A DNA stretch of 64,000 nt from Pirellulaceae bacterium. GTDB taxonomy: Bacteria; Planctomycetota; Planctomycetia; Pirellulales; Pirellulaceae. This document shows, piece after piece, positions 1 to 64,000 of the stretch (the stretch's first letter is position 1; the number at the start of each line of letters is the position of its first letter). The stretch is taken from positions 66,120 to 130,119 of the forward strand of contig JAVJSD010000014.1 in the NCBI GenBank assembly GCA_040219575.1, in the 5' to 3' direction. Below the pieces are notes generated by a model that did not search any database, was not told where the DNA came from, and worked only from the letters and a program-made list of their open reading frames with translations. The translations under genes were made by a program, and so were the position numbers.

Positions 1-160
1 AGCCCAAGGCGCCGTTGCCAGGGGCGTTGTAAAGGGCGCTGGCCGGTTTCCAGCCAAACCGCACCTTCGCGCCGCGGCAAATCGCCGGAATCGGTTATCA
101 ACGGTCGGCGCGGAGGGCGGCCTCGATCCGTCGTTCGGCGGTTGCCGATTTCGGCGGAGT

Positions 161-931
161 TCAGGTCGAGAACTCTCCCTCTTCGTTGAGGCCGAATTCG
201 CGCCAACTGGGCGGCAGCGGCGCGACAATGTCCAGCTGCGTCTTGCGCACCGGATGCGTCAACGCCAAACGCCGCGCGTGCAAGCCGATGCCGCGTGGGA
301 ACGACCGCCGACTGCCGTATTTTCGGTCGCCGACGACCGCGTGGCCGCGCTCGGAGAATTGCAGACGAATCTGGTGCTTGCGCCCCGTCTCGAGATGGAC
401 TTCCAGCAGACTGACGCCGCGACCTGCAGCGCGCGTGACGTACGATAAACGCGCCGATTTGGCCCCGGGCGTCGTCTGTGAGGTGACGACCATTCGTCGC
501 CGCTGCTCCTCCTTGACGACCCAATCGTGCAACTCGCCGGTCTCCGGCTGCGGCCTGCCGGCGACGATCGCCCAGTACGTCTTGTGCACGCGTCCCGTGC
601 GAAACTGCTCGGTCAGTCGGGCCGCGGCCTTGCTAGTGCGGGCCAACAACAAGACGCCGGTCGTCACGGAATCGAGCCGGCTCACCACTCCGAGATACAC
701 TTTGCCCGGCTTGTCGTACTTGCGCTTGATGTAGGCCGCCGCCACGTCAAGCAGACTCTCTCGGCCGGCCGCTGCTCCCATGGTCGGCAAGTCCGCCGGC
801 TTGAGCACGGCGAGCAGATGATTGTCTTCAAAAAGCACTTGGAGCGGCGGCACGGGCGATTCAACGCTGAAGTCGTTCGGGTAGGATGGACGAGCAGACG
901 GAGTTCGCCTCAACCGGCGATTATCGTCCAA
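161..931 (-). CDS. RluA-family pseudouridine synthase (RluD-like)
   Basis: The translation carries the conserved HQIRLQ block and RluA-family core motifs (LARTSKAA, GRKHQIR). The true start is probably downstream of the first ATG in the ORF track. Confidence 0.8.
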   Translation of the reverse strand: MDDNRRLRRTPSARPSYPNDFSVESPVPPLQVLFEDNHLLAVLKPADLPTMGAAAGRESLLDVAAAYIKRKYDKPGKVYLGVVSRLDSVTTGVLLLARTSKAAARLTEQFRTGRVHKTYWAIVAGRPQPETGELHDWVVKEEQRRRMVVTSQTTPGAKSARLSYVTRAAGRGVSLLEVHLETGRKHQIRLQFSERGHAVVGDRKYGSRRSFPRGIGLHARRLALTHPVRKTQLDIVAPLPPSWREFGLNEEGEFST

Positions 932-1047
932 CGACGTGTCGGGCGACAGTCCGCACCGCCTCGCTGAAGGCCGCGTTGGCCGCCGTCAGCCGCCTTTACC
1001 ACCACCTACCGACGCTGGCAGCGTCGGTCACGAGGAGACCGCAATCG

Positions 1048-1608
1048 GTGAACTTGATTCTCGCTAGTACGTCGCCCCGTCGTCGCGAACTGCTTGACGT
1101 CGCAGGCTACACGTTCGACGTAGTGGCGCCTTCCGAGACCGCCGAGTGTGGAATCTGCAGCCGAGAGTCGCCGCCAGAACTGGTGGCAAGACTCGCTTTC
1201 CAAAAGGCCCGCGACGTGGCGCAGCGCATCGAGACGGGACTGATTCTGGGTTGCGACACGGTGGCGGATTGCTGCGGACAGATCTTGGGGAAGCCGCACG
1301 ACCGGCGGCATGCGCGGGAGATGCTCGTGCTGTTGCGCGGCCGCGTGCATTCGGTGTACAGCGGACTGTGCCTGTGGCGTCGGCCGGACGATGAGGTCTC
1401 CGTCCGCGTCTGCCAATCGCGACTGCGAATGGACGCGTTCACCGACGAGCAGCTCGAGGCGTATCTCGACAGCGGCCAGTGGGAGGGCAAGGCGGGCGCC
1501 TTCGGCTATCAGGACGGCCTCGATTGGTTGCATCTCGAGGAAGGCAGCGAGTCGAACGTGGTGGGACTGCCGCTGGAGCTGCTGGCGGAGATGTTGATGG
1601 GAAATTGA
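1048..1608 (+). CDS. maf: Maf-like nucleoside triphosphate pyrophosphatase
   Basis: The N-terminal LILASTSPRRRELL motif is typical of Maf/YhdE. A GTG at 1048 gives a Maf-sized product. The track start at 886 overlaps the upstream gene and is unlikely to be real. Confidence 0.75.
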   Translation: MNLILASTSPRRRELLDVAGYTFDVVAPSETAECGICSRESPPELVARLAFQKARDVAQRIETGLILGCDTVADCCGQILGKPHDRRHAREMLVLLRGRVHSVYSGLCLWRRPDDEVSVRVCQSRLRMDAFTDEQLEAYLDSGQWEGKAGAFGYQDGLDWLHLEEGSESNVVGLPLELLAEMLMGN

Positions 1609-1615
1609 ATTCAGA

Positions 1616-2242
1616 TTGCTGAAATCTGATGTCCGGAAACTTGCCGGGCGAAGTCCCAAAGTGGATACTGCTTCTAGCGCCATTCTCGCCAAGCACTCAC
1701 TTCCGGATCAGTGTCGTATGAGCGGTTATCCAGAGACCGGCGACGATCTGCTGAACACGAATTGGCAGACGCCCAAGCAGCCTCCGAAGGCTCCTTTCCA
1801 GCAGAATCCCTACTACCAGGCCGGCGGACCACCGCCGCGGCGTCCTTCGAGCGGCGCCGGGGTCGCCGTCATCGTGGCGGTGCTGCTGCTGTCGGGCACG
1901 TGCCTGGTGACGATGGTGGGGGCGGCGATCGTGGGCGTGGCGGCCTACCGGACCGAACAGCAGCAACGGCGCGACAGAATTCAAAGCACGTTCGATAGCC
2001 TGCGGCAACAGCAGGAAATCCAGAATCAACCGCCTCCCGAGCCCGCCTGGAACCCCTCCGACTCATTCGAGAAGATGCGTCAGGAGAGCCAGCGTCGTCA
2101 GGAAGAGTTGCGCCGCCAGCGTGACGAGGCGTTCCAACAGATGATGGAAGACTCGCGCCGGCGCAGCGAAGATTCGATGCGGGAAATGCAGGAGCGGATG
2201 GAGCGGATGCGTTCGTCGCCCCGCGGACGCCCCGGCTTTTGA
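1616..2242 (+). CDS. hypothetical membrane-anchored coiled-coil protein
   Basis: One hydrophobic TM segment (VAVIVAVLLLSGTCLVTMVGAAIVGVAAY) followed by a Q/R/E-rich coiled-coil-like tail. No family recognised. The start may be the internal M at 1717. Confidence 0.4.
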   Translation: MLKSDVRKLAGRSPKVDTASSAILAKHSLPDQCRMSGYPETGDDLLNTNWQTPKQPPKAPFQQNPYYQAGGPPPRRPSSGAGVAVIVAVLLLSGTCLVTMVGAAIVGVAAYRTEQQQRRDRIQSTFDSLRQQQEIQNQPPPEPAWNPSDSFEKMRQESQRRQEELRRQRDEAFQQMMEDSRRRSEDSMREMQERMERMRSSPRGRPGF

Positions 2243-2254
2243 ACCCGCGGGAGC

Positions 2255-4192
2255 CTAGCGGATCACGCCGCGCGAGCGGAGAAGCTCCAGGATTCGCTCG
2301 ACGCAATCCTCCACGGGAAGTTCGTGCGTGGGGAGCGTGAGGTCGGGCTGCGGCGGCGTTTCGTATTGCGAACTGACGCCGGGGAAGTTGGCGATCTCGC
2401 CCGCATCGGCCGCCCCGTAGTGGCCCTCGGTGTCGCGCTCGCGGCAGACCTCGATCGGGGCCGACAGATGCACGACCAGGAACTTGTCGCTGCCGACAAC
2501 CTCCTTCGCCCTTTGCCGCACGTCTTCGCTGGGAGCCAGGAAGGCGGCGACGCAGATCAAACCCGCTTCGTTGATCAGCCGCGCAACCTCCGCGCTGCGA
2601 CGGAGGTTCTCGCTGCGGTCCTCGGCCGTGAAGCCCAGGTCGCGGCTGATTCCCAGCCGCATGTTCTGGCCGTCGAGCACCGTGCAAGCGCGGCCCTCAT
2701 CGAACAGTTTGCGCTCTAGCGCATTGGCCATCGTCGTCTTGCCGGCGCCCGCCAGGCCGGTGAGTAGAATCGTGGCGGGTTGTTGGCCGAATCGCGCGGC
2801 CCGCTCCTCAGCCGTGACGTTGCTGTCGCGGCTCTGAAGATCGCGGCTGGCGGGCTCGGCGTCCCAGTGATCGCGCCGCTCGACCTCGGTGCGGCGGTCG
2901 AGAATCATTCCCGCCCCGACCGTCACGTTGCTGATGCGGTCGATGACGATGAACGCCCCCGTGCCGCGGTTCCGCCGGTAGCCGTCAAAGGCGATCGGTT
3001 CGTTGAGCGCCACCGCACAGCGACCGATCTCGTTCAATTCCAACGTCGGCGACTCTTTGCGATGCAGCGTGTTCACATCCACCTGATACCGCAACGTGTG
3101 AATCGCGCCAGGCACCGTCTTGGTCGTCTGCTTGAACAAGTACTGCCGGCCGGGAACCATGCCCTGTTCCGACATCCAGACCACCATCGCGTCGAAGTTC
3201 TGCTCCAATCGCGGCACATTGCCCGGCCGCACGATCATGTCGCCGCGGCTGCAATCGATCTCATCCTCGAGCGTGATCGTCACCGACTGCGGCACAAACG
3301 CCTCTTCCAATTCGCCGTCGAAGGTCACGATGTTCTTGACGCGGCTGGTCTTTCGCGACGGCAGAACCATCACCTCGTCGCCCTTGCGGACGATGCCCGA
3401 GGCCAGCGTGCCGCAGAAGCCGCGGAAGTTGAGGTGCGGCCGGTTGACCAGTTGCACCGGAAAGCGGAAGTCCTCCAGGTTGCGGTCCGAACCGATGTAG
3501 ACCGTCTCCAAAAAGTTCATCAGCGTGCTGCCGTCGTACCACGGCATGTTCGGGCTCCGCTCGACGACGTTGTCGCCCTTGAGGGCCGAAACGGGAATGA
3601 AGTGCAAGTCGGGCAACTCCAGCCGGGCGGCGAAGTCCTGGTAGTCGCTCTTGATCTGCTCGAATCGCTCCTGACTCCAATCGACCAGGTCCATCTTGTT
3701 GACCGCCACCACCACGTGCTTGATGCCCAGCAGCGAGGTGATGAAGGTATGCCGCCGTGTCTGCGTGAGCACGCCGTGGCGGGCGTCGATCAGAATCACG
3801 GCCAGGTCGGCGGTCGAGGCGCCGGTGGCCATGTTGCGCGTGTACTGCTCGTGGCCCGGCGTATCGGCGATGATGAACTTCCGCCGGGCGGTGGAGAAGT
3901 AGCGGTAGGCGACGTCGATGGTGATGCCCTGCTGCCGCTCGTCTTCCAATCCGTCGAGCAGCAGCGCCGCGTCGATCTCTTCGCCGGTGGTGCCGAAGCG
4001 CTGGCTGTCCTTGCGAATGGCGGCGATCTGGTCCTCGTAGACCATCTTGGCCGACAGCAACAGCTTGCCGATGAGCGTACTCTTGCCGTCGTCCACGCTG
4101 CCGCACGTGATGAACCGCATCAACTCCTTGCGTTCATGCTGCGCGAGGTAGGCGTTGATATCCGTGGCGATCAGGTCAGACGAATGCGACAT
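2255..4192 (-). CDS. cysNC: bifunctional sulfate adenylyltransferase subunit 1 / adenylylsulfate kinase (CysN-CysC fusion)
   Basis: N-terminal translational-GTPase G1 motif ([15 protein letters not shown]) and CysN-like body. C-terminal APS-kinase P-loop ([11 protein letters not shown]). Confidence 0.9.
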
Positions 4193-4217
4193 GGAACAAC
4201 AACCTAAAAGCGAATTT

Positions 4218-4262
4218 GGAAGAAGGACTAACCGCTGATGAACGCTAATGAGACGCTAATGA
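4218..4262. repeat. left arm of a 45-bp imperfect inverted repeat bounding the GxxExxY cassette (core 32-mer accgctgatgaacgctaatgagacgctaatga)
   Basis: Its reverse complement recurs at 4715-4759 with 2 mismatches plus a 4-bp gap. A third copy of the 32-mer core lies at 27210-27242. Confidence 0.8.
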
Positions 4263-4272
4263 CGCAGCTCGA

Positions 4273-4668
4273 TCAATTGACGTATTCCGATAGAACAACG
4301 CGTTTCCACTCCACCTTCGCAATCGGAGAAAAATTGATCAAGTAGCCCACGGCGTGTCGCGTAATGCGCATGTAGTTCATCAATTGGGCTTCATGTGGCT
4401 CGGCCAACGCGCTCACGGCTTTCAGTTCCACGACGATTTCCGCAAAGACAACTAGATCAGGAATGTACCGCTTCTTCAGCTCAACCCCTTTGTAGTAAAC
4501 GACCAGTTCCTGTTGGCGGACGAATGGAATACGTCGCGACGCCAGTTCAATCTCCAACGCTTCTTGATAGATCTCTTCCAGCAGTCCCCCACCCAACTCT
4601 CGGTGAACCGCGAACGCCGCCCCCATCAATGCATAACCTTCCTGGGAAAACGGTTTGTCGCGGTCCAT
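4273..4668 (-). CDS. GxxExxY family protein (PD-(D/E)xK-like small protein family)
   Basis: 131 aa with the LEEIYQEAL block characteristic of GxxExxY / 23S-rRNA-IVS-associated family proteins. It sits between cysD and cysNC, flanked by inverted repeats. Confidence 0.75.
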   Translation of the reverse strand: MDRDKPFSQEGYALMGAAFAVHRELGGGLLEEIYQEALEIELASRRIPFVRQQELVVYYKGVELKKRYIPDLVVFAEIVVELKAVSALAEPHEAQLMNYMRITRHAVGYLINFSPIAKVEWKRVVLSEYVN

Positions 4669-4714
4669 TTGACGGCCCCCCGTGACTACCTGAATCCTTG
4701 CCTTGCTCTTTACT

Positions 4715-4759
4715 TCATTAGCGTCCCATTAGCGTTCATCAGCGGTTGGCCCTTCTTCC
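4715..4759. repeat. right arm of the inverted repeat bounding the GxxExxY cassette
   Basis: Reverse complement of 4218-4262, including the flanking ggaagaagg / ccttcttcc extension. Confidence 0.8.
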
Positions 4760-4773
4760 GGCATTCGAATAGC

Positions 4774-5685
4774 TCAGAAGTAGCCTTCGCGTTTTTTCTT
4801 TTCCATCGAGCCGGATTGATCCGTGTCGATCTTCCGTCCTTGCCGCTCGCTGAACTTGGTGAGCAGCATCTCTTGAATGATGTCGGGCAACGTCGTGGCG
4901 CCGGATTCGACGGCGCCGGTGAGCGGGTAGCAGCCGAGCGTGCGGAAGCGGACGGTCTTCATCATCGGCTTCTCGCCGGGCTCCAGCGGGAGGCGGTCGT
5001 CGTCGACCATGATCAGATCCCCGTCGCGGTCGACGACCGGGCGCTCCGCCGCGAAATACAGCGGCACGATCGGAATCTTCTCCAGGTGGATGTACTGCCA
5101 GACGTCGAGTTCGGTCCAGTTCGAGAGCGGAAACACGCGAATGCTCTCGCCCTTGCGGACCCGCGCGTTGTACAGGTTCCACAACTCCGGACGTTGATTC
5201 TTTGGATCCCAGCGGTGATTCGTATCGCGAAACGAAAAGACGCGCTCCTTGGCGCGAGATTTCTCCTCGTCTCGCCGGGCGCCGCCGAAGGCCGCGTCGA
5301 ATTTGTATTTGTTGAGCGCCTGTTTGAGCCCTTCCGTCTTCATCACATCGGTGTGCACCTGGCTGCCGTGCGTGAATGGGCCGATGCCTTGCTGCACGCC
5401 GTCCTGGTTGATGTGCACCAACACCTCGAGGCCGAGCTCCTTCTTGGCGTACTGCTCGCGGAAGTCGATCATCTCGCGGAACTTCCAGGTGGTGTCGACA
5501 TGCAGCAGCGGAAACGGCGGTTTGGCCGGGTAGAACGCCTTCAGCGCCAGCTGCACCATCACCGACGAGTCTTTGCCGACGGAATACAGCATCACCGGGT
5601 TCTCGAACGCAGCCGCCACCTCGCGAATGATGTGGATGCTCTCGGCCTCGAGCTGTTTCAGATGCGTAAGTTGATAGCTGCTCAT
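4774..5685 (-). CDS. cysD: sulfate adenylyltransferase subunit 2
   Basis: PAPS-reductase-like fold with a CysD-type sequence ([25 protein letters not shown]..., SVGKDSSVM). The start is taken at the internal MSSYQ; the longer track ORF adds an unlikely Pro/Arg-rich leader. Confidence 0.9.
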
Positions 5686-6000
5686 GCGGGGCTGCAGTTC
5701 GGCAGGCGGCGTCGCCGGCAGAGAGAAGTGGGGACCGCGAGGCGGGTGCGAATCGAGCCGCGGCCTCGACGTTTGGGGGGTGACTTCAGGCGGCATCCTT
5801 GCTCGCTCCAGACTTTCAATATTCTCAGTTTTATGCCGGAAACCCCGTTCGTTCCATGCCCCTACCCGTTCCAGCGAAGGGCGGCAGTATAGGAAAACCG
5901 CCGGTGACGCTCAACGTCAGTGGTTGGCGGTCCGCGTCCCAATCTTGAGTTGCGGATGGAAACGCGACGCCAGCATCGGCCACGATGTGTGAACGGCGGG

Positions 6001-7518
6001 CTACGGCTCCTTCTTCGGCAGCGGGGGCCACTCGATGCGGCCGGCCTCGTACCGGGCGAACTTCCAGGCGGGCCAGGTGGGCGATTCGTCGCGGACCTCG
6101 TGGTATTTCGCCTTCAGCTTGGCGAACATCTGAGCCAATCGTTTCGGCTGCGAACCGGCCAGGTCGTGCGCTTCGGCGACGTCCTGCTTGAGGTTGTAGA
6201 GTTCGGCCCGGCCCAACTCGGCGGTCTTAATCGCCTGCTGCGACTCCTCGGTGATATCGCCGCTGGGTCCGAGCGGCGTGCCGTTCAGTTCGGCGAGGAC
6301 CTTCCAGTCGCCGATCCGCATCGCCACCTTCGGCGCACTGCTGGCGTAGTTGTATTGCCAGTAGAGCGGCGTCTGGCGATCGATCGCCTCGCCGCCGAAC
6401 AGCGGCACGATGCTGGCGCCGTCGAGGGCCCGATCTTTCGGTGTCTCGACGCCCGCCAGTTCGCACAGCGTCGGCAGCACGTCGACGCCGCAGACCGGTT
6501 CGCCGGAGACCGTCCCCACTTTGATATGCCCCGGCCACTGCAGGATGCCGGGCACGCGGATGCCGCCTTCATACACATGCCCCTTTTTCTCTCGCAGCGG
6601 CCCGGTCGAACCGTGCGGATGGTAGCGCGTGATGGCGGGACCGTTGTCGCTGGTGAAGAACACCAGCGTGTCGTCGCGCAGGCCCTGCTTGTCGAGCGAC
6701 GCGATCAGGCGGCCGAAGGCGTGGTCCATCTGCGAGATGTTGCCGTGATGGCGGCTGTAGCTGGCGTCGTCCGAGGGATACAGGTCCATGAACTGCTGGG
6801 CGCTGGCGATCGGCTCGTGCGGTTCGTGAAAGCAGACGAACAGGAAGAACGGCTTCGACTTGTCGCGACGATCGCTCAACCAGTCAATCGCCTCGTCGGC
6901 GACCAGCTGCGCCGAATAGCCCTCCAACTTGCCGACCGGCTCGCCGTTGCGGACGAAGTTGTCGGGGTTGTGGTGATTCGGCAAGGCGTTGTTCTGCGTC
7001 GAGAACCACCAGTCGAAGCCGTGATCGCCCGGCTGTGGGTGCTCGGGCATGTTGAACTTGCCGTTGAGATGCCACTTGCCGGTGTGGCAGGTGGTGTAGC
7101 CCGCGTCGCGCAGCAGCGTGGCGACCGTGATCTCGTCGCGGCCGACGTGCATCGGAGAGAACATCGGAATCCAGTTGTGCACGCCGACGCGATAGGGCGT
7201 GCGTCCGGTCATCATGCCGGTTCGCGCGGGAGAGCAATTCGCCGCCGCGGCGTAGCAGTCGGTCAGGCGCAGCCCGGCTTTGGCGAAACGGTCGATGTTC
7301 GGCGTCTTCAAATCCGTTGCGCCGTAGCAAGCCAGGTCGCCGTATCCCAGATCGTCGCAGAGCACGACGACAAAGTTGGGCTGCGGAGCATCGGCCGCGG
7401 ACAATAACAAATTGGCGGTGAGCGAACAGAGCAGGACGACGAGGAGGGCCGTTGGATTCAGCAACGACCAACGCGGTTCGCGACGCATGATTTGGCCTCG
7501 CATGATTCGGCCTCGCAT
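6001..7518 (-). CDS. formylglycine-dependent sulfatase (arylsulfatase family) with signal peptide
   Basis: C-S-P-A-R sulfatase signature (CSPARTGMMTGR), the CDDLGYGD metal-binding block, and an N-terminal signal peptide. Three in-frame ATGs at 7488, 7503 and 7518 are created by a 15-bp tandem repeat, so the start is ambiguous. Confidence 0.85.
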   Translation of the reverse strand: MRGRIMRGQIMRREPRWSLLNPTALLVVLLCSLTANLLLSAADAPQPNFVVVLCDDLGYGDLACYGATDLKTPNIDRFAKAGLRLTDCYAAAANCSPARTGMMTGRTPYRVGVHNWIPMFSPMHVGRDEITVATLLRDAGYTTCHTGKWHLNGKFNMPEHPQPGDHGFDWWFSTQNNALPNHHNPDNFVRNGEPVGKLEGYSAQLVADEAIDWLSDRRDKSKPFFLFVCFHEPHEPIASAQQFMDLYPSDDASYSRHHGNISQMDHAFGRLIASLDKQGLRDDTLVFFTSDNGPAITRYHPHGSTGPLREKKGHVYEGGIRVPGILQWPGHIKVGTVSGEPVCGVDVLPTLCELAGVETPKDRALDGASIVPLFGGEAIDRQTPLYWQYNYASSAPKVAMRIGDWKVLAELNGTPLGPSGDITEESQQAIKTAELGRAELYNLKQDVAEAHDLAGSQPKRLAQMFAKLKAKYHEVRDESPTWPAWKFARYEAGRIEWPPLPKKEP

Positions 7519-7529
7519 GATTTGGCCTC
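7485..7529. repeat. 3 x 15-bp tandem repeat (gcatgattYggcctc) at the sulfatase 5' end
   Basis: Read directly from the sequence. Each unit encodes MRGQI/MRGRI on the minus strand. Confidence 0.85.
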
Positions 7530-7666
7530 GGTGGGATACAGGGGGAGGGAGACGTCTCCCCAGTATAGGAAGATCCGCCGCCGATTTCATCGATTCCCCG
7601 CCGTCGTTAGTGGGCCGTGCCGCCAGGGCCCTCACCTCCGGTCGTGTCGTCGAGTAAAATGGTGGT

Positions 7667-8338
7667 GTGAACGTCTTGTTGTTCGATATCGATGGCACGC
7701 TGGTCAACACCGGCGGTGCGGGAGGACAGGCGCTGAAGGATGCGCTGGCGTCGGAATTCGGCGTCACCGAACCGGCCGCCGTCTCGTTCCAGGGACGCAC
7801 CGATCGGGGCATCGCCCGCGATTTCTTCCAGGCGCACGGAATCGACGACGTGGAGGATTCCTGGCGGCGCTATCATCGGGCCTACCTGCGGCATCTCGCC
7901 ACGCATCTACCGCTGCGGCCGGGCAGCGTGTTGCCTGGAATCGTCGCGCTGCTGGAAGCCGCCGCGATCCGCGACGATGTGGCGGTGGGGCTGCTGACCG
8001 GCAACGTTCGCGAGGGGGCTCGGCTGAAGCTCGAGCACTATCGGCTGCACCACCACTTCCGTTTTGGCGGCTATGGCGATTTGCATCCCCTGCGCGACGA
8101 CGTGGCGCGCGAGGCGCTGGCCGACGCGGTGCGCATCCTGGCTGACTCGACGCCGCGGCGGGTGATCGTCATCGGCGACACCGTGCACGACATTCGCTGC
8201 TCGCGGGCGATCGACGCAGTGGCGGTGGCCGTCTGCACGGGGACCGTTTCGCGCGACGAATTGGCCGCGGAGTCGCCCGACGTTCTGCTGGACGATCTGT
8301 CCGATGCTGCGCCGCTGCTGCGATTGCTCAACGCGTAG
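7667..8338 (+). CDS. HAD-family hydrolase (phosphoglycolate phosphatase-like)
   Basis: DxDGT motif I (LLFDIDGTLV) and the later GDTVHD motif. GTG start. Confidence 0.8.
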   Translation: MNVLLFDIDGTLVNTGGAGGQALKDALASEFGVTEPAAVSFQGRTDRGIARDFFQAHGIDDVEDSWRRYHRAYLRHLATHLPLRPGSVLPGIVALLEAAAIRDDVAVGLLTGNVREGARLKLEHYRLHHHFRFGGYGDLHPLRDDVAREALADAVRILADSTPRRVIVIGDTVHDIRCSRAIDAVAVAVCTGTVSRDELAAESPDVLLDDLSDAAPLLRLLNA

Positions 8339-8361
8339 AAAGCGTGCTCTTTCGCGTCTTC

Positions 8362-8425
8362 GGTAGCGGAAGTCGTGAGACTTCCGAGGCGGCTTCGAAA
8401 AGTCGGAACTCTCACGAGTTCCGCG
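8362..8425 (+). repeat. REP-like double-hairpin element, copy A
   Basis: Sequence ggtagcggaagtcgtgagacttccga...ggaactctcacgagttccgc. Two 7-8 bp stems with 4-nt loops. Confidence 0.8.
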
Positions 8426-8448
8426 ACGCCGTGGCGTCGTGGCGCGGG

Positions 8449-9351
8449 TCAGGCGAAGGCTTCACGGAGCGACTGCAGGTGCTTCTTGCATTCACTGCGG
8501 ACGTCGCCCTGCTCCTCGTATTCCAGCACGATATAGCCGCGGTAATCGGCGGCGCGAAGAATCTCCGCCATGCGAGCGTAGTCGGCTGGCTCCTTGGCGC
8601 CGGCGCGGTCGACGACGACCTTGATCTGCGCGTTGACCGCATAAGGCGCGATCCTGGCCAGATCGGCGTAGGGATCCTCGGTGTGGAAATTGCCCGAGTC
8701 GAGATTCACGCCGAACCAGGGGCTCTTCACCGCGTGGACCAGCGACAGCAAGCCGTCGGGCGTGGCGGTGGGGCCGCCGTGATTCTCCAGCGCCAGGAAC
8801 ACACCATGCTTGCCGGCGTAGTCGCAGCACTCCTGCATCCCCTCGACCATCCACTTGTGGGCCGTCTCCGGAGCGACGTCCTTGGGCACATGCCCGGCGA
8901 AGATGCGAATCACCGGCGCGCCGAGGATGGCGGCGTTGTCGACCCACTTCTTGACGCTTTCGATTTGCTCGCGCCGCTGGTCTTCGTCGGCCTTGCCGAA
9001 GTCGTTCCCCACGGCCGTGCCGGAGACATCCAGCCCCAGCCGGAAGCACTGCTGCTTGAGGTCGCGGAGGTAGGCCGGTTTGACGTCGGCGGGAAAGTAG
9101 TAGCTCGTGAGTTCGGTTCCCTCGAGTCCGAATTCGGCGCAATCGTTGACGAAATCGGACATCGTCAGTTGCGGATCCTTGCCTCCCAGCAGGCTGCGGT
9201 AGCTGTAGGCCGCCAGGCTGAACTTGAATTTCGGCGTGCCGTTGCGCTTGATCGGTTCGATGGCCAGCGCGGGAGAGGACGCGAGCGCCGCTCCGGCGGT
9301 GAGCGCGGCGCATCCGGAGAGAAAACGGCGGCGGTCGATCGTGTGTTGCAT
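8449..9351 (-). CDS. sugar phosphate isomerase/epimerase (xylose-isomerase-like TIM barrel), Tat-secreted
   Basis: Tat motif RRRFLSG, and a TIM-barrel isomerase-like sequence (LENHGG, FHTEDP...). Confidence 0.75.
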   Translation of the reverse strand: MQHTIDRRRFLSGCAALTAGAALASSPALAIEPIKRNGTPKFKFSLAAYSYRSLLGGKDPQLTMSDFVNDCAEFGLEGTELTSYYFPADVKPAYLRDLKQQCFRLGLDVSGTAVGNDFGKADEDQRREQIESVKKWVDNAAILGAPVIRIFAGHVPKDVAPETAHKWMVEGMQECCDYAGKHGVFLALENHGGPTATPDGLLSLVHAVKSPWFGVNLDSGNFHTEDPYADLARIAPYAVNAQIKVVVDRAGAKEPADYARMAEILRAADYRGYIVLEYEEQGDVRSECKKHLQSLREAFA

Positions 9352-9460
9352 GGGAGAAACCCGTCAGCAGGTGGGCGGAGGAATTGTTGCAGTCCAGGGC
9401 CGCTATTGTCGCTTGCCCGTGGACCGTGTTCAACTGGTTCGCCGCCGCTCCGGAAAGTCT

Positions 9461-9556
9461 GTAGCGGAAGTCGCCAAACTTCCGACTGACCGTCTGTAGC
9501 GGAATTCGTGAGACTTCCGAGATCGATCGAAGCATCGGAACTCTGGCGAGTTCCGC
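9461..9556 (+). repeat. REP-like element, copy B (1.5 tandem copies)
   Basis: Sequence gtagcggaagtcgccaaacttccga ... gtagcggaattcgtgagacttccga ... ggaactctggcgagttccgcc. Confidence 0.8.
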
Positions 9557-9568
9557 CACACGAGTATG

Positions 9569-10552
9569 TTAGTTCGCGGCAGCGGCCGGTTTGCTCGGCT
9601 GAAATCGGCGTCCCAGCCGGCACATCGTCTCCGGCGTGACGAACGCCAGGCTGGCGATGAACATGATCGCGCAGTAGCTCACCAGCCCGGTGACCAGCGC
9701 CAGCGAGCCCCACATCAGCGCCGCCAGCACCAGCATGATCGGCCGCGCCGAGCGATTCCAAACCAGCAGTGGGAAGGTGAGATTCACGAGCACGACCAGG
9801 TGCGTCCAGGCGTTGAACACGAAGGGAGCACGGTGCAGGAAGGTGAGATTCACCATACGGGACTCCGTGCGGGCGATCAGCCACCACATGGCGTCGCCGA
9901 CCCACCAGGTGTCGCCGTTGAGCATCGTCAAGCCGATCAACACATAGAAGGCCGCCACGTGCACCTGCATCAGCCGGATCGCGACCGTGGCCCAACTCGA
10001 GTTGAGGCAGGCGTGCTGTGCTTCTCCCGCGGCGCTGTCGTTCGACGGCGTCGCCTTGCGCCTTCGCAACAGGCTGTCGACCGACAGATACGCGCCGGCC
10101 GGACCGATGCACAGATAAAGCAGCATCATGGTCAGCACCGGTTCGAACTGGGCCGTGATCATCGGCGCCCGGTGCACGTACGACAACACCAACAGCAGCG
10201 ACAAGATCGTGCTGGTGCGGGTGAACACGCCGGCCGTCATCGCCAGCAGCACCACGAAACCCAGCCCATGGATCAGCCACAGGTAGCCCGGCGCCTCGCT
10301 CAGATCCAACAGCGAAAAGCGCCAGGCGCCGCGATCGAAGCTCGCCAACGTCCGCAGCGACAGGATGCCGTGCGGGCCGAACCAGCGAACCAGATCCGTC
10401 GTGTGCGAGGCGTGGTACCAGAGGGCGGTCAGCCCGACCAGGATCCGCATTACGCACAGCGTCAGCGGATCGCTGGGGGTGAACCAGAATCGAGTCCAGG
10501 ATCGCCCGACCTGGTCGGGGAGTTGGGAGACTTCGGAGGTTGCGGAGGCCAT
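9569..10552 (-). CDS. HTTM-domain-like polytopic membrane protein
   Basis: The N-terminal LCVMRILVGLTALWY block and multiple TM helices resemble HTTM / DoxX-like proteins. Assigned by eye only. Confidence 0.5.
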   Translation of the reverse strand: MASATSEVSQLPDQVGRSWTRFWFTPSDPLTLCVMRILVGLTALWYHASHTTDLVRWFGPHGILSLRTLASFDRGAWRFSLLDLSEAPGYLWLIHGLGFVVLLAMTAGVFTRTSTILSLLLVLSYVHRAPMITAQFEPVLTMMLLYLCIGPAGAYLSVDSLLRRRKATPSNDSAAGEAQHACLNSSWATVAIRLMQVHVAAFYVLIGLTMLNGDTWWVGDAMWWLIARTESRMVNLTFLHRAPFVFNAWTHLVVLVNLTFPLLVWNRSARPIMLVLAALMWGSLALVTGLVSYCAIMFIASLAFVTPETMCRLGRRFQPSKPAAAAN

Positions 10553-11349
10553 CAGGGAGTTCCGGCGGGGGGAGCGGGACCGGCGGGAGCAACGGGACGA
10601 GCGACCTCGCCTTCGGGATCGACCTTCACGACCGAAATGGTTCCGTCGTCGTTCACGATCAAATTCGCCTCGTACGGCGTGCGGAAGTAGACTTGTTCGT
10701 CCCAGGGATCCATCTGCCGGGGATCACCCGAGGCGATATTCTCCGGCGCCTGCAGGGCGTGGCGGCGACTGCGAATTCGCTGCGGCGTGATTCCCTGTTG
10801 ATGCAGCAGGTTTTCGGCAACGCTCTGGGCCAGCCGCGCCGAGATGGCCTCGTCCGACGGTACGGGGCTCGTGCCGAAGGTGGCCAGCGTGGCGGCGATC
10901 TGCTGGTAGCGCCGCGAGCTATCGCTGCCGTGGACGCCGCCGGCTGGCAACACGATCCAATTCGCGCTGTCGGCGGGGTCCTTGCCCTGCGGCAGAATTT
11001 CCAGCCGATGGTCGACATCGGGTTCGTCGGCGTGCGTCAGATGGTAGGGAACCGCCAACAACTCGAGGTTGAGTGGTTCGGTATAGATCGACAGCGTGTC
11101 GGCGACCCGCACCTGGAGCGGCGAGCGGTTGAAGTTGGCCGACATCGCCACAAACACACAGAAGAAGTGGATGAAGATCAACAGCGACGCGACCGCCCGA
11201 GCGATCGGGCCCGCCATGCCGCCGGATTCCGATGCGGCTGGGGCGGCGGACGATTTCGAGAGTTTGGGTTTGGACTGCATGAAATTGCCAAGGTTCGTTC
11301 GCGAGCGGCCTGATTCAGCACTATCCAGGTCTAACGGCGTCATCGGCAT
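10552..11349 (-). CDS. hypothetical membrane-anchored protein (co-transcribed with the HTTM-like gene)
   Basis: One TM segment. Its stop overlaps the start of the downstream gene. No family recognised. Confidence 0.45.
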   Translation of the reverse strand: MPMTPLDLDSAESGRSRTNLGNFMQSKPKLSKSSAAPAASESGGMAGPIARAVASLLIFIHFFCVFVAMSANFNRSPLQVRVADTLSIYTEPLNLELLAVPYHLTHADEPDVDHRLEILPQGKDPADSANWIVLPAGGVHGSDSSRRYQQIAATLATFGTSPVPSDEAISARLAQSVAENLLHQQGITPQRIRSRRHALQAPENIASGDPRQMDPWDEQVYFRTPYEANLIVNDDGTISVVKVDPEGEVARPVAPAGPAPPAGTP

Positions 11350-11452
11350 GTTGATAAGGGGTGCTATAGCCTGGCTTGGCTGGCTTGCCTAAGCCGTTCA
11401 AACGGAACTCACAGCAAGGGAGGTCGCCGATGACATGCGCCGTCTTGCGGCG

Positions 11453-11503
11453 CAAAAAAGAAAGGCCGGGCTTCCGCAGTTGCGGAAAGCCCGACCTTTT
11501 CAT
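11453..11503. terminator. bidirectional rho-independent terminator
   Basis: Hairpin ggccgggcttccgc-agtt-gcggaaagcccgacc flanked by an A-run upstream and a T-run downstream. It serves the convergent genes ending at 11349 and 11566. Confidence 0.5.
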
Positions 11504-11565
11504 GTCTTCAGCGAGGTAAACCGTGCCAGTACAGGGCTCCGCACAGTTCACCGCGACCGTCGTTA

Positions 11566-12036
11566 TTAACGGCGGAAGCTGACGCTGCGGAAGACCATCG
11601 GAGCACGCTCCAGGGTCGAAGCGGCTTCGGGAGCGGGGGGGACTTCGGCGCCGGTGTCATCGCCACCGTCATCCGTCATCGTACCGCCACCATCGCAACC
11701 GCAGCAGCTCACGGGCTGGCAGCAAGCCGGGGGACCGGCGCAACCGCAGCACTTACGAGCACGCAAACGAGCGAACAGACCACCACCGCAGCCGCAGCAA
11801 GCGGGGGGACCGCAGCAGTCGCTGGCGCCGGCGCAACCGCAGCACTTGCGGGCACGCATGCGGGCGAACAGGCCGCCACAACCACAATCGCTGCAACCAC
11901 CGTCGCAACCGTCGCACGAGGCGCCGGAGCAACCACAGCAACGCTGACCAGCGTCAGCCTTGTTGTCGGCACCCAACAGAGCGATGCCGACGATCGCGAA
12001 AAACATCGCGATACCAAAAACAACAAATCGATTCAT
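11566..12036 (-). CDS. secreted Cys/Gly-rich repeat protein (CCGC repeats)
   Basis: The start is taken at the internal MNRFVVFGIAMFF signal peptide, with a GGAGGAG Shine-Dalgarno site 8 nt upstream. Mature part has repeated LFAR(M/L)RARKCCGCAG units. Confidence 0.6.
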   Translation of the reverse strand: MNRFVVFGIAMFFAIVGIALLGADNKADAGQRCCGCSGASCDGCDGGCSDCGCGGLFARMRARKCCGCAGASDCCGPPACCGCGGGLFARLRARKCCGCAGPPACCQPVSCCGCDGGGTMTDDGGDDTGAEVPPAPEAASTLERAPMVFRSVSFRR

Positions 12037-12798
12037 CCCAGACTCCTCCACAGAAAACTTACAGGTACCGTAAGCGAGAGTAACCTCGTGATGCCGTCTC
12101 AATACCAACTTCTCGCCCTTCGATCGCGACGGCGTGCTATCGAAGGTAAACCTGGAAGTCTCCCACACCACGGGCGACTTTTCGCAATCCTCAGTTATCG
12201 CCCTGTTTGAAAACAACTGTGGAATGCGAAAAATATACCGATGGGGCAGGATAGGCTGCTAAATTAGCATGGTCCAACTGGTTGTCAAGGACCATTGAGC
12301 AAAATACGGAAAATAGGCTGGCAGGGTTTCTTGGGGGTAATTTTCCGGCGGGTCCTAGAGTGTAGACTACACATCAAGGCGCAGCAATCACTCAAGGCGG
12401 CGTGAGCCAAGAATTATGGGGCCTCCTTGTCCCGACATGGCCCATCTGGCGTCGTTACTCTCGAGCAAACCGGCACGCTTCCCGTGCAGGGGACGGCCTT
12501 TTCGCGAGTTTGAACCGCAATTCACTCGACCGTGCGACCCGCATGACGTCGCGTCCTGGCGATCTGCTCGGGGTTGCGTTGTGACGGTCGTCCGCCAGGA
12601 AACGACGCTCCGCAGATGCCGGCGACCAGCGCACACGACAACCGGCGGGCGTTCCACACCAATTTGCGAGCCCTGGCGGCGAGAAGCGATTACGATAGGG
12701 AGACATCCGCAGGCCGGACGTCGTCCGCCTGAGGTGCATGCACCACAACGGGCCGCCTGCTACACTTAACCGCTTCACCTGCCCGAGCGGAACCGAAC

Positions 12799-14448
12799 AT
12801 GATTGTTTCCAAGTGCCCCTACTGCCGTGAGGCAGTGACGATTCCCGATGCTCCCCGGCAATCGCGCGCGCGATGCCCGCTCTGCATGGAGCAATACACG
12901 CTCGCCGAAGCCCTGGAGCGTTGCCCCCCGGTGTTGGAGTTGATCGACGCCCCGTCTGATTCGGACGACGGTTTTGTCGGAGGTTATCCGCTAGCGGCGG
13001 CCGGCGCGGGATTCGACTCCGCCTACGACGCGGACGACGCGCCGCCAAGTTTCGATTTCGCCGAAGACCCCGCGCCGGGCGGCGTGGCGACGGCTACCGC
13101 GGCGAAATCGACGGGGAAGCCTTCCTCGGCATCCTCCACGGCGTCTGCCGCAACAAGCGTCCCGCGTCGTCCGAGGAAGAAAGCCAAGAATCCGGCGATC
13201 GAGATCGCCAAGGTGGTGGTCGGCGGCGTGTTGGGATTGTCCATCGCACAGTTGCTGCTGTGGTGGTTGCCGTTCAACCTCAACACCGGCCAGCGCGATC
13301 CTACCTCGCTCGGCAGGAACATTGGTCCCTATGTACCGTGGATCGTTCCCGCACAAGTACGCGGCGTCGAACCCGCTGAGGCCAATGCGGGCCAAGGATC
13401 CGGCGAAGACAAGGACGCCAAAGCGCTCCAGGACGACAGTGTCTGGGGACAGGCGGCGCGGGATCAACGTCAGCGCGAGCAGAACGGTGGTCGGCCGCCC
13501 CGACAAAACAACAACCAGGGTCGCCAAGGCGCCGGCAATGGGAACAAGGGAGGCGGCCAGCCAAACCGCAACAAGCCGCCCGCCGGCAATCCATCGGCCA
13601 ACAACACATCCAATACCGGGCTGGGCGGCATCGAACTGCCGGGCGTCGCCGTTCTGCCGGGCGATCCGCTGGGCGGCGGCGAGAGTCCGTTCGGCAAGGA
13701 AGAGAATCTGCTCGACCCCGAAATCCTCGTCGATCCCGAAGCCGTCGACCCCGAAGCGGTCGATCCCAAAGCAGGCGCCACAACGCCCAAACCGCCCAAA
13801 GGCGGCGGCAAACCGACTCGGCGAACGAGCGGTTGGAAATCGCCCGGCAAACGCACGGCCGACGACGTTGCCGCGGCCATCGAAGCGGCCCGCAGCGCTA
13901 ATGAAGCCTACGACTCGGCGCCCAGCGACGCTCCCGCCGCCCAGCGAATCGGCTTGGCCAACGCGCTCTACGCATCCTTGGCCGAGTTGGGGCTGGTGCT
14001 GGGCCACATCGATCCGCAAGAGTTGCCGACCGTTCAGCCGCACGTGGGCCAGCTGAATGAGTTTCTGACTTCCTTGGGCGACAACAAGTTCAACGGCCTA
14101 AGCTACCTGGCCTCGAAGTGGCTCGCCGACAGCGACCGCGCCAACAACGGCGTGGCCCTGGTGGGCACGATCGAATCGATCGAACCGATCGAAGGCGACT
14201 ACTACCGCACGCGTCTCAAGACGGGCGACAACACCACACAGATCGTCGGCTGGGTGAGCCCGCAGACGGAGTTTCGCCCCGGCGCGCGGGTGCTGGTGTT
14301 GGGCGTGATTGTGGATTCCCCCGTCGAAAAACTGATCGCGTTCAACGGCAGCCCCACCCAGGTCGTTTGCGGTAGTTTCTCGCAGGTCCTCAAGGCGGCG
14401 CCGAAGGACGACACGCCCGAGGGCGAGTCGGATCCCGAAGCGAACTGA
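12799..14448 (+). CDS. hypothetical protein with N-terminal zinc ribbon, low-complexity linker, TM helix and C-terminal domain
   Basis: CPYC...CPLC zinc-ribbon pair, a G/P/N-rich region, and one hydrophobic helix. No family recognised. Confidence 0.55.
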   Translation: MIVSKCPYCREAVTIPDAPRQSRARCPLCMEQYTLAEALERCPPVLELIDAPSDSDDGFVGGYPLAAAGAGFDSAYDADDAPPSFDFAEDPAPGGVATATAAKSTGKPSSASSTASAATSVPRRPRKKAKNPAIEIAKVVVGGVLGLSIAQLLLWWLPFNLNTGQRDPTSLGRNIGPYVPWIVPAQVRGVEPAEANAGQGSGEDKDAKALQDDSVWGQAARDQRQREQNGGRPPRQNNNQGRQGAGNGNKGGGQPNRNKPPAGNPSANNTSNTGLGGIELPGVAVLPGDPLGGGESPFGKEENLLDPEILVDPEAVDPEAVDPKAGATTPKPPKGGGKPTRRTSGWKSPGKRTADDVAAAIEAARSANEAYDSAPSDAPAAQRIGLANALYASLAELGLVLGHIDPQELPTVQPHVGQLNEFLTSLGDNKFNGLSYLASKWLADSDRANNGVALVGTIESIEPIEGDYYRTRLKTGDNTTQIVGWVSPQTEFRPGARVLVLGVIVDSPVEKLIAFNGSPTQVVCGSFSQVLKAAPKDDTPEGESDPEAN

Positions 14449-14461
14449 TCGCACCATCGAT

Positions 14462-14887
14462 TCAGGGTTTCCGCCCCAGTGCGTCGTCCTCGTCGATCCG
14501 CCAGATCCGCGGCGAGGCGACTTCCAGACTGTTGCCGGCCGGATCGCGGAAGTACACCGAGTGCCCGCCGCTGGACCACTCGTAGACCATTTCGATCTCG
14601 ACGCCGCAACGGTCGAGATGCTGCTTCCAAGCCTCGATCTCCGCGTCGCGCACCGCGAAGCACACGTGCCCTGCTCCCTCGGCCCCATGCACCGGGAAAT
14701 CAGAATCGGAGTGTCGGCTCTCCTGCGGATTGAACAGCAGCAGCATCCGCGCTCCGCAGTGGAAAAACACGTGCCGCCCCTGCTGTCGGCTGTGCACTTC
14801 CAAGCCCAGCACCCGGCGGTAGAAGGCCTCGGCCTCCGCCAGGTCGTCGACATACAGACACGTTTCCAGAATCTCGTTCGCTTTCAT
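14462..14887 (-). CDS. VOC-family (glyoxalase/bleomycin-resistance/dioxygenase) protein
   Basis: Size and sequence typical of paired beta-alpha-beta-beta-beta VOC modules (CLYVDDLAEAEAFY, GHVCFAV). Confidence 0.75.
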   Translation of the reverse strand: MKANEILETCLYVDDLAEAEAFYRRVLGLEVHSRQQGRHVFFHCGARMLLLFNPQESRHSDSDFPVHGAEGAGHVCFAVRDAEIEAWKQHLDRCGVEIEMVYEWSSGGHSVYFRDPAGNSLEVASPRIWRIDEDDALGRKP

Positions 14888-14895
14888 CCGCCGCC

Positions 14896-14955
14896 GCCAA
14901 GTCTTCCGATGTATCGTTCGACCAAACTCGGAAGTCTGGCGACTTCCGCTACGAG
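14896..14955 (-). repeat. REP-like element, copy C (reverse orientation)
   Basis: Its reverse complement reads cgtagcggaagtcgccagacttccgagtttggtcgaacgatacatcggaagacttgg. Confidence 0.75.
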
Positions 14956-14993
14956 TGAATTCAGTTGAGGATCGTGGTTCACCGACGCGGACT

Positions 14994-16427
14994 CTACTCG
15001 GCGTCCGACAGGGCGTCTTTCTCCGCCGTGGCGGCCGCTTCTTCGACGGGCGTGGTGAGCGCTTCGACGATTAGCATGTCTTGGCTCGGCAACACGCTGC
15101 GAAGGTCCAACAGCAGACGGTCTCCCGCCGCGCGGCCGAAGATGGCGGGCGTCGCCAGGCGAAGCCGCGCCGCCAGCGACGCCGCGTCGCCCTGCGCGGG
15201 CTTCAGCGCGACGCACCACGTGCCGATCCGCGGCCAAGGCGCGTCGGCCGCGCACAGGCCGACGTCGCCCGAGACCGCCTCGGCGCTGGCGATCGATTCG
15301 GCGGCGGCAAGTTGCGGGGCAAGATGCGTGGCGCGATGCTCGAGGTTCTCCGCCGGCGTGGCCAGCAGACTCAGCAGCGGGATGCAGAATTCGGCGCGGT
15401 CCTCGTCGCGATGCAGTTGCAGCGTCGCCCCCAGCGCCGCCAGCGTGATCTTGCCGACCTGCAGGGCGCCGTAGAGCGGGTGGGTCTTGATCTTGTCGAT
15501 GAGCGTCTTTTTTCCAAGCAGGATGCCGCAAGGCGGTCCGCCGAGCAGTTTGTCGCCGCTGAGCAGCACCAGATCGACGCCCGCCCGCAAGCTTTCCCGC
15601 GCATACGGAACACCGCCCAAACCGAAATCGCCGGCGTCGAGCAGTCCCCCCGGCCCCAGGTCCTCCATCAGCGTGACGTTCCGCTTGTGCGCCAGCGCCG
15701 CCAGTTCGGCCAGTGAGGGTGATTCCGATCGGCCGGCGATCGCGTAGTTGGTGGGATGCGTGCGGAGGATCGCCGCGGCGTCGGTGCTGAGGGCCTGGTC
15801 GTAATCTTCGCTTCGGGCGACGTTGGCGGCGCCCACCTCGCGCAGTCGAGCCCCGGCGGCGGCGATCACGGTGTCGAGCCGACAGCCGCACGGCGCCTCG
15901 CCCATTTCGCCGCGGGCGACGAGCACTTCCCGACGAGGAGCGACGCTCGCCAAGGCGATCAGCAGCGCGGCGGATCCTTGATTCACCACGGCCGCGGCCT
16001 CCGCCCCGCTCAACTCGCGCAGCAGTTTCTCCACCGCCCGGGCCGGCGCGGCGGCGTCACCGGTCTCGACGTCCACCGCCACGCTGGCGTAGGCCGCGGT
16101 GATGTGATGCATCGCCTCCACCGCCTCCTTGGCCAGTGGGGCCGATCCGAACTGCGGGTGCAGCAGCACGCCGGTGGCGTTGATCACGGGCCGCACGGCG
16201 GCGCCCCGTTCGCGCAGCAGCCACTCGGCGATCCGCTCGGCCAATTCCCCCGCCGTCGGCACATGCACCGACGAGGCGGCGCTTTGCACCTCGCTGCGCA
16301 TATTGTCGAGGAACGACCGCACCCCGGAAACAACGAAACTGCGATTGGCCCGATCGACCATCTGCCGCAACGGCGGGCTCTCGAGCAGTTCGTTGACCGA
16401 CGGCAGACTCTTAAGCGGGTTTTGCAT
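14994..16427 (-). CDS. selA: L-seryl-tRNA(Sec) selenium transferase
   Basis: SelA N-terminal LPSVNELL block and PLP-lysine region SGDKLLGGP. Confidence 0.85.
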   Translation of the reverse strand: MQNPLKSLPSVNELLESPPLRQMVDRANRSFVVSGVRSFLDNMRSEVQSAASSVHVPTAGELAERIAEWLLRERGAAVRPVINATGVLLHPQFGSAPLAKEAVEAMHHITAAYASVAVDVETGDAAAPARAVEKLLRELSGAEAAAVVNQGSAALLIALASVAPRREVLVARGEMGEAPCGCRLDTVIAAAGARLREVGAANVARSEDYDQALSTDAAAILRTHPTNYAIAGRSESPSLAELAALAHKRNVTLMEDLGPGGLLDAGDFGLGGVPYARESLRAGVDLVLLSGDKLLGGPPCGILLGKKTLIDKIKTHPLYGALQVGKITLAALGATLQLHRDEDRAEFCIPLLSLLATPAENLEHRATHLAPQLAAAESIASAEAVSGDVGLCAADAPWPRIGTWCVALKPAQGDAASLAARLRLATPAIFGRAAGDRLLLDLRSVLPSQDMLIVEALTTPVEEAAATAEKDALSDAE

Positions 16428-16534
16428 GGCGGTGCGTTCGATCGGTCGTGAAGGGAACGGGGGAGCGTGGGCCGAACATCAATCGACGACTACCATTCTG
16501 GGCGCAAGCGGCGACGATTGGCCAGCGGGGTAAC

Positions 16535-16612
16535 TCGTAGCGGATGTCGCCAGGCGTCGCCAGACTTTCGCCTTTTTTCCCTGATGCATCGGGACTCTGG
16601 CGAGTTCCGCTA
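16535..16612 (+). repeat. REP-like element, copy D (partly degenerate first hairpin)
   Basis: Sequence ctcgtagcggatgtcgccagg...gggactctggcgagttccgctacc. Confidence 0.7.
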
Positions 16613-18151
16613 CCTTGATCGCCCTCGCGTGCGGCCCTGATTGCGAACCGCCTCGAGCCGCTCGGCCAATTTCCGCGTCACATCGGGATGCTTCTTGGCG
16701 ATGTTGTTCGTCTCGCCGAGGTCGTCCTTCAGATTGTAAAGCTGCGGCGACGCGTCGAGGCCCAGTTCGGTGTTTGTGTTGCGATTGATCTTCGGCCCCT
16801 GGCTCGGTTCGATGTACTTCCAATCGCCCTGCCGCAGCGAAAGGGCCCGGGCATGTTCGACCAGGTGGTCGCGTCCGGATGGCGACTCGCCGAGCAGCGC
16901 GTCGAGGACGTCGAAACTGTCCGGCCCGGCCGCGGCGTCAAGCTTCTGCCCGGTCAGATTCGCCAGCGAGGCCAGAAAGTCGATCTGACAAACCAGCGCC
17001 GCGGACTCGCCCTGTTCGACGTGCGCTGGCCAGCGGACGACCAGCGGCACCCGCGTACCGGCCTCGAAGGCGCTGTACTTGCCGCCGCGAAATGGACCGG
17101 CCGGCCGATGGTCGCCCAGTTTCTCCACGGCGTCGTCGCGGTAGCCGTCGTCGACAACGGGGCCGTTGTCGCTGGTGAAAATCACGATTGTGTTGTCGGT
17201 CAGCTTCAGGCGGTCGAGCGCGGCCAGCAACTCGCCCGTGCACCAATCGAGCTGCGCGATGGCGTCGCCCCGCGGCCCCATGCCGGTCTGGCCGACGAAC
17301 CGTTTGTGCGGCACGCGCGGCACGTGGATGTCGTGTGTCGAGAAGAAGAGAAAGAACGGCTCCTTCTGGTGCTCTTCGAGGAAGGCCACCGCTTTCTTGG
17401 TGATCACGTCGGCCATGTCCTCATCGACCCAGCGGGCGCTCTTGCCGCCGGTCATGTAGCCGATGCGGCTGATGCCGTTGACGATCGTCATGTCGTGCCC
17501 GTGGCTGGGATGCATCTTGAGCAACTCGGGATTGTCGCGGGCCGTCGGCTCGTCGCCCAGCGGCCTGCCGAATTGCACGGCGATGGGGTCCGACTTGTCG
17601 AGCCCCACCACGTGATGGTTCTCGACGTACACGCAAGGCACGCGGTCGCCCGTGGCGGGCACGAGGAAGCAGTAGTCGAAGCCGACTTCGAGCGGCCCCG
17701 GCTTGATCGGGCCGTTCCAGTCGAGGTCTCCCTCGCCAAGCCCCAGGTGCCATTTACCGACGACGCCGGTGGTGTAGCCGGAGTCCTTGAGCATCGACGG
17801 CAGCGTGGTCCGCCCCGGTTCGATAATCAGCGACGCGTTGCCGGGCAGCACGCCGGTTCCCTTCTTGCGCCAGGCGTACTCGCCGGTCAGCATGGCGTAC
17901 CGCGACGGCGTGCAGGTGGCCGAGGGAGCGTGGGCGTCGGTGAAGCGGAGTCCTTCACGCGCCAGCCGATCGATGTGCGGCGTCTTCACCGCCGTCGCGC
18001 CGTAGCAGCCGACATCGCCATAGCCGATGTCGTCGGCGTAGATCAACACGATATTGGGCCGCTGCGGCTCAGCGGCCGCAGCGCCAATGACAAGCGGCGC
18101 CGCGAACAGCACCGCAAGCAAGCTTCGTAAGGTGGAGTTGGAGTATGGCAT
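16610..18151 (-). CDS. formylglycine-dependent sulfatase with signal peptide
   Basis: C-T-P-S-R signature (CTPSRYAMLTGEY), DDIGYGD block, and signal peptide MPYSNSTLRSLLAVLFAAPLVIGAAAA. The start is taken at the internal ATG at 18151. Confidence 0.85.
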   Translation of the reverse strand: MPYSNSTLRSLLAVLFAAPLVIGAAAAEPQRPNIVLIYADDIGYGDVGCYGATAVKTPHIDRLAREGLRFTDAHAPSATCTPSRYAMLTGEYAWRKKGTGVLPGNASLIIEPGRTTLPSMLKDSGYTTGVVGKWHLGLGEGDLDWNGPIKPGPLEVGFDYCFLVPATGDRVPCVYVENHHVVGLDKSDPIAVQFGRPLGDEPTARDNPELLKMHPSHGHDMTIVNGISRIGYMTGGKSARWVDEDMADVITKKAVAFLEEHQKEPFFLFFSTHDIHVPRVPHKRFVGQTGMGPRGDAIAQLDWCTGELLAALDRLKLTDNTIVIFTSDNGPVVDDGYRDDAVEKLGDHRPAGPFRGGKYSAFEAGTRVPLVVRWPAHVEQGESAALVCQIDFLASLANLTGQKLDAAAGPDSFDVLDALLGESPSGRDHLVEHARALSLRQGDWKYIEPSQGPKINRNTNTELGLDASPQLYNLKDDLGETNNIAKKHPDVTRKLAERLEAVRNQGRTRGRSR

Positions 18152-18571
18152 CGGGAGGCTCGATCGTTTGGGAGAGGAACAGACGAGACGCTGCGAGACC
18201 ATTCACTTTAACCTCATCCGTGGACGTTTTCAGCCGGGAGTGAAGCCGGAAGGGTCGTTTATTGAGCGATGTATTTCGAATGCCGATTCAACATCGTTTA
18301 ACGGCAGGCCGAAGACGTCGGCGTACTCGGGACGTTCCGCAGCGATCTCTCGTCGTGTCGTGCTTAACGCGACTGCGCGTCAACTCCCGAATCGTTCGCT
18401 TCAACGTCGCCTCAAGGCGAAACGCCGCCGACCGCCTGCGCACAAAGCACCTTCAGCCGGAAACCCGGATCGAACGTTCCGCCGTCGCCTTCGGCTTGCC
18501 GTTAAACGATGTTTTCCGATTCTGATCGGCATTGTCTATGCATCTCTGCGGCGACATGCCGTCGATGTCGC

Positions 18572-18904
18572 TCAGTACAGCAGCGCCACCACCAAGAGCG
18601 TCGTCCACAGCAGCACCCAACCGAGATTGAGCACGAGGCCGAGCACCGCAAGGGCCTGCGTCTCGCGAGATGCTTCACGGCGAGCCCGCACCAAGGCGTA
18701 TCCCCCCAGCGCCAGTCCCGCGACGATCAACAACAGCAGCAACAACTCGACGATCAGGTGCAGCCATCCGCCCAGCGAAGTCTGATAGCCTTCGCCTAGT
18801 CCGCCCAGCGCCAGGCACATCATCCAGAACGCCGCGATCGGCGCCACGATCGAGAACCGGGCGGCGTAACGCGACAGCGGATGACGGGGCAGCGGATCAG
18901 ACAT
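18572..18904 (-). CDS. hypothetical small membrane protein
   Basis: Three hydrophobic helices. The start is taken at MSDPL; the longer track ORF reads through REP copy E. Confidence 0.4.
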   Translation of the reverse strand: MSDPLPRHPLSRYAARFSIVAPIAAFWMMCLALGGLGEGYQTSLGGWLHLIVELLLLLLIVAGLALGGYALVRARREASRETQALAVLGLVLNLGWVLLWTTLLVVALLY

Positions 18905-18920
18905 CGGTGAAGTTGGCCAG

Positions 18921-18975
18921 TGCGTAGCGGAAGTCGTGAGACTTCCGACGACATTACGAAAACCGGAACACTCAA
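18921..18975 (+). repeat. REP-like element, copy E
   Basis: Sequence gtgcgtagcggaagtcgtgagacttccgacgacattacgaaaaccggaacactc. The second hairpin is degenerate. Confidence 0.75.
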
Positions 18976-19252
18976 AGGATGTGCGACAATTCAATCGACC
19001 GAAGCAAGCTTTCCGAGGAGCCTAGGAGAGCCTGATCGATTTCGATTATAGACCGAAGGAAAAGGCATTTCGGGAGCAGCGTTTGTCGAATCGCCGAATG
19101 ATGTTGAATGCGCGCCGAAGCTGGGGCCATAATGGGTGCGAACTCGTTTGTCATCCCCCAATCCCCGACAGCAAACGTTGTTCACGGATGTCGCGCCGCT
19201 TTGCGGATCGCGTTTCACTTCACTCCGACGGATCTCAAGGACTCCTCTCCAT

Positions 19253-19733
19253 GTGTCGATCGATCAATCTCACCGCGGTGATGGTCGCCGTCACCATGTT
19301 GGCGTCGCTCAATGAACTGCATGGCGACGATGCGGAATTGGATGACTCGCTGGCGCTGACCGGTAAGGTCGTGGGAGTAACCCTGTCAAGCAAACCCGTC
19401 TTTTATTTGCTCGAGAATGCCAGGATCATCGAACTTGGGGGCAAAACGATGTTGGCGGGCCGATTCGCTCCGGTAACCGATTCGCCTGCACCTGTCTGGA
19501 CCGAAGGCCTGCCATTTGCGGTCTCCATGGATGTCGTGGAAACCCTGATGGTGTTTGAGTCTGTCGAGGATTACCGGAAACGGACTAGGTCAGCAGTTCA
19601 ATCCAATTACGTTCCTGCGCAACGCGACTATCAGTTGGAACGCAGTAACTCTGCTCCAAAACTGAACAAAGACGAATTCCAGCCTTCCAAAACTCCCACC
19701 AATACGCCGAAAACTCGGAGCCCTTCCCCATGA
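19253..19733 (+). CDS. hypothetical secreted protein
   Basis: Signal-peptide-like start MCRSINLTAVMVAVTMLASL. No family recognised. Confidence 0.4.
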
Positions 19734-21046
19734 AACGCCGCGAATTCCTGGCCGGTTCGGCCGCCGCCCTCGCCACCGTCGCCATGACCGCCAAGAGCGA
19801 GGCCAAACTGCTCGCCAACGATAAGATCACCGTCTGCGTGTGCGGCGTGCGCGGGCGCGGCGGCGGGTTGCTCAACACCTTCGCCTCGCAGGGCGACATC
19901 GACGTGAAGTACATCTGCGATCTCGATCTGGGCGTGCTCGGCAGCCGCGTGGCGCAGGTGAAGGACCGCACCGGCAAGACGCCGCAGCCGATCAAGGACT
20001 ATCGCCGGGCCCTCGACGACAAAGAGGTCGACGCCATCGTGCTCGGCACTCCCGATCACTGGCACGCCCTGCCCACGATTCACGCCTGCCAGGCCGGCAA
20101 GGATGTGTACGTGGAGAAGCCCGACGGGCATAACATCCTGGAGGGCCGCACCATGGTGGCGGCGGCCAAGAAGTACGGCCGCGTGGTGCAACTGGGCACG
20201 CAGGCCCGTAGCGGCGCGCATCAAAAGAGCGCGATGAAGTACATCGCCTCCGGCAAGCTCGGCAAGGTGCGGTTCGCCAAGGCCTGGGAAAGCAGCAAGC
20301 AGGGCGATATCGGCCATCCACCCGACGGCGAGCCGCCCGCCGGTTTCGATTACGACACCTGGCTCGGCCCCGCGCCAAAGCGGCCGTTCAACCCGCGGCG
20401 TTTCCACGGCAGTTGGCGGTGGTTCTTCGACTACGGCACCGGCGACCTGGGGAACGACGGCGTGCACCGGCTCGACGTCGCCCGCTGGGGACTCGAAACC
20501 GCCGTGAAGGCCGAAGGCGGCGAGCTGCCCCGGTTTCCCAAGTCGATCTCCGCCCACGGCGGCAAGTACTACTTCGATGACGACCAACAGTGGCCCGACA
20601 CGATGATGGTCACCTACGACTACCCGGGCTACCTGCTGACGTACGAACTGCGGATCTGGACGCCCTACCACATGCACGACGAGTCGGAAGGCTCGGCGGT
20701 GTACGGCGATGCCGGTTACGTGATCATCGGCAACAGCGGCTGGCGGGCGTTCGACGCGAAAGGGAAGCAGATCCTGGAAGAGAAGGCCGGCAACAATGAC
20801 GTGGCCCACGCGCAGAACTTCATGGAGTGCATGCGCAACCGCGCCCGGCCCAACGCCGACCTGGAGACCGTCGGCCATCCCAGCAGCCTGCTGTGCCATC
20901 TCGGCAACGCCGCCTGGCGCGCCGGCCGCACGCTGCACTTCAATCCCGGCACGTACAGCTTCGAGGGCGACCAGGACGCCGAGCAGTACCTCACCCGGCC
21001 GGAATACCGCAAACCGTTCGTGCTGCCGAGCCTGGCCGAGCTGTGA
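19730..21046 (+). CDS. Gfo/Idh/MocA-family oxidoreductase with Tat signal
   Basis: Tat motif RREFLAG and a Rossmann-like N-terminal block (KITVCVCGVRGRG). The size and sequence are typical of Planctomycete secreted Gfo/Idh/MocA dehydrogenases. Confidence 0.85.
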   Translation: MKRREFLAGSAAALATVAMTAKSEAKLLANDKITVCVCGVRGRGGGLLNTFASQGDIDVKYICDLDLGVLGSRVAQVKDRTGKTPQPIKDYRRALDDKEVDAIVLGTPDHWHALPTIHACQAGKDVYVEKPDGHNILEGRTMVAAAKKYGRVVQLGTQARSGAHQKSAMKYIASGKLGKVRFAKAWESSKQGDIGHPPDGEPPAGFDYDTWLGPAPKRPFNPRRFHGSWRWFFDYGTGDLGNDGVHRLDVARWGLETAVKAEGGELPRFPKSISAHGGKYYFDDDQQWPDTMMVTYDYPGYLLTYELRIWTPYHMHDESEGSAVYGDAGYVIIGNSGWRAFDAKGKQILEEKAGNNDVAHAQNFMECMRNRARPNADLETVGHPSSLLCHLGNAAWRAGRTLHFNPGTYSFEGDQDAEQYLTRPEYRKPFVLPSLAEL

Positions 21047-21346
21047 TGGCGCTCGGCGCATGCGCAAGTGAAAAGGTAAAAGGAAAAAGGTAAAAGTGAA
21101 GCGACTGGTCGGCGCCGGCGTGATCGGTGCTTGATCGGCGATTCTCGTTTGCGTTCTTCTCGTATGGGCTGGGCGTTGGCTGGCTGGAATGTGGACACCC
21201 TGGGAACCTTCCGACTAGAATGCAGTCGTTCCGCCAGGAACAGGAACGCCCCTCTCTGGTTTTCATTCGCATCGCTCCTCGCCGCGGGAAATCCGTCTGG
21301 ACTACGGCCGAGACGGGCGTCCACCGACGAGACACGCCGACCGTTT

Positions 21347-23848
21347 ATGCGCTCAACCATGACCCCCACGAATCTCCGAATCGAAGACGCGATTCCCGTC
21401 TTCCTCCGTTGTCTCCGTTTCCTCCTGTTCCTTTTTATTTTCACGGCGTCAGCCGGATTGCCGGCCGCCGGCGTGCTGTGGAACGAGGCCGCCGCGGCGG
21501 AGGTTCAGGGAGTCGAGACGTTTCTAAAAACCACCTGCCACGACTGTCACGCCAATGGCGAAGAGGAGGGCGGCCTCGACCTCGCCGTGCTCGGCGCCGA
21601 ACTGAGCGATGTGGCGTTGTTCGCCAAGTGGGAGCGGATCTACGATCGCGTGGCCGATGGCGAAATGCCTCCGGCCGAGGCCGACCAGCCGACTGCGGCC
21701 GATCGACAGGCATTCTTGAACGCGCTGGGAACTCAGTTGATCGCCGCGCACGCCGCCCGCAAGGGAACCGTACTGCGACGGCTGAATCGCCGCGAATACG
21801 AAAACACGCTCAACGACCTGTTCGGCACGAATCTCAAACTCGCCCAGCAGTTGCCCGAGGACGGCAGGGCGCACGAGTTCGACAACGTCGGCGCGGCCCT
21901 GGGCCTGTCGATGGTGCAATTGCAAAAGTACCTGGAGTCGGCCGAGGCGGTGCTCGACGAGTCGATCGCCGACACGCTGGCGGCGCCGGAAAGCAAGGTC
22001 GTGCGGGCCAGCTACGCCGACACGCGCGGCGCCGAGCAGTGGCTGAACAAGATCTGGCTGCACCGCGACGACGGCGCCGTGGTCTTCTTCCGCAGTCAGG
22101 CTTATCCCTCGGGAATGCTGCGCGAGGCCAACGTTCGCGAAGACGGTTGGTACAAGGTCCGCGTCACCGGCTACGCCTTTCAGTCCGACGAGCCGATTAC
22201 ATTCTCGATCGGCGCGACGACCTTCGCCCGCGGGGCGGAACAGCCGACCTTCGGCTACTTCGCCTTTGCTCCCGGCAAGCCGACGACGATCGAACTGCGG
22301 GCCTGGATCCCCGCCCGTTACATGATCGACGTCACGCCGTATGGCATCAGCGACCGCAACAACGAAATCCGCCAGAATGGCGTGATCGGTTACAAGGGGC
22401 CGGGGCTGGCGATTCAACATGTCGAAGTCGAAGGCCCGCTGACCGACGAGTTTCCCACCCGCGGCCATCGACTGCTCTTCGACGGTCTGAATCGCAAAGA
22501 GATTCCGCCCAGCAATCCCAACGACCGCCGCAAGCCGTGGTATACGCCGAAATTCGAGATCGCCACGACCAATCCGTCGCAGGACGCGGCGCAGGTGCTC
22601 CAGCGCGTGGCCACGAAGGCCTTTCGGAGGCCGGCGACACGCGAGCAGATCGCGCCTTATGTGGAACTATTCGAGACGCAGCGTCAGGAGGGCGCCGGTT
22701 TCGAGGAGGCGCTGCGGACGGCGGTCACGGCCCTGTTCTGCTCGCCGAATTTCCTCTGCCTGCGAGAGAATGAGGGCTGGCTCGACGACTACGCGGTCGC
22801 CTCCCGGTTGTCGTACTTCCTCACGCGCAGCGCGCCGGACGACGAATTGCTGGCGGTGGCGGCGCGTGGCAAGCTCACGACCGACCGCGACGTGCTGTTG
22901 GCCCAGACCGAGCGATTGCTGGCGCATCCGCATTCGGCCCGGTTCGTCGAGGACTTCACCGACGCCTGGCTCAATCTCCGCGAGATCGAATTCACCAATC
23001 CCGACGGCGCGCTGTTTCCGGAGTTCGATCGGTTCCTGCAGTATTCGATGCTCGAGGAAACACGCGGCTACTTCCGCAAGTTGATCGACGACAACCTGCC
23101 CGTCGAATGCGTCGTCAAGAGCGACTTCGCAATGCTCAACGAGCGCCTGGCCGAGCATTACGGCGTGGCGGGCGTGAGGGGGCCTCAAATCCGCCCCGTG
23201 AAGCTTCCCGCCGATAGCGTGCGCGGCGGCTTGTTGAGCCAGGGCGCCGTGCTCAAGGTCTCGGCCAACGGCACCAACACCTCGCCGGTGGTCCGCGGCG
23301 TGTTCGTGATGGAGCGGCTGCTGGGCGAAGCGCCGCCTCCCCCGCCGCCCGGCGTTCCCGGCGTCGAGCCCGACATCCGCGGCGCCACCACGCTCCGCGA
23401 ATTGCTCGACCGGCATCGCGATCAGGCCAACTGCCGCAGTTGCCATCAATCGATCGATCCGCCCGGCTTCGCCCTGGAGAGTTTCAACCCGATCGGCGGC
23501 TGGCGCGAGCGGTTCCGCAGCCTGGGCGACGGCGAGCCGGTCAACGTGGAGATCGACGGACGGCGGGTGCGCTACAAGTGGGGACCGGAGGTCGACGCCA
23601 CCGGCCGGCTTGCCGACGGAGAAAAGTTTTCGGGCTACCGCGAGTTCCGCGACCTGCTCGCCGAGCAGGACGACGTGCTGACGCGCTCGCTGGCCGAGAA
23701 GCTGTTGACCTTCGCCACCGGGCGGGAGCTTGGTTTCTCGGATCGGGCGGAAATCGAGCGTATCGCCGGCGAAATGTCGGTTTCCCAGGGCGGCGTGCGT
23801 GATCTCATTCGGCTGGCCGTGACCAGTAGCATTTTCCGGAGAAAGTAA
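21347..23848 (+). CDS. PSCyt1/DUF1549/DUF1553 domain protein (Planctomycete cytochrome-c-like)
   Basis: CHDCH heme-binding-like motif in FLKTTCHDCHANGEEEGGLDL and a long DUF1553/DUF1549-like body. It is immediately followed by a DUF1501 gene, the canonical Planctomycete pair. Confidence 0.8.
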   Translation: MRSTMTPTNLRIEDAIPVFLRCLRFLLFLFIFTASAGLPAAGVLWNEAAAAEVQGVETFLKTTCHDCHANGEEEGGLDLAVLGAELSDVALFAKWERIYDRVADGEMPPAEADQPTAADRQAFLNALGTQLIAAHAARKGTVLRRLNRREYENTLNDLFGTNLKLAQQLPEDGRAHEFDNVGAALGLSMVQLQKYLESAEAVLDESIADTLAAPESKVVRASYADTRGAEQWLNKIWLHRDDGAVVFFRSQAYPSGMLREANVREDGWYKVRVTGYAFQSDEPITFSIGATTFARGAEQPTFGYFAFAPGKPTTIELRAWIPARYMIDVTPYGISDRNNEIRQNGVIGYKGPGLAIQHVEVEGPLTDEFPTRGHRLLFDGLNRKEIPPSNPNDRRKPWYTPKFEIATTNPSQDAAQVLQRVATKAFRRPATREQIAPYVELFETQRQEGAGFEEALRTAVTALFCSPNFLCLRENEGWLDDYAVASRLSYFLTRSAPDDELLAVAARGKLTTDRDVLLAQTERLLAHPHSARFVEDFTDAWLNLREIEFTNPDGALFPEFDRFLQYSMLEETRGYFRKLIDDNLPVECVVKSDFAMLNERLAEHYGVAGVRGPQIRPVKLPADSVRGGLLSQGAVLKVSANGTNTSPVVRGVFVMERLLGEAPPPPPPGVPGVEPDIRGATTLRELLDRHRDQANCRSCHQSIDPPGFALESFNPIGGWRERFRSLGDGEPVNVEIDGRRVRYKWGPEVDATGRLADGEKFSGYREFRDLLAEQDDVLTRSLAEKLLTFATGRELGFSDRAEIERIAGEMSVSQGGVRDLIRLAVTSSIFRRK

Positions 23849-25171
23849 ATGAAGCGTCCTGCTCCCTTTGTCAGCACGCGCGGTCCGCTGAGCCGCCGTC
23901 ACTTCCTGCGGGGAACCGGCGCGGCCTTGGTCAGTCTGCCGCTGCTGGAGGCGATGCTGCCCACCTTCGGCCGCCGGCTCTCCGCCGCGGAGGCAGAAGG
24001 CGTCCAGTCGCCCAAGCGTTTCCTGGCGGCCTGCGCCACGCTCGGCTTCCACACCCCTTACCTGTTTCCCCTGCAGGAGGGAAAGGACTACACGCCGACG
24101 CCGTATTTGAAACAGCTCGAGAAGCACCGCGACCAACTCACGGTGCTCTCCGGTCTCTCCCACCCGGAGCAGCAGGGGAACAACGGCCACGCCTCCGAGT
24201 TGACGTGGCTCACTTCGGCGCAGCGCCCGGGGCTGGCCGGTTTCCGCAATACGATCTCGCTCGATCAGCGAATCGCCGAGGAGGTCGGCATCAAGACGCG
24301 ATTCCCGTTCTTGGCCCTCTCGACCAGTGGGCGGTCGATGTCGTGGACTTCGAGCGGCGTGGAGATTCCCGGAGAGACATCGCCGGAGAGGCTCTTCAAG
24401 GCGCTGTTCATCGACGGCAACGAGCAGGAAGTGGCGGCCGAGATGCGGCAGTTGAAGCGGGGGCGCAGCATTCTCGACACCGTGCAAGGCGACGCCCAGC
24501 GGCTGGAGCGCGAGCTGAGCCCGGCGGATCGCGACAAACTCGACGAGTACCTGACCGCCGTGCGCGACCTCGAATCGCGACTGCAGCAGTCGCAGGGTTG
24601 GGTCACGCGGCCCAAGCCGAAGGTCGACGCGCAGCCGCCCAAGGACATCGCCGAGCGGAACGACGCCATCGGCAAGCAGCGGCTGATGTACGACATGATC
24701 GTACTCGCGCTGCAGACCGACTCCACGCGAACGATCACCTTTCAACTCAGCGGTATGAACGCCGTGCCGGTCATCCCGGGCGTCAGCAACGACTGGCACA
24801 ACCTCTCGCACCACGGCAAGGATCCGGCCAAGATTGAAGAGTTGCGGGTCATCGAGGAGGCCGAGTTCGCCGCCTTCAACGAATTCCTCACCAAGCTGCG
24901 CGGCCTGAAAGAGAACGGCCGCTCTCTGCTCGACCACACGGCGGTGCTGTTCGGCTCGAATCTCGGCAACGCCAGCAGCCACAGTTGGCGCAACGTGCCG
25001 CTGATCGTGGCCGGCGGCGGCTTCCGGCACGGCGCCTACGTCGCCCACGACGAAAGGAACAACACCCCGCTGGCGAACCTGTTCGTGTCGCTGGCCCAGC
25101 ACATGGGCCTGGAGATCGATCAATTCGGCAGCAGCACCGCCGCCGGCGTCCGCGGTCTGGAAACGGTGTGA
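23849..25171 (+). CDS. DUF1501 domain protein (sulfatase-like fold), Tat-secreted
   Basis: Tat motif RRHFLRGTG. The start codon directly abuts the stop of the upstream PSCyt/DUF1553 gene. Confidence 0.85.
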   Translation: MKRPAPFVSTRGPLSRRHFLRGTGAALVSLPLLEAMLPTFGRRLSAAEAEGVQSPKRFLAACATLGFHTPYLFPLQEGKDYTPTPYLKQLEKHRDQLTVLSGLSHPEQQGNNGHASELTWLTSAQRPGLAGFRNTISLDQRIAEEVGIKTRFPFLALSTSGRSMSWTSSGVEIPGETSPERLFKALFIDGNEQEVAAEMRQLKRGRSILDTVQGDAQRLERELSPADRDKLDEYLTAVRDLESRLQQSQGWVTRPKPKVDAQPPKDIAERNDAIGKQRLMYDMIVLALQTDSTRTITFQLSGMNAVPVIPGVSNDWHNLSHHGKDPAKIEELRVIEEAEFAAFNEFLTKLRGLKENGRSLLDHTAVLFGSNLGNASSHSWRNVPLIVAGGGFRHGAYVAHDERNNTPLANLFVSLAQHMGLEIDQFGSSTAAGVRGLETV

Positions 25172-25317
25172 GCTTGCTCGGTTCGACGGACGTTTTCCGT
25201 ACGACGGACGTCCTCGTCTGTTGTGTTATCTGCGAGGTTGGGTTTCGACGGACGTGGACGTCGACCGTGGATGTCGACCGTGGACGTCCGTCGTACGAAA
25301 TCATTGGAGTCGTCACC

Positions 25318-26280
25318 ATGCGCGCCTTGCTCGCTTTCATCCTTCTCTCCTCCCTCTTGCTGTCGCCAGGAGGCGCCGCGGGCGACGATGTGTGGGTCGC
25401 CGTCGGTTACGGTGGGAGGCGGATGATCTCCACCGACGGCCTGAAGTGGGAGATCACCGCCGAGTGGGCGCAGCCGGGAGGCGACGACGGCAACAACCTG
25501 ATGTCGGCGGTCTTCGCGCAGGATAAGTTCGTGGTGGTCGGCGGCGGAGGGGGCGGGCGCAGCGGCGCCGGACACATCCTCGTCTCGCGCGACGGCCGTC
25601 AGTGGAAGGAGACCTTCTCCGGCAAGTCGCGGATTAATCCCGTCGTGTACGGCGACGGTCGCTTTGTGGTCGGCAGCAGCGGTTACCCGTCCGGAAAACT
25701 GCTGTGGTCCGCCGACGCCGAAACCTGGACGGCGGGCGCGGCGATCGAGACCAAGGGCCTCACGCACTTCCGCGGCGGCGCGTATGGAAACGGCGTCTTC
25801 GTACTGGTCGGCAACGCCGGCGGACAAGGCGGCCGATCGTGGGCGATCGTCACGCCCGACGGCGAGAAGATCACCAGCGAGCGCGACGACCTGCCGGGCC
25901 ACGGCGCGATCGTCTTCGGCGCGGGAAAGTTTCTGATGCTCACCTCCCATCGCGAGGCCGAACTGATCGCCTCGCGCGACGGCGCGACTTGGGCGCCGGT
26001 GCACCCGGAAGAGGGCGCCAAGTTCAGCTGGCTGGTGTCCAGCGGCGGTGAATTCTTCGCCGGCGACGGCAAGGTCGCGTATCGCTCGGCCGACGGCGCG
26101 ACGTGGAAGAAACAGGAACTGCCGGTGCGGGGCGGCGTGAAATGGACCGACGGCACACGCTTCATCAGCACGTCGTGGCCGGGCAAGATGGCCTTCTCCG
26201 CCGACGGCGCGTCGTGGGAGAGTTCGCCGCCGCTGTCGGCCAATGGCATCAACCGCGTGATTCATGGAGACCTGAAGTGA
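25318..26280 (+). CDS. secreted BNR/Asp-box repeat beta-propeller protein (sialidase-like fold)
   Basis: Signal peptide MRALLAFILLSSLLLSPGGAAG. It has seven S-x-D-x-G-x-x-W Asp-box repeats, for example STDGLKWEI, SRDGRQWKE and SADGATWKK. Confidence 0.7.
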   Translation: MRALLAFILLSSLLLSPGGAAGDDVWVAVGYGGRRMISTDGLKWEITAEWAQPGGDDGNNLMSAVFAQDKFVVVGGGGGGRSGAGHILVSRDGRQWKETFSGKSRINPVVYGDGRFVVGSSGYPSGKLLWSADAETWTAGAAIETKGLTHFRGGAYGNGVFVLVGNAGGQGGRSWAIVTPDGEKITSERDDLPGHGAIVFGAGKFLMLTSHREAELIASRDGATWAPVHPEEGAKFSWLVSSGGEFFAGDGKVAYRSADGATWKKQELPVRGGVKWTDGTRFISTSWPGKMAFSADGASWESSPPLSANGINRVIHGDLK

Positions 26281-27227
26281 AGATTCCGCGCTCGCTTGCT
26301 CTACCACTTGTCGGATTCGTCGCCGTGGCGGCCATGATCTCGAGCGGCCGCTTGGCGGCGGCCGCCGAACCGCAGGTGCTCGATCTGTGGCCCGATAAGC
26401 CGCCGGGCGAAAACAAGCAACTGCCGCCCGAGGCGGATCAAACCAAACCGGAAGACCGCCTGATCGCCGGCCGGCGGATCATCAAACTGGGCAACGTGTC
26501 GACGCCGCAAATCGCCGTCTATCGGCCGCCCGCCGACAACGACACGGGGGCGGCCGTGGTCATCTGCCCCGGCGGCGGACATCACATCCTGGCGTACGAC
26601 CTGGAAGGTACGGAGGTCGCCCAGTGGCTCAACACGTTGGGCGTCACCGGCGTGGTGCTCAAGTACCGCGTCCCCTTTCGCAACCCCGAGCAGCGGTGGC
26701 GGGCGGCCGTGCAAGACGCCCAGCGGGCGATGAGCCTGGTTCGCAGTCGTGCCGGCGAGTGGAAGATCGATCCGCAGCGAATCGGCATGTGCGGCTTCTC
26801 CGCCGGCGGGGAGACGGCCGCCCTCACCTCGCTCTTCGATCATCGTCAGTACGAGCCGATCGACGACGTCGACGAGCAGTCGTACCGGCCGAATTTCACC
26901 ATGCTGATTTATCCCGGCGGGCTGGTCGACAAAGCAAGCGAGACGCTGCGCGACGACATCCGCATCGCTGGCGACGCGCCGCCGATGTTCTTCGTGCACG
27001 CCTTCGACGACCGCGTGTCGGCGAACAACTCGCTGCTGCTGGCTTCGGCCCTCAAACGGTCCGGCGGTTCGGCCGAAGTGCACGTCTTCGCCACGGGCGG
27101 CCACGGCTACGGCCTGCGAGAAACAGAAGAGCCGGTAACGCATTGGCCCAAGTTCGCCGCGAGCTGGCTCAATGGACGTGGAATCCTCACGAATGGAGCA
27201 ACCAAGAAAACCGCTGATGAACGCTAA
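26277..27227 (+). CDS. alpha/beta-hydrolase fold esterase (carbohydrate-esterase-like), secreted
   Basis: G-x-S-x-G nucleophile elbow (GFSAGG). Probable GTG start overlapping the upstream stop (GTGA). Signal peptide VKIPRSLALPLVGFVAVAAMISSG. Confidence 0.75.
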   Translation: MKIPRSLALPLVGFVAVAAMISSGRLAAAAEPQVLDLWPDKPPGENKQLPPEADQTKPEDRLIAGRRIIKLGNVSTPQIAVYRPPADNDTGAAVVICPGGGHHILAYDLEGTEVAQWLNTLGVTGVVLKYRVPFRNPEQRWRAAVQDAQRAMSLVRSRAGEWKIDPQRIGMCGFSAGGETAALTSLFDHRQYEPIDDVDEQSYRPNFTMLIYPGGLVDKASETLRDDIRIAGDAPPMFFVHAFDDRVSANNSLLLASALKRSGGSAEVHVFATGGHGYGLRETEEPVTHWPKFAASWLNGRGILTNGATKKTADER

Positions 27228-27242
27228 CAGGGACGCTAATGG
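27210..27242. repeat. third copy of the 32-mer core repeat (accgctgatgaacgctaacagggacgctaatgg)
   Basis: Same 32-mer as at 4231-4262, with 4 mismatches. It overlaps the stop codon of the esterase gene. Confidence 0.7.
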
Positions 27243-27285
27243 CTAGGGAAAGGCATTGCTTTTCATTGGGCTTGGTCCGGCAACT

Positions 27286-27349
27286 TCGTAGCGGAAGTCG
27301 TGAGACTTCCGACATCGTTGAAAGAAAGGAACTCTCACGAGTTCCGCTA
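27286..27349 (+). repeat. REP-like element, copy F
   Basis: Sequence cgtagcggaagtcgtgagacttccgacatcgttgaaagaaaggaactctcacgagttccgctac. Confidence 0.8.
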
Positions 27350-27425
27350 CAAATCGATTTGCCACGTCTGCGTTTTCAGAAGGAGCCTATCATCAATCAG
27401 CGGTTCTCCCTTATCGGAATAATAG

Positions 27426-27470
27426 AAAAAGGCCGCTACCCCACGCAGGAGTAGCGGCCTTTCGGTTTTT
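27426..27470. terminator. bidirectional rho-independent terminator
   Basis: Hairpin ggccgctac-ccccacgcaggag-gtagcggcc with A-run and T-run flanks. It lies between convergent genes. Confidence 0.5.
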
Positions 27471-27495
27471 AATGCATTACATCCCGCGCTGGCGC

Positions 27496-28518
27496 TTACA
27501 GCCCGGGGGCGATCTTCAGCAGCTTGCCGGCGTTGGCGTTTTCTTCGCTGGCCGTGCCGATGACGGTGATGTACAGCGCGCCGTCGGGACCGAACGTCAG
27601 GGCGGTCGGCTTGTCGAGGCTGGTGACCTTTTCGGTCGTGATCCCCTGCTTGTCGCCGTCGCGCTGGGGAATCAGTCGGAACAGGCCGCCCTCGGCGGTG
27701 TCCATCCAGGCGAAGTCGGTGGCGTACAGCCGGCCCTTGGGGCTGTAGGCCAGGCCGGTGATGTCGAACAAGCCCGTCTCCAGGTTCATTCGCATCTTGC
27801 CGTTCTTGGGATTGTAGAACGTCACCAGGGCGTCGTTGGGCACGGTGATCTCGCCCATCTGGCCGACGACCAGCGCGCCGCTGCGGGGCTGCGAAGTCAC
27901 GCCCACCGGAGCATCGACGCCCGTGGCTTCCTTGGTCGCCACGCTGCGCTCATACGACACCACCTTGCCGTCCTTGATCGTGGCCTTGTTCACCCAGCCC
28001 TTGGTGTCGTCGCCGTTGCTGCTGACGTAGATGGCGTCGCCGATCACCACCAGGGCGTAGAAATTGCCCTCGCCCTTGATCTCCTTGTCGGTGCCGACGT
28101 CCTTGCCGGGCAGGGTGAAGCTGGCGACCATCTTGTCGGCCTTGATCGGCTCGCTGCCGGCCGCGGGAACCTCATACACTCGCAGCATTTCCTCACCGTC
28201 GGGCTTTCCGCCGCCGCCGACCACCAGCGTGTCCTTGCCGAGAAACGCCAGGCCCAGGGGGCCGATGTCGTACATGGGGCCCTTGCCGTACACGTCGTTG
28301 GGGAAGCCGACGATGACTTCCTCCGCCTTGCCGTCGGTCACGCGCACGATGCGATGCGCGCCGCTATCGGCCACGAACACGTCGCCCGTCTCGGGCTGCA
28401 CGGCGACTCCGCAGGGATTGTTGAGTCCCTCGACCAGCGTCTCGACTTTTGTTTGGGCCCAGGTGGAAGCGGCGCACAGCATCAACGTGAGTGCGGCCAG
28501 GTAGAACGATCGTGTCAT
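27496..28518 (-). CDS. secreted six-bladed beta-propeller protein (NHL / SMP-30 / gluconolactonase-like)
   Basis: Signal peptide, a repetitive propeller-like pattern, and conserved NPCGVAV and DSGAHRI blocks. Confidence 0.6.
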   Translation of the reverse strand: MTRSFYLAALTLMLCAASTWAQTKVETLVEGLNNPCGVAVQPETGDVFVADSGAHRIVRVTDGKAEEVIVGFPNDVYGKGPMYDIGPLGLAFLGKDTLVVGGGGKPDGEEMLRVYEVPAAGSEPIKADKMVASFTLPGKDVGTDKEIKGEGNFYALVVIGDAIYVSSNGDDTKGWVNKATIKDGKVVSYERSVATKEATGVDAPVGVTSQPRSGALVVGQMGEITVPNDALVTFYNPKNGKMRMNLETGLFDITGLAYSPKGRLYATDFAWMDTAEGGLFRLIPQRDGDKQGITTEKVTSLDKPTALTFGPDGALYITVIGTASEENANAGKLLKIAPGL

Positions 28519-28589
28519 GGGCGAATCTCCTGCGTGTAGGTGAATTCTAGGGGGACGTTACTGGTGGAGAGTGTTGACAGCCGGCGGAG

Positions 28590-29603
28590 CTATTTGGGCA
28601 GCGGCGGCGGCGCGACATCGGGATAGTCGGGACTGCTCAGTCCTTCCTTGAGGAAGGTGATCAGGTCGGCCTTCTGTTGATCGCTGAGGTTGAGCGGAAA
28701 GATCGCCTCGTCGAGCTGCGGATTCTTGTTGCCGCCCTTGTTGTAGTACTCGACGACGTCCTGCAGCGTCTTCAGGCTGCCGTCGTGCATGTACGGCGCC
28801 GTGCGGCCGATCTCCCGCAGTGTGGGCGTTTTGAACGAGCCACGGTCGCCGAGCAGGCCGCTGATCGCCTGACGGCCGGCGTCGGGCTCCTTTTGGTCCA
28901 TGCCGACGCCGATGTTGTGAAAGCCGCCGTCGGTGAAGTTCGGTCCGGCGTGGCAACCGACGCACTGCGCCTTGTTGAAGAACACCACCATGCCGCGCTG
29001 GGCCGCCTCGGAGAGCGCGTCTTTGTCGCCGGCCTGGTAGCGATCGTACGGCGCGTTGCCGGAGAGCACGGTGCGTTCAAAAGCGCCGATCGCCTTGGCG
29101 ATTCCGTCGGCGGTGACGTCGGTGCCGAACACCTTCTGAAACTGCTCGCGATAGCCTTCGATCTTGTTCAGCTTCTCGACCAGGTTGTCGAGCGGCATGT
29201 TCATCTCGATCGGGTTTTCGATCGGTCCCAGCGCCTGGCCTTCCACATGCTTGGCCCGGCCGTCCCAGAACTGGAAGTACTGGTAGCCGGAGTTGATGAT
29301 CGTCGGCGCGCTGCGGCCGCCCTTTTGCCCGCCGATGCCGGTGGCCACCGCGTCGTCGTTCGACCAGCCTTTCTTGGGGTCGTGGCACGAGGCGCAACTG
29401 ACGGTGTTGTCGGCCGACAGGCGGGGATCGAAGTAGAGTTGCTTGCCGAGTTCGACTTTCTCTTCCGTCAACGGATTGTCGGGGCGGACCGGCACTTTCT
29501 TCAGTCCCAACGGCGGAGTGCTGAAGTCGGCGCAGTCGGCGCTGGCGGCGAAGCACAACAACCCCGCGGCGAGGATCAATGCTGAAGGGAAGACTCGAAA
29601 CAT
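28590..29603 (-). CDS. di-haem cytochrome c peroxidase (CcpA/MauG family)
   Basis: Two CxxCH motifs (CASCHDPKKGW and CVGCHAGPNF) and a signal peptide. Confidence 0.85.
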   Translation of the reverse strand: MFRVFPSALILAAGLLCFAASADCADFSTPPLGLKKVPVRPDNPLTEEKVELGKQLYFDPRLSADNTVSCASCHDPKKGWSNDDAVATGIGGQKGGRSAPTIINSGYQYFQFWDGRAKHVEGQALGPIENPIEMNMPLDNLVEKLNKIEGYREQFQKVFGTDVTADGIAKAIGAFERTVLSGNAPYDRYQAGDKDALSEAAQRGMVVFFNKAQCVGCHAGPNFTDGGFHNIGVGMDQKEPDAGRQAISGLLGDRGSFKTPTLREIGRTAPYMHDGSLKTLQDVVEYYNKGGNKNPQLDEAIFPLNLSDQQKADLITFLKEGLSSPDYPDVAPPPLPK

Positions 29604-30023
29604 GGTGTATCTCCGTGGCCTGGGCGTGCTGCGTTGATCGAACGCTCCGCAACTAAACTACCCCGCGGAATCCGCACAATCTTACCGGGTCATTGTGACG
29701 GACCCAAATTCCACCTGCAAGAGAGCGAGGCGATTCGGTCGGTATTCAGCCCCCACACGGCGGAGAAGCCGCTTGGCGAAGTATAGCTCGTCGTTCCTTG
29801 CAGACCGAAGGCGACCGTCCACGCAGCCCCTCGAAACGTCGCATGGCCGCCCTCGGCCGTGTAGACAGACACGAAGTCGGATCGCTCACGTTGTCCTGCT
29901 TCCGCCCGGCCGGGCGGGGGCATGGTACGACCGATGGCCCGCAGAAATCCCCCTATCGCCGCCGCCGTCGCTGAACGACAATCGTCGAACAATTCTTGGG
30001 AAGTCAGTCAACAGGAGCAAGTC

Positions 30024-30521
30024 GTGAGCAAAGTCAGCCAAGTGGTCCTCGCATGGATGGTGATCGCGGTGTGCGGCGCAACGGCCGTCGCCCAAAACTC
30101 CGAGGACTTCGCCGCCGGACTGAAGGGCCGCTGGAAGTCGGACTGGCAGCGCACGAAGAAGCACATCGACGCCGACTGCAAGCTCACCGACGACCAACTC
30201 TCCGCGTTGCGTCAGCTCGTGGGAAAAATGACGGTCCAGTACGACGACAAGCACGTCGTCCATTCAATGCCGGAGATCCGCTTCCGGGGCAAGGATGGAA
30301 GTGAAATTGTGATGGACGCCTGGACGACGACGGAGCCCCTCGAAGTACTCGGCCGCACCAAAATGCAGATCGCCTTCCGCAATCAGGCGATCGAGCCGCT
30401 TACGGACGACTCGATTGGGCTGCTCACGTTCGACGACGACGACACTTACTGGGTGTACATGGCGGGGTTTCACGTCCGCGAGTACTTCCGCCGGGTTCCG
30501 GCGGAAACCGGGAAGCAATAG
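30024..30521 (+). CDS. hypothetical secreted protein
   Basis: GTG start with an AGGAG site 6 nt upstream. Signal peptide VVLAWMVIAVCGATAVAQ. No family recognised. Confidence 0.45.
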   Translation: MSKVSQVVLAWMVIAVCGATAVAQNSEDFAAGLKGRWKSDWQRTKKHIDADCKLTDDQLSALRQLVGKMTVQYDDKHVVHSMPEIRFRGKDGSEIVMDAWTTTEPLEVLGRTKMQIAFRNQAIEPLTDDSIGLLTFDDDDTYWVYMAGFHVREYFRRVPAETGKQ

Positions 30522-30546
30522 CTTGCGGCGCCGACGCCCAGCGCGA

Positions 30547-31155
30547 TCACTTGATCGAAGGCAGCACGTGCTGCGATTCGAACGCGTCGATCTTGTCGGC
30601 GTGCTGGAGGGTCAGCGCGATGTCGTCCAGTCCGTTCAGCAGGCAGTGCCGGCGGAATTCGTCGATTTCGAAGGCGGCGGAGAAACCGGCGTCGTCGCGC
30701 ACTTCTTGCTTCTCCAGGTCGACGGTCAAGCGGTACGGCGCGTTGTCGGCGGCCCGCCGGAAGATCTCGCTCACCTGTTCTTCGCTGAGGCGGACCGGCA
30801 GCACGCCGTTCTTGAAGCAGTTGTTGTAGAAGATGTCGGCGAAGCTGGGGGCGATCACGCTGCGAAAGCCGTAGTCGGCCAGCGCCCAAACGGCGTGTTC
30901 GCGACTGCTGCCGCTGCCGAAGTTCCGTCGCGCGACCAGGATCGACGCCCCTTCCACCTCCGGTTGATTCAATTCGAAGTCCGGATTCGGATGCCCCACG
31001 CCGTCGTCGGTGTACCGCCAGTCGAAGAACAAGAACTCGCCGAAGCCGGTCCGTTCAATCCGCTTGAGAAACTGCTTGGGGATGATCTGATCGGTATCGA
31101 CATTCGCCCGATCCATCGCCGCAACGACGCCGGTATGGGTGGTGAAGGATTGCAT
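30547..31155 (-). CDS. leuD: 3-isopropylmalate dehydratase small subunit
   Basis: LeuD-type sequence ([20 protein letters not shown]). Confidence 0.9.
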
Positions 31156-31299
31156 AGGGATTTTCTCGATTCGATGTATTGGATTCGTGTTCGATGGAAG
31201 GCGTCGTCATCGCCCACCTTGCTGGCGCTACGGGCTCGACGGCGATTCCGAGCCGGCAGCGCCAGCAAGGAGGAATCGGCGTCGTAGCTGCGACAGATA

Positions 31300-32712
<1,413 letters not shown>

Positions 32713-32760
32713 CGCAATGCTCGAATACGTAGGGGAAGGCGGGCGCCGGCTGAAGCCGTG

Positions 32761-32826
32761 TTGCGGAAGTCGCCAGACTTCCGAAGTCCACTGCGCAGTC
32801 TCGGAACTCAGGCGAGTTCCGCGACG
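32761..32826 (+). repeat. REP-like element, copy G
   Basis: Sequence gtgttgcggaagtcgccagacttccgaagtccactgcgcagtctcggaactcaggcgagttccgcgacgc. Confidence 0.8.
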
Positions 32827-33037
32827 CAGACAGTTGCTTCGGGCTCGTCGCCCACAGGAGGCCGTAGCCCAAAGGTGGGTTCGCGGCGTCTACTCCGAAT
32901 CCTTAAGTATACGCTTCCGGCCATCGAGCGGGAGGCGTCTCCGGGTGTCGGGCCGCGTGTGGCCTAAGCCGGGGGCGACTGATATATTGCGTCTGGCAAT
33001 TCTCGTCTCAAAGGCTTGTGTGGAAAGGACTATCGTC

Positions 33038-34462
33038 ATGGCGCTGATGGAAGTCATCGACTACTTCGACTCTTCCAATCGCACGCTGGTTCAGCGGGTG
33101 CCGCCCGAGGGCTCCGCCGACATCAAACTCGGCGCCCAGCTGATCGTGCAACAGAACCAGGAGGCGGTGTTCTTCCGCGACGGCAAGGCGATGGACACCT
33201 TCAGCCCCGGCCGCTACACGCTGACCACCGCCAACGTGCCGATCATCACCCGGTTCTTGACGATCCCCTGGGACAAATCGCCGTTTCAGGCGCTGGTTTA
33301 CTTCGTCGGCAAGCAGACGTTTCTCGATCAACGCTGGGGCACCCGGCAGCCGATTCCGCTGTCGGATCCTGATTTCGGCATGGTCCGCCTGCGGGGCTTC
33401 GGCAAGTACTCGTTCCGCTGCGTCGATCCCGCGCTGTTGATCAACACGCTGGTCGGCACGCAGGGCAAATACTCCACCGATCAGGTGACGGCGTTCCTCA
33501 AAGACCTGGTGGTGGCCCGGATGGCCGACCTGCTGGGCACGATGAAGATCCGCGTGCTCGACCTGGTCGGCAAGTACGACGAACTCGCCTCCGCCACCCG
33601 CGTGAAGGTCGCCGAGGACTTCGCCAAGTACGGCCTGGAACTGGTCGATTTCTTCATCAACGCCATCACGCCGCCCGAGGAAGTGCAGAAGGCGATCGAC
33701 ACCCGCAGCAGCATGGGGGCCATCGGCGATCTGCAAGCCTTCACCATGTACCAGGCCGCCAACAGCATGGCCAAGATGGCCGAACATGGCGGCGGACAGG
33801 GTGGAGGCGCGATGGGCATGGGGATGGGCGCCGGCTTCGGCATGATGATGCCCGGCATGATCCAACAGGCAATGCAGGCTCGCCAGGGACAGGCCCCGGC
33901 GCCCGGACAGGCGCCGACGCAAGGCGCGCCGACGGCGCCTTCACCGGCGACCGGTGCGGCGGCCGCAGGCACGGCGGCGGGCGCCGGTGCAGCGGCAGGC
34001 GCTGCAGCGCAGGCCAGCGGTTTCGACTTCGCCGACCTCTCGCCCGTCGCGATAGCGAAGGACCCGCAATCGCTGGTTCGCGAAGTCGCCAAGACGGCCG
34101 GCTGGCAGATGGACGAAGAAGCGAGCGAAATCCGCATCACCGTTCCCATCGGAAGCTTGCGCAAGCAGATCGTACACGTTCGCTTCGACCGCAAGGACGA
34201 GGAAGGGCACGACATGCTCTCGATCTCCTCGGTCTGCGGGCCGATTTCCGAGCAGAACGCGATGCTGCTGTTGCGCTACAACACCAAACTGGTGCACGGC
34301 GCCTTCGCGGTGGAAAGCACCAGCGGCGGAGAAGTCGTCGTCGTGCAGGCCAACCACCTCGCCCAGGCCGCCGACGCCTTGGAGCTGACCCGCTCCATCA
34401 CCTCCATCGCCTGGCAGGCCGACAAGGTCGAGGAAAAACTCCTCGGCGGCGACTCATACTAG
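33038..34462 (+). CDS. SPFH/band-7-like domain protein with Gly/Met-rich linker and YbjN-like C-terminal domain
   Basis: N-terminal [62 protein letters not shown] block typical of the SPFH-like (PF13421-type) family. Low-complexity [16 protein letters not shown] linker. The family assignment is by eye. Confidence 0.55.
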
Positions 34463-36316
34463 CCCCTAACCAAGCGAAGTTTCTGAGCCTCATTGGTCGG
34501 TTTTACGAAAAAACTCGAAAACTCTCGGCGGTTCTTGGGTAACTCAGGAGTGTAAGGCTTCCGAGTCGCCAACGCATGGAGGGTTTTCGAGTGAAGATCA
34601 AGGTAAAGCGAAAGTTGGATCGTTGCAAGCGTCGCATTCAGCGACGCTTGGACAAGACGGATAATCGTGGTTGCGAACGGCCGATGTTCACGGCTTCGAA
34701 TATCCATTACGAGATCTCCGACCGCACACGGGGCATCTCGGCTGGAGGCATTGGTTTGATTCACCTCCTGGTGAAGCACGTCGGATTGGTGGAGGCGATT
34801 GACGAGCACCTGCAACTGCTCAAGTGCCATCTTCCCTACCACGAATCCGATCATGTGCTGAACATCGCCTACAACCTGTTGGCGGGCGGGACCTGTCTGG
34901 AGCACCTGGAATTGCGACGCCAGGATGAGGTTTATCTCGACGCCCTGGGCGCCCGGCGGATTCCGGATCCCACCACCGCCGGCGACTTCTGCCGCCGCTT
35001 CAGCAGCGTCGACGTGCTCGCGCTGCAGGAAGTCTTCAACGAGACGCGAATCAAGGTCTGGAAGCAGCAAGACGACGCGTTCTTCCAACGGGCCGTCATC
35101 GACGCCGACGGCACGATGGTCGAGACCACCGGCCAGTGCAAACAGGGCATCGACATCAATCACAAAGGCCAGTGGGGATATCACCCGCTGATCGTCTCCT
35201 TGGCCAACACGGGCGAGCCGTTGTACGTGGTCAATCGTCGCGGCAACCGGCCGAGTCACGAGGGCGCTCACTTCTACCTCGACCAGGCCGTCGGCCACTG
35301 CCGGGCCGCCGGCTTTCGCGAGATCCTGCTGCGCGGCGACACCGACTTCTCGCAGACCGAGCATCTCGACAAGTGGGACGACGACGGCGTGAAGTTCGTG
35401 TTCGGGATCGACGCCACGTCGAAACTGTACGAATTGGCCGAGCAATTGCCGCTCGACGCCTGGCGACGGCTCAAACGCGAGCAGCAGGAACCGCCCTCCA
35501 AACCGCGAGCCAAGCCGGACAACGTGAAGCAGGAGATCGTCGAGCAACGCGAGTTCAACAACATCCGCACGGTCCGCGAGTACGTCGCCGAGTTCGACTA
35601 TCAACCGCACGCCTGCCGCAAGAAGTACCGCATCGTCGTGGTCTGGAAAGACCTGGAGGAGTCTCAAGGGCAAAAGAAGTTGTTCGACTACACGCGCTGC
35701 TTCTTCTACATCACCAACCTGCGGGAGCCGCCGGCGACGGTGGTCAAGGAAGCCAACGGCCGCTGCAACCAGGAGAACCACATCCAGCAATACAAACACG
35801 GCGTGCCGGCGCTGACGGCCCCGCTGGACAACCTGGTCAGCAACTGGGCCTACATGGTGATGGCGTGCCTCGCCTGGAGCCTGAAGGCCTGGGCGGCGTT
35901 GCTGCTTCCGGAGCATCCGCGTTGGCAGGAGAAGCACCGTCAAGAAAAGCAGACGCTGCTGCGAATGGACTTCGCCACCTTCCGCAATGCGTTGTTGAAC
36001 ATCCCCGCGCAAATCGTTCACACAAGCCGCCGCATCATCTACCGGCTGCTTGCGTGGAATCCCTGGCAAGACGTGTTCTTTCGCTTGCTGGATCAACTCG
36101 CCCTACCGCTACGATGCTGACGCATGCAACACGTGAAGTCGGAGTCTGGATGCTCCGATACCGCCGCCACGCCGAACCTTGAAACGCACGACCATGAGGA
36201 CACGACAACCCGATTCCCACCCCGCAGCCGCCGGCCGCGCCGCTAAAACTGCGCACCCCCGACTACACGAAAAACTAGCGAAAAAGCGTCGGGGGCTTCA
36301 CTTGATTTAGGCCTAG
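34459..36316 (+). mobile_element. IS1380-family insertion sequence (ends approximate)
   Basis: DDE transposase with the IS1380-type C-terminal block (GRCNQENHIQQYKHGVPAL). Candidate imperfect terminal inverted repeats ctagcccctaaccaagcgaag (34459) and cttcacttgatttaggcctag (ending 36316) match at 16 of 21 positions. The left end coincides with the stop codon of the SPFH gene. Confidence 0.6.
34576..36120 (+). CDS. IS1380-family DDE transposase
   Basis: 514 aa. Characteristic IS1380 motifs. Confidence 0.85.
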   Translation: MEGFRVKIKVKRKLDRCKRRIQRRLDKTDNRGCERPMFTASNIHYEISDRTRGISAGGIGLIHLLVKHVGLVEAIDEHLQLLKCHLPYHESDHVLNIAYNLLAGGTCLEHLELRRQDEVYLDALGARRIPDPTTAGDFCRRFSSVDVLALQEVFNETRIKVWKQQDDAFFQRAVIDADGTMVETTGQCKQGIDINHKGQWGYHPLIVSLANTGEPLYVVNRRGNRPSHEGAHFYLDQAVGHCRAAGFREILLRGDTDFSQTEHLDKWDDDGVKFVFGIDATSKLYELAEQLPLDAWRRLKREQQEPPSKPRAKPDNVKQEIVEQREFNNIRTVREYVAEFDYQPHACRKKYRIVVVWKDLEESQGQKKLFDYTRCFFYITNLREPPATVVKEANGRCNQENHIQQYKHGVPALTAPLDNLVSNWAYMVMACLAWSLKAWAALLLPEHPRWQEKHRQEKQTLLRMDFATFRNALLNIPAQIVHTSRRIIYRLLAWNPWQDVFFRLLDQLALPLRC

Positions 36317-36553
36317 ATTTGTCCAGACAGCGGCAGCCTGTGCGTGCGTTTGAAAGTAGTCTCGATCCTCCACAGAGATCGCGACATTATTGCCAGCAAG
36401 ATTTCGCAGGTAAGCCTTCACTCCACCCAATCCACCACTCCCGCCAGATGCTGCCATTTGGACGTTCAGATTGTGGTATTGGATAACGAGATTATCTAAC
36501 ACCCGATTATCAAGGCTGTTGTTGTTTCCTTCACAGACGAGATAGACGGACAT
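36275..36553 (-). CDS. mini-Toprim protein (DUF4435/OLD-like core; possibly C-terminally truncated by the IS)
   Basis: Toprim Glu in VYLVCEGNN and DxD in SVEDRDY. The last ~13 codons lie inside the candidate IS1380 right end. It overlaps the stop of the upstream ATPase. Confidence 0.45.
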   Translation of the reverse strand: MSVYLVCEGNNNSLDNRVLDNLVIQYHNLNVQMAASGGSGGLGGVKAYLRNLAGNNVAISVEDRDYFQTHAQAAAVWTNLGLNQVKPPTLFR

Positions 36554-37659
36554 TACTGTGGTCCCTCGGAACTCAGGTCATCCAAGCTTCCGAGGTCGAC
36601 GACAGAATCCGGGCGAACTGCATCACGCAGATATGGCGAATGGGTCGTGGCGATTATCTGATTGCCGTCACCCATTTGTGGAACAAGATGTAAGAGCTTT
36701 CGTTGCCATATGGGATGTTGATTGAGTTCTATTTCGTCGATCAGCACAATTGACTGGTGCATATGCTCAGCGACAAATCGAATCAGCAACAACAGCACCA
36801 TCTGTTCTCCGCTACTTAATCCGCTGTATGAGTATTCGTCACACCCATTACTAAAGAGGATGTCCAGCCCACCTCGATCGTCATCGCGGATTGGACCGAC
36901 GATTTCGTGCGGAGCGCAGACTCGTGAGTATCGTTGCTTGATTCGGTCAAAATCACTCACTTGCTGATCGCGATACGGCGGCACCAAAGATCGGACTGCC
37001 AGATCAAGGAGAATGGTTTTGGGATCACTCGTTCTTCGATCCTTCGTTCCCGTAGGCATCGTCCCGTGAATGATGTTCCAGACCCTTCGGGATACTGTCT
37101 TGGCGAATGCCGTACGCTGCTGATCGAAGGTGAAGACGCCTCCCACTTTCTCAAACCAATCCCAACCGACCCGTCGCGTCGAAAGCAAACGGGCGATCCG
37201 ATACCGCCCCTTTAGCAGGGTCCAGCCGAGGCCAGGTTCGCACGTGCTGTAGCCATGCTCCGAACGCCCCTCGGGATCCGGGTACTCCCAGGTCAGTGCA
37301 ACTTCCTGAGCGTTAGGCACTTCGTGCGGCAACTCGGCCAAATCAAATACGTGACGGACTGCTTCAATCTCGTCCGTCGTGAATCGAAGCCAACACGTAA
37401 CCTTGGCGTGCAAAGCCCCTCGACGCACCACTGCCCAAGGAGCCCGCACAAAGTGCCGTCGCAGCGTTGGCATTTGCAGGGTGGGGCCAATTGCGGCAGC
37501 AATTGCGTCGAGGATAGTCGTCTTCCCGCAGGTGTTGGGGCCGACCAAAAGAGAGAATTCGCGCACCCTACCCATGGCGTCGGTGAAATCCAACACGAGC
37601 GGTTGGCCCTCTCCTCCGAGATGACGAAAATTCTCAATTTGCACTCTTGCAAGCTTCAT
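36553..37659 (-). CDS. compact ABC-type ATPase (AAA_15/AAA_21-like, RecF/SMC-head-like)
   Basis: Walker A (GPNTCGKTT), ABC signature (SSGEQ), Walker B/D-loop (IVLIDEIELNQHP) and H-loop (IATTHSP). GC content is visibly lower than the backbone. Confidence 0.75.
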   Translation of the reverse strand: MKLARVQIENFRHLGGEGQPLVLDFTDAMGRVREFSLLVGPNTCGKTTILDAIAAAIGPTLQMPTLRRHFVRAPWAVVRRGALHAKVTCWLRFTTDEIEAVRHVFDLAELPHEVPNAQEVALTWEYPDPEGRSEHGYSTCEPGLGWTLLKGRYRIARLLSTRRVGWDWFEKVGGVFTFDQQRTAFAKTVSRRVWNIIHGTMPTGTKDRRTSDPKTILLDLAVRSLVPPYRDQQVSDFDRIKQRYSRVCAPHEIVGPIRDDDRGGLDILFSNGCDEYSYSGLSSGEQMVLLLLIRFVAEHMHQSIVLIDEIELNQHPIWQRKLLHLVPQMGDGNQIIATTHSPYLRDAVRPDSVVDLGSLDDLSSEGPQ

Positions 37660-38060
37660 GTTCCGCTCTCGGTTCCATGAAAAACATTCCATCCGAACAG
37701 TGTTTCCGACCATTCAGATTATCGACGTGGTACACCGGCACTGCAAGTTCGGTTTTGGAATCGCCGGCACGCTCAGGGCACATAGGCACGGCTCGGAAAG
37801 TCAACCGAGCGCCGACGTTACGAGCCTGCTGCCAATTCGGAGCATTGCCTTTTTCGGCAGTCCGACTAGCTAGTTCCAGTCTTACTCAGACAGCCATGCC
37901 ACGGCCGACGTTCACTCGGCACGAATGCTTGTCGGTTTGGTTAGCTGTCGGATGGGCAAATCGGCGGGTGTGAACCAGCCGGTCGAAACTATGCCGACTT
38001 TGAGCGGCGAAGAACGCCGGATTACTTGCTTCTGGCCCCCAGGATGGGTAGATTCGGCGG

Positions 38061-39011
38061 TTGCAGGACTCTCTACTTCGCGAACGCAGGGGTGCCTTCG
38101 GCGCAGCCAAGTCGGTTGACGACGTATTTCTGCTGGCCTCGATCTCCAAGCCAATCTTGGCGGCGGCCGTGATGAAGCTGTACGACGAGGGGAAGTTCGG
38201 CCTGGACGATCCAGTGCAGAAGTTTCTCCCGGACTTCGTCGGCGACGGCCGCGAGAAGATCACGATGCGGCAATTGCTGACGCACGTCTCGGGTCTGCCG
38301 GACCAGTTGCCCGAGAACTCCAAGCTCCGCGCGAGCCATGACCCGCTCTCGGAGTTCGTCGATGCGGCCATTCGCACGCCGCTGTTGTTCGAGCCGGGAA
38401 CTCGCTACAGCTACTCAAGCATGGCCATCCTGCTGGCGAGCGAGGTTGCGCAGCGGATCACCGGCGCCGACTTTCCGACGCTTGTCGACGAGGCCATCTA
38501 CAAACCTCTGGAGATGCGGCATTCAGCCATGGGCCTGGGGCGGCTGAAACTGGAAAACCTGATGCGCTGCCAGGTCGAACAGGCCGCGCCCGAGTCGGGT
38601 GCCGGCGACCCGGCGGCAAAGAAGTGGGACTGGAACAGCCCCTACTGGCGAAAGCTGGGCGCTCCATGGGGCGGCGCCCACGGTTCGGCCCAGGACGTTG
38701 CCCGCTTCCTGGCGGAGTTTCTCCATCCGAGCGGCAAGACGCTCAAGCCGGAGACGGCGCGGTTGATGATCACCAACCAAAACCGCCCGGGCATCCGCTC
38801 GCGCGGGCTGGGCTTCGACGTCGGCACGAATGCTGGGAGCCCCGGGTGCAGCGAAAAGACGTTCGGTCACGGCGGCTCGACCGGCACGCTTTGCTGGTCC
38901 GACCCGGCGACCGACACGATCTGCGTCGTACTCACCACCCTGCCAACGCGGGCGGCCAATCCGCACCCACGCAACGTGGTGTCGGATCGGGTTGCGGAAG
39001 CGGTTGGGTGA
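38061..39011 (+). CDS. serine hydrolase, beta-lactamase/transpeptidase-like family (apparently 5'-truncated)
   Basis: S-x-x-K motif (ASISKPIL) only ~27 aa from the start. An in-frame stop 9 nt upstream and no signal peptide. TTG start in the track. Confidence 0.6.
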   Translation: MQDSLLRERRGAFGAAKSVDDVFLLASISKPILAAAVMKLYDEGKFGLDDPVQKFLPDFVGDGREKITMRQLLTHVSGLPDQLPENSKLRASHDPLSEFVDAAIRTPLLFEPGTRYSYSSMAILLASEVAQRITGADFPTLVDEAIYKPLEMRHSAMGLGRLKLENLMRCQVEQAAPESGAGDPAAKKWDWNSPYWRKLGAPWGGAHGSAQDVARFLAEFLHPSGKTLKPETARLMITNQNRPGIRSRGLGFDVGTNAGSPGCSEKTFGHGGSTGTLCWSDPATDTICVVLTTLPTRAANPHPRNVVSDRVAEAVG

Positions 39012-39268
39012 GCGGCTGGGTTCGGCGCCATCAACAGAACGCTCGCCCACCGGAAAGTCGGTTGCGACGTCGGTCTGGCGCGGACGTCAACCGTGAAGAG
39101 CGGCTTGGTGTATCCATTCGCCGTTTGACTACGTGCGAGTGCCGACTTTGGTCTGGCAAGACTTTCTGTCTCGATCTTCCACGTCCTCGCGGTCTACAGC
39201 CGCTCCTGAACGGATGTAGTCACGGTTGGCGATTTTATGCCAGATGTGTCTCTGAAAGGAGACATGGC

Positions 39269-39355
39269 ATGCAATCCTTGTCGATGGACTTGCGGGAGCG
39301 GGTAATTGCGGCGTACGACAGGGGCGATCGACGAAGACGAAGAACCGATCGCTGA
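39269..39355 (+). pseudogene. IS630/Tc1-family transposase N-terminal stub (28 codons)
   Basis: MQSLSMDLRERVIAAYDRG matches the conserved HTH N-terminus of IS630-family transposases, then runs into RRRRRTDR and a stop. AAGGAGA Shine-Dalgarno site upstream. Confidence 0.5.
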
Positions 39356-39390
39356 TGAACCTGCGGCGGTGACCGATTGTGCAGAGCAAG

Positions 39391-40755
39391 TCACAGATAG
39401 CGACCAGTCAAGTAGTCGATGTATGCCTCGTGTCCGTCACGATGCTTCGAGAAACATTCTATAACGTCCTGGAAGGTCAGTGCGCGAAACGCGAGTCCGT
39501 CCCGACTGACAATCTCGCGAAATCTGTCGACTTCTTCACCGTGTCGCTTTGCCGCCGCACTGCCTGGAACATCATACCAGAGGTAAACGAGGACAAATCT
39601 GCCCAGACTGTTTCGGTGTTTCAGTCCCAGTGTGTGCTTTAGTAGTTGGGCAGCATGCAGGTGGACGAATACGTCATCACGCGGGCAAATCCGTTGGCCT
39701 AGCTCACGACAATTCGGAAGCTCTATCCAGAGATGTTCTTCCCGGAGGTAAGCAGGAGCCAACCCTTTCTCGCTTGGCTCGCTGGTACGGTACACCTCCG
39801 TGAACTTACACTCGAATGCTAAATCGGGCAGTTCATTTGAATCGGCGAATGCGATCGTGACGTCCAAGTTCGGATCCCTGGGGAAATGCTCGCGGTTTGG
39901 AGAGTCCATGATCGGACGCTTTGCCTCAAACTCGATCGACTTGACTGAACCCTCCGACAAACCGAACGCCTGTAGAAGTGGATCGCAGTCCTCTTGGCCG
40001 CGCCAGTAGTCGAAGAGGTTGACGGTTAAGGCGGAAGACGAATGTACTGCTTGCATTTTTGCTGGTCCGTCTTCCGTCGTGAGTTCATCGCCATCACCCT
40101 CCTCGAACTCTTGCCGAGTTTCAAGTGACATTGGCTGGAACAGGTTATCCTCGATAGTAGGGGTGTATGCAGGATCGCCTCGGCCACCTTTGCTGCCGAT
40201 CAACTTTAGCCCATATTTCCCGGCCCATTTCTTTTGGCGTTCCTTGCAATTGTGGAAGGCTTGATCGCTTTCTGTGCGACGCGCAAAAGCTTCATCTAAG
40301 TTAGGAATATCATCATCACACACTCCTGCTGCCTTCCAAATGATGCCGAAGAATCCTTCAAAGCTTACAAACGTGGGGCGATTTTGCATAAACAGCGTTC
40401 CCGTCAATCCCTCATGTCGTCCGGCCGCCAGCTCCCTATTCATCCTGACCACACGTTGGGAGCATTCCGTAAATGACCGCTTGGCGACACCGTCGAGTTC
40501 CTCCAGCCAACGCGCCAACGGAACCTCTCCATCGAATAGCACAATCTGACGTACGTTTCTGTTCGTACGAATCAGGTCTCGTATAGGGTCGGTGATGTGA
40601 CGCATCACCTCCGTCTGTTCATCCAGTAGGAATTTCCGTTTCGCCTGCATCGAGCAATAACGAGAAACCGCTCGATTAAGGTCTGTTCCATACCGCTCCA
40701 CCTCGTAGACGCTGTCAGGCGCACAAATGTGATAATAGGCGCTGGAAAAAATCAT
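39391..40755 (-). CDS. hypothetical protein with C-terminal PD-(D/E)xK-like nuclease motif
   Basis: C-terminal DVTIAFADSNELPDLAFECKFTE (D ... E-x-K). N-terminal ~250 aa unrecognised. Low GC. The start is taken at the internal ATG at 40755. Confidence 0.4.
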   Translation of the reverse strand: MIFSSAYYHICAPDSVYEVERYGTDLNRAVSRYCSMQAKRKFLLDEQTEVMRHITDPIRDLIRTNRNVRQIVLFDGEVPLARWLEELDGVAKRSFTECSQRVVRMNRELAAGRHEGLTGTLFMQNRPTFVSFEGFFGIIWKAAGVCDDDIPNLDEAFARRTESDQAFHNCKERQKKWAGKYGLKLIGSKGGRGDPAYTPTIEDNLFQPMSLETRQEFEEGDGDELTTEDGPAKMQAVHSSSALTVNLFDYWRGQEDCDPLLQAFGLSEGSVKSIEFEAKRPIMDSPNREHFPRDPNLDVTIAFADSNELPDLAFECKFTEVYRTSEPSEKGLAPAYLREEHLWIELPNCRELGQRICPRDDVFVHLHAAQLLKHTLGLKHRNSLGRFVLVYLWYDVPGSAAAKRHGEEVDRFREIVSRDGLAFRALTFQDVIECFSKHRDGHEAYIDYLTGRYL

Positions 40756-40922
40756 CGTCTGCCTTCCTCGTGCTTGAGTAAATGTTCGACGATCTTCGAC
40801 AATGAAAGTGGATAAGAATACCCGTCGAGCTGCGAGATATGGTAGTGCGGCGGTTGCACATGGCCCTGAATCGTAATTGTAGCCAGTCACCGAATGAATC
40901 GTGAACGACAGGAACATGCGGA

Positions 40923-41666
40923 TCACCGAGGCTTCTTCGACCGAAGACCTCCAGTCTCCGGTGATCCCGCTTTCGCCGGCGGCGGCGGGTAGCATATCGG
41001 CCCCCAATCTTCGTCTGAACCGTGGTCGATCCACACCAGCAGGAACGCCGGCAACAAACGCTGCATCATCGTCACGCAGCGCCGGAGCGAAGTACGGTTC
41101 AGCTTGCCGCCGTACGTCGCCGCCCCGTGAACGAGCTGGCAGCGCATTAGATAGATGCGGTCCAGCACGTGGTCCAGGATCATGGTCCAGCGATGTTCGG
41201 TGTACCAGTTGCCGGCTTTGTACTTGCTTCTCCGCGACTGGCCGGCCCACTCTGCCGACGGCTCCTGCCAGAAGAACTTGCTGAGGTGTTTGTCCTCCAG
41301 CAGCGTCATCACGAGCCGCTTGTGATCGGTGAGCGCCCCCGACACGTACTCCGACCGATCGAGTCGGAGGATCGCATCGACGAATGCCCGCCAGGTCTCT
41401 CGGTCCGGCTTCGGTTCCTGCCGCTGTTCATCCCATTGACCGTACAATGAATTGAACGCGATCCAGAGACTGATCAGGTCGAGGTCGAGGTCGTGGTCTT
41501 CGGCGCCGGCACCATCCTCGGTGCGGGCGAGCCAGCTGCATGCCCGATGAAAGCGGATACAAGTTGTCTGCTCGCCGCCTTTTGCCAGCAGACGCTCCTT
41601 GTGCGGCTTCCACCGGCGCCGGAGCAGGTGGACCGTCCATTCGCCCGTCGCAGAGGTCTCTTGCAT
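40923..41666 (-). CDS. hypothetical protein with HEPN-like R-x4-6-H motif
   Basis: RCQLVHG near the C-terminus, predicted alpha-helical. Directly upstream of and co-directional with the PD-(D/E)xK-like gene. Confidence 0.35.
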   Translation of the reverse strand: MQETSATGEWTVHLLRRRWKPHKERLLAKGGEQTTCIRFHRACSWLARTEDGAGAEDHDLDLDLISLWIAFNSLYGQWDEQRQEPKPDRETWRAFVDAILRLDRSEYVSGALTDHKRLVMTLLEDKHLSKFFWQEPSAEWAGQSRRSKYKAGNWYTEHRWTMILDHVLDRIYLMRCQLVHGAATYGGKLNRTSLRRCVTMMQRLLPAFLLVWIDHGSDEDWGPICYPPPPAKAGSPETGGLRSKKPR

Positions 41667-41896
41667 TACGTTTCCCCATTGTTGCGTCGGCCTCCATTTT
41701 GTCCGCGGATTGCGGGGAAAGCGAGGATTTTCTGCGGAGATGGTCGGACCACAACCGAAGGTCCGCGGATTGCCCTGGAGCAAAGACGCCAGCGAATGAT
41801 TGTAGGAATGTCCGGGCCAATGGACTGCGGAAACCGAGACAGTCGTCGAAATTGGCCCATGCGCTACAATCTCCTACACGAGACAGGAGAATGCGA

Positions 41897-42391
41897 ATGG
41901 CAATCAAACGAATCGAGCCAGGTCCTGGCCAGGAATCGGTCTGGGATTATCCCCGGCCACCGCGGCTAGAAGCCTGTTCTGAGCGCATCAAGGTCATTGT
42001 TGACGACGTGGTCGTTGCGGAGAGCGACCAGGCGAAACGCGTGTTGGAGACGAGCCACCCTCCGGTCTATTACCTCCCGCCGACTGACATCCGCATGGAT
42101 CTGCTGGAGTCGTCCGAAAGGCAATCCTGGTGCGAATGGAAGGGCAAGGCGCGCTACTTCGATGTCGTCGTTGGTGAGCGGAGGATTCCGAATGCGGCCT
42201 GGGCGTACCCGTCGCCAACGCGTGCGTTCGAGTCGATCCGCGATCATCTGGCCTTCTATCCACACCTGATGGATGCGTGCTTCGTCGGCGAAGAACGAGT
42301 GCTGGCTCAGGCCGGTGGATTCTACGGAGGCTGGATCACCAGCAATGTTGTCGGTCCCTTCAAAGGCGAGCCGGGCACGCGAGGATGGTAG
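41897..42391 (+). CDS. DUF427 domain protein
   Basis: YYLPPTDIRMDLL and CEWKGKARYFDV blocks typical of DUF427. Confidence 0.7.
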   Translation: MAIKRIEPGPGQESVWDYPRPPRLEACSERIKVIVDDVVVAESDQAKRVLETSHPPVYYLPPTDIRMDLLESSERQSWCEWKGKARYFDVVVGERRIPNAAWAYPSPTRAFESIRDHLAFYPHLMDACFVGEERVLAQAGGFYGGWITSNVVGPFKGEPGTRGW

Positions 42392-42439
42392 GAAGCCGAA
42401 TGACCGTCGCTGAGTACTTCAAGGAGCATAGGATCGCCC

Positions 42440-43360
42440 ATGACAACTCGTGATCCGACCGTTGCCATCATCGGCGCAGGTATTGGCGGCCTCAGTTGCG
42501 CTCGGCAACTTCACGCCTCCGGCTTTCGCGTCCGCGTTTTCGACAAGGGACGTGGCGTTGGAGGGCGGGTTTCAGTCCGACGCTCTGAGCGGGGCGCCGT
42601 GTTCGATCACGGTGCGCAATACTTCACCGTCAAGGATGTGGCGATGGTCGAGCAGGTTGAGCACTGGAAGGCCGCCGGAGTCGTCGCTCCGTGGGAAGGT
42701 CGGATTGGCTCGCTTAGTGAACGCCAATGGACGCCGACAATCTCTGAGACCACACGCTACGTGGGTGTACCCGGCATGTCCGCGATCGCCAAGCATCTGG
42801 CCGCCGATCTGGATGTCGTCCTCCAATGTCTGGTGACGGACGTTGCCCGCGACGGCCAGGGTTGGCGACTCACCGGCGAGGATCAAAGAGACTTGGGGGC
42901 ATTTGGCATTCTGATTCTCAACGCCCCAGCTCCCCAGTCGGCGACGCTTGTCCCGGAGTTTACGGGGTTTACAGACAGGATTCGCTCCGCCGAGATCGCA
43001 CCCTGCTGGGCCGTCATGTTGGCTTTCAATGAACGGTTGGACGTGCCGTGGGACGCCGCGTTCGTTGACGATTCGCCGCTCTCCTGGATTGCTCGCAACA
43101 GCAGCAAGCCTGGGCGGGCGACTGAGCCGGACTGCTGGGTGCTGCACGCCAGTCCCGAATGGTCGGCGCAGCATCTAGAGGATTCGCACGAATCGGTGAC
43201 GGCGAAATTACTCGCCAGTTTCTGGGATGCCCTCGGCGCGTCACCCCAGCCGCATGCACTTACGGCAGCGCACCGCTGGCGGTTCGCCCTACCCACCGAC
43301 CCCTTGGAACAACGCTGCCTGTTCGACTCAGAATTACGGTTGGGCACATGCGGTGATTGA
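42440..43360 (+). CDS. FAD/NAD(P)-binding oxidoreductase (renalase / amine-oxidase-like)
   Basis: N-terminal dinucleotide-binding GxGxxG (VAIIGAGIGGLSCA). Confidence 0.75.
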   Translation: MTTRDPTVAIIGAGIGGLSCARQLHASGFRVRVFDKGRGVGGRVSVRRSERGAVFDHGAQYFTVKDVAMVEQVEHWKAAGVVAPWEGRIGSLSERQWTPTISETTRYVGVPGMSAIAKHLAADLDVVLQCLVTDVARDGQGWRLTGEDQRDLGAFGILILNAPAPQSATLVPEFTGFTDRIRSAEIAPCWAVMLAFNERLDVPWDAAFVDDSPLSWIARNSSKPGRATEPDCWVLHASPEWSAQHLEDSHESVTAKLLASFWDALGASPQPHALTAAHRWRFALPTDPLEQRCLFDSELRLGTCGD

Positions 43361-43511
43361 TGCGGCGGCCCGCGCGTCGAGGGTGCCTATCTCAGTGGGC
43401 GCGCGTTGGCCGAAGCGGTCTGTAATTTGGCCTGATTTACAGAATGAGACGCAAAAACTGGCCCGATCCGGCGACTTCGCTCGCCCGACATCTGGCCTAC
43501 AAAAAAGTGCC

Positions 43512-43943
43512 GTGAATCGCATCCTGATCGACACAAACGCATTTGTCGCCGCGGCTTACAACCCTGAGTCGGCAAGCCGGAAGATCGTGCGGGCTGTAGA
43601 GCGCGGCGAACTCAAGTTGATCGTCAGCCCGGAAATCGTCCGGGAGTACAAGGCGATCCTGCCCAAGGCCGTTCGTTCCGGCGAAGCGCGGGACTGGCTT
43701 TGGCAGGTCATCGAGATGGCGGAGCGTGTCACGCTGGCGGAGAATCCGCCCGTGACCGAGGATCGCGCCGACGACAAGTTCCTGGCTGCGGCGGTGGCCG
43801 GCGTAGCCGATGCAATTGTCAGCAGCGACCAGCACCTGCTGGACGTTCATCCCTACGCGGGAATTGACATCCTGCGCCCGACGGAGTTCTGGGACCGGTT
43901 CTCCACCGACAGTGATGAATCAGGACCGTCCGGCCCGGTGTGA
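43512..43943 (+). CDS. PIN-domain protein (VapC-like), no obvious cognate antitoxin
   Basis: ILIDTNAF N-terminal PIN motif and later acidic residues. GTG start. Confidence 0.6.
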   Translation: MNRILIDTNAFVAAAYNPESASRKIVRAVERGELKLIVSPEIVREYKAILPKAVRSGEARDWLWQVIEMAERVTLAENPPVTEDRADDKFLAAAVAGVADAIVSSDQHLLDVHPYAGIDILRPTEFWDRFSTDSDESGPSGPV

Positions 43944-43963
43944 CGCCGGCCAGGCGACTTTGC

Positions 43964-44458
43964 TCAGTCTCGCGCCCAATGCTCACACAGAGGGCCGTCC
44001 GTCCCGTACACGGGATCGGCCTCGGGCAGCGGCGTGGCTGCGATCCGCTGCTCCGCCGCTTGTCGCTCCTCCGTCTCGCCGCGCATCAGGTCGTAGTTCT
44101 CCTGGCCGGCGGGGTACGCTCCCACGACCAGAAAGTCGCTGGACGCGTTGATCCGCTTGTGGCCGCTGCCGGTGGGCAGAATCGCCACGTCGCCGGCCTT
44201 CACGGAATGCACCGGTCCCTGCGGCCCGCCGAACTGAACCTCGGCGCTGCCGGCGCAGACACCCAGCACTTCATGGGCGTTGCTGTGGAAATGGTGGTAC
44301 GAGAAGACTCCGTTGCGCCACGAGCCACGCCAACCGTTCTCCGCGAATAGCCGCTCGAACTCTCCCGCCGCCTCCGTGCCTCGACTGCCGAGGGCCTCCT
44401 TGTAGATCAGCAACGGCAGATTCGGATTGTTGGGGGGAATCGAGCATGTGTGAAGCAA
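43964..44458 (-). CDS. cupin-domain protein
   Basis: Cupin motifs (HFHSNAHEVLGV, GDVAILPTGSGH). Confidence 0.7.
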   Translation of the reverse strand: MLHTCSIPPNNPNLPLLIYKEALGSRGTEAAGEFERLFAENGWRGSWRNGVFSYHHFHSNAHEVLGVCAGSAEVQFGGPQGPVHSVKAGDVAILPTGSGHKRINASSDFLVVGAYPAGQENYDLMRGETEERQAAEQRIAATPLPEADPVYGTDGPLCEHWARD

Positions 44459-44534
44459 CCTGGACCTGCTCAGCGGGCTTCCTGGTCATGTTGGGACTCG
44501 CAGGACAACGCGCAAAACGAGTTAAGACACCAAC

Positions 44535-47500
44535 TTATTGGGAGAGTTGCTTCGTCAAGGACCACACGTTGCCAACTCGATGTTCTAGCAAAGCGTCCCA
44601 GGCGTCGAGACAACGTCGCCGGACATGCAATCGTTCTGAGCCTTCCGCTTGTTCGTAAAGTCGAAGAAGAAGTGGACTGATTTCTTCGCCTGCATAGGAC
44701 ATAGGACGAGTGCCTTTGACTTCGAGGGAATCTAGCTCGCCACATAGGTTTTTGCATGCGTCAAAAATCACGTCAGAAAAAGGGACTAACGATTCTGGAT
44801 GTTGTTCCAGTGCGCGCAAGAGCTGCTCCGGTCTATCGCGGAAAGCCGACGAAATGGCGAGTTTATGTAAGAAAGGAGCGGTCTCGGGAAACCGGAGAAG
44901 CTGATCGACTCGAAACATGGCCTGTCGGCGAACTTGCTCTTCTGAGTCATCAAAATAGCGAGCTAACAGCGTGCGGCACGGTTCCGAGTAATCGAGCGTC
45001 GTGACAAGCTGTGCCGCTGCTTTGGCAACGCCCTTGCGTTGAGGTACAGAGCCTCCACAGCATCTTTTCACTTCCTCGTCAAATAGCCCAAAGAACACCC
45101 ATCGGGCTGCCATTTCGGCCGCGGCTACCTCGGCTACGTCCTCATGTGGCGAGGCGGCCATGCGGCGTATTAACGGACAGAGCACGTGGGCATACGCAGG
45201 AAAGGCAAAATTGAATACTCGACACGCATCACGACAGGCGCCTACTCGATCCTCACTCGCGGCTCGCACCAGCCAATGTACGGCAGAATCACGCTCCAGA
45301 TTCCAGACGGGCAAACAAATCCCAACGGCCGCGAGGCGGACAACTGGATGTGGATCCTCAAGGAGTCGTTCGATTTCCGGACGAAACCGGTCTAACAAAT
45401 CTGGCCTTCGGAAGAGAATCGCTGCGATCGCATGTGCAGCAAGTCCTCTGACGCAATTGATCGCGTTGTGCTCCAGCACTTGAACGCTGCATTGCGATGC
45501 CCGCTGGTTGCAGTGAACATGTAGCGTGTCGCCATCTGGATCACAGTGATCGACAAGGTCGGCTAAGCGATGAACTATTTTCTCCGACACTTCGATGTCG
45601 TCTCGATGCACAATAATAGTGCAGAAGGCGCAGCATAGTTCAGCCTCGGCACTCCTCGGTATATGCTCCAAGACTGCCTGTACACTCGTCGCCGAGGCCG
45701 GTGACCAATCTGCTCGGCGATCATCACGGACCTCGGATGGCGGCGATTGCACATGCAAGCTTTGCATTATTGCGGCAAGGTAATCAGGCGGCACGGCATC
45801 AGGTAGCCTTAGAGCTAGTCGGGAAAACCGCTCCGGCTCGCGAAGCGCGGCCGTACGAAGGTCGCGCGCGAACATCTCAACCGAAGTCTCAATGACTGTA
45901 CCTTGTCTGTAGGAGTGGCCCCACCTCGCAGCGCCACGACGGGGAATGTCGCCGTTGGTGATAAGCGATAGCCAAGCGGTGTCGCTCAAATGGTCAACCA
46001 TTCGCAGGTCGATCGGAGAGCGGACTCCGCCACCTTGTGGCTTCGGACGGCAGAAGAACTCTTCACTTTCGTGGGAAAATTTTTCAGCCAGCACTCCGAT
46101 TCGACCGACAGTCTCCGTCGATCGCCGCGTCGCATCGAGAGCAGGCAACAAGAAATACTGGGCAGCTCCAAACTTATTACGGAAGTCGCCGTCGCGTGTT
46201 TCCTCCAACCACCACCGCGCAAGTCGCTTTTCCTCTGGATCACGGAACGCATGAACCGCTGTTTCCAGTTCCGCGAATACTTCATCGGAGCAGTGTGGAG
46301 ACTGTTTAGCGATGAGGCACGTTGCTGGATTCCATTTCGGATGCCGAACTCCAGCGCCACACTGAAATCGCCTTTTGTCGTCAAGTAACCACCGAACCGC
46401 GATGTCGGCGAAAGCCGGCGGAAGCGCAGCATGGCATGATACGAGTACCTCTTGAATTATGCGAGAGCGTCTTCCATCTAGTTCATCGGCGACGCGAAGG
46501 AAGGTTTCAGGCGCTCGACGAGCGATTTCGCGTCCGGCTGCGCGCAGGGCGGAAATCAAGAGACGCGGAATGTGAATTCGATCCTCCCACGGTTTAAACT
46601 CGCGGCGTTTCCGCTCATTGGCGCGCTGCCTACGACGCTCGATGAGAAGTCGTATCAATTCCGCACTCAGTAGTCGCCACGTCAATCTTGGAACTCGGCG
46701 CGCTGCACGGCCAACAGCACGCCAATCAGGCGAGCCTACGGTCCCAAGAGGCAATGAGCTGGAGAACATGCGAGACTTCACGTCCGGCACTTTTGACAAG
46801 CAAGTGGCAAACATCCGAATTGCACGTGCAGGATTGTTCTCAGCGATCTTGCTCCACGGAAAGTGGTCCGGAAGGGCTCCTTGTCGCGCACAATCCAGTC
46901 GCAATCTAAACATCACGTCTGGTTCGCCGTGTGGCTCAGATCTGACAAGCGTCCGTTCGATCTGGCGCGCCCACTCTTCGCCTCTTCTCAAGAGTGGTCG
47001 GCAGATGCTGGCCACTAATTCTGGGCACCGGTCGGCTACCGAGCGGACAAGCATCAGGGCGTCGTTCTCCTGCTCCGCATTTCCCGAGTCCAACCAGTCA
47101 TGGAGGAGCCCAGTCTTACCGAAAGCAGTGACGTATCGTGACTCACCGCGGACAACGAGCGATAGAATAAGGTCCCGCCATACGCAGTCGCGCACCAGAG
47201 CGAGGACCAGCGCTTCCGTGGTGTCCGTCGGAGATACTTGGCTTAGTGCTTCAAGAGCTAACTGCTTGATATGAAATCGGACTTCGCTATCGGACAATAG
47301 TTCGTTTATCCCACTCACAAATCGTGCGGGGTCTTCGTCGGCAATTAAGAACAACAGCTGTCGGAGTTGTTCGCGTCGAAAGAGCGATTGTCGATCCCGC
47401 TCGCCGAGCCACTCAAGAACCGAGCATCCACCAATCAAGACGGTGCCGGCAGCACGGTCGGCAATTAGGAAATCCAGATAGCACTGATGGCAAAAAGTCA

Positions 47501-49172
47501 CCTTCCGACGACTTACTTGAATAACACCAAGAGTTTGCAGTTCTGTTGTGGCTTTCTCCTGTCGCTCGATAAGTTGCGCTGGCGCGGTCAGTTCAGCATG
47601 CTCTTCCATGTAGCGGACAAGCGTGTCGAGTAGCGCGTCCCGTTCCGTGGCAGTGATCCCCGCTTTTTCAACTTCGATACGGCGATTACGCCAAAACTCG
47701 CGCATCAGCCCTGTGGCTGAATCGAAATCCGGCGAAGGCTCTCCAGCTAGGACGATTTCTGACCACATGGCAAGGTTTTGCACTGTGCGCAACAGTGAAC
47801 GCCGCGTTGGCGTCAATCGGCCCGGATCAAGCCCGCAGAGTTCGACAGTTTCCTTTACTGCGAGGTCTGGCAATTCTTGAACCTCGACTTCCTGAACCTG
47901 GTCCGCCTTCCTACCACGAAGCCACTGGCGGATTTGCGGATCGTTGTTGAGATCGAATGTTCGGCAGGAAATGAGTACACTGAGTTTACAACCAAGCTGT
48001 CGCAAACTTTTGACCTCCCGGAGGAGCGATTTGCAGACGCCAAGTCCTTCCGCAGAATGTGCACCGGTCCAGCGAAGCGCATCGAGTTGATCAAGGATCA
48101 ACACTCCACGACCGCTCGCCGCAAGCTGTTGCAGACATACTACCGGGGAATCGGGCAGCCCTAAGTCGATGCCGAACTGGCGAGCGTGGCCACGCGCCGA
48201 TTTTCGATCCAGTCGAATTGGGATAAAGGGAGTTCCCATCTCGGTCAAGCGTTCAGCAACTGCGTAGAGAACACCGCTTTTCCCACGGCCTGCCGCCCCA
48301 TGCAGAATGACGATCTCCGGCGCATCGTCAGCATTCAACTCGTCAATAATCGCTTCTGTTTCCGACCTGGGAATAAGCCGACCCGCTGCCAGTTTCGGTC
48401 GAATCGAATCAAGGAAGTCTTGGCAGAGTTCGTTGACTTGGAGATAGATGCGATTGTCGGCGGTTAGCCGTCGTACCTGCATTTCTTTACTTTGGACGTG
48501 CTGGAACACTTCCAAGGCGGTGAGGGTCTTACGAAGGTTGTTTTCGGCGAAGTCCGCGAGGACTGCAATTACAACGTCGGGATTTGCGGCAACTGATGTT
48601 TCGGCCATGAAGCGTAGGTCGTCATTAGCGTGCCGGTCGTCGCAGGCAAGATGCACATGGGTGCGACGAAGGAAGTCAAAGGCTTCCGCACGGCCATCGG
48701 ACGTGTGCGCATCAAGCATCAGACTGCGACACAGGTCCTGGAATGCGTCACGCCGCTTCTTCCCCAAAGCGTTGATTTGATGCTGTACAAAGCTCTCCGC
48801 ATCACCAGAAGAGTCGCGGGCACTCTGGGAAATATCGCGAAGTTCGCTTGCGGGAACTGCCGAGACTAAAGCGAAATCGTGGTTAGAGCTACGGTTAAGA
48901 TGGGCCTTCGCAGATCCAAGGACTCCTCGCTGGTCAAGGTCGGCAAGTGACCAGTTGCTCTTGCTGCGGTTGCGTGCCTTGCACTGCTGGGCTTCGCGAC
49001 GCCCATCATTCCTTTCAACCCAGAGATCAACTCCGGCTTCATCGTCTCCAATTGCTTCAATAGTTATGGACCGAAGCCGTTCGTGCAGCAACAGCAGAAG
49101 CTGTCGCACTACCCAACGTCCCTCGTATCGGTTTCCCAACTTGTCAGCATAACCGCCGGGCTCAAAGGCCAT
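44535..49172 (-). CDS. Avs-like antiviral STAND NTPase with N-terminal Mrr-like PD-(D/E)xK nuclease domain
   Basis: N-terminal Mrr_cat-like pattern (YEGRWVVRQLLLL ... IGDDEAGVDLWVE ... EAQQCK). Walker A (HGAAGRGKSG) about 290 aa in, and Walker B (VLILDQLDAL). About 1000 aa of helical-repeat sensor-like C-terminus. AGGGGA Shine-Dalgarno site upstream. Lower GC. Confidence 0.7.
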   Translation of the reverse strand: MAFEPGGYADKLGNRYEGRWVVRQLLLLLHERLRSITIEAIGDDEAGVDLWVERNDGRREAQQCKARNRSKSNWSLADLDQRGVLGSAKAHLNRSSNHDFALVSAVPASELRDISQSARDSSGDAESFVQHQINALGKKRRDAFQDLCRSLMLDAHTSDGRAEAFDFLRRTHVHLACDDRHANDDLRFMAETSVAANPDVVIAVLADFAENNLRKTLTALEVFQHVQSKEMQVRRLTADNRIYLQVNELCQDFLDSIRPKLAAGRLIPRSETEAIIDELNADDAPEIVILHGAAGRGKSGVLYAVAERLTEMGTPFIPIRLDRKSARGHARQFGIDLGLPDSPVVCLQQLAASGRGVLILDQLDALRWTGAHSAEGLGVCKSLLREVKSLRQLGCKLSVLISCRTFDLNNDPQIRQWLRGRKADQVQEVEVQELPDLAVKETVELCGLDPGRLTPTRRSLLRTVQNLAMWSEIVLAGEPSPDFDSATGLMREFWRNRRIEVEKAGITATERDALLDTLVRYMEEHAELTAPAQLIERQEKATTELQTLGVIQVSRRKVTFCHQCYLDFLIADRAAGTVLIGGCSVLEWLGERDRQSLFRREQLRQLLFLIADEDPARFVSGINELLSDSEVRFHIKQLALEALSQVSPTDTTEALVLALVRDCVWRDLILSLVVRGESRYVTAFGKTGLLHDWLDSGNAEQENDALMLVRSVADRCPELVASICRPLLRRGEEWARQIERTLVRSEPHGEPDVMFRLRLDCARQGALPDHFPWSKIAENNPARAIRMFATCLSKVPDVKSRMFSSSLPLGTVGSPDWRAVGRAARRVPRLTWRLLSAELIRLLIERRRQRANERKRREFKPWEDRIHIPRLLISALRAAGREIARRAPETFLRVADELDGRRSRIIQEVLVSCHAALPPAFADIAVRWLLDDKRRFQCGAGVRHPKWNPATCLIAKQSPHCSDEVFAELETAVHAFRDPEEKRLARWWLEETRDGDFRNKFGAAQYFLLPALDATRRSTETVGRIGVLAEKFSHESEEFFCRPKPQGGGVRSPIDLRMVDHLSDTAWLSLITNGDIPRRGAARWGHSYRQGTVIETSVEMFARDLRTAALREPERFSRLALRLPDAVPPDYLAAIMQSLHVQSPPSEVRDDRRADWSPASATSVQAVLEHIPRSAEAELCCAFCTIIVHRDDIEVSEKIVHRLADLVDHCDPDGDTLHVHCNQRASQCSVQVLEHNAINCVRGLAAHAIAAILFRRPDLLDRFRPEIERLLEDPHPVVRLAAVGICLPVWNLERDSAVHWLVRAASEDRVGACRDACRVFNFAFPAYAHVLCPLIRRMAASPHEDVAEVAAAEMAARWVFFGLFDEEVKRCCGGSVPQRKGVAKAAAQLVTTLDYSEPCRTLLARYFDDSEEQVRRQAMFRVDQLLRFPETAPFLHKLAISSAFRDRPEQLLRALEQHPESLVPFSDVIFDACKNLCGELDSLEVKGTRPMSYAGEEISPLLLRLYEQAEGSERLHVRRRCLDAWDALLEHRVGNVWSLTKQLSQ

Positions 49173-49385
49173 GGTTCCCCTGCTTCCGTGACACAGTAGA
49201 TATGCTTCGACACTCCCTCAGCCACCGGCACCCGGTTCGCCCCCATCTGCGTACGTTGATTGTGCTGGTCATACCGCTTTGCTGCAAGAATTCGTCCGGC
49301 TCAGTCTAGTCCCAGGGTGTCCCCATTGACAACGCCCGCGGTCCGATTATGCGACCCGGGGGCGTCGAACTTTCGCTGTTGCCGA

Positions 49386-50423
49386 TCAAATCGCAAACGG
49401 CTTGGCCGTCTGCCACTTGTTGTCGGCGAGCCACTTCTTCGTGGCCGGCAGCGAGGCGTACACGATCCGCTCGCCGTCGCGAATCACCTGGCCGGTGAAC
49501 CGACCGGGCTGGACCGTCTCGATCGACAAGCCGGCGGTGGACTCGTCACAGGTGAGCATCAACTGCTCGTCAAGCAGGTCGCGCACCGTCGCCCTGGCTC
49601 GCTCGTCTTCCTGGCGGGCGATCTCGGCGATCACCGATTCCAGTTCGTCGAGCGAACCGATGTCGTCCGGCAGCGGCGTACGCGATGCCGGCACTGCGGC
49701 GCGCTCGCCCTTGAGTTGCGCGACGCGAATCGCCAGCGACCCGTAGCACTCACGGATCAAGCACGGCCACACGCTCCGCCAGTAGGCATGGGACGGAGCA
49801 CGCTCGACACCGACTACCTGGTCGTCGACCAGGATGATCGCGCCGATCTGTCGCGGCACGCACTCGAATTCGGCGACGAACTCGTCCAGCTCCTTCTGGA
49901 AGTGCTTGAGGAAGAACTCCAAGTGGCCAGCGGCCTGGAGTCCCATCTCCCGGTTGAACAGCGAAATGGCTTCCCACAGCTTGTTGAAGCTCGTCTCCTG
50001 CCGGACCTCCAGCGCTCGCTCCCGCAGCGCGTACGGGAGAATCAGCATCCGGTACGATCCGCGCTGGATGAAGCCGCCCTGCGACTGCTGGATGCACATC
50101 GCCGTGTCGAACGACCGCTGGCCGGCCGATCGAACCACGCCGGCATGCGCCATGGCGTGGTCCTGAGCGGCCTGCTTGACGACGTAGCCGGCGTGGCACG
50201 GGACGATCAGCACACAGTCACCCGGGTTGCGGAATCCAAGCGTTCCGTAGCTCGTCGTGAACACCTCGGCCTCGCCCTCGACGGGCGAGACGAAGCGATC
50301 GTCGGAAAGCTCACTCACCAGCGGAATGACCTGCATGTAGCCGACGCTCTGGATGCGGCCCGGCGTGCAGCCGTGCAGCACGTCAGCCACGCGGATCGTC
50401 TTCTGTCGGTTACGAAACACCAT
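49386..50423 (-). CDS. hypothetical protein, upstream partner of a vWA gene (14-bp overlap)
   Basis: 345 aa. No family recognised by eye. Translationally coupled to the vWA gene. Confidence 0.5.
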   Translation of the reverse strand: MVFRNRQKTIRVADVLHGCTPGRIQSVGYMQVIPLVSELSDDRFVSPVEGEAEVFTTSYGTLGFRNPGDCVLIVPCHAGYVVKQAAQDHAMAHAGVVRSAGQRSFDTAMCIQQSQGGFIQRGSYRMLILPYALRERALEVRQETSFNKLWEAISLFNREMGLQAAGHLEFFLKHFQKELDEFVAEFECVPRQIGAIILVDDQVVGVERAPSHAYWRSVWPCLIRECYGSLAIRVAQLKGERAAVPASRTPLPDDIGSLDELESVIAEIARQEDERARATVRDLLDEQLMLTCDESTAGLSIETVQPGRFTGQVIRDGERIVYASLPATKKWLADNKWQTAKPFAI

Positions 50424-51147
50424 GCTTCACCTCCTCGATGCGTCGCACATCCCGCTTACCTTCCATCGCCGGACGAACCATGCCCAACAACGCCGCTGCG
50501 CCACGGTCTACATCGGCCTCGAACAGCACCTTCAGCAGGCCCAGTCCGATCGCTTCCGGCTTGTTCACCGGCAGGCCCGCCACACTCTCGCTGAGCACGC
50601 GGATACCTCGGGCCTCTGCCGCAAACACGGGCGAGAACTGGTGGAACGGCGTCTCGACGCCCATCCGCCGCACCGCCCGCACCACTTCGGCAAAGCGCCC
50701 GGCCGGCGCGTTCTCGTAGCCGTCTGTAAGCACGAACACCACGTCGGGCTCGCGCTTCAGCAGCGCCACGAGACCGGCAGCCAGCGACGTGTCGCCGGCC
50801 GGCTCGATCAACTCGGCCGCCGGAGCCGCACGTCCGTCGTTCGTCACGATCGTCACCCGCTCGGCCGTCTCGGCCAGCAGGTCACGCAAGGCCAGAGCGA
50901 CCGAGATCGGTCGCCGCGCCTGCGTTTCGTGCCCGAACATCGACGCCGAAACGTCCAGCAGGATGCCGGCGTGCTCGAAACGCACCAGCAGCCTCTGAGC
51001 CGTCGCCTGCGCCTTGCGCAGCAGCTCGTGGATCTGGTCGCGATTCCTTGACGCGCTGGTGAACGGCAAGTTTCGGACCTGCCTCGATGATTGCAGGAAA
51101 CGAGCCGGCGTCCGGCCGGTCATAGCGGTCTTGATTGGGCCGTGCAC
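50410..51147 (-). CDS. von Willebrand factor type A (vWA) domain protein
   Basis: MIDAS D-x-S-x-S (LLDVSASMFG), followed by Thr and Asp-Gly blocks (VFVLTDGYEN). Confidence 0.65.
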   Translation of the reverse strand: MHGPIKTAMTGRTPARFLQSSRQVRNLPFTSASRNRDQIHELLRKAQATAQRLLVRFEHAGILLDVSASMFGHETQARRPISVALALRDLLAETAERVTIVTNDGRAAPAAELIEPAGDTSLAAGLVALLKREPDVVFVLTDGYENAPAGRFAEVVRAVRRMGVETPFHQFSPVFAAEARGIRVLSESVAGLPVNKPEAIGLGLLKVLFEADVDRGAAALLGMVRPAMEGKRDVRRIEEVKHGVS

Positions 51148-51710
51148 GCCGACTGGTGCTGGGTACCGAGTCGAGAGCAGCCACCGTGTCTATTACCATT
51201 ACGCGGCCGGAGGACTTTCGCATCTGGCGACCGAAGGCCCGGATCGAATTATGTCCGGCGCCGAGGAGATCACCACATTGCCTGACTGGACGCAGACCGG
51301 CAGAGGAGCGGCCGCTTTTCCACACCTGGGCCTGCGAAACTGAAGCGCACAAGATCTGGATCGAGCACTGCGAGGCCGCCGAAGGGATCGAGGACGAGTT
51401 CGAGGCCCTCGAATTCCTCCTTGGCGAGTTCTGGACCTACCTCGAAGCAGCGGAGGCCGACAGCCGATTTCGCGACGAGGTCCCAGCGTTCGCCGCTGAA
51501 ATCAAATCGATGTTCAACGCTTGGCGATTAACCAATTTTCTCGACGGGGCAGGTCCTGCTGCGCCCATCGACACGATCAGCTTTGATGACGATGAGTCCG
51601 ATCCCGAGGAAGTCGAGGAGATCGTTCGGGAAGACGAAATTCAAGTTGCCCGCGATCTACGGCTAGTTGAGCGGGCAAGGGAATGGCTGCTGGAAGAGAG
51701 CGATCGATGA
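51135..51710 (+). CDS. hypothetical acidic protein (same frame as the downstream Toprim ORF, separated by one TGA)
   Basis: ORF only. Acidic, helical-looking. No motif recognised. Confidence 0.3.
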   Translation: MGRARRLVLGTESRAATVSITITRPEDFRIWRPKARIELCPAPRRSPHCLTGRRPAEERPLFHTWACETEAHKIWIEHCEAAEGIEDEFEALEFLLGEFWTYLEAAEADSRFRDEVPAFAAEIKSMFNAWRLTNFLDGAGPAAPIDTISFDDDESDPEEVEEIVREDEIQVARDLRLVERAREWLLEESDR

Positions 51711-51722
51711 TTCTTCGCCTAT

Positions 51723-52142
51723 TTGGGGCGTTGGCCGGGTGACGACTACGACGCGAAGAAGGGCCGCCCACGTTACCGGTGGCCTGACGGCTTCAGCAAA
51801 AGCCAAATCGTTTACGGCCTGTCGTTCGCGTTGGAGACGCCAGCGGATCGACCGCTGATCGTCGTGGAGAGCCCCTTTTCCGTCTTCCACCTCCACCAAG
51901 TTGGGCTGCCCAACACCGTCTCCATTTTTGGTTCGTCGCTCAGCGACGAACAGGCGGACATCCTCATTTGCACAGATCGACCGCTGATCCTGATGTTCGA
52001 CGGCGACGAAGCCGGCTTCAAGGGCATGCGCACCGCCGCGGCCAAGCTGATCCGCCACGCGTATGTGTGCGTGAATGAACTGCCCGAGGGCCGTCAGCCC
52101 GATGAGCTTGAACGTAGCGAAATCGCCGATTTGCTTCGGTGA
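51723..52142 (+). CDS. Toprim-domain protein, DnaG-primase-like C-terminal fragment (possible remnant)
   Basis: DnaG-like blocks RYRWPDGFSKSQIVYGL, Toprim Glu in LIVVESPF, and DxD in LMFDGDEAG. It lacks the zinc-binding and RNA-polymerase N-terminal parts. Confidence 0.5.
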   Translation: MGRWPGDDYDAKKGRPRYRWPDGFSKSQIVYGLSFALETPADRPLIVVESPFSVFHLHQVGLPNTVSIFGSSLSDEQADILICTDRPLILMFDGDEAGFKGMRTAAAKLIRHAYVCVNELPEGRQPDELERSEIADLLR

Positions 52143-52346
52143 TATCTCGCAGCAGCAAGACACCGACCGGTTTCCGCTCGGTGTCCTTTTCTATCCGAAG
52201 CCATGCGAGGCGACGCGTCGTTCAAATATCTAGTGAACGGGTGTCACCGTGGACAGCATCTGTCCAACCAACACCTTATCATTGGGCATTGCTTTCGTTT
52301 CACCTGTGTTTGTGAACACTCATCCATTCATCCTCTCCGGCGACCG

Positions 52347-53396
52347 ATGGAACCTAGCTCTCCGCTCCTCCGCCAATGGATGCTGCTCAAGCTACTCGCG
52401 GCGACGACGCAGGGACGCGCCGTCCGGGAGCTGGCTGACGAAATGAGTGTCAGCGAGAAAACCATCCGCCGCGATCTCGCCGTGCTGACCGACGCCGGGT
52501 TCCCCATCGAAGACAAAACCGGCGAGTTCGGCCGCAAGGCCTGGCGTATCGCCCCATCGTGGAGTCCGTCCCAGATGGCATTCACCTTTGACGAAGCTCT
52601 CGCGCTCTACCTCGGCCGCCAGTTTCTCGAACCGCTCGCCGGCACGTTGTTCTGGCAGTCCGCCCAGCGGGCGATGAACAAAATCCGTGCCACGCTGACG
52701 CCCTCCGCCCTCCGCTATGTTGATCGGGCCGCCGAGGTCCTCTACCACACGGCCTTCGGCGCCAGCGATTACTCCCGCAAGGCCGATTTGATCGACGCAC
52801 TAATGGTCGCCATCGAAGACCGCCATGCTGTGTTCCTGACCTACCGCTCGCAACGCGCCACGGAACCCGTCACCTACGACGCTTACCCCTACGGGCTCAC
52901 CTACCATCGAGGTTCCCTGTATCTGGTAGGCCGGGCGCCGCAACACGACGAAATCCGACACTGGAAGGTCGATCGCATCGAAGTGGTCGAGCCGGCCGAA
53001 CTGCAATTCTCTCGGCCGTCTGGTTTTAATCTCCGCCGCCATTTCGCCGACTCGTTCGGCATTTGGGACGGCCGCGGTCGCATCGCCGTCAGAATCCGCT
53101 TCTCGGCAGACGTTGCCCGCTACGTCGAGGAATCCACCTGGCACGCGAGCCAAAAGCTGCAACGTCAACACGACGGCACGCTGATCGCCACCTTTCGGCT
53201 CTCCGCCATCGAAGAGATCAAGTCCTGGATCCTCAGCTTCGGACGCCACGCCGACGTGCTTGGGCCGCCAGAGCTGCGTGAGGAGATTGCGACGGAATTG
53301 CAGACGCTACTGATGAGATACACCTCGACACTGGAACCGCAACTCGACGAACCAACCGACCATATAAGTCGAAGGCACCGGCCATCGAAACGCTGA
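52347..53396 (+). CDS. HTH + WYL-domain transcriptional regulator
   Basis: N-terminal HTH (LRQWMLLKLLAATTQGRAVRELADEMSVSEKTIRRDLAVL) and a WYL-like core (VTYDAYPYGLTYHRGSLYLVGRAPQHDEIRHWKVDRI). It lies immediately upstream of cas6. Confidence 0.75.
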   Translation: MEPSSPLLRQWMLLKLLAATTQGRAVRELADEMSVSEKTIRRDLAVLTDAGFPIEDKTGEFGRKAWRIAPSWSPSQMAFTFDEALALYLGRQFLEPLAGTLFWQSAQRAMNKIRATLTPSALRYVDRAAEVLYHTAFGASDYSRKADLIDALMVAIEDRHAVFLTYRSQRATEPVTYDAYPYGLTYHRGSLYLVGRAPQHDEIRHWKVDRIEVVEPAELQFSRPSGFNLRRHFADSFGIWDGRGRIAVRIRFSADVARYVEESTWHASQKLQRQHDGTLIATFRLSAIEEIKSWILSFGRHADVLGPPELREEIATELQTLLMRYTSTLEPQLDEPTDHISRRHRPSKR

Positions 53397-53529
53397 TCCG
53401 ATTTTCCGAAAAACTGTTGGACAACCGCACACATGCACTTCAGAATCAAGCGTCCGATCTTTCGCCACATCGCGGCAAGAGTCGCTCGTCCCGACAGGCT
53501 TCGTGGGCAGTTCTGAACGAGGGTAGGTC

Positions 53530-54156
53530 ATGCACATCGATCTTTCGTTTCGTCTCATTGGTCAGAGTACGATTCCCTCCGATCACGGCTACCACCTCTA
53601 CGCCGCGGTCTCTCGGGTTTCGTCGCAGGCGCACGAGCCGAACGGTATCGGCGTCCATCCGATACGCGGTCGACAAATCGGCGATCGGCAGATCCAGCTC
53701 ACCGATTTCAGCCGCCTGACCATCCGCACCGAAGCCGACCACATTTCTCGCTGGCTTCCGCTTGCCGGCAAGCAACTGAACGTCGGCGGCCGCCCAATTC
53801 GCGTGGGTGTACCGGAAGTCCGCAGTCTCACGCCAACCGTCGCGCTCCGCAGCCGGCTCGTCACTATCAAGGTCTCTTCTGTCCGTGGCGAGTCACCTGC
53901 CCCACCCGACGCAGAGAGTTTCCGCGCTGCCGCTCTCCGTCAACTCGCCTCGCTTGGTATTTCCGACGCGGCCTCGCTTACGCTTGGCAAGCGCCGCACG
54001 CTGCGCATCAAGGACAAAGAAGTAGTCGGATACGAAGTACTCGTCTCCGAACTCACCGTCGAAGATTCGCTGGTCCTTCAAGAGCGCGGCCTCGGCGGTC
54101 GCCGCCATATGGGCTGCGGGATCTTTGTACCGGTCAACAAGCGAGAGGAGGCGTGA
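53530..54156 (+). CDS. cas6: CRISPR endoribonuclease Cas6
   Basis: Glycine-rich C-terminal loop GLGGRRHMGCGIF and Cas6-like size. First gene of the cas operon. Confidence 0.8.
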   Translation: MHIDLSFRLIGQSTIPSDHGYHLYAAVSRVSSQAHEPNGIGVHPIRGRQIGDRQIQLTDFSRLTIRTEADHISRWLPLAGKQLNVGGRPIRVGVPEVRSLTPTVALRSRLVTIKVSSVRGESPAPPDAESFRAAALRQLASLGISDAASLTLGKRRTLRIKDKEVVGYEVLVSELTVEDSLVLQERGLGGRRHMGCGIFVPVNKREEA

Positions 54157-56489
54157 TGGACGTCAATCGATTGTGGGCGAAGAGCAAGCCGTACGGATGG
54201 GACGACGACGACCCACGAGTCGAGTCGCTCTACCTTCCGCAGCATCTACGCGACGTTCACGACGCCGCCAGCCAAATCCTCGAAACGACGGGAGATTCAC
54301 AGCTTCAATCGCTCGGCCTGGCCCCGAGACTTTGGCGAGACCGATTCCGACGCGTATTGCTTCTCGCCGCGGCCGTTCACGATCTCGGCAAATGTGGAAG
54401 TCACTTTCAACTTATGCTGAAGGGTCAAGGGCGCCAAGCATTGCGGCACGAGTGGGTCAGTTTATTGATTCTGGACACTCCAGGTTGGACGAGTTGGCTC
54501 GTCTCCGCCGTGGATGGTGAAGCGATCGACTTAGAGATTGTCCGTTGGGCCGTAGCGGGCCATCATCCCAGATACGATCGAACAGCCCCGCCGACATCAA
54601 ACGACGGGCCTGCCACGCTTCATCTACCACTGGATCACCAAGATATCTCCGAAACGCTCAAATGGCTGGGTAGTACGTTCTCCCTTCACGGGACGCCTTC
54701 GCAGGAACCACGCACCGTTTCCCTGACGTTTGATCCCGGCAACGCCATCGATGCGCTCGCTGATCGACACTACGCTGCTGAAGACTTGTTTGACGACTTT
54801 TCGTCCGAAATGCGTCGATTTGTCGCTGCCGTCAAGAATAGCCTTGTCTCCGCCGACATCGCGGGCTCAGCGTTGCCGCGGCTAGCGGATGCTCAAGCGA
54901 AGCGGCACTGGCTCCGTGACGTACTCAACCAGGAAGGTCTGCCGACGTCCAACGACTACCGACGAATTACGGCCATGCGACTCGGCCGCTGCGAGCCAGC
55001 GGCAGTCGAAGGGAAACTCCGTCGATTTCAGAAAGAAGTAGGCGCGTCGCCGGCCCGAGTGACCTTCGTTCGGGCTGGTTGCGGAACCGGAAAGACTATC
55101 GCTGCGTATTGGTGGGCAGCCAACGTCTGCGCTGGCCGGCGATTGTTCGTCTGCTATCCGACCACAGGCACGGCGACCGCCGGCTTCGCCGACTATCTGA
55201 TGGATCCGGAACTTTCCCAAGCGGTGAAGACCGACCTGATTCACGGTCGCCGTATAGTTGACTTTCGCATGCTGCAGGCAGACGAGGATCGCAATGAGTC
55301 TGTGTCGCGCATCGCATCACTCGACATGTGGCGGACGCCGGTCGTCTCCAGCACCGTCGATACGGTGCTCGGTCTCATCCAAAATAACCGTCGCGGCCTG
55401 TGCAATTGGCCCGCCATCGCACAAGCAGGATTCGTCTTTGACGAAATCCACAGCTACGACGACAAGCTGTTCGACGCCCTGCTTCACTTTCTCGCGACCA
55501 TTCGTGGTGCGCCGATCTTGCTGATGACCGCCAGCCTACAGGTTCGTCGACTGGAGGCGATTCGATCGGTGCTTGCGGCGGCCGACGACCCACTTGCCGA
55601 GATTCCCGGGCCAGAGACGCTGGAAAGAGTTCCGCGGTATCAGCAGCGCCGCGACGTCAAAGCCAAGGACACGAAGCAAATCGACGCGATGATCCATGAG
55701 GAGGTCTCGCAGGGTGGAAAAGCTTTGTACGTTTGCAACACGGTGACCGATGCATTGCGAACAGCAGATCGGCTTGCGAAGTTGAAGCCCTTTGTCTACC
55801 ACAGTCGCTTTCGCTATCGCGATCGCGTTGAACGACACAAGAGCGTTGTCGAGGCGTTTCGACGCAAAAGCAAGTCTTCCGCCTTGGCGATTTGCACCCA
55901 AGTAGCGGAGATGTCCCTTGACCTCTCCGCGACACTCCTCGTGACCGCATTGGCGCCTGTGCCGTCGTTGATTCAGCGGCTTGGGCGCTTGAATCGTATC
56001 GAAAGGCCGGTGGAGCCACGACCATTCGTCATCGTCGAACCCCTCGGCGCCGATGGCAAGTACTCTCCACTTCCATACGAAGAAGGCGACTTGAAATCGA
56101 GCAAGAGTTGGCTTGAGGCAATCGGTGATGAACCTTGTTCTCAGCGCGACTTGGCCGACGCATGGGAGCGCCTCGCGGAAGGCGATTCGCCGTGTGCTCC
56201 GCCGCGTTGGCAGAGCGCATGGCTAGACTATGGGCCAGCTACTCCCGTCCTCGAACTTCGTGACGGATCACCCACACTTACGGTCATTCTCGAGGAAGAC
56301 TGGCCCCGGCTCTGCTCCCCCGACAATGCGACCGCATTGGCCGAGGTCGCCCTGCCCATGCCCATCCGCCCCGGCGACGACTGGCAGCTAAGAGATCGTG
56401 AAGACCGGCCACTGGAGTTCGCCGGAGTACCGGTCGCCAAGGCGGACAAGATCGACTATGACCCTCAACGAGGTGCGCAATGGCTGTAG
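54153..56489 (+). CDS. cas3: Cas3 (HD nuclease fused to DExH helicase)
   Basis: N-terminal HD motif (AAAVHDLGK), Walker A (GCGTGKT), DEIH box (FVFDEIH), and a helicase C-terminal domain. Confidence 0.9.
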   Translation: MMDVNRLWAKSKPYGWDDDDPRVESLYLPQHLRDVHDAASQILETTGDSQLQSLGLAPRLWRDRFRRVLLLAAAVHDLGKCGSHFQLMLKGQGRQALRHEWVSLLILDTPGWTSWLVSAVDGEAIDLEIVRWAVAGHHPRYDRTAPPTSNDGPATLHLPLDHQDISETLKWLGSTFSLHGTPSQEPRTVSLTFDPGNAIDALADRHYAAEDLFDDFSSEMRRFVAAVKNSLVSADIAGSALPRLADAQAKRHWLRDVLNQEGLPTSNDYRRITAMRLGRCEPAAVEGKLRRFQKEVGASPARVTFVRAGCGTGKTIAAYWWAANVCAGRRLFVCYPTTGTATAGFADYLMDPELSQAVKTDLIHGRRIVDFRMLQADEDRNESVSRIASLDMWRTPVVSSTVDTVLGLIQNNRRGLCNWPAIAQAGFVFDEIHSYDDKLFDALLHFLATIRGAPILLMTASLQVRRLEAIRSVLAAADDPLAEIPGPETLERVPRYQQRRDVKAKDTKQIDAMIHEEVSQGGKALYVCNTVTDALRTADRLAKLKPFVYHSRFRYRDRVERHKSVVEAFRRKSKSSALAICTQVAEMSLDLSATLLVTALAPVPSLIQRLGRLNRIERPVEPRPFVIVEPLGADGKYSPLPYEEGDLKSSKSWLEAIGDEPCSQRDLADAWERLAEGDSPCAPPRWQSAWLDYGPATPVLELRDGSPTLTVILEEDWPRLCSPDNATALAEVALPMPIRPGDDWQLRDREDRPLEFAGVPVAKADKIDYDPQRGAQWL

Positions 56490-58177
56490 CAAGGTCGATA
56501 AAGTGCAGCGAGGCTTTGGCGCCGGCGGATATGTCGTTTGAGTTGTTCGCTCCTGGCATGACCCCACTCCACCGCGCCGGACTCGGCGGGCTGGCAGCAA
56601 CTCTACTGGCGATGACTCGTCGGCGGAAACTGGGTCTGATTTCCCAAGACGATCTGCCAGGTGACTGGTCCAGCGGCGAGCCCTGGACGATTAAGCCGGA
56701 TCGCTTAGTTCTCCATTTCCGGGAACCAGAAGGAGCGGCGGACTACTTGCGCAAGTTGTTCGCTTTCGCATTCTCCATAAAGGACAAACTGATCGACTTG
56801 CCCGGTATCTACCGCGATGAATTGAACCGAGCCGTGCGCGCGGAGTTGCAACTCGGCCTGACATTGACGTTTCTTCAATTTGGTCCACATCGGAAGTTAG
56901 AGCCAGAAACGAAACTCACTTTCGATGTCACCGGCGATGGGACTGCCGAGATCGCCGTCGGCATCCGCGCCTGTCATGGATATCTCCATCAGGATGCTGT
57001 CGAACGACTCAAACTCTTCGACAAGAAGGGCCGCTTGAACTGGAAAGCCACCGAGACTCCCAGCGCCTTCAATCCGGGCGCCGTCGTGCGACACAACGCG
57101 TTTGGAACAAGTACGCGTATTGAAGAATTGCCACCCGCAGGAATCGCGGCCTGCTTTGCCATCGTAGGAGCACTTTCACTGGCGGTTAACCGAGGCGTGG
57201 GGGTGCTGTTGATCCCAGAAGTTGACGACTTAGAGAGGTTCGCTCGATCTCGACCGCGTATGACTCCTACAACTCTGCGCGAGTGTCGCATTAGTGCGGC
57301 GAGCGACGCCGCAATGCAGGCAGAAGTTCGCTTGCGGGCAAGAGGACAGATGCAGCGGCATGGACTCACGGGGATCTACACCATGCAGCTACGCCCTACG
57401 CAGTGGAACGAAAAGCAGAAGACTCGCGTTGCTACGCTGCACATTCCTTGCTGCACAGATCCAACGCTGGAGCGATTCAATTTGGCGTTGAGGCACCTGC
57501 CGCCACGCATCTACTCGTATGCGGAGCCCGTTACCGGAGGACGAGGGCGAAGGAGCGACACCCCGCAGTTTGTCTGGCGCTGGAAAGACAGTCTTGTTCG
57601 TCCGCTCGTCGCCGACAATCTTGCGACTGGCCGCAGATGGTACGACGGGTTCGCGGACTTGATGACAGGGCAAGATGGTTCTCACGTCCCAATCCATCAA
57701 CGGATTTCATTCGAAGCGGAGGGTTTGTACGCGATGCTCAGTGAGAAACAAGGCGGCATGACCGAAGAGGAAGAACGAAACTTGATTGGAGCGATCCATC
57801 GAGCTGTCTACATGCAGCGAGGCAAGATCTACGCTGACACGATGGGAAAACGGCCTGAGGCCGGCGGGGCAAAACCGAGCCAAGCCTGCTTTAACCGTTG
57901 GTCGCGATTGATGGAGCGACTGCGGCTGGGGTTGATCAACTCCAAGACCGCGGAACAGACGCGTCGCCTTCTCCAGGACGACATCTTTGGCCGGGCCGGC
58001 ACGATTCCGGAGCTCAAAGACCACGAAAAACTCCGCCAAGTCCATCGACTGATATTTCACGATGACTGGCGAAGGCTACGAGACCTCACCATGCTCGCTG
58101 TGGTCAGCTATAAAGCGCCTGCGGACAGGGCCCCCATCCCCGGCGAAGACGATACGGAAATCGAGAACGATTCCTGA
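56480..58177 (+). CDS. cas8: Cas8 large subunit (type I-B / MYXAN-like Cas8)
   Basis: 565 aa between cas3 and cas7. N-terminal MTPLHRAGLGGL block. Assigned by position and size. Confidence 0.65.
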   Translation: MAVARSIKCSEALAPADMSFELFAPGMTPLHRAGLGGLAATLLAMTRRRKLGLISQDDLPGDWSSGEPWTIKPDRLVLHFREPEGAADYLRKLFAFAFSIKDKLIDLPGIYRDELNRAVRAELQLGLTLTFLQFGPHRKLEPETKLTFDVTGDGTAEIAVGIRACHGYLHQDAVERLKLFDKKGRLNWKATETPSAFNPGAVVRHNAFGTSTRIEELPPAGIAACFAIVGALSLAVNRGVGVLLIPEVDDLERFARSRPRMTPTTLRECRISAASDAAMQAEVRLRARGQMQRHGLTGIYTMQLRPTQWNEKQKTRVATLHIPCCTDPTLERFNLALRHLPPRIYSYAEPVTGGRGRRSDTPQFVWRWKDSLVRPLVADNLATGRRWYDGFADLMTGQDGSHVPIHQRISFEAEGLYAMLSEKQGGMTEEEERNLIGAIHRAVYMQRGKIYADTMGKRPEAGGAKPSQACFNRWSRLMERLRLGLINSKTAEQTRRLLQDDIFGRAGTIPELKDHEKLRQVHRLIFHDDWRRLRDLTMLAVVSYKAPADRAPIPGEDDTEIENDS

Positions 58178-58210
58178 ACATACCTTAACATACAGCAAGA
58201 GATCGATACC

Positions 58211-59131
58211 ATGACTCTACATGTCTTTGCGAGTATCGCGACAGGCTACGGAACGGCGGGCAACAATCGCGGCGAAACCGAGGGCAATACAACGACGCTG
58301 CAAAAGTTGATCTGGCATGGTCAGCCGCATACGACCGTTAGCGCCGAGGCGATCCGCTTCGCATTGCGGCGGCTTCTAACATGCAAAGAACAAGCTGGCA
58401 CGAATCGAACCTGGAACGAAGCGACTCGCAGGAACGACTGGCAGGACGCCGAATTCAAAAAGTGGCGCAAAGAGGAAGCCGGCTTCATCGACGACGATCT
58501 ACTTGGATTCATGTCCGCCGAAGCCGCGAAAGACGAAAACACAAAGGGATCCGCCAACGTACGGCGTGCCGTGCTGGAAATGACGCGCGCCGTCTCTCTT
58601 ACACCTTGGCCGGGCGACGTTGTCTTCAACGCTGCCTCGCCGCGCGCAACCGCCTCTGCCGCGAAAGGCGAGGGCGACAATCCTGTGCCTTATATGGCCG
58701 AGGTCCACGCCACTCGCTACCAGTATGGACTTGCGATGACACCGACTGCACTTCGCGACCGCTCTCGGGCAGCGAAGGGACTTGAGGCAGTTGCTTCATT
58801 GGGGACTGTCGCGGGCAATCACGCCAGATTCCTGTTCGACTTCGCGCCTGAAGCCATCGTCATTCGATTAACGGAGGATCCCGCTCCTCGCTTACTTTAT
58901 TGCTTCGATACGGCGGATGGCGGAAAGACCATCGGGGCAGAGACGCTTGTCAAGAGAATTCAGTCTGAGGACATCAATCCAGACGAACTGATTCTTGGCG
59001 TGGTCGACCTCGACGCCTCTCTCGCGGATCAGCTCAAGACGGCGGGCGTGAACCAGATCCACGGCGTTCGACGCGCAGTAGAACTGGCATGCAAGCGAAT
59101 CAACGAGCACTCAGACGTGAAAGGCGGCTGA
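58211..59131 (+). CDS. cas7: Cas7 backbone subunit
   Basis: Cas7-type N-terminus (GYGTAGNNRGE...), AIRFALRR block, 306 aa. Confidence 0.8.
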   Translation: MTLHVFASIATGYGTAGNNRGETEGNTTTLQKLIWHGQPHTTVSAEAIRFALRRLLTCKEQAGTNRTWNEATRRNDWQDAEFKKWRKEEAGFIDDDLLGFMSAEAAKDENTKGSANVRRAVLEMTRAVSLTPWPGDVVFNAASPRATASAAKGEGDNPVPYMAEVHATRYQYGLAMTPTALRDRSRAAKGLEAVASLGTVAGNHARFLFDFAPEAIVIRLTEDPAPRLLYCFDTADGGKTIGAETLVKRIQSEDINPDELILGVVDLDASLADQLKTAGVNQIHGVRRAVELACKRINEHSDVKGG

Positions 59132-59132
59132 T

Positions 59133-59798
59133 ATGATCGGCGTCTATGTCACGGTTCCGATCGCCTGTTTTCGCAAAGGCCTCGCGCGCGAGTTTTTGGA
59201 GACAGAAATCCTTCCTCCACCAGCGACTTGTTATGGCTTCCTGCTCTCGCTTGTCGGAGAAGCCGATCGTCGGCGGCACGTCGCCTGTCGGATCGCGCCT
59301 GCCGTGATTAGGCGTGAACTGCGCGTGAGCACAGTCCTCCGAACCGTCTGGCGGCTGAAACACCGCGATCGCGATCCTGGCGCATCGGGCAACATGCGTC
59401 CAGACTTCCAGCAACTACTCACCGGACTCGAATTGGTCATATGGCTGGATTCAAACGAAGAGATAAGTAGCGGCCCAGCGCTCGAGGAACGAGTTCGTCA
59501 CGCTCTGGCTTTCCCTTCCTCTATCACTCGATACGGAGGCTTGAGTCTCGGTGAGAGCACCCACCTCATCGACGAGGTCTCCGTCATCAACGACAGCTTC
59601 CGACTAGAACGAGATGAACCGTCGTGTCAAATGTTCCTCACTTCCCAACGTGGGCCGCTAACGCTGCCAGTCTGGGTCGACCACGTGGGGTCAGCGGGCA
59701 CACGATATGCAACAGGAGAAATCGAGGTTGTCCCTGCCTTCACCTCCCCCGCGGCAAGCCGCATGTCGCAGATCGACAGAGCGTCTCAGTCGGAATAA
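59133..59798 (+). CDS. cas5: Cas5
   Basis: Cas5 hallmark N-terminus VPIACFRKGLAREFLETEILPPPATCYGFLLSLVG. Starts 2 nt after cas7. Confidence 0.75.
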   Translation: MIGVYVTVPIACFRKGLAREFLETEILPPPATCYGFLLSLVGEADRRRHVACRIAPAVIRRELRVSTVLRTVWRLKHRDRDPGASGNMRPDFQQLLTGLELVIWLDSNEEISSGPALEERVRHALAFPSSITRYGGLSLGESTHLIDEVSVINDSFRLERDEPSCQMFLTSQRGPLTLPVWVDHVGSAGTRYATGEIEVVPAFTSPAASRMSQIDRASQSE

Positions 59799-59813
59799 CG
59801 CAAGGAATGGAAA

Positions 59814-61532
59814 GTGCGTGCTCGAATTCCGCCCCACTCTGATTTGACAGCCGAACACACTCCTAATAGCAACGACGCCAGCCCCGCCGAGCCGCCGGTG
59901 CGCGTGATGGCACTACACGCCCTCCTTTACTGCGAGCGGCTCTTTTACCTTGAAGAGGTCGAGGAGATCCGCGTGGCCGACGGGGCGGTGTATGCGGGTC
60001 GCCGACTGCACGACAACGTGGTTCCCCTCGAGGACGAAACTCCCGAGTATCGATCCATAGAACTGGGCAGCGACGACTGGGGCATTTTGGGCAAGGCCGA
60101 CGCCGTGCGCAGGCGCGATGGAAAGTGGGTCGCGTACGAACACAAACGCGGCCGCTGTCGGCGCGATGAAAACAATCGCCCCGCCGCCTGGCTGAGCGAC
60201 CGCATGCAGGCAATCGCCTACGCGGTTCTGATAGAGGAGGCGCTTGGCGAGCCCGTGCTACAATCGCGGGTCCGCTATCACGCCGACAACGTCACTGCGT
60301 TCGTCGATATCAACGATCAGGCTCGCCAGGATCTGCGCAGCGCCGTCGAACGAGCCCGGTCGTTGCGGCGCACCACGCAGCGCCCGCCTGTTGCCGAGAA
60401 CGAAAACCTCTGCCGCCGCTGTTCGCTGGCGCCGGTCTGCCTGCCGGAGGAGGAACGATTGGCGGCGGCGGTCAAAGCAGAGACCCCACCGCCTGCGCGA
60501 CTGTTTCCTTCGGATCGGCGCAAGCAATCGCTGCATCTACTATCGCCCCGCACTCGGCTTGGGCGCAGCGGCAAGACGCTGGTGGTGACCACCGACGAGG
60601 GCAAGGAAAAAGTTCCCGTCAACGACATTGACTCCGTTGTTGTGCATGGTTTCGCCCAGGTGACCACCCAAGCGATTCATCTCTGCGCCAGCCACGACGT
60701 TTCTATCGCGTGGCTCACGGGCGGCGGCAGGTTTGCAGCGGGTACGGCGGCCTCAGCCGGCCGAGTTCAGCAGCGACTGCGACAGTATCACGCACTGGCC
60801 GACGACGCGTTCCGGCTTAAACTGGCACGGCAGCTTGTCCACGCAAAGGTTGAGACGCAACTGCGATACTTGTTGCGGGCAACTCGAGGCAACCAGGCCG
60901 CCCGTGAAGCTTCCCGGCCAGAGATCGAGCAGATTCGAGAGGCGATAAAACGCATTGTGAAGGCGACTTCAATCCCGACTTTGCTCGGATTGGAAGGAAT
61001 CGCCGCCAAGGCGTATTTCGCCTGCGTGCCGCGACTGCTCGGCGACCAGGCCGACGACAAGTTGCGGCCGTCTGGCCGGTCGAAACATCCGCCTGGTGAC
61101 CGCTTTAACGCGGCGCTCAGCTTTGGTTACGCCCTTGTGCAGTCACTCGTTATGCGCAGCGCGCTGGCCGTCGGCCTGGAGCCGGCGTTCGGCTTCTACC
61201 ACCAGCCGCGCACGGCAGCCCATCCTCTCGTGCTGGACGTGATGGAGTTGTATCGCACGCCACTCTGGGAGATGCCCTTGATAGGCAGCATCAATCGCGG
61301 GCAATGGCAGCCCGACGAGGATTTTTCGGTGACGCGCCAGCAGGTCTGGCTTTCGGAGTCGGGCCGTAAGAAGGCTTTGCAATTGTTCGAGCAGCGCTTG
61401 CAGGAATCGTACCGGCACCCGTACACCGGGCAGTCGCTGACCTACGCCCGGCTGGTCGAGCTGGAGGTGCGGTTGCTGGAAAAGGAGTGGACCGGCTGTC
61501 CAGGAGTCTTCGCCCAGATGCGATTGAGGTGA
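59814..61532 (+). CDS. cas4-cas1: Cas4-Cas1 fusion protein
   Basis: N-terminal Cas4 (ALHALLYCERLFYLEEV, and the C-terminal Fe-S cysteine cluster CRRCSLAPVC), followed by a Cas1 integrase domain. Confidence 0.85.
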   Translation: MRARIPPHSDLTAEHTPNSNDASPAEPPVRVMALHALLYCERLFYLEEVEEIRVADGAVYAGRRLHDNVVPLEDETPEYRSIELGSDDWGILGKADAVRRRDGKWVAYEHKRGRCRRDENNRPAAWLSDRMQAIAYAVLIEEALGEPVLQSRVRYHADNVTAFVDINDQARQDLRSAVERARSLRRTTQRPPVAENENLCRRCSLAPVCLPEEERLAAAVKAETPPPARLFPSDRRKQSLHLLSPRTRLGRSGKTLVVTTDEGKEKVPVNDIDSVVVHGFAQVTTQAIHLCASHDVSIAWLTGGGRFAAGTAASAGRVQQRLRQYHALADDAFRLKLARQLVHAKVETQLRYLLRATRGNQAAREASRPEIEQIREAIKRIVKATSIPTLLGLEGIAAKAYFACVPRLLGDQADDKLRPSGRSKHPPGDRFNAALSFGYALVQSLVMRSALAVGLEPAFGFYHQPRTAAHPLVLDVMELYRTPLWEMPLIGSINRGQWQPDEDFSVTRQQVWLSESGRKKALQLFEQRLQESYRHPYTGQSLTYARLVELEVRLLEKEWTGCPGVFAQMRLR

Positions 61533-61535
61533 ACG

Positions 61536-61832
61536 ATGGCGGCCAAGCAATGGCACCTGATTACGTACGATGTGCGTGACCCCAAGCGACTGCGGCGGGT
61601 TGCCAAGCTGCTTGAATCGTACGGCACACGGGTGCAATACAGCGTGTTTCGCTGCCGCCTGGACGCCCTGGCGCTGGAAAAGTTGACTTGGGAGTTGAAC
61701 CAACTGATGGATGAGGTCGACGACTTGTTGGTGATTCCCCTCTGTCGCCAATGCGCGGGCAAAGTGCCGACGCATTCGACGGGCGACCAATCACACTGGG
61801 TGGACGCTCCACCGGCGTTTCGGATTGTGTAG
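61536..61832 (+). CDS. cas2: Cas2
   Basis: MAAKQWHLITYDVRDPKRLRRVAKLLESYGTRVQYSVF is typical of Cas2. Confidence 0.85.
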   Translation: MAAKQWHLITYDVRDPKRLRRVAKLLESYGTRVQYSVFRCRLDALALEKLTWELNQLMDEVDDLLVIPLCRQCAGKVPTHSTGDQSHWVDAPPAFRIV

Positions 61833-62187
61833 CGTTCAGCTTCGTTGGGCCATCCAACGCATCGCAGCGAGTGTGCAAGCTCAGGCGGCAGGTCTTGCAG
61901 CGTCATGAGATCACAAATCATGCATCTCCCCGTGGTGGAGAACTATGGCGCGTATTCTGGGCGAACGCTTTGCCCCTCCGCAATTTGCATTTATATCGAG
62001 AATCAATCGAGCGTGAGCGTCATTGGCGGAAACGCAGACTTCCTTCAGGCTATAGCTTTGCGTCGTCGCTTCGCCTTCACAGCCATCGCCGACCACTGTT
62101 CGCCAGCACGAAACTTCGTCGGCTTTGCTCAATGCCTGAATTTGCCTTGCGCAAACCCAGTCAGTATAACGACTTGCACTTGGTGCC

Positions 62188-64000
62188 GTGTCCGCTTCGT
62201 TGATGCCGAAAGGCGTTGAGCACATGCCGCGTGCCGTTGATGCGGCTTGGCGTTGCAGGTGTGTCCGCTTCGTTGATGCCGAAAGGCGTTGAGCACTTGA
62301 GCACGGCCCGCGAGACCACGCAGCTGATGCGTGTCCGCTTCGTTGATGCCGAAAGGCGTTGAGCACGAAGACAAATGCCCTGAGCGGTTCCACGCGAGCC
62401 CGGTGTCCGCTTCGTTGATGCCGAAAGGCGTTGAGCACACGCCGCCCAAACGACCGACAAGAACGCGAAACACTGGTGTCCGCTTCGTTGATGCCGAAAG
62501 GCGTTGAGCACTTGAGCATCGGGCGATTTCAGGAAAACGGCAGCAGCAGTGTCCGCTTCGTTGATGCCGAAAGGCGTTGAGCACTACCAACCGCTCATCC
62601 CGAACGCGGCGCAGCAGACGTGTCCGCTTCGTTGATGCCGAAAGGCGTTGAGCACTGCTTCGAGCTATTCATCGTCGCGGCGTTGATCGAGGTGTCCGCT
62701 TCGTTGATGCCGAAAGGCGTTGAGCACTCCCCCATGGCAGCGTTGTATCGGCGGAGGAATTGTGTCCGCTTCGTTGATGCCGAAAGGCGTTGAGCACTCG
62801 TACCGCCGCATCAGTTCATGGGCGAGTGCTTCGTGTGTCCGCTTCGTTGATGCCGAAAGGCGTTGAGCACTTGAACCACAAGCTGCTGCTAGCCGTGTTC
62901 GCCGATGTGTCCGCTTCGTTGATGCCGAAAGGCGTTGAGCACTAGTGGGCGGTCTCGATCTTCGCCGGCGAGACCAAGTGTCCGCTTCGTTGATGCCGAA
63001 AGGCGTTGAGCACCTGGGGATGCCTACCGCCGCTGCCCGCGATGGTGTGTCCGCTTCGTTGATGCCGAAAGGCGTTGAGCACTTCAAAGCCGGATCGCCG
63101 AAAGCAACGAGCAATTGTGTCCGCTTCGTTGATGCCGAAAGGCGTTGAGCACTTTCTGACCGTTCGCTCGATCGACAAGGGGCTCGCTGTGTCCGCTTCG
63201 TTGATGCCGAAAGGCGTTGAGCACAGGCACGACGCGCCGCCGAATTTGGATTGCGCCGTAGTGTCCGCTTCGTTGATGCCGAAAGGCGTTGAGCACCGAC
63301 CGGGGAGGCATCCACACTGCAAGACCGTTTCGGTGTCCGCTTCGTTGATGCCGAAAGGCGTTGAGCACCTGCACCTACGAAAAAAGGGCCGACGCGAATA
63401 CGCGCCGTGTCCGCTTCGTTGATGCCGAAAGGCGTTGAGCACCTTTGATAGGTGCTGGTCATGTCGGGTTGCGGTAAGTGTCCGCTTCGTTGATGCCGAA
63501 CGGCGTTGAGCACCAGTCATTACCGACCCAGTATGGCCGAACGCCCCGGTGTCCGCTTCGTTGATGCCGAAAGGCGTTGAGCACTCGGGAACCGTGACCT
63601 TGTAGTCCTGTGATGCCGTGTGTCCGCTTCGTTGATGCCGAAAGGCGTTGAGCACCCTTCGTTGCAAGCGTTGCCTGCGGATCGCTCGGTTGTGTCCGCT
63701 TCGTTGATGCCGAAAGGCGTTGAGCACAAGAATATCCGGACACGTTCGACGTCGAAGCGATCGCGTGTCCGCTTCGTTGATGCCGAAAGGCGTTGAGCAC
63801 GAACGCTTCCCGTTTGGCCCCCCGGCGCATCCCAGTGTCCGCTTCGTTGATGCCGAAAGGCGTTGAGCACATTCAATTACTCCCTGGGGGTCGCTTGGTT
63901 GGTTCGTGTCCGCTTCGTTGATGCCGAAAGGCGTTGAGCACTTTGACCAGAAAGAGCGCGAGCTGCTCAAGCGGCTCGCGTGTCCGCTTCGTTGATGCCG
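62188..64000 (+). CRISPR. CRISPR array, 36-bp repeat GTGTCCGCTTCGTTGATGCCGAAAGGCGTTGAGCAC, at least 26 repeats (last truncated by the window), 35-37-bp spacers
   Basis: Repeats and spacers counted directly in the sequence, period ~71.6 bp. About 350 bp of AT-richer leader lies between cas2 and the first repeat. One variant repeat at 63478 (AAAGG to AACGG). Transcription direction is inferred from leader position only. Confidence 0.95.

Follow-up and report, generated by a model that had tools for sequence, protein, structure and literature searches.

A GxxExxY nuclease-family gene with phased-heptamer repeats inserted between cysD and cysNC in a Pirellulaceae bacterium

Results

The GxxExxY gene and its inverted-repeat arms

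The stretch of Pirellulaceae DNA analysed here, 64,000 nucleotides in full (the window), contains one GxxExxY gene, which lies between cysD and cysNC as the original prediction had stated. The gene and the two inverted repeats that bracket it (hereafter called arms, and together with the gene, the cassette) are listed in Table 1 with their neighbours and with a second, decayed pair of arms that has no gene.

Table 1. Coordinates of the cassette, its neighbouring genes and the decayed arm pair within the window.
Feature	Position	Strand	Description
cysNC (sulfate adenylyltransferase subunit 1 + APS kinase fusion; GTP_EFTU + APS_kinase)	2255-4192	minus	downstream co-directional neighbour
Downstream arm, inverted copy	4218-4262	plus	45 nt
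GxxExxY / PDDEXK_3 gene	4273-4668	minus	131 aa; minimal PD-(D/E)XK nuclease core
Upstream arm (5' arm of the sense transcript)	4715-4759	minus	45 nt
cysD (sulfate adenylyltransferase subunit 2; PAPS_reduct)	4774-5796	minus	upstream co-directional neighbour
Decayed arm without gene	27209-27243	plus	CGCTGAT gaa CGCTAAC aggga CGCTAAT; same heptamer family as the cassette arms
Short inverted partner of the decayed arm	27396-27408	minus	ATCAGCGGTTCTC; 177 nt from the decayed arm

The encoded protein was found to be a member of both PF13366 (PDDEXK_3; E 1.8e-40, 138.4 bits against a curated cut-off of 22) and TIGR04256 (GxxExxY; E 2.2e-40, 137.7 bits against a cut-off of 35), and PDDEXK_3 was its sole Pfam match. 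Residues E31, D71, E81, K83 and Q95 are invariant in the GxxExxY protein, and the window protein has the catalytic residues and the fold of the PD-(D/E)XK superfamily, in agreement with the predicted family assignment. The GxxExxY family comprises 13,017 clusters at 50% identity, and the function of GxxExxY/PDDEXK_3 was given as 'Unknown' in a 2012 survey of the PD-(D/E)XK superfamily; a sequence search for solved structures of a GxxExxY protein returned none. Regarding the upstream neighbour, the true start of cysD is probably near position 5682, because its homologues are about 303 aa long.

The two arms are 93% complementary and are separated by 452 nt. The upstream arm reads GGAAGAAGG-gcca-AC followed by CGCTGAT (4744-4738) gaa CGCTAAT (4734-4728) ggga CGCTAAT (4723-4717) ga, and the downstream arm, on the plus strand, reads GGAAGAAGG-acta-AC followed by CGCTGAT (4233-4239) gaa CGCTAAT (4243-4249) gaga CGCTAAT (4254-4260) ga. 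On its outer side, the upstream arm comes within 14 nt of the cysD stop codon, and on its inner side within 46 nt of the GxxExxY ATG; for the downstream arm, the corresponding distances are 25 nt to the cysNC ATG and 10 nt to the GxxExxY stop codon. The predicted bracket close to the cysD stop and the cysNC start was therefore borne out. Within positions 4100-4900, there were no promoter-like or terminator-like sites and no rRNA match, and no Rfam family matched the arms in the window or at 11 related loci. A generic scan of the window for other families of phased heptamers returned the two cassette arms only.

A third copy of a 32-mer contained in the arms had been predicted at about position 27210, overlapping the stop codon of an esterase gene. 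With as many as 3 mismatches allowed, the window has exactly two occurrences of the 32-mer (0 occurrences in 100 shuffles), so that there is no third copy in this sense. What lies at the predicted position is a degenerate arm, accgctgatgaacgctaaCAgggacgctaatgg, which carries a 2-nt insertion and does overlap a stop codon: the alpha/beta-hydrolase ORF 26103-27227 terminates within it, at the TAA of CGCTAAC. The loop between this arm and its short inverted partner contains a pair of a different palindromic repeat. The inventory of the window is thus one GxxExxY cassette and one decayed arm pair without a gene.

Three phased heptamers are the conserved unit

Comparison of the arms with those at related genes indicated that the discrete bracket of the original prediction stands, but that the conserved unit is neither the 45-mer nor the 32-mer: it consists of AAC and three heptamers of the form C[G/A]CT[A/G]AT with a period of 10 (sometimes 11), or roughly one turn of B-DNA. 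Neighbouring heptamers are separated by a spacer of 3 nt in 382 of 480 pairs and of 4 nt in 42 of 480, arrays with exactly three units predominate among the arms, and the outer boundary immediately before the first heptamer is A (.69) A (.98) C (.97). The near-perfect complementarity of the arms over 45 bp in the window is atypical, as the spacers of paired arms elsewhere are only about 50% identical.

We searched for the same bracket at 80 metagenome loci that encode relatives 60-71% identical to the window protein. At least one strict three-heptamer arm was found within 260 nt of the gene at 73 of these 80 loci, and degenerate arms were read by eye at six of the seven others. The layout forward arm-gene-reverse arm was present at 24 of the 80 loci and the opposite layout, reverse arm-gene-forward arm, at 22; at about half of the related loci the gene lies, in the opposite layout, between two complete hairpins. 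Farther than 400 nt from the gene, we counted 24 arms in 189 kb, and the density beside GxxExxY genes was about 30 times greater. Bracketing by inverted repeats of this architecture is a trait of GxxExxY genes across the family. Some annotated start codons fall within an arm, and a start codon called there adds spurious N-terminal residues to the annotated protein.

Heptamer type co-varies with nuclease lineage

In the subfamily that includes the window protein (subfamily 1), heptamer variants group along the protein phylogeny, and CGCTRAT arms are common to proteins 60-78% identical from different phyla. The proteins of the CGCT and CACT groups differ at residues 16, 77 and 117 and at the C-terminus. 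A second GxxExxY subfamily is bracketed by CACGGAT (loci L126, L144, L151 and L161), CACAGAT (L170) or CGCAGAT (Roseimicrobium), and members with 31-44% identity, from Bacteroides, Bernardetia, Gemmatirosa, Sphingomonas and Treponema, have CACAGAG, CGCGGAT, CGCGAAG or CACGGAT. Arms of the same design were present in all lineages examined, down to 31% identity. Some genomes contain several paralogues with different heptamers: at L126, two paralogues about 1.8 kb apart on one contig each have their own heptamer, and Gemmatirosa plasmid 1 has such genes in three places. The type of heptamer thus co-varies with the lineage of the nuclease. Co-inheritance of gene and repeat could also yield co-variation of this kind.

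Hairpins and arrays without a gene

A 19-mer derived from the arms was found at 59 genome loci, compared to about 4 expected by chance, in Planctomycetota, Verrucomicrobiota, Cyanobacteria, Acidobacteriota and one archaeal MAG. These loci are mostly hairpins with loops of 8-180 nt, or alternating arrays, and a GxxExxY gene was present beside the 19-mer at only 1 of 58 distinct genome loci (up to 8 kb examined per locus). Hairpins of different families sit nested within one another, and a Gemmatirosa hairpin occurs at 17 places on the two megaplasmids of that genome and on no other plasmid. Many derivatives without a gene therefore exist, and they are multi-copy yet diverged. The original prediction had considered that the repeat might prove to be a ubiquitous intergenic motif unrelated to GxxExxY genes. 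The motif is indeed widespread and mostly gene-less, but it is still tied to the GxxExxY family, because arms are about 30-fold denser at the genes and the type of heptamer tracks the protein lineage.

Insertion into operons and long-term retention

In two relatives (L141 and L143) with cysD 86-89% identical to that of the window, cysD is followed directly by cysN; one relative has overlapping stop and start codons, and the other has a spacer of 64 nt. Both the gene and the arms are missing from these relatives, rather than the gene being present without repeats. Because cysD and cysN are contiguous in these relatives, the gene with its arms is an insertion in the window relative to related genomes. 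Other insertion sites internal to operons are ureB/ureC, exbB/exbD, fabD/fabG, radA/x and hsdS/x/Fic/hsdR, and the upstream neighbour was co-directional with the GxxExxY gene at 48 of 57 loci.

Identical GxxExxY proteins were always found in a single genomic site and context. Recent transposition was considered and rejected, as proteins found on many contigs always traced to the same locus. One cassette shows vertical inheritance with purifying selection and has been retained over the long term. The arms of the window adjoin no direct repeat (ATTCG is present on both sides but does not touch them), no conserved duplicated flank was found across 286 arms, and the flanks of the cysD-cysN junction were too diverged for an empty-site alignment, so that no precise pair of empty and filled sites was found for the cysD-cysNC insertion. 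No transposase was present beside related loci with called or annotated neighbours. The family is nearly missing from plasmids (8 of 72,556 records) and is absent from phage and viral collections. This distribution and the single site of identical proteins give no sign of recent mobility. The mobile, homing-type unit of the original prediction is thus upheld as to insertion and not as to recent jumping; with no sign of jumping and with vertical inheritance under purifying selection, homing would have to be inferred.

Two other origins of the gene were rejected. A defence origin was dropped after PADLOC yielded just a sub-threshold Cas4 match, and a phage origin after PHROGs gave no match and no relatives were found among viral contigs or phage records.

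Possible sequence recognition and RNA pairing of the arms

Between paired arms, the heptamers are 93% identical, whereas the spacers are merely 50-64% identical. The degenerate fifth base of the heptamer matches in 46% of paired units in small hairpins, compared to 41% after shuffling (p = 0.10). RNA duplexes of the arms have a predicted energy of -59.6 kcal/mol in the window and about -40 kcal/mol on average elsewhere, with no bias toward sense or antisense (11 vs 13). The three mismatches between the DNA arms of the window become two G-U pairs and one C.A mismatch in the sense RNA, and over 22 gene-in-loop pairs and 52 small hairpins there was no bias of G-U over A-C (9:13, 18:11 and 33:38). 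A perfect RNase III stem with G-U wobbles was therefore dropped as the main explanation. The absence of arm-to-arm co-variation in the spacers and in the fifth base favours sequence-specific recognition over a simple stem.

Discussion

Alternative explanations

An account in terms of RNA would treat the cassette as an 'intervening sequence', in which arms paired in the transcript loop out the ORF between cysD and cysNC and a host RNase such as RNase III cuts the stem and frees the cassette mRNA, so that the insertion is tolerated in the operon like an intervening sequence (IVS) of 23S rRNA and the arms are no target of the nuclease. The cassettes are internal to operons and co-directional with their neighbours, they have neither promoter nor terminator, and the energies given above allow strong duplexes. 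Moreover, a stem cut by RNase III bounds the PF05635-ORF IVS of 23S rRNA (PMC4990558). Inverted repeats with another build and a quite different sequence also bracket the PF05635 four-helix-bundle genes that lie within operons, yet these genes encode no nuclease; it follows that a bracket might have a role independent of the encoded protein, for example as an RNA stem. Against this account, compensatory variation, a G-U excess and a preference for the sense strand are all absent, and structure alone does not explain why heptamers are conserved at the base level across phyla with a strict 10-bp phasing of three units. In addition, hairpins, alternating arrays and nested copies occur without any ORF, and the gene is outside the hairpins at about half of the loci. 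We therefore consider the RNA account rather unlikely, although it is the strongest of the alternatives.

It is less probable still that the arms are a generic host repeat, similar to REP/BIME elements, that is spread or used by an unlinked factor, and that GxxExxY genes insert preferentially at, or survive in, such safe sites with no functional link between nuclease and heptamer. The gene is missing beside most copies of the 19-mer, the window itself holds one cassette and one decayed pair without a gene, and the arrays and nesting recall the behaviour of REP/BIME repeats. However, the heptamer tracks the lineage of the nuclease and not that of the host: two paralogues on one contig differ, variants cluster on the protein tree, and the same CGCTRAT arms accompany proteins of 60-78% identity in different phyla. 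The conservation of arm design in all lineages examined, to 31% identity, and the local density of arms at the genes also argue against it. Mu, Tn7 and elements of the IR/DR type end in terminal inverted repeats that contain several direct repeats. The arms resemble such ends, and short derivatives without the gene exist, as would be expected if the arms were the terminal inverted repeats of a cut-and-paste transposon or MITE whose transposase is encoded elsewhere and for which GxxExxY is passenger cargo. We regard this as very improbable, because no target-site duplication is visible, the outer flanks hold no conserved duplicated target, no transposase adjoins the loci with called or annotated neighbours, the cargo is always one gene family with matching heptamers, and identical copies at multiple sites are absent.

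A proposed nuclease cassette with cognate repeats

The explanation that we tentatively favour, with a confidence a little short of even, is that of a nuclease cassette without a promoter of its own and with repeats of phased heptamers as its cognate sequences, an analogue of the REPIN-RAYT system on a PD-(D/E)XK enzyme with a mechanism that we infer. In such a cassette, a factor with sequence specificity would recognize the phased heptamer arrays, and the most likely candidate for it is the nuclease encoded there, working as an oligomer; binding or cutting of the heptamers by the nuclease is suggested by their co-variation. Action of the nuclease at or near arm pairs might produce breaks, and repair with a gene-bearing copy as template would bring the gene into a hairpin loop, as in the window, or into the stretch between two hairpins. 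Hairpins without a gene would be the products of deletion or recombination, and these could pile up like REPINs and BIMEs. Expression of the cassette may depend on read-through from cysD, and the arms may pair in the transcript too. Functionally, the result would be a semi-domesticated nuclease with its own population of repeats, as in REPIN-RAYT but on a different enzyme fold.

In REPIN-RAYT, REP/BIME repeats are paired with a REP-associated tyrosine transposase (PMC3116915, PMC3337134 and PMC5581495). The two systems are alike in that short palindromic repeats cognate to an enzyme flank its gene and have a lineage-specific sequence, many inverted-pair copies without the gene and alternating arrays are dispersed between genes, and inheritance is vertical under purifying selection with no sign of rapid jumping. 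They differ in that the enzyme here is a PD-(D/E)XK nuclease of 120-130 aa, whereas RAYT is an HUH/Y1 transposase (IS200/IS605-type), and in that an arm here has three phased heptamers with free spacers, whereas a REP is a single imperfect palindrome. Furthermore, the gene here is internal to operons, often in the loop of a repeat pair, and at least some genomes have several paralogues with different heptamers.

The 23S rRNA IVS with a PF05635 (S23p/four-helix-bundle) ORF (PMC4990558) shares with the cassette a small ORF, a bracket of inverted repeats able to pair in the transcript, sense-oriented insertion into an essential transcription unit and a patchy distribution. In contrast, the host site here is an mRNA spacer (cysD-cysNC) and not an rRNA helix, the ORF belongs to PF13366 and not PF05635, and the arms are phased and conserved in sequence, without compensatory changes.

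Homing endonuclease genes, which may be free-standing or carried by introns, include that of I-Ssp6803I, a small PD-(D/E)XK homing endonuclease. The likeness to the cassette would be a small, putatively sequence-specific nuclease gene with a PD-(D/E)XK core located within what may be its own recognition region, patchily present in conserved gene rows. The putative target here is a repeated, dispersed hairpin rather than a unique site in a conserved gene, there is no intron or intein, and the cassette is retained long-term under purifying selection. For a homing-type nuclease there is indirect support only, from the co-variation of heptamer type with nuclease lineage and from the hairpins without a gene, which could act as empty sites.

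Integron cassettes (an ORF with an attC imperfect palindrome) are likewise promoterless and co-directional, and the 'type B' layout here, in which a complete imperfect palindrome, together with its loop, stands on each side of the gene in the same orientation, is similar. Unlike integron cassettes, those described here are single and scattered in housekeeping operons rather than arrayed, their palindromes consist of phased heptamers, and no integrase or attI was seen beside any related locus with called genes. As for transposons or MITEs with terminal inverted repeats, the inverted repeats are present here, but near-identical gene-bearing copies at several sites are absent.

In the literature that we searched on GxxExxY, PF13366 and PDDEXK_3, flanking repeats are not described, in keeping with the original prediction, which had taken such a unit to be undescribed. 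A search for the heptamers as words returned primer noise only, and a paper on a TAACTGA direct repeat was unrelated to the heptamer arms. The system of nuclease and repeats is thus apparently undescribed so far.

Implications for the GxxExxY family

A wider generalization is possible, and we hold it with more doubt than the explanation of the cassette itself: GxxExxY proteins, in about 13,000 clusters at 50% identity, would be nucleases specific for heptamers and would make up a very large family, in which every lineage has a matching 7-bp word of its own, present in three phased copies in inverted arms. Gene and repeats would then form a new class of self-propagating or semi-domesticated element based on PD-(D/E)XK, spread across many bacterial phyla, that seeds REP-like hairpins and inserts into operons, and the protein-heptamer pairs would be a readable code of DNA recognition.

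For annotation, start calls inside arms produce wrong N-termini. GxxExxY/PDDEXK_3 is among the larger bacterial families of no known function, and the lineage-matched motif provides a first concrete hypothesis for it, namely that three phased heptamers may be the ligand or substrate of the GxxExxY protein. Should recognition be confirmed, a data set on specificity would already exist in the many natural pairs of protein and heptamer. If the hypothesis is true, it would also give an origin for short hairpin repeats and alternating arrays in Planctomycetota, Verrucomicrobiota, Cyanobacteria, Acidobacteriota, Gemmatimonadota and Bacteroidota, and it would add a second, enzymatically unrelated case of a long-lived partnership between repeat and enzyme of the REPIN-RAYT type.

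Results

As the original prediction had described, a GxxExxY gene lies between cysD and cysNC of the Pirellulaceae MAG and is bracketed by 45-nt inverted repeats, which was confirmed by profile matches and by the complementarity of the two arms (see table). The outer end of one arm is 14 nt past the stop codon of cysD, that of the other 25 nt ahead of the cysNC start codon, and no promoter-like or terminator-like sites were found in positions 4100-4900. The suggested search for further copies was run on the 64-kb window and yielded exactly two copies of the 32-mer core (0 in 100 shuffles) and one GxxExxY gene. The third copy proposed near 27210 does overlap a hydrolase stop codon, but it is a degenerate arm, missed at ≤3 mismatches because of a 2-nt insertion.

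Coordinates of the cassette, of other window repeats and of PF05635 genes in fetched loci
Feature	Position	Strand	Remarks
cysNC	2255-4192	minus	
Inverted-repeat arms, 45 nt each	4218-4262 and 4715-4759		93% complementary
131-aa GxxExxY ORF	4273-4668	minus	PF13366 PDDEXK_3, E 1.8e-40; TIGR04256 GxxExxY, E 2.2e-40
cysD	4774-5796	minus	
Degenerate arm	27209-27243		overlaps stop codon of alpha/beta-hydrolase ORF
Short inverted partner of degenerate arm	27396-27408		
Second palindromic repeat	8363-8427, 9461-9559, 14930-14952, 16591-16613, 18924-18946, 27288-27350, 32760-32782		
PF05635 genes	L039 7165-7527; L187 692-1054; L188 683-1048; L189 644-1000		

Two other repeats were observed in the window. 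In the sulfatase ORF at 6001-7812 (minus strand), a tandem DNA repeat at 7380-7480 codes for a short peptide repeated in tandem, RGQIMRGRIMRGQIMR, within the N-terminal region, and the real start of the gene is probably downstream of this repeat. A palindrome unrelated to the arms, GTAGCGGAA[G/C]TCGTGAGA[G/C]TTCC, is present in 11 copies, where 0 are expected, and is often paired in inverted orientation; one such pair sits inside the loop of the decayed arm pair at 27209-27413. The palindrome was absent from all 169 fetched loci and is apparently a REP-like family specific to this genome.

The cysD-cysN junction was compared in two relatives. Where cysD is 89% identical the two genes are contiguous, with overlapping stop and start codons (tgATG), and where it is 86% identical they are contiguous with a 64-nt spacer; neither junction contains a GxxExxY gene or arms. 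By this comparison, the gene and arms are an insertion. No direct repeats abut the window arms, and the flanks are too diverged for alignment with the relatives, so that exact element boundaries and a target duplication are not readable from them. The contig of a third relative (L142) stops about 100 nt past cysD, where the sequence is palindromic and rich in C/G (ccctcgcccccttgggggagaggg; 4030-4133), a break that may be repeat-induced.

When loci carrying the arm 19-mer CCGCTGATGAACGCTAATG were read in register, the conserved unit was found to be not the 45- or 32-mer originally proposed, but a set of three heptamers, C[G/A]CT[A/G]AT, preceded by AAC. Neighbouring heptamers are separated by 3 nt in 382 of 480 pairs and by 4 nt in 42, giving a period of 10 (or 11), and arrays of exactly three units dominate. 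Nothing is conserved across arms 5′ of AAC; therefore, GGAAGAAGG at the outer ends of the window arms is not part of the general element. The 19-mer was found at 59 loci in one-genome-per-species contigs, relative to about 4 expected by chance, from Planctomycetota, Verrucomicrobiota, Cyanobacteria (including cultured Lyngbya and Microcoleus), Acidobacteriota and one Methanosaeta MAG. Most of these loci lacked a GxxExxY gene in the stretch examined (up to 8 kb per locus). Gene-less arms occurred as small hairpins (forward arm, 8-180-nt loop, reverse arm), alternating arrays (L003, L010) and solo arms, with hairpins of other heptamers nested around them in two loci (L028, L030). Among 72,556 plasmids, the Gemmatirosa hairpin was confined to the two megaplasmids of that organism, where it was present at 17 sites.

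The association of arms with genes was evaluated in 80 metagenome loci encoding 60-71% identical relatives. At least one strict arm was located ≤260 nt from the gene in 73 loci, and degenerate arms were visible by eye in six of the other seven. Arm density was about 4 per kb near genes, whereas 189 kb of more distant sequence contained 24 arms. The nearest arms placed the gene in the loop (forward arm, gene, reverse arm; type A, the window's layout) in 24 loci, and between a reverse and a forward arm (type B) in 22. A type B gene has a complete hairpin on either side, and the two hairpins, including their loops, are in direct repeat (65% identity vs 39% for unrelated pairs).

The same bracketing, with other heptamers, was seen in a second subfamily whose catalytic motif is D-P-K: CACGGAT (L126, L144, L151, L161), CACAGAT (L170) and CGCAGAT (the cultured strain Roseimicrobium gellanilyticum). 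Members only 31-44% identical keep this design, with CACAGAG/CGCAGAG in Bacteroides finegoldii, CACAGAG in Bernardetia, CGCGGAT in Gemmatirosa, CGCGAAG in Sphingomonas and a single CACACGGATTC repeat in Treponema. Two paralogues about 1.8 kb apart in L126 have CACTnAT and CACGnAT arms, respectively. Within subfamily 1, the window protein's closer relatives, the CACT variants group together in the protein tree; they have positions 16, 77 and 117 substituted in common, and their C-terminus is shorter by about five residues. Heptamer type thus tracks protein lineage and not host.

Several proteins and loci had unusual arrangements. In L148 (1393-1995), a second GxxExxY cassette comes directly after a four-helix-bundle-type ORF fragment (…FRLADQILRSARSTTA…), and the upstream flank of this cassette, including about 15 nt beyond the arm, repeats that of the first, which suggests tandem cassette duplication or insertion into a four-helix-bundle small-gene family. 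Tandem double GxxExxY domains in proteins of 250-295 aa (library matches P0369-P0371, P0375, P0378 and others) hint that the working unit is a dimer. Annotated start codons inside or upstream of the upstream arm (L161 1001-1423, L163/L164 1001-1420; e.g., AACCGCAG|ATGACTCAG) give spurious N-terminal extensions (140 vs 122 aa), and many database GxxExxY proteins probably start with translated repeat sequence.

Cassettes were placed co-directionally inside gene rows: cysD/cysN (the window), ureB/ureC (L120), exbB/exbD (L151, L161), fabD/fabG (Sphingomonas), radA/x (Bacteroides) and hsdS/x/Fic/hsdR (L170). By a crude ORF call, the upstream neighbour was co-directional in 48 of 57 loci. A Fic-family gene is directly 3′ of the GxxExxY gene in two unrelated lineages, on a Treponema megaplasmid (L165 1192-2694) and in a type I restriction-modification operon of gene order hsdM-hsdS-GxxExxY-Fic-hsdR, where the hsdS alleles upstream are variable (L170 1501-3327).

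Identical GxxExxY proteins always occupied one genomic site only; the family was nearly missing from plasmids, with eight records, all large non-mobilizable replicons, and was absent from phage and viral collections. The exbB/exbD cassette is common to two lineages with flanking genes 80-86% identical in nucleotides. The cassette gene itself is 76% identical between them and differs at 55 synonymous and 18 nonsynonymous codons (47 and 20 in the adjacent exbD), and heptamers are retained while spacers drift. By these results, the cassettes are old, vertically inherited and under selection, and not freshly jumping. A hipA-GxxExxY cassette is followed by a 2-hydroxyacid dehydrogenase gene in two samples and by BacA in two others (L144/L147 versus L145/L146); the sequences part about 180 nt beyond the downstream arm, where there is a rearrangement breakpoint or else a chimeric assembly.

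In paired arms the heptamers were 93% identical and the spacers 50% (type A pairs) or 64% (small hairpins), and mismatches had no G-U bias. The degenerate fifth base agreed between paired units in 46% of cases in small hairpins, compared to 41% in shuffles (p = 0.10), and in 60% vs 44% in gene-in-loop pairs, a set that includes young copies like the window's. Predicted arm-arm RNA duplexes averaged -40 kcal/mol, or 68% of a perfect duplex, with no sense/antisense preference (11 vs 13); the window arms are unusually perfect (-59.6 kcal/mol). The heptamers are conserved base for base across phyla, come in exactly three units with strict 10-bp phasing and show no compensatory change; together, these features argue against a structure-only constraint and mark the heptamers as candidate sites for sequence-specific recognition by a factor. 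Given the helix geometry of B-DNA, the 10-bp period would place the three sites on roughly one face.

Genes of the PF05635 (23S rRNA-intervening-sequence/four-helix-bundle) family in cyanobacteria are also co-directional inside gene rows, one of them between cmr2/cas10 and cmr3. Their brackets parallel those of GxxExxY genes but are built differently, as inverted arrays of contiguous heptamers with period 7 (TTGACTG/CAGTCAA, GGGAACA/TGTTCCC, CAGGAGT/ACTCCTG). One of four plasmid examples, from Pseudanabaena (L186), had no obvious repeat at the PF05635 gene.

Discussion

On the descriptive level the result is robust: the nuclease gene has inverted arms of phased heptamers matched to its lineage, and gene-less derivatives are abundant. 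We tentatively favour, at somewhat short of an even chance, a model in which the arms are arrays of putative recognition sites for the encoded nuclease and cleavage at arm pairs promotes gene copying. Type A loci would arise when the copy enters a hairpin loop, and type B loci when it is placed between hairpins. Gene-less hairpins would be what remains after deletion or recombination between the flanking ones, and read-through from cysD would account for expression.

The main rival, which we consider unlikely although still appreciable, is an RNA stem like that of intervening sequences, processed by host RNase III (PMC4990558). The operon context of the cassettes and the inverted repeats around operon-borne PF05635 genes support it, whereas the absence of covariation between arms and the occurrence of gene-less arrays argue against it; a stem and a cognate nuclease could both hold. 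A generic host repeat without functional tie to the nuclease is improbable, being contradicted by the tracking of protein lineage by heptamer type, and a classical transposon with an unlinked transposase, which lacks any support, is very improbable.

The TIGR04256 description presumably mentions a multi-copy, intervening-sequence-like distribution. The cassette differs from 23S intervening sequences in location and ORF family and is therefore not one of them. It partly resembles TIR transposons in having inverted repeats, but no target duplication was seen at its unalignable flanks, and identical copies at several sites are lacking. The closest functional analogue is REPIN-RAYT (PMC3116915, PMC3337134, PMC5581495), of which it is not a member because the defining HUH/Y1 transposase is absent. 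No Rfam family matched the arms, and repeats around GxxExxY genes are not mentioned in the literature that was searched. Both the architecture of phased heptamers and its correspondence to protein lineage seem to be new, and the GxxExxY gene with its arms is a kind of enzyme plus cognate repeat system.

Follow-up and report, generated by a model that had tools for sequence, protein, structure and literature searches.

A mosaic defence region beside an SPFH gene and an IS1380 element in a Pirellulaceae contig

Genes and features at the locus

The window, by which we mean the whole stretch of 64,000 nucleotides that was analysed, has the planctomycete-like backbone that an earlier, sequence-only reading had assigned to it: PSCyt/PSD, DUF1552 and sulfatase genes are present, the best relatives of the SPFH protein are all Pirellulales, and the NCBI source is a Pirellulaceae MAG. 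The same reading saw everything from an IS1380 element onward as one appended defence and mobile island of about 30 kb. The right half (34459-64000) is indeed rich in defence and mobile genes, and its average composition is atypical (Table 1).

Table 1. Features of the window (codon z, codon-usage score of the gene)
Feature	Position	Strand	Remarks
REP-like loci	8.4, 9.5, 14.9, 16.6, 18.9, 27.3, 32.8 kb		hairpin search
SPFH gene	33038-34462		TAG stop inside left CTAG copy
CTAG target-site duplication, left copy	34459-34462	.	junction reads CATACTAG followed by CCCCTAACC
IS1380-family insertion sequence, 1850 bp	34463-36312	+	transposase ORF 34576-36120; codon z -0.3
CTAG target-site duplication, right copy	36313-36316	.	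directly after IS1380
AriB-like (PARIS effector) remnant	36314-36553	-	N-terminal 80 aa; codon z -7.2
AriA/PtuA-like ABC-type ATPase (AAA_15/AAA_21), 386 aa	36553-37713	-	codon z -6.1
Beta-lactamase/PBP-family gene, 5'-truncated	38061-39011	+	codon z -0.7, host-like
Possible IS630-type transposase N-terminal remnant (MQSLSMDLRERVIAAYDRGD...)	39270-39355	+	recognised by eye; weak
REase-ARP (PD-(D/E)xK) nuclease, 509 aa	39391-40920	-	codon z -6.9
HEPN-domain protein, 247 aa	40923-41666	-	Rx4H motif RCQLVH; codon z -1.7
DUF427 protein	41900-42391	+	Pfam NTP_transf_9/DUF427 E 2e-38, full profile; codon z -2.9
Renalase-like FAD oxidoreductase	42440-43443	+	in-frame TGA 43358-43360; codon z -4.0
PIN_3 toxin-type nuclease	43515-43943	+	Pfam PIN_3 E 6e-20; TIGR00305 42 bits
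Cupin-domain protein	43964-44458	-	Pfam Cupin_2 E 3e-6; codon z -0.6, host-like
Avs7-like antiviral STAND protein, 1545 aa	44535-49172	-	Cap4-type nuclease about residues 1-260, STAND NTPase, alpha-solenoid sensor about 650-1545; codon z -6.8
ARPP-1 domain protein, intact	49386-50423	-	Pfam ARPP-1 E 9e-30; codon z +0.4
vWA-like ARPP-1 partner, 5'-truncated	50410-51027	-	residues 328-533 of 533-aa form; codon z -0.7
Acidic protein ORF	51135-51710	+	foreign codon usage, z -4.8
Stand-alone DnaG-type Toprim fragment, 139 aa	51723-52142	+	
HTH-WYL-WCX regulator, cas-operon-associated kind	52347-53396	+	gene call taken from L001
Type I-MYXAN cas operon	53530-61832	+	NCBIfam, with Pfam agreeing
cas6/cmx6	53530-54156	+	cas6_cmx6 172 vs cutoff 99
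cas3 (HD + helicase)	54153-56489	+	cas3_core 146 vs cutoff 102
cas8a1/cmx1 (DevT)	56480-58177	+	csx13_N 154 vs cutoff 81
cas7/DevR	58211-59131	+	Cst2_DevR 135 vs cutoff 73
cas5/cmx5 (DevS)	59133-59798	+	cas5_cmx5 173 vs cutoff 112
cas4-cas1 fusion	59814-61532	+	cas1_MYXAN 474 vs cutoff 358
cas2	61536-61832	+	cas2 59 vs cutoff 25
Putative leader	61833-62187	+	cas2 to first repeat; called leader by position only
CRISPR array	62188-64000	+	25 full 36-nt repeats + 26th cut by window end

The IS1380 element was identified by its transposase (NCBIfam transpos_IS1380 284 bits, cutoff 180; Pfam DDE_Tnp_1_4 E 1.4e-40) and has imperfect terminal inverted repeats (12/17 nt). Excising it in silico restores a junction between the SPFH stop and the AriB remnant, whose ORF then runs for 81 aa up to the SPFH stop. 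The element carries a 4-bp duplication of its own and its codon usage is host-like; it therefore arrived later, by simple insertion at the stop codon of the SPFH gene, and does not mark the edge of an island. Two IS signatures had been claimed; IS1380 is one, but the other is only an IS630-like N-terminal remnant of about 20 aa that no HMM supports.

The PARIS/OLD-like pair of the earlier reading is present as an AriA-like ATPase with an AriB remnant, but it is degraded. The ATPase is apparently intact in sequence (Pfam AAA_15 E 2.3e-18, AAA_21 E 4.5e-17; PADLOC PtuA 2.4e-22, AriA 2.1e-19, AriAB 9.6e-18). The AriB remnant keeps 80 aa of roughly 290-300 (about 295): its 52 homologues in a full-library phmmer search, many of them 227-311 aa long, aligned only over the first ~80 residues, and in the PADLOC AriAB model eight of these (227-311 aa) hit the AriB half (E down to 3e-12), which takes up about positions 436-674 of 694. 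The pair is most likely dead.

The truncated host-type gene that had been predicted proved to be the beta-lactamase-family ORF, which begins immediately 3' of a stop codon and lacks its 5' end (Pfam Beta-lactamase E 5e-58, profile positions 47-315 of 329), the class C and AmpH models aligning only from their residues 53-97 on. Both members of the proposed pair of HEPN-like and nuclease genes are real, and the start codon of the REase-ARP gene (Pfam REase-ARP E 3.6e-15, profile 24-270 of 270; PDDEXK_13 2e-6) directly abuts the HEPN stop codon, but their pairing is not conserved: the neighbourhoods of HEPN homologues are variable and contain a REase-ARP homologue in no case. NCBI's entry for the exact HEPN sequence carries the name 'HEPN domain-containing protein'. 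The protein has 595 homologues, the best 120 at 59-73% identity, and when searched against Pfam, NCBIfam and PADLOC it matches none of their models. The renalase-like protein aligns with PDB renalase 4ZCC/3KKJ (E 5e-68, query 7-306 to residues 4-302 of 336), and past its in-frame TGA the frame reads CGGPRVEGAYLSGRALAEAV up to the next stop. The predicted PIN module was recovered by Pfam and by NCBIfam TIGR00305 (cutoff 29 bits), and no antitoxin gene was recognised for it. From their sequences, HEPN, REase-ARP and PIN could plausibly be stand-alone nuclease effectors.

The Avs-like STAND assignment could be narrowed to Avs7-like. A 35-sequence profile of the protein, which carries the Walker A motif GAAGRGKS at residues 292-299, matches SeAvs7 (PDB 9N00/9N01/9YIX) with E 6.8e-23 over residues 49-648, and an AF2 model of its N-terminal part (pLDDT 86.8) has a Cap4 fold, matching Avs3 8DGC (E 2.8e-6) and also HamA, Cap4 and LmuA; PADLOC returned PDC-M54A (1.4e-28). 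The likeness to SeAvs7 covers the nuclease-NTPase part, whereas homology to Avs7 finds no support in the sensor, which is modelled as an all-alpha solenoid (pLDDT 87.6) with an independent E of 13 in the profile match and only generic solenoids in Foldseek. Homologues of the family are at most 47% identical, uniform in length and spread over several phyla, and one full-length member lies next to repA on the Isosphaeraceae plasmid pEP7_04. By homology, binding of a phage protein to the solenoid sensor would be followed by oligomerisation of the NTPase and cleavage of DNA by the Cap4 nuclease.

What had been called a vWA pair of the defence type exists as a pair, but it consists of an ARPP-1 gene and a truncated vWA-like partner with host-like composition, and its foreign origin was not upheld, given that the cassette is conserved at 83-92% identity in other planctomycete contigs. 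The 14-nt overlap of the two genes is conserved. The remnant has lost its first 327 codons, retains a DVSAS MIDAS-like motif and matches Pfam VWA_CoxE at no better than E 0.0036; in tblastn with partners of 522-533 aa (L083, L086, L087), identity is 76-88% and homology ends sharply at 51027-51039. Since a 256-aa short form of the partner exists in a complete genome (L139), the truncated copy may still work. Further on, the acidic ORF has no Pfam, NCBIfam or PADLOC match, and the Toprim fragment covers only model positions 237-349 of 414 in NCBIfam dnaG (E 1.5e-17; Pfam Toprim_2 7.5e-10).

The window closes with the full CRISPR-Cas locus that had been predicted, in which all seven cas genes exceed the curated NCBIfam cutoffs. 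Upstream of them lies the WYL regulator (Pfam WCX 3e-20, WYL 4.5e-18, HTH_11 1e-8; PADLOC Cas-associated WYL 2.4e-37). The repeats (GTGTCCGCTTCGTTGATGCCGAAAGGCGTTGAGCAC) are near-identical copies with one SNP, the spacers measure 33-38 nt, and the array continues past the right end of the window, beyond which the right boundary of the region must lie. The spacers have no match in the rest of the window, and a search for protospacers found none. As judged from its sequence, the system is intact; by homology, Cas6 would process crRNAs that direct a Cas8-Cas7-Cas5 complex, Cas3 would be recruited by this complex, and Cas4-Cas1 and Cas2 would add spacers.

Composition of the two halves

GC is 0.640 in positions 1-34458 vs 0.591 in 34459-64000, and the means of 1-kb bins are 0.640 +/- 0.031 and 0.591 +/- 0.032 (Mann-Whitney p about 1e-6). 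The reported drop thus exists, but it amounts to about 5 points and not 10-15, a change from 65-68% to 50-58% being wrong, and it does not start at IS1380, whose transposase gene has a GC3 of 0.82 and codon usage resembling that of the backbone. Inside the left half itself, the tetranucleotide distance to that half is 0.189 +/- 0.024 (maximum 0.247); further right it peaks at 0.27-0.35 at 35-41, 44-50 and 54-60 kb and is back at backbone values (0.18-0.23) at 41-45 and 48-54 kb. Together, GC and tetranucleotide profiles give three to four atypical peaks with backbone-like troughs between them.

Codon scores per gene are bimodal across the right half. The low group (z -4.6 to -7.2) comprises the AriB remnant, AriA, REase-ARP, the STAND gene and cas3/8/7/5, and the host-like group (z +0.4 to -1.7) comprises IS1380, the beta-lactamase remnant, cupin, ARPP-1, the vWA-like remnant, PIN and HEPN. 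Four strongly foreign cassettes can be delimited (AriA with the AriB stump; REase-ARP; the 1545-aa Cap4-STAND gene; cas3-cas5 of the type I-MYXAN locus), separated by host-like segments at 38-39, 43.5-44.5 and 49.4-51.0 kb. This alternation argues against a single island appended from IS1380 onward; most of what was seen in the 30-kb island holds up, but the island is less extensive and more patchy than had been stated, a mosaic and not one block. The backbone-like GC claimed for the middle genes holds for the cupin gene (z -0.6) but only partly for DUF427 (z -2.9) and the oxidoreductase (z -4.0). The defence-type modules, of which at least five had been counted, were found, but several are remnants. 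The broken genes are those for AriB, the beta-lactamase-family protein, the vWA-like partner, the DnaG Toprim fragment and the renalase-like protein. It should be noted that low expression, and not foreign origin, could account for part of the atypical codon usage.

A search with the REP-like hairpin GTAGCGGAASTCNNNRRASTTCCGA, allowing up to 3 mismatches, found 12 units at seven loci (0 expected in shuffles), none before 8363 and none after 32825 in the window, as the sequence-only reading had noticed. All seven loci fall in the left 54%, with a probability of about 0.013 under uniform placement, so that the evidence for a one-sided placement is suggestive, not overwhelming.

Origin of the region

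A single horizontal-transfer event, delivering about 30 kb with IS1380 as its left edge and followed by the gain of a few host genes, would fit the lower mean GC of the right half, its lack of REP-like elements and its clustering of defence and mobile genes. We nevertheless regard this history as improbable, given the separate target duplication and host-like codon usage of IS1380 and the host-like stretches, two of them host-type or widely conserved genes with their 5' ends cut, that interrupt the foreign ones. Moreover, neither an integrase nor a tRNA gene nor flanking repeats were found in the window. It also seems quite unlikely that the region is native, that is, old and vertically inherited, with a GC3 lowered by weak expression and relaxed codon selection. 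Abrupt composition switches coincide with truncations, for example at about 38.05 and 51.03 kb, no STAND homologue exceeds 47% identity while the adjoining ARPP-1 reaches 92%, another planctomycete carries the STAND family on a plasmid, and the intergenic spaces are uncolonised by REP-like elements. In favour of a native region, each of the STAND, HEPN and ARPP families occurs commonly in Planctomycetota, and missing synteny is uninformative here, since in relatives gene order is not kept even across the left backbone genes that were compared: the closest genomes, none of the same species or genus, have only the SPFH gene in common, and 0 of 10 tested left-side backbone genes. Neither an empty site nor a different occupant of the site was seen in them.

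The unlike composition on the two sides of IS1380 could also arise if unrelated contigs had been joined by assembly or binning at a repeated IS1380 copy, the apparent island then belonging to another organism. Indeed, an independent Logan assembly of the same sample breaks exactly at IS1380, contig L082 ending at 34492, exactly 30 nt into the element (k-1 if a 31-mer Logan assembly is assumed). However, we consider such a chimera highly improbable: CTAG stands at both ends of IS1380, as a single simple insertion into uninterrupted sequence would leave it, the codon usage of the left half recurs to the right of the element (beta-lactamase, cupin, ARPP-1 and vWA-like genes, Table 1), and the best relatives of the ARPP-1, STAND and HEPN proteins are all from Planctomycetota. 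Since independent Logan contigs are 100% identical over 42913-51404 and 51496-62214, with L088 spanning the cas operon, the internal junctions in these intervals are not assembly artefacts.

The right half is a typical, ordinary and partly decayed defence hotspot of a known kind. In the reading that we favour and consider likely, 34.5-64 kb is a chromosomal variable region (defence island or hotspot) of Pirellulaceae that was built piecemeal and not in one event, a mode of acquisition that we infer only from the composition of the genes and from their breakage. Cassettes of foreign composition, at least four in number, would have come to sit among host-like genes, with several genes cut at the junctions: the PARIS-type AriA-AriB pair, the REase-ARP nuclease placed behind the HEPN gene, the single-gene Avs7-like Cap4-STAND sensor, and the WYL-regulated type I-MYXAN CRISPR-Cas locus, which presumably brought the primase (Toprim) fragment along. 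A resident IS1380 copy would then have inserted at the SPFH stop codon, duplicating CTAG.

Composition and boundaries of the hotspot

Defence islands and hotspots are clusters of unrelated immune systems accompanied by the remnants of mobile elements. The right half of the window (34459-64000) is a compositionally patchy defence hotspot of the Pirellulaceae chromosome, in which at least two unrelated recognisable defence systems lie within tens of kb of each other. Its defence content comprises a complete type I CRISPR-Cas locus, an Avs7-like STAND protein, a PARIS remnant, a HEPN protein, REase-ARP and PIN nucleases (see the table). Judged from their sequences, two systems in all look functional, the type I-MYXAN CRISPR-Cas and the Avs7-like Cap4-STAND protein, and several of the nuclease genes in the region are orphans. 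The region resembles defence islands in that several unrelated immune genes are found in about 27 kb, in its atypical composition, and in the IS copies and gene fragments at its junctions. However, it differs from them in that neither an integrase nor a tRNA gene nor conserved core genes on its flanks could be identified in the window, and roughly half of its modules are degraded. The hotspot was probably assembled through several insertions that damaged the adjacent genes.

Features of the region from 34.5 to 64 kb (window coordinates)
Feature	Position	Strand	Remark
IS1380	34463-36312	+	1850 bp
AriB remnant, 80-aa ORF	36314-36553	-	
AAA_15/21 ATPase (AriA-like)	36553-37713	-	
Beta-lactamase-family fragment	38061-39011	+	
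IS630-like remnant, ~20 aa	~39270-39355	+	recognised by eye only
REase-ARP nuclease	39391-40920	-	
HEPN protein	40923-41666	-	
DUF427	41900-42391	+	
Renalase-like oxidoreductase	42440-43443	+	
PIN_3	43515-43943	+	
Cupin	43964-44458	-	
STAND protein, 1545 aa	44535-49172	-	
ARPP-1	49386-50423	-	
vWA-like ORF	50410-51027	-	
ORF, no family match	51135-51710	+	
DnaG-type Toprim fragment	51723-52142	+	
HTH-WYL-WCX regulator	52347-53396	+	
Seven cas genes	53530-61832	+	
CRISPR array	62188-64000	+	

In the sequence-only reading, this half had been taken for a single island starting at IS1380, with a GC drop read by eye as 10-15 points. The drop is real, but its size is about 5 points: GC is 0.640 over 1-34458 versus 0.591 over 34459-64000, and in 1-kb bins the means are 0.640 +/- 0.031 on the left versus 0.591 +/- 0.032 on the right (Mann-Whitney p ~1e-6). 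For every gene, synonymous codon choice was compared with that of a set of 23 backbone genes (mean 0.336, sd 0.089). Strongly foreign codon usage was found for the AriB stump (z -7.2), REase-ARP (-6.9), the STAND gene (-6.8), the AriA-like ATPase (-6.1), cas3, cas8, cas7 and cas5 (-4.6 to -5.2), the ORF at 51135 (-4.8) and the renalase-like gene (-4.0), and host-like usage for ARPP-1 (+0.4), the IS1380 transposase (-0.3), the cupin (-0.6), the beta-lactamase fragment and the vWA-like ORF (both -0.7), the Toprim fragment (-1.3), PIN (-1.5), and HEPN and WYL (both -1.7). Tetranucleotide distance has its maxima at 35-41, 44-50 and 54-60 kb and is at backbone level at 41-45 and 48-54 kb, and atypical composition is confined to the sub-segments 36.3-38.0, 39.4-40.9, 44.5-49.2 and 54-60 kb. 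The two measures thus alternate between foreign and host-like, bearing out the earlier suggestion that the region is mosaic. A single island starting at IS1380 is disfavoured by this mosaic, and also by IS1380 itself being a later simple insertion.

The case shows how such a hotspot builds up and decays in a phylum that has received little study, and the pattern would be one of adjacent cassette insertions, cut neighbour genes and IS elements arriving later. It replaces the picture of 30 kb acquired all at once, and it locates an Avs7-like Cap4-STAND sensor, together with type I-MYXAN CRISPR-Cas, in a Pirellulaceae genome. Its value is mostly that of annotation, and current understanding is not overturned.

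Pfam models run on candidate genes, chosen among the ORFs of 100 aa or more in 34.4-62 kb, returned no integrase or recombinase other than the DDE transposase of IS1380. ARAGORN detected neither tRNA nor tmRNA genes in the window, and there was no Rfam match. Around the cassettes, att-like repeats did not exceed chance 10-mers, and the right end of the region lies outside the window. A scan of genome contigs with the SPFH protein encoded left of IS1380 gave 80 best loci, all from Pirellulales or other Planctomycetota, at 65-80% amino acid identity, and at none of the 80 does any other window gene, including the 10 left-side backbone genes tested, lie beside SPFH. Because these relatives share no gene order even for the tested left-side backbone genes, the synteny comparison proposed in the sequence-only reading says nothing about an island with the genomes available.

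The junctions inside the region can be judged from Logan contigs, an independent assembly of the same sample (SRR26147846). These contigs are 100% identical to the window across 42913-51404 and 51496-62214, which validates the internal junctions in both stretches. They also break at 32311, 42913 and 51404-51496, where there are no obvious repeats, and the coverage of the organism in SRR26147846 is probably low. Exact-protein look-ups placed the organism in this sample only, as fragmented Logan contigs; neither the cupin nor the AriA protein gave a record. For STAND and HEPN, the identical proteins are NCBI entries labelled Pirellulaceae MAG.

The CRISPR-Cas locus and the Avs7-like protein

The full CRISPR-Cas locus announced in the sequence-only reading is indeed present, as a complete gene set with an adjacent repeat-spacer array. 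The set consists of cas6/cmx6, cas3, cas8a1/cmx1 (DevT), cas7/DevR, cas5/cmx5 (DevS), a fused cas4-cas1 and cas2, and every one of the cas genes passes the cutoff that NCBIfam has curated for its type I-MYXAN model, as seen for cmx1 (153.9 versus 80.85), cmx5 (172.9 versus 111.5), cmx6 (172 versus 98.85), cas1_MYXAN (473.8 versus 358.05) and cas3, which has both an HD nuclease and a helicase part (cas3_core 146 versus 102; cas3_HD 52 versus 43). The array holds 25 full 36-nt repeats, identical but for one SNP, and a 26th that is cut by the window end. In having the full gene set and an array, the locus is like type I-MYXAN as represented by the Myxococcus xanthus dev locus with its Cmx/Dev genes, and nothing unusual was found in comparison with that type; a WYL regulator, which matches the PADLOC models of Cas-associated WYL proteins (2e-37), and a primase fragment precede the cas genes. 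None of the spacers matches elsewhere in the window, and exact matching of two leader-proximal spacers and of the repeat in IMG/VR returned no protospacer.

The long STAND gene encodes a member of a family with over 500 proteins that differ very little in length. Most of them come from Planctomycetota and others from Pseudomonadota and Syntrophaceae MAGs, and the best homologue of the window protein is only 47% identical. A direct PDB search with the single sequence gave no match. In contrast, a profile built from 35 sequences matches the solved structure of SeAvs7 (PDB 9N00/9N01/9YIX) at E 6.8e-23 over residues 49-648, a stretch that spans the C-terminal part of the nuclease, the NTPase and the helical region after the NTPase. 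SeAvs7 is a Cap4 nuclease-STAND-TPR protein from Salmonella enterica that binds the phage major capsid protein, tetramerises and cuts DNA (10.64898/2026.01.04.697583). The window protein has nearly the same length as SeAvs7 (1545 versus 1523 aa) and the same order of Cap4 nuclease, STAND NTPase and long helical sensor. Its Walker A (GAAGRGKS) and Walker B (LILDQLD) motifs are conserved, with G292, G295, G297, K298, D361 and D364 invariant in 35 homologues, and in the nuclease D49, Q63 and C64 are invariant and K65 nearly so. When residues 1-270 are modelled with AF2 (pLDDT 86.8), the fold agrees with the Cap4 nuclease domains in Avs3 (8DGC, E 2.8e-6, TM 0.53), HamA (8ZUE), Cap4 (7YIB) and LmuA.

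Kinship with the bilobed sensor of Avs7 is less certain. The C-terminal profile match to SeAvs7 has an independent E of 13, which is not significant, and AF2 models the sensor as an alpha-solenoid (pLDDT 87.6) for which Foldseek returned generic solenoids only, importins and CAND1 at TM below 0.3; the 50 top matches listed do not include 9N00. In PADLOC the protein falls into a candidate family, PDC-M54A, and not into a named Avs. By the profile match and the models, then, the protein is Avs7-like in its NTPase and predicted Cap4 nuclease, and an anti-phage role is predicted. A full-length homologue (36% identity, 95% coverage) is encoded on plasmid pEP7_04 of Isosphaeraceae bacterium EP7 (CP151671.1), as a single gene annotated 'hypothetical protein' directly downstream of repA on this 34-kb plasmid. 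Such a repA-adjacent plasmid copy fits the view that the Avs7-like gene is a mobile, stand-alone system.

Broken genes and orphan nucleases

PARIS consists of the ATPase AriA and the Toprim effector AriB. The ATPase gene of the window and the adjoining 80-aa ORF are, on sequence comparison, a PARIS-type pair whose effector is cut to a stump, and the system is most likely dead. The ABC-type ATPase matches the PADLOC models AriA (2.1e-19) and AriAB (9.6e-18), and the two genes form a contiguous same-strand pair that overlaps by a single base, with which the stop codon of AriA ends and the start codon of AriB begins. However, the PtuA model of Septu scores equally well or slightly better, and the assignment of the ATPase as AriA therefore rests on the partner gene. 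The stump itself gave no PADLOC match, and its best Pfam match is non-significant (E 0.06). A search of the full representative library gave 52 homologues. Many have a length of 227-311 aa, of which no more than the first ~80 residues align, and eight of these longer proteins match the AriB half of the PADLOC AriAB model (E down to 3e-12). Only 80 of ~290-300 aa are thus kept, well short of a full-length AriB Toprim effector.

IS1380 was considered as the cause of the truncation, and this was ruled out: when the element is removed in silico, the AriB ORF is still only 81 aa long and ends at the SPFH stop. The truncation is therefore older than IS1380. The element is typical of its family in having a DDE transposase above the curated cutoff (NF033539, 284.1 bits versus 180), a length of 1.85 kb, short imperfect terminal inverted repeats (12/17 nt) and a 4-bp duplication: CTAG stands at 34459-34462 and again at 36313-36316, and the SPFH gene has its TAG stop codon within the first of these copies. 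The intact duplication argues against a chimeric join at this point. A Logan contig from the same sample stops exactly 30 nt into the element, as expected of 31-mer assembly at repeats, so IS1380 is probably multicopy. No similar element was found in the plasmid collection at blastn sensitivity.

Other genes of the region are broken as well. The beta-lactamase-family gene is without about its first 50-80 codons, the Toprim ORF covers only positions 237-349 of the 414 of the DnaG model, and the IS630-like remnant gave no Pfam match. The renalase-like gene carries an in-frame TGA at 43358-43360, after which the frame stays open for 27 further codons (CGGPRVEGAYLSG...) up to a stop at 43441-43443. 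The TGA stands at what we take to be the Trp position of the expected C-terminal GDW motif, and it reflects either a nonsense mutation of recent date or a sequencing error; a selenocysteine codon is unlikely here, though the genome encodes SelA.

The stop codon of the HEPN gene abuts the start codon of REase-ARP, which joins a host-like gene (z -1.7) to a foreign one (z -6.9). A conserved two-gene system of HEPN and REase-ARP was considered and rejected, as no REase-ARP homologue was found at any of the HEPN loci compared, of which 2 were genomic and 46 metagenomic. Homologues of the HEPN protein number 595, with 59-73% identity among the best 120, and their neighbours vary: in two contigs from elsewhere (L090 and L091) the gene stands behind an ARG (ADP-ribosylglycohydrolase) gene and a rhodanese-phosphatase gene, and in another (L092) behind a methyltransferase and a ResIII helicase. 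In a direct PDB sequence search, the HEPN protein gave chance-level matches only (best E 0.07).

ARG-centred anti-viral systems, made of ARG and a rhodanese-phosphatase, have been predicted, with REase-ARP and ARPP as accessory families (Iyer et al. 2022, PMC9503650). The window shares with them the accessory families REase-ARP (E 3.6e-15) and ARPP-1 (E 9e-30) and a WYL regulator, and its HEPN family lies beside ARG and rhodanese-phosphatase in L090. However, REase-ARP and ARPP-1 are 8 kb apart and of opposite composition, and the two central components are missing: tblastn of the window with the ARG of L090 gave no match better than E 0.8, the window proteins that were scanned included none with a Pfam ADP_ribosyl_GH match, and for the L090 phosphatase the top tblastn match (E 0.029) fell in a backbone gene that is unrelated. 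With neither ARG nor phosphatase in the window, no ARG-centred system is encoded there. It is worth noting that in L090 (4446-6735) and L091 the HEPN family forms the third gene after the ARG and rhodanese-type phosphatase genes.

ARPP-1 of the window is, in contrast to the predicted systems, paired with a vWA-like protein. The sequence-only reading had counted this 'vWA pair' among the defence modules of the island, which we do not uphold: the composition is host-like and the cassette is widely conserved across planctomycetes. In other planctomycete contigs, ARPP-1 is 83-90% identical and always preceded by a partner of 522-533 aa; in the closest contigs the two genes share 14 nt. The vWA-like ORF of the window corresponds to residues 328-533 of this partner only (88% identity), the homology ending sharply at 51027-51039, and the remnant gave no match in a direct PDB sequence search. 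Given that a short form of 256 aa exists beside the long one, in one complete genome (L139), loss of function of the window ORF is not certain. The cassette is more conserved than the backbone SPFH protein, and its GC follows that of each host (0.54-0.59 in the contigs that carry it); it behaves like a conserved planctomycete gene pair and not like island cargo. In the window (49386-51027) and in the records L083, L084, L086, L087 and L139 from other genomes or datasets, the cassette combines a protein identity of 83-92% with a lack of shared neighbours.

Neither an ARPP-1 with a vWA-like partner, among the ARPP contexts, nor a HEPN component of ARG-centred systems is mentioned by Iyer et al. 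(PMC9503650). That ARPP-1 and the vWA-like protein form a distinct and strongly conserved Planctomycetota two-gene system, and likewise that HEPN is an unrecognised accessory effector of ARG systems, seems to us rather unlikely, but either reading, if true, would add components to the predicted ARG-centred immune pathway. The conserved cassette and the HEPN gene beside ARG-phosphatase are modest leads on these predicted systems.

The planctomycete backbone on the left

The left part of the window is planctomycete backbone, with genes for Maf, CysNC, a PAPS-reductase family protein, sulfatases, SelA, a PSCyt/PSD multidomain protein, DUF1552, LeuC and SPFH. It also carries the REP-like element that the sequence-only reading had counted 7 times in 8-33 kb and nowhere afterwards, a count that was confirmed. 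The element is a hairpin of the form GTAGCGGAAGTC-nnnn-GACTTCCGA, present as 12 units at 7 loci, all within 8363-32825, where shuffled sequences would be expected to give none. Neither the rest of the window nor its first 8 kb contains a copy. By our own arithmetic, the chance that all 7 loci fall in the left 54% is ~0.013 if placement is uniform. The hairpins are often arranged in inverted pairs with a spacing of some 40 nt (8363/8403, 9496/9535, 27288/27326, 32760/32801), an arrangement that resembles BIMEs.

Several smaller features lie within the backbone. Between cysNC and the PAPS-reductase-family gene, 45-nt inverted repeats (93% complementary) flank a PD-(D/E)XK_3 gene (PF13366, E 2e-40; 4273-4668, minus strand), and the stretch (4218-4759) has a local GC down to 0.58. 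Nowhere else in the left half is tetranucleotide usage as atypical, and the stretch has the look of a small element inserted into the backbone. A tandem duplication of 93 nt (2.1 copies with 77% matches) occupies a low-GC stretch at 11687-11879, inside an ORF (11566-12216, minus strand) that has no Pfam match. A pair of 34-nt inverted repeats, 91% complementary and with arms 156 nt apart, coincides with a dip of the backbone GC to 0.59 (18290-18513). Finally, the SPFH/Band_7_1 protein (33038-34462) has a long linker rich in Ala, Gly, Pro, Gln and Met, and its C-terminal region gives a weak chaperone-like match to CesT_Tir_1 (E 0.003).

Follow-up and report, generated by a model that had tools for sequence, protein, structure and literature searches.

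Genes A and B, two neighbors in a stretch of Pirellulaceae DNA, encode a HEPN-fold protein and a protein with a PD-(D/E)xK nuclease domain and are probably two interchangeable defense-type cargo genes stacked by chance, making up no new two-gene system. The adjacency is read as chance because the two families were never neighbors in any other genome sampled. An earlier note had proposed a novel HEPN-plus-nuclease pair; its two co-directional open reading frames (ORFs), of 247 and 454 amino acids (aa), were recovered with confirmed coordinates, both on the minus strand. Positions are those of the window, which is the whole 64-kb stretch of DNA analyzed.

40923..41666, minus strand (41666..40923, ATG start): gene A, 247 aa, all-helical HEPN-fold protein
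41124..41144, minus strand: codons R175-C-Q-L-V-H180-G181 of gene A, predicted HEPN catalytic motif
40756..40922, minus strand: spacer between A and B, 167 nt, GC 0.50, composition as in the block that holds B
39391..40755, minus strand (40755..39391): gene B, 454 aa; the gene call on record (P0121) is identical
40345..40755, minus strand: B residues 1 to 137, orphan N-terminal extension, no homolog, low-confidence helical model
39394..40263, minus strand: REase-ARP (PF22558) PD-(D/E)xK domain, B residues ~165 to 454, Pfam match
39805..39864, minus strand: B catalytic core codons D298...E315-C-K317, invariant in 38 family members
39100..40920, no strand: low-GC block of ~1.8 kb holding gene B, GC of ~0.44 to 0.59 in 100-nt windows
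39269..39355, plus strand: short ORF fragment beginning MQSLSMDLRERVIAAYDRGD, possible IS630-type transposase N-terminal stub at the far edge of the low-GC block

The two genes differ in composition. Gene A is native (GC, 0.625; GC3, 0.778) and matches the whole window (GC, 0.617), while gene B has a GC of 0.523 and a GC3 of 0.558; at the stop codon of A, the low-GC block gives way sharply to a GC of 0.60 to 0.65 (100-nt windows). The description of a low-GC pair therefore held for B and failed for A, and so sharp a difference (GC3, 0.778 versus 0.558) counted against the proposal that A and B form one system. The low-GC block is likely an insertion carrying B, which we infer was acquired separately. 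B starts at an ATG with AGGAAGG just 5′ of it; initiation at another ATG (40917) would lengthen the product to 508 aa, against 454 aa in the gene call on record. No minus-strand terminator-like site was predicted in the spacer, which holds a single promoter-like site (40905 to 40876, a frequency expected by chance). Around the pair, promoter and terminator counts were at chance level, Rfam returned no match that would point to an RNA antitoxin, and tandem repeats were trivial only. Co-transcription is possible, since the genes run in one direction across a gap of 167 nt that lacks a predicted terminator. The MQSLSMDLRERVIAAYDRGD fragment (39269 to 39355) presumably resembles the N terminus of an IS630 transposase; its earlier labeling as a transposase stub found no backing in Pfam or in tblastn searches against plasmids. 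The stub region has no second copy in the window, and its peptide has no significant match elsewhere in the window.

Gene B, for which no named family had been proposed, belongs to the curated Pfam family REase-ARP (score, 56.8 bits; cut-off, 27; E value, 3.6e-15; gathering threshold passed). Its C-terminal ~290 aa lie above the cut-off and carry all invariants of the family (GDGxE, HSS, FE, PNxD, ExKF, and LHAAQLxKH). The C-terminal D...ExK reported earlier sits in DVTIAFADSNELPDLAFECKFTE (B residues 298 to 320). Because a D-x(8-25)-E-x-K pattern alone is at chance level (present in 72% of B shuffles), it is the invariance of the residues across 38 family members (D298, E315, K317, E277, Q370, and H238-S-S), together with the Pfam match, that marks the motif as real. 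The C terminus of B is a genuine PD-(D/E)xK domain with intact catalytic residues, and B is probably a DNA-cutting restriction-fold enzyme.

The N-terminal region without recognizable kin was shorter than the ~250 aa first described: the REase-ARP domain begins at about residue 165, and the alignment with the nearest relative (P0122) begins only at residue 138, leaving an orphan part of ~140 to 165 aa that is found in no other family member. Residues 1 to 137 were modeled with a pLDDT of 30 to 60, and the N-terminal 174 aa had no homolog at an E value of ≤10 among 5.8 billion proteins, in a search that likewise missed the identical P0121. Relatives of B are mostly stand-alone proteins of 287 aa. 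A profile of B gave no meaningful match in the PDB, and kinship with the PDDEXK_1 domain of an ADP-ribosylglycohydrolase (ARG) fusion protein in locus L006 was rejected (hhalign probability, 0.1). With only four loci in viral contigs, REase-ARP is not mainly viral. No methyltransferase, as the type II restriction-modification partner for B, occurred among annotated neighbors (34.5 to 49 kb), and a methylase-like neighbor, assigned by reading the sequence, was found in 5/89 B-family loci.

Gene A encodes a protein of HEPN fold in which R-x4-H is conserved. The HEPN-like RCQLVHG of the earlier note (A residues 175 to 181) stood up in the same way as the motif of B, both catalytic motifs being kept among homologs. 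R-x4-H alone is at chance level (present in 64% of A shuffles), and the motif in A is taken as real because it is conserved in the family, being invariant in the close alignment (A1) and retained in the wide alignment of 54 sequences (A2) at R175 (52/54), Q177 (51/54), H180 (48/54), and G181 (54/54). The HEPN hallmark is R-x4-6-H, commonly with a polar residue following R (Anantharaman et al. 2013, PMC3710099); position 176 of A2 holds N in 20, C in 19, and S in 5 sequences. The structure model of A is entirely helical, with the all-alpha up-down bundle core of solved HEPN domains.

Matches of A to established models were few. Foldseek returned no significant PDB match for the structure model, and Pfam, NCBIfam, PADLOC, and PHROGs returned no matches for A, which did not reach the threshold of a curated HEPN model. 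Relatives gave Pfam matches below gathering scores to HEPN_RiboL-PSP (5/54; best E value, 4.4e-4) and HEPN_Apea (2/54). The best PDB match of the A profile was the C-terminal HEPN domain of Ec3ApeA (9hxj), a weak one (E value, 0.3) in which the R-x4-H motif of A lies opposite RTRNNIVH and the WIAxxxL and R-x4-H helices both align, their order being the same in the two proteins. ApeA is a single-protein HEPN defense that cleaves tRNA in the anticodon loop and is activated by deoxydinucleotides (bioRxiv 10.64898/2026.01.26.701840); its beta-rich N-terminal sensor domain of ~300 aa is fused to HEPN_Apea (PMC3710099). A, in contrast, is 247 aa, all helical, and without such a sensor, and its identity as an ApeA defense protein was ruled out by the absence of the ApeA-NTD domain. 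Compared with HEPN/MNT (HepT-MntA) toxins, A is longer by ~100 aa, with a helical insertion; a nucleotidyltransferase antitoxin gene was neither adjacent to A in the window nor recurrent in the 83 A loci listed. The A family (~1,100 clusters at 50% identity, mostly Planctomycetota) is a HEPN family without a Pfam, NCBIfam, or PADLOC model. By analogy with characterized HEPN proteins, A is probably an RNA-cutting enzyme. One relative (P0248) is a fusion of a DEAD helicase, MZB, and an A-like domain, in the style of an effector.

The pairing proposed earlier did not survive the neighborhood check. Among the loci listed, no B homolog was found in 83 A-homolog loci (80 of them flanked by 2 kb or more on one side or both) and no A homolog in 89 B-homolog loci, the sampling being pattern based and limited to 80 loci per scan, so that rare A-B pairs elsewhere may be missed. 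A dedicated abortive-infection or toxin-antitoxin-like module, novel as a pair and joining a HEPN RNase to a nuclease or sensor, would fit the shared strand, the 167-nt spacing, and the gap without a terminator-like site; HEPN proteins are often embedded among REases and restriction-modification genes (PMC3710099), and the N-terminal extension of B could in principle act as a sensor. We nevertheless consider such a module improbable, given that homologs of the two genes never met in the 172 loci sampled (those of A and those of B together), that the GC and GC3 of the two genes are discordant, and that the N terminus of B lacks conservation and has a poorly folded model. The sole further A-B instance among the loci listed (L173) is identical in sequence, and relatives of A, like those of B, mostly stand alone, with varying neighbors. 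A housekeeping role, with A as a planctomycete RNA-processing enzyme and B as a NucS-like DNA-repair or recombination nuclease, would account for the unusually high conservation of A (50 to 72% identity across planctomycete orders) and for the ordinary metabolic neighbors of some A genes (GMP synthase, FadL, and DUF1501). It is hardly to be expected of a family with only 140 confirmed matches among 185,579 species genomes, several metagenome-assembled genomes (MAGs) with more than one locus, and no conserved synteny, whose members frequently lie beside helicase, nuclease, WYL, and ARG genes and mobile-element cassettes; the foreign GC of B argues against it as well.

In the sampled loci, each family is carried in variable islands without the other, and no universal neighbor was found for either among the loci listed. 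Both occur near WYL regulators and helicases, and A relatives are often in operons with ARG, rhodanese-type phosphatase, helicases, and WYL regulators. The ARG-centric systems are predicted anti-ADP-ribosylation conflict systems with a core ARG lacking a coupled ART or sirtuin; they are described as combining ARG with a rhodanese phosphatase, a WYL/Nudix regulator, chaperones, ARPP, and variable REase/helicase effectors (Iyer, Burroughs, Anantharaman, Aravind 2022, PMC9503650). REase-ARP appears to be named after these ARG-centric/ARPP-type components and, going by the names, would be the "previously unknown rapidly evolving REase" of that paper. The main text of PMC9503650 mentions no HEPN effector for these systems, and no ARG-plus-HEPN system is described in the DefensePredictor paper. 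Relatives of A do lie in such Planctomycetota neighborhoods: L175 is a tight operon of ARG, rhodanese-type phosphatase, and HEPN gene, in that order; L176 holds WYL, ARPP-1, ARG, and the HEPN gene inside 5 kb, with WYL plus ARPP-1 and ARG adjoining the HEPN gene; and in L006 an ARG-PDDEXK_1 fusion is directly upstream of the HEPN gene. Among the 83 A loci listed, ARG was present in 8 (in eight different MAGs) and WYL in 10; tblastn did not find ARG in the other 75. None of the 89 B-family loci listed had ARG or ARPP by tblastn, ARPPs being too divergent for reliable detection. REase-ARP directly adjoins a WYL regulator in L174, L177, and L179. In a cassette of the form DUF932-p173-PDDEXK_1-p274-p85-X...WYL, position X is taken by REase-ARP in L177 and L179 and by the HEPN gene in L028, and the cassette genes common to the three loci are 52 to 72% identical. 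The A and B families both appear to be tied to one type of system (ARG/ARPP/WYL), and for that reason their adjacency here may be not purely random.

Components of this kind are also present in the window.

51147..50410, minus strand: putative vWA-like ORF, 244 aa, DVSASM MIDAS-like motif read from the translation, native GC
50423..49386, minus strand: ARPP-1 protein, 345 aa (ARPP-1 PF20208, 9e-30; ARPP-2, 2.7e-9), native GC
52203..53396, plus strand: HTH-WYL-WCX transcription factor (Pfam)

The 244-aa ORF, for which Pfam gave no match, is called vWA-like from its translated motif. A and B could be imagined as scattered effectors of a single conflict system of the ARG/ARPP type, in which vWA-ARPP-1 (49.4 to 51.1 kb) and WYL (52.2 to 53.4 kb) would sense or regulate and a HEPN RNase and a REase-ARP DNase would execute. 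The presence of ARPP-1 and the WYL-WCX regulator favors such an arrangement, as do the identity of the latter (46 to 60%, tblastn) to the WYL proteins beside A homologs (60% in L034; also L013, L054, L022, and L021), the union of all parts in L176, the WYL-REase-ARP adjacency described above, and the system logic set out in PMC9503650. We regard it as rather unlikely all the same. The ARG and rhodanese phosphatase that define these systems were not found in the 64-kb window by tblastn; a profile HMM made from six ARG sequences linked to A genes did not detect ARG either, and no helicase remnants were found in the window. The supposed core is 8 to 10 kb from A and B (ARPP-1, 8.6 kb) and adjoins neither; the immediate neighbors of A are a divergent DUF427 gene and B, and unrelated genes (DUF427, FAD oxidoreductase, PIN, cupin, and a 1,545-aa STAND protein) lie in between. 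Directly after the WYL gene come cas6/cas3, and its target may be CRISPR-Cas instead; the foreign GC of B argues that B joined later.

Under the preferred reading, chance stacking of cargo genes, A and B would be independent single-gene effector nucleases that came to be adjacent in a variable, defense-rich Pirellulaceae stretch. A would be resident, with native GC, and belong to a large, mostly planctomycete HEPN family; by analogy with other HEPN proteins, it may dimerize and, once activated, cleave RNA through R175 and H180 independently of metal. B would be a REase-ARP PD-(D/E)xK endonuclease, putatively an Mg-dependent DNase, that arrived separately on the ~1.8-kb low-GC insertion and brought its orphan N-terminal extension along. 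Neither would require a partner, both families serving as interchangeable accessory effector cargo, with a predicted role in defense.

A further proposal, possible yet doubtful, is that the A family is an unmodeled HEPN effector of planctomycete ARG plus rhodanese-phosphatase systems, interchangeable with REase-ARP at one mobile-element slot and perhaps ADP-ribose gated (switched off or on via ARG and the phosphatase); the window, having lost the ARG core, would then hold the two alternative effectors side by side. The two-gene defense system proposed earlier does not stand, which spares effort on a false pair. The recurrence of the A family in ARG-phosphatase operons would add a putative RNase effector to systems known by prediction, and the swap of HEPN gene and REase-ARP in one cassette slot beside WYL is a clean example that supports nucleases as modular cargo. 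If functional, the ARG-HEPN link would give a way to probe the coupling between ADP-ribose processing and the activation of effectors.

The earlier note had proposed that two genes, A and B, form a novel two-gene system. Both open reading frames were present on one strand as it described, separated by a 167-nt spacer:

41666..40923, minus strand: gene A, 247 aa, ATG start
40755..39391, minus strand: gene B, 454 aa, ATG start with AGGAAGG ahead

An in-frame ATG at 40917 gives a 508-aa alternative for B; the sole gene call on record is 454 aa (P0121). The quoted motifs were located (RCQLVHG, A residues 175 to 181; D298...E315-C-K317 in B); taken alone they carry little meaning, since R-x4-H arises in 64% of shuffled A sequences and D...ExK in 72% of shuffled B sequences. 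The description of the pair as low-GC was right for B (GC, 0.523; GC3, 0.558) and wrong for A, whose composition (GC, 0.625; GC3, 0.778) is that of the window overall (0.617) and of ordinary genes in it. A low-GC block runs from ~39100 to ~40900 (100-nt windows; A-B spacer GC, 0.50), and GC rises at the A stop codon. B would have arrived on a separate small insertion beside a resident A. A fragment at 39269-39355 may be an IS630 N terminus, which it resembles, though no tool confirmed this.

A had no match in Pfam, NCBIfam, PADLOC, or PHROGs. It has 595 close homologues (~243 aa, chiefly Planctomycetota), some named "HEPN domain-containing protein" at NCBI, and an identical protein from a Pirellulaceae MAG; exhaustive search gave 1,105 cluster representatives (E ≤ 1e-3). 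R175, C176, Q177, H180, and G181 were invariant in the close alignment; in a wide alignment (n = 54, down to 27% identity), R175 was kept in 52/54, Q177 in 51/54, H180 in 48/54, and G181 in 54/54, with N, C, or S directly after the catalytic-motif R, a pattern matching HEPN catalytic motifs (PMC3710099). The AlphaFold model was all-helical (pLDDT 83), with no significant Foldseek match. The family profile matched the ApeA HEPN domain (9hxj) weakly (E, 0.3) but co-linearly, with the catalytic motif and the two conserved helices all aligned, and 7/54 relatives matched HEPN_RiboL-PSP or HEPN_Apea below threshold. The earlier reading of A as HEPN-like is thereby upheld, and A is very probably a HEPN protein, with a predicted RNase activity. 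A second, N-terminal R-x4-H-like string (RRWKPH, residues 17 to 22; 41601-41618, minus strand) lies within a very conserved segment in which L15, W19, K20, P21, and K23 are invariant among close relatives. A-like HEPN domains also occur in two fusions of effector-style architecture, one with a DEAD/DEAH helicase and an MrfA Zn-binding (DUF1998-type) domain (P0248, 944 aa) and one behind a region of faint CARF/RtcR-like similarity (P0330, 432 aa).

The C-terminal ~290 residues of B matched the Pfam family REase-ARP (PF22558; 3.6e-15) and PDDEXK_13 (2.2e-6). E277, D298, E315, K317, Q370, and an HSS motif, invariant in REase-ARP (n = 38), are all kept in B, bearing out the PD-(D/E)xK-like ending noted before. 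Given the extent of this match and the orphan first ~137 residues, the unrecognised region is ~140 to 165 aa, not ~250 aa as had been stated. Residues 1 to ~137 had no detectable homologue and modelled poorly (pLDDT 30 to 60); they may sense or target in a lineage-specific manner, or be plain non-functional sequence. Relatives of B are mostly stand-alone (287 aa), a few carrying other N-terminal domains (such as HIT or a second nuclease-like domain). At one locus (L174, 6001-12083), two REase-ARP paralogues (642 aa, with a HIT domain, and 340 aa) are followed by an HTH-WYL-WCX regulator.

Neighbourhoods were compared across 83 loci with an A homologue (flanks up to 8 kb; 80/83 with 2 kb or more to one side or both) and 89 with a B homologue. 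None of the sampled A loci held a B homologue and none of the B loci an A homologue; A and B recurred together only at L173, which is the same sequence in a different assembly, and all-against-all clustering of flanking ORFs gave no universal partner of either family. A and B together do not make up a system, and a true dedicated partnership is very improbable. Housekeeping roles for both genes are just as improbable. A-family neighbours vary, being rich in helicases, nucleases, SMC-like/MORC-like ATPases, WYL regulators, and DUF1016, along with ordinary metabolic genes. A and B are probably two independent solo effectors.

An ADP-ribosylglycohydrolase gene (ARG; PF03747) lay on the same strand within ~2 kb (mostly <0.5 kb) at 8 A loci, each from a different MAG, in two planctomycete classes; 6 of the 10 closest A relatives are among them. 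At L175 (= L005; 7446-9735), ARG (314 aa) overlaps a rhodanese/PTP-type phosphatase (189 aa) by 4 nt, and an A-family HEPN gene (244 aa) follows after 45 nt. L176 has a WYL regulator and ARPP-1 adjoining ARG and the HEPN gene, and L006 (2580-8735) has an SNF2-like helicase (~1,100 aa), of a type seen again at 8 A loci, a 692-aa ARG-PDDEXK_1 fusion, and the HEPN gene 20 nt downstream. These neighbourhoods are the ARG-centric conflict system predicted by Iyer et al. 2022, which that paper (PMC9503650) describes as ARG, rhodanese phosphatase, WYL/Nudix regulators, chaperones, ARPP, and variable REase and helicase effectors, notes in planctomycetes, and proposes to counter viral ADP-ribosylation. 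REase-ARP, to which B belongs, would be the REase of those systems. The main text of the paper mentions no HEPN effector, nor an ARG-phosphatase core joined to one as at L175.

Two Gemmataceae loci (L177, 320-11005, and L179) carry, in order, DUF932, DUF6094, SNF2-like helicase, p173, PDDEXK_1, p103, p274, p85, REase-ARP, and WYL (p-numbers denote cassette proteins). A Lacipirellulaceae locus (L028, 2625-11569) shares DUF932, p173, PDDEXK_1, p274, and p85 at 52 to 72% identity, forming one syntenic mobile-element cassette, with an A homologue after p85, at the place of REase-ARP, and a WYL regulator further downstream. In this comparison of one locus on the A side with two on the B side, the families fill an equivalent slot, as expected of swappable effector cargo.

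Around the pair, native genes are interspersed with foreign inserts of defence type:

34576-36120, plus strand: region listed with the ATPase pair, which a DDE_Tnp_1_4 transposase adjoins
36275-37713, minus strand: low-GC ABC-type ATPase (AAA_15/AAA_21, 386 aa) and 92-aa low-GC ORF without Pfam match, one-base overlap
43521-43943, plus strand: PIN_3 domain protein (7.4e-20)
44535-49172, minus strand: 1545-aa protein, low GC (0.554), weak nSTAND_NTPase5/AAA_22 P-loop region, C-terminal HEAT-like repeats
49386-51147, minus strand: 345-aa ARPP-1/ARPP-2 protein (PF20208, 9e-30), its start overlapped by a vWA-like 244-aa ORF
52203..53396, plus strand: HTH-WYL-WCX regulator, divergent, ~1 kb from the vWA/ARPP-1 genes
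53530-58177, plus strand: type I CRISPR-Cas genes starting right after WYL (Cas6, 4.8e-59; Cas3 HD-helicase, 778 aa; 565-aa ORF without Pfam match)

Beyond the pair on the far side lie a beta-lactamase-fold gene, the transposase, and the ATPase with its 92-aa partner. The ATPase and this partner, which may be truncated, look like a two-gene defence module. The stretch between the pair and ARPP-1 holds DUF427, an FAD oxidoreductase, the PIN_3 protein (no antitoxin found among annotated neighbours), a cupin, and the 1545-aa protein. This last is probably a foreign defence NTPase of STAND type; it is encoded on the ARPP-1 strand, 213 nt downstream of that gene.

The vWA/ARPP-1 and WYL genes (49386-53396) resemble the ARPP and WYL neighbourhood of Iyer et al. 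2022, minus ARG. That A and B are both wired to this distant core is unlikely: the window regulator is 46 to 60% identical to those beside A homologues elsewhere, but it and the vWA/ARPP-1 genes, the latter of native GC, are 8 to 10 kb away from A and B, and the whole 64-kb window holds no ARG or rhodanese phosphatase. The WYL gene may instead regulate the CRISPR-Cas genes.

As independent effectors, A would be a dimeric, metal-independent RNase, standing alone in this genome, whose relatives are probably the executioner arm of ARG-phosphatase operons, and B would cut DNA on its own as a Mg-dependent endonuclease. The curated family of B gains a new member, one whose extension is unique; A falls within the known HEPN superfamily, in a family without a public model. 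The operons that join ARG, phosphatase, and HEPN genes and the exchange of HEPN for REase in one slot are small observations, both new and testable.

Follow-up and report, generated by a model that had tools for sequence, protein, structure and literature searches.

In the genome of a Pirellulaceae bacterium, a gene whose product matches MEQ8785532.1 exactly ('MAG: hypothetical protein RIC55_04505 [Pirellulaceae bacterium]') lies beside a type I CRISPR-Cas locus. This raises the question of whether the protein is an antiviral receptor and, if so, which phage component it would sense and how it would act on the infected cell. A first-pass annotation, made from the DNA letters and their translations, had described it as an antiviral STAND (Avs) protein with an Mrr-type nuclease, akin to Avs1-4 and sensing phage terminase or portal. 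Here, we examine the gene, the domains of its product, the protein family and the surroundings in the window, by which we mean the whole 64,000-nt stretch of DNA that was analysed.

Gene structure and composition

The gene forms a single uninterrupted open reading frame of 1545 codons plus stop, running from 49172 to 44535, as had been annotated (Table 1). Its ATG start is backed by the N-termini (MAFEPGGYADKLGNRYEG), which are collinear across all homologues. All motifs quoted at the first pass were located in the translation: YEGRW at aa 16-20, GDDEAGVDLWVE at aa 42-53 and QQCK at aa 62-65 in the N-terminal region, followed by the Walker A motif GAAGRGKSG at aa 292-300 and the Walker B motif LILDQLD at aa 358-364. 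The claim of a low GC content holds relative to the context, since the gene has 55.4% GC vs. 61.7% for the window; its GC3 is 54%, while native-looking neighbours reach 81-86%. We counted this atypical composition in favour of an Avs7-type defence reading. A plausible Shine-Dalgarno-like AGGGG is present upstream of the start codon, yet the match is imperfect and does not merit the word 'strong' that had been given to it. Promoter-like matches near the gene were not more frequent than in shuffled sequence.

Table 1. Positions of the gene, of the segments encoding its predicted domains and of the adjacent upstream genes (window coordinates).
Feature	Position	Strand	Details
Complete gene	44535..49172	(-)	ATG start, 1545 aa + stop; stop codon 44535-44537
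Shine-Dalgarno-like AGGGG	49177..49181	(-)	5-9 nt upstream of ATG; read from sequence
Cap4-type PD-(D/E)xK endonuclease effector domain (predicted), aa 1-~255	48408..49172	(-)	Predicted catalytic E17, D49, Q63-x-K65
STAND (NACHT-like) NTPase, aa ~262-645	47238..48389	(-)	NBD + helical domain + winged helix
Avs7-type alpha-solenoid sensor (predicted), aa ~646-1545	44538..47237	(-)	AF2 + sensor-only hhalign
ARPP-1 + VWA-like genes	49386-51147	Same strand, upstream	ARPP-1 Pfam E 9e-30

Relationship of the nuclease and NTPase domains to SeAvs7

A search of all PDB sequences with the family profile returned a sole significant relative, 9n00_A (also 9n01 and 9yix), a 1523-aa 'AAA family ATPase' (E 1.1e-21). 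The match is collinear and spans the nuclease and the NTPase (aa 49-638 vs. aa 46-619). 9N00, 9N01 and 9YIX represent apo (9N00) and capsid-bound (9YIX) SeAvs7 of Salmonella enterica (Lee et al., bioRxiv 10.64898/2026.01.04.697583; Nature 2026, PMC13581612), in which a Cap4 nuclease precedes a STAND NTPase and a bilobed, sharply bent TPR-like sensor (PMC13581612). The SeAvs7 sensor wraps around the HK97-fold major capsid protein, and ADP-bound auto-inhibition is thereby relieved; with ATP the protein assembles into a tetramer that is asymmetric and degrades dsDNA through its Cap4 domains (PMC13581612). In BLAST comparisons, the Pirellulaceae protein was 24% identical to SeAvs7 over 318 aa (E 3e-9), and its family members showed 22-25% identity to SeAvs7 residues 46-619, with E values down to 6e-23. 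With SeAvs7 as the only significant solved relative, the assignment to the antiviral STAND proteins was supported, together with the tripartite order, in which a PD-(D/E)xK nuclease and a P-loop NTPase of the STAND/NACHT-like kind precede a long helical sensor.

In the predicted model, residues 1-~250 adopt the canonical PD-(D/E)xK topology, in which the predicted catalytic positions fall on helix alpha1 (E17), before or at the start of beta2 (D49) and on beta3 (Q63-x-K65). An HMM-HMM comparison with the SeAvs7-like N-terminal domain gave a match probability of 96.1% (E 3e-9). When a profile of the N-terminal domain only was searched against the PDB, SeAvs7 ranked first, at an E value of 0.18 that is not significant alone. 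The motifs of the Pirellulaceae-protein family (GG...LGNRYE ... EAIG ... GVDLWV ... QQCKARN) correspond to those of the Avs7 N-terminus (G..S.RGDxYQ ... EID ... VDDVV ... CQCKKNQ). In turn, Pfam Mrr_cat (PF04471) was matched by no family member and Mrr-type structures were absent among the best 60 fold matches, so the earlier label of an Mrr-type nuclease had to be dropped. Because of this lack of Mrr matches, and because of the Avs7 N-terminal HMM match and the correspondence of the motifs, we class the nuclease as Cap4-type and not Mrr-type. The domain has the Cap4 (PF14130 / DUF4297) nuclease fold with a catalytic D and (E/Q)xK and, as judged from sequence and model, it is a predicted Cap4-type DNA endonuclease.

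The NTPase is homologous to that of SeAvs7. Its Walker A motif covers G292-S299 (with K298) and its Walker B motif provides D361 and D364 (LDQLD), while R404 in 'CRTFD' aligns to SeAvs7 R395 and H562 in 'FCHQ' to SeAvs7 H545. The nucleotide-contacting residues of SeAvs7, namely the Walker A Lys/Thr, D358, R395 and H545 (PMC13581612), align to K298/S299, D361, R404 and H562 of the Pirellulaceae protein; both Walker motifs are thus present, as are the gamma-phosphate Arg and the winged-helix His. Best matches in the fold searches were the NLRP3/NOD2 NACHT domains, Avs4, Avs3 and Cap4.

Conservation of these residues was judged in family alignments of 24 and 70 sequences. Invariant in the larger alignment were E17, D49, Q63, C64 and K65 of the nuclease, and G292, G295, G297, K298, D361, Q362, D364 and H562 of the NTPase. 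R404 was invariant in the 24-sequence alignment, and both S299 and R404 were at least 90% conserved among the 70 sequences. Owing to this invariance, the motif pattern can be taken as real and under selection. The first-pass annotation had made its case depend on an NTPase match and on conserved D/E/K residues; the former was found and the latter are invariant.

A highly divergent Avs7-type sensor

AF2 models the C-terminal part as an all-alpha solenoid (pLDDT 89.9, pTM 0.67) with one small beta insert at ~aa 1049-1097 and a terminal helix at aa 1536-1544; HEAT-like repeats are located at ~aa 1240-1310. The helical nature of this region had been predicted correctly at the first pass, while its length is ~900 aa (646-1545) and not the ~1000 aa given there.

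For the comparison with Avs7, SeAvs7 aa 46-619 were reconstructed from the profile-search alignment, SeAvs7-like fragments were gathered at 40-82% identity, and then C-lobe fragments were collected. The resulting Avs7 sensor alignment of 51 sequences covers the whole sensor; it was pieced together, since both homologue searches yielded only fragments of less than 1000 aa. As a query we used aa 650-1545 of 70 family sequences, with the NTPase excluded. Results of the sensor-only hhalign run showed a match with a probability of 97.9% (E 6.1e-13) over 797 columns, collinear from end to end (query 8-896 vs. template 25-876 of 877), although identities amount to only 4%. The N-lobe compared separately gave E 2.8e-6, and a reversed-sequence control gave E 0.41. 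Motifs shared with Avs7 include GG.V.SP...ISD..WL, P-E-R-F, NxINCVRG (N.IN..RG), DPHPAVR (D..HPAVR), LLRLYEQA and the C-terminal helix. The alignment reaches the last residues of both families (896 vs. 876/877), and sequence and model together suggest that the C-terminal helix typical of Avs7, which has a conserved length and clashes with the NBD upon activation in that family, is present. Helical-repeat proteins may inflate HMM-HMM scores; in this case, collinearity and the reversed control argue otherwise. The sequence comparison therefore places this domain among Avs7-type sensors as a very divergent one.

A profile-to-sequence search barely picked up the SeAvs7 sensor (domain E value 26). 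Foldseek of the sensor against a PDB fold library that lacks 9N00 returned generic HEAT solenoids only (CAND1, karyopherins; TM <=0.26), and neither the Avs3 nor the Avs4 sensor was retrieved.

These data bear on what the protein would recognise. Since its sensor is homologous to the capsid-binding sensor of Avs7, the phage major capsid protein is the likely trigger, rather than terminase or portal. A protein of the Avs1-4 kind, with an Mrr-type nuclease and a sensor for terminase or portal, had seemed plausible: the N-terminal half has portal-bound Avs4 (8dgf, E 4e-11) as its first Foldseek match, and in Avs4, too, a PD-(D/E)xK nuclease precedes the STAND NTPase. This reading is largely refuted by our analysis and we regard it as very unlikely, given the Cap4-type nuclease, the Avs7-type sensor and a PADLOC scan in which no Avs1-5 model matched at E values up to 1. 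The Avs1-4 assignment and terminase or portal sensing of the first-pass annotation thus gave way to Avs7 and capsid.

More serious is the alternative of a sister Avs family that shares the chassis (a Cap4 nuclease and an NTPase of the Avs7 clade) and whose sensor has diverged towards another phage protein or a non-capsid cue. The few percent of sensor identity to Avs7 and the domain E value of 26 point in this direction, as does the breadth of known targets, which number 14 different phage proteins for the Avs families with TPR-like sensors (PMC13581612). Furthermore, the nearest PADLOC model is that of an uncharacterised candidate, PDC-M54A, and not of a known Avs. Against it stand the collinearity of the sensor alignment over all ~880 positions, with several motifs in common, and the finding that capsid recognition persists when an Avs7-type sensor is joined to unrelated effectors such as Dsr1 (PMC13581612). 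On balance we consider a sister family rather unlikely. Because the sensor is so divergent, we nevertheless reserve a minor share of our judgement for a different trigger, and the low identity to SeAvs7 means that trigger specificity could differ from that of SeAvs7. In such a case, the sensor of this subfamily might have been retuned to another conserved phage protein or to capsid folds of environmental phages without EF-Tu, for which we see a small chance.

Family distribution and detection by existing models

Members of the family have a near-constant length of ~1540-1560 aa and 38-51% identity, none of them being annotated. They are found in Planctomycetota, in Syntrophaceae (named Deltaproteobacteria at source) and in MAGs of Pseudomonadota. 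With the sensor as query, exhaustive phmmer searching of 1.84 billion representatives (clusters at 50% identity) yielded 1,368 clusters at E <=1e-3, with 339 at E <=1e-30. Nearly all of these relatives are ~1530-1560 aa long and have a sensor that begins around residue 650. Shorter sensor relatives (~1000-1290 aa) were considered as alternative architectures and rejected, as they proved to be N-terminally truncated fragments of the same architecture, without SIR2 or another domain. One shorter protein of 1454 aa (P0341) has a different and shorter N-terminal region, the first ~140 residues of which lie outside the alignment to the Pirellulaceae protein and have no match in Pfam.

The subfamily is overlooked by Pfam, NCBIfam and the PADLOC Avs models. 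An NCBIfam scan of the protein gave zero matches, and a Pfam scan only sub-threshold ones to nSTAND_NTPase5, NACHT and AAA_22, plus a few HEAT repeats; nSTAND5 (PF25199) scored 26.9 bits, below its gathering cut-off of 34, over aa 262-310 only. In the PADLOC scan the best match was PDC-M54A (E 1.4e-28), a partial one in which aa 288-570 of the NTPase align to a model of 1621 positions, and a second PADLOC model matched the HEAT region. P0222, an Avs7-related fragment, likewise matches PDC-M54A. We found no mention of PDC-M54A in the literature searched.

The authors of the Avs7 study list 3,272 Avs7 sequences, with a tree of 1,757 representatives based on NTPase plus sensor, and define the family by the Avs7-type C-terminal sensor (PMC13581612). 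On its NTPase, sensor, C-terminal helix and Cap4 effector, all recognised from sequence and predicted structure, the Pirellulaceae protein can be counted in the Avs7 family, as part of a distant subfamily.

Genomic context

The gene sits in a defence island beside a complete type I CRISPR-Cas locus, which comprises a WYL regulator, Cas6, Cas3, Cas8, Cas7, a Cas5 candidate, Cas4-Cas1 and an array of 25 repeats. Other neighbours in the window are an AAA_15/21 ATPase, REase-ARP, a PIN protein, ARPP-1 and a VWA-like gene; literature on ARPP-1 and REase-ARP yielded nothing useful. No tRNA gene that could mark an integration site occurs within the window. The Avs7-type gene was probably acquired horizontally into this island.

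ARPP-1 is located 214 bp upstream on the same strand, and the name PDC-M54A implies a multi-gene candidate. Both features would fit a multi-gene system in which the Avs7-type protein works with the ARPP-1 and VWA-like genes or with a 'PDC-M54B' partner. Homologue contexts were compared at six loci on long contigs. No neighbouring gene was shared across them, and none of the six had ARPP-1 or VWA. Among the genes neighbouring the Avs7-type gene itself, no match to the PDC-M54 models was detected. ARPP-1 has a native-like GC3 of 86% vs. 54% for the Avs7-type gene, indicating that the two were not acquired together. An operon with ARPP-1/VWA was thus rejected, and a multi-gene system appears extremely unlikely. 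As no partner is conserved in the six other genomes, we treat the Avs7-type gene as a single-gene system.

The homologue loci differ in character. The one in Anatilimnocola is an integrative/prophage element with an integrase, GpA terminase, Prim-Pol and ParB-methylase, and another is an island in which AAA_15/DUF3696 occurs with a reverse transcriptase and Fic. Together with the island in the window, these two loci speak for the Avs7-type defence reading. The remaining contexts include XRE-type regulators, an M78 peptidase and plain housekeeping surroundings. The location of several loci among housekeeping genes, together with the fact that many STAND clades are not defensive, could be taken to indicate a role in transcriptional regulation or signalling, with a nuclease-like domain that lacks activity. 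Such a non-defence role is not what one would expect from catalytic E/D/QxK residues and NTPase motifs that are invariant across the family, from homology to an experimentally proven defence protein, or from sporadic occurrence across unrelated lineages in variable contexts and with atypical GC. We give it next to no credence.

Proposed mechanism

Taken together, sequence, model and homology to SeAvs7 make it probable that the gene encodes a single-protein Avs7-type antiviral STAND receptor that senses capsid and degrades DNA. By homology to SeAvs7, in the uninfected cell the protein would be an ADP-bound, auto-inhibited monomer whose nuclease is docked onto the NTPase and the sensor C-lobe. 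Upon infection, the sensor would clamp round a newly made phage protein, most probably the monomeric HK97-fold major capsid protein. This binding would release the NTPase, allow exchange of ADP for ATP and lead to an oligomer, which in the case of SeAvs7 is a tetramer. The assembled Cap4 domains would then degrade dsDNA indiscriminately, resulting in abortive infection.

Our analysis thereby proposes, by homology, a concrete function for a large family of ~1550-aa 'hypothetical proteins', which would act as abortive-infection receptors that sense capsid and degrade DNA. A further indication is that the Avs7 design extends well beyond Enterobacteria, to Planctomycetota and other environmental phyla. 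For detection of such genes, annotation pipelines would need a profile built from this Avs7-like subfamily. If the sensor has indeed been retuned, the repertoire of bacterial pattern-recognition receptors would extend beyond the enterobacterial examples tested so far.

Comparison with known systems

Several known systems share one part of the proposed design. The nuclease of Cap4 (CBASS) is controlled by a SAVED domain that binds cyclic oligonucleotides, and that of LmuA (Lamassu) by the Lamassu SMC-like complex, instead of a STAND NTPase and a sensor. Avs3 (SeAvs3, 8DGC) and Avs4 (EcAvs4, 8DGF) have sensors that bind terminase or portal and are dissimilar to that of the Pirellulaceae protein. 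Dsr1 (defence-associated sirtuin 1) possesses the same Avs7-type capsid-binding sensor (PMC13581612); unlike the Pirellulaceae protein, it lacks a STAND NTPase and uses SIR2 as effector. No Dsr1-like architecture was seen among the best 150 sensor relatives, nor was there a match to the PADLOC Dsr1 model. The likeness to PDC-M54A is confined to the NTPase segment given above.

The closest counterpart is Avs7 itself. Both proteins have the same three-part order and similar length (1523 aa in SeAvs7 vs. 1545 aa), a Cap4-type nuclease with D...QxK, a STAND NTPase with matching nucleotide-contact residues and a sensor homologous over its whole length, C-terminal helix included; both are encoded by a single gene with horizontal mobility. 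They differ in that identity is ~23% across the N-terminal half and falls to a few percent for the sensor, and in that the first 47 residues carry GNRYE in place of the GDxYQ of Avs7. Hosts of the subfamily are Planctomycetota, Syntrophaceae and Pseudomonadota MAGs, not Enterobacteria. EF-Tu is a structural cofactor in one 192-member Avs7 clade only (PMC13581612), and its use should not be assumed for the Pirellulaceae protein. As Avs7 is already known (2026), what is new here is a divergent subfamily of this receptor and not a new mechanism.

Defence-related genes around the Avs7-like gene

As listed in the table, the Avs7-like gene is flanked on both sides by genes for proteins whose Pfam names, ARPP-1 and REase-ARP, derive from their association with 'ARP' conflict systems. 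The ARPP-1 gene and the VWA_CoxE-like ORF lie directly upstream, and the REase-ARP / PDDEXK_13 gene is located 3 kb downstream. Unrelated genes stand between the ARPP-1 and REase-ARP genes in the window, and their GC3 values are unlike (86% vs. 54%).

Two further candidates were found. The AAA_15/AAA_21 ATPase, encoded at the low-GC edge of the defence-rich island (53% GC in 36001-37000), is possibly another defence protein. The PIN_3 ORF may encode a toxin-antitoxin-type PIN nuclease, and gave a weak PADLOC match to PDC-M11A. With the coordinates given, it runs into the amine-oxidase ORF that comes before it (42440-43360), and its real start is therefore probably further downstream; the PIN_3 domain itself begins near residue 98.

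Candidate defence genes and CRISPR-Cas components in the window
Feature	Position	Strand	Remark
AAA_15/AAA_21 (OLD/AbiEii-like) ATPase, 386 aa	36553-37713	-	
619-aa protein, C-terminal REase-ARP / PDDEXK_13 nuclease	39391-41250	-	
PIN_3 domain ORF	43227-43943	+	PIN_3, E 6e-20
ARPP-1 domain protein and overlapping weak VWA_CoxE-like ORF	49386-51147	-	PF20208, E 9e-30 (ARPP-1)
HTH-WYL-WCX regulator	52203-53396		CRISPR-Cas locus
Cas6	53530-54156		CRISPR-Cas locus
Cas3 HD-helicase	54153-56489		CRISPR-Cas locus
Cas8	56480-58177		CRISPR-Cas locus
Cas7	58211-59131		CRISPR-Cas locus
Cas5, probable	59133-59798		CRISPR-Cas locus
Cas4-Cas1 fusion	59814-61532		CRISPR-Cas locus
CRISPR array	62188-63941		After Cas4-Cas1 fusion; reaches window end

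The complete type I CRISPR-Cas locus spans 52203-63941 and is I-B/MYXAN-like, judging by the Cas8a1/Csx13 and Cas6 models; no Cas2 was identified. Its array meets the window edge and contains at least 25 copies of a 36-nt repeat, GTGTCCGCTTCGTTGATGCCGAAAGGCGTTGAGCAC; 24 of the 25 copies in the window are identical and the other carries one mismatch.

Homologues of the Avs7-like protein

In searches seeded with SeAvs7 (Salmonella enterica Avs7) sequence, every match was a fragment of less than 1000 aa and none was a full-length protein (about 1523 aa), although the Avs7 family is said to number more than 3,000 members. Full-length proteins seem to be absent from, or hidden in, the collection searched.

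In the 1454-aa homologue P0341, recovered by the phmmer sensor search, the NTPase and sensor are kept, while the Cap4 domain (~252 aa) is replaced by a different and shorter N-terminal region of ~140 aa, which gave no Pfam match. This arrangement suggests effector swapping inside this subfamily.

Another homologue, P0038 (Anatilimnocola aggregata CP036274.1, locus 4644423-4665039), is situated within an apparent integrative or prophage-like element. Also encoded on this element are a GpA-type large terminase, a ParB-N6 methyltransferase, a Prim-Pol, an HTH_17 excisionase-like protein and a tyrosine integrase. If a mobile element carries an Avs that senses capsid protein, this would exemplify competition between elements.
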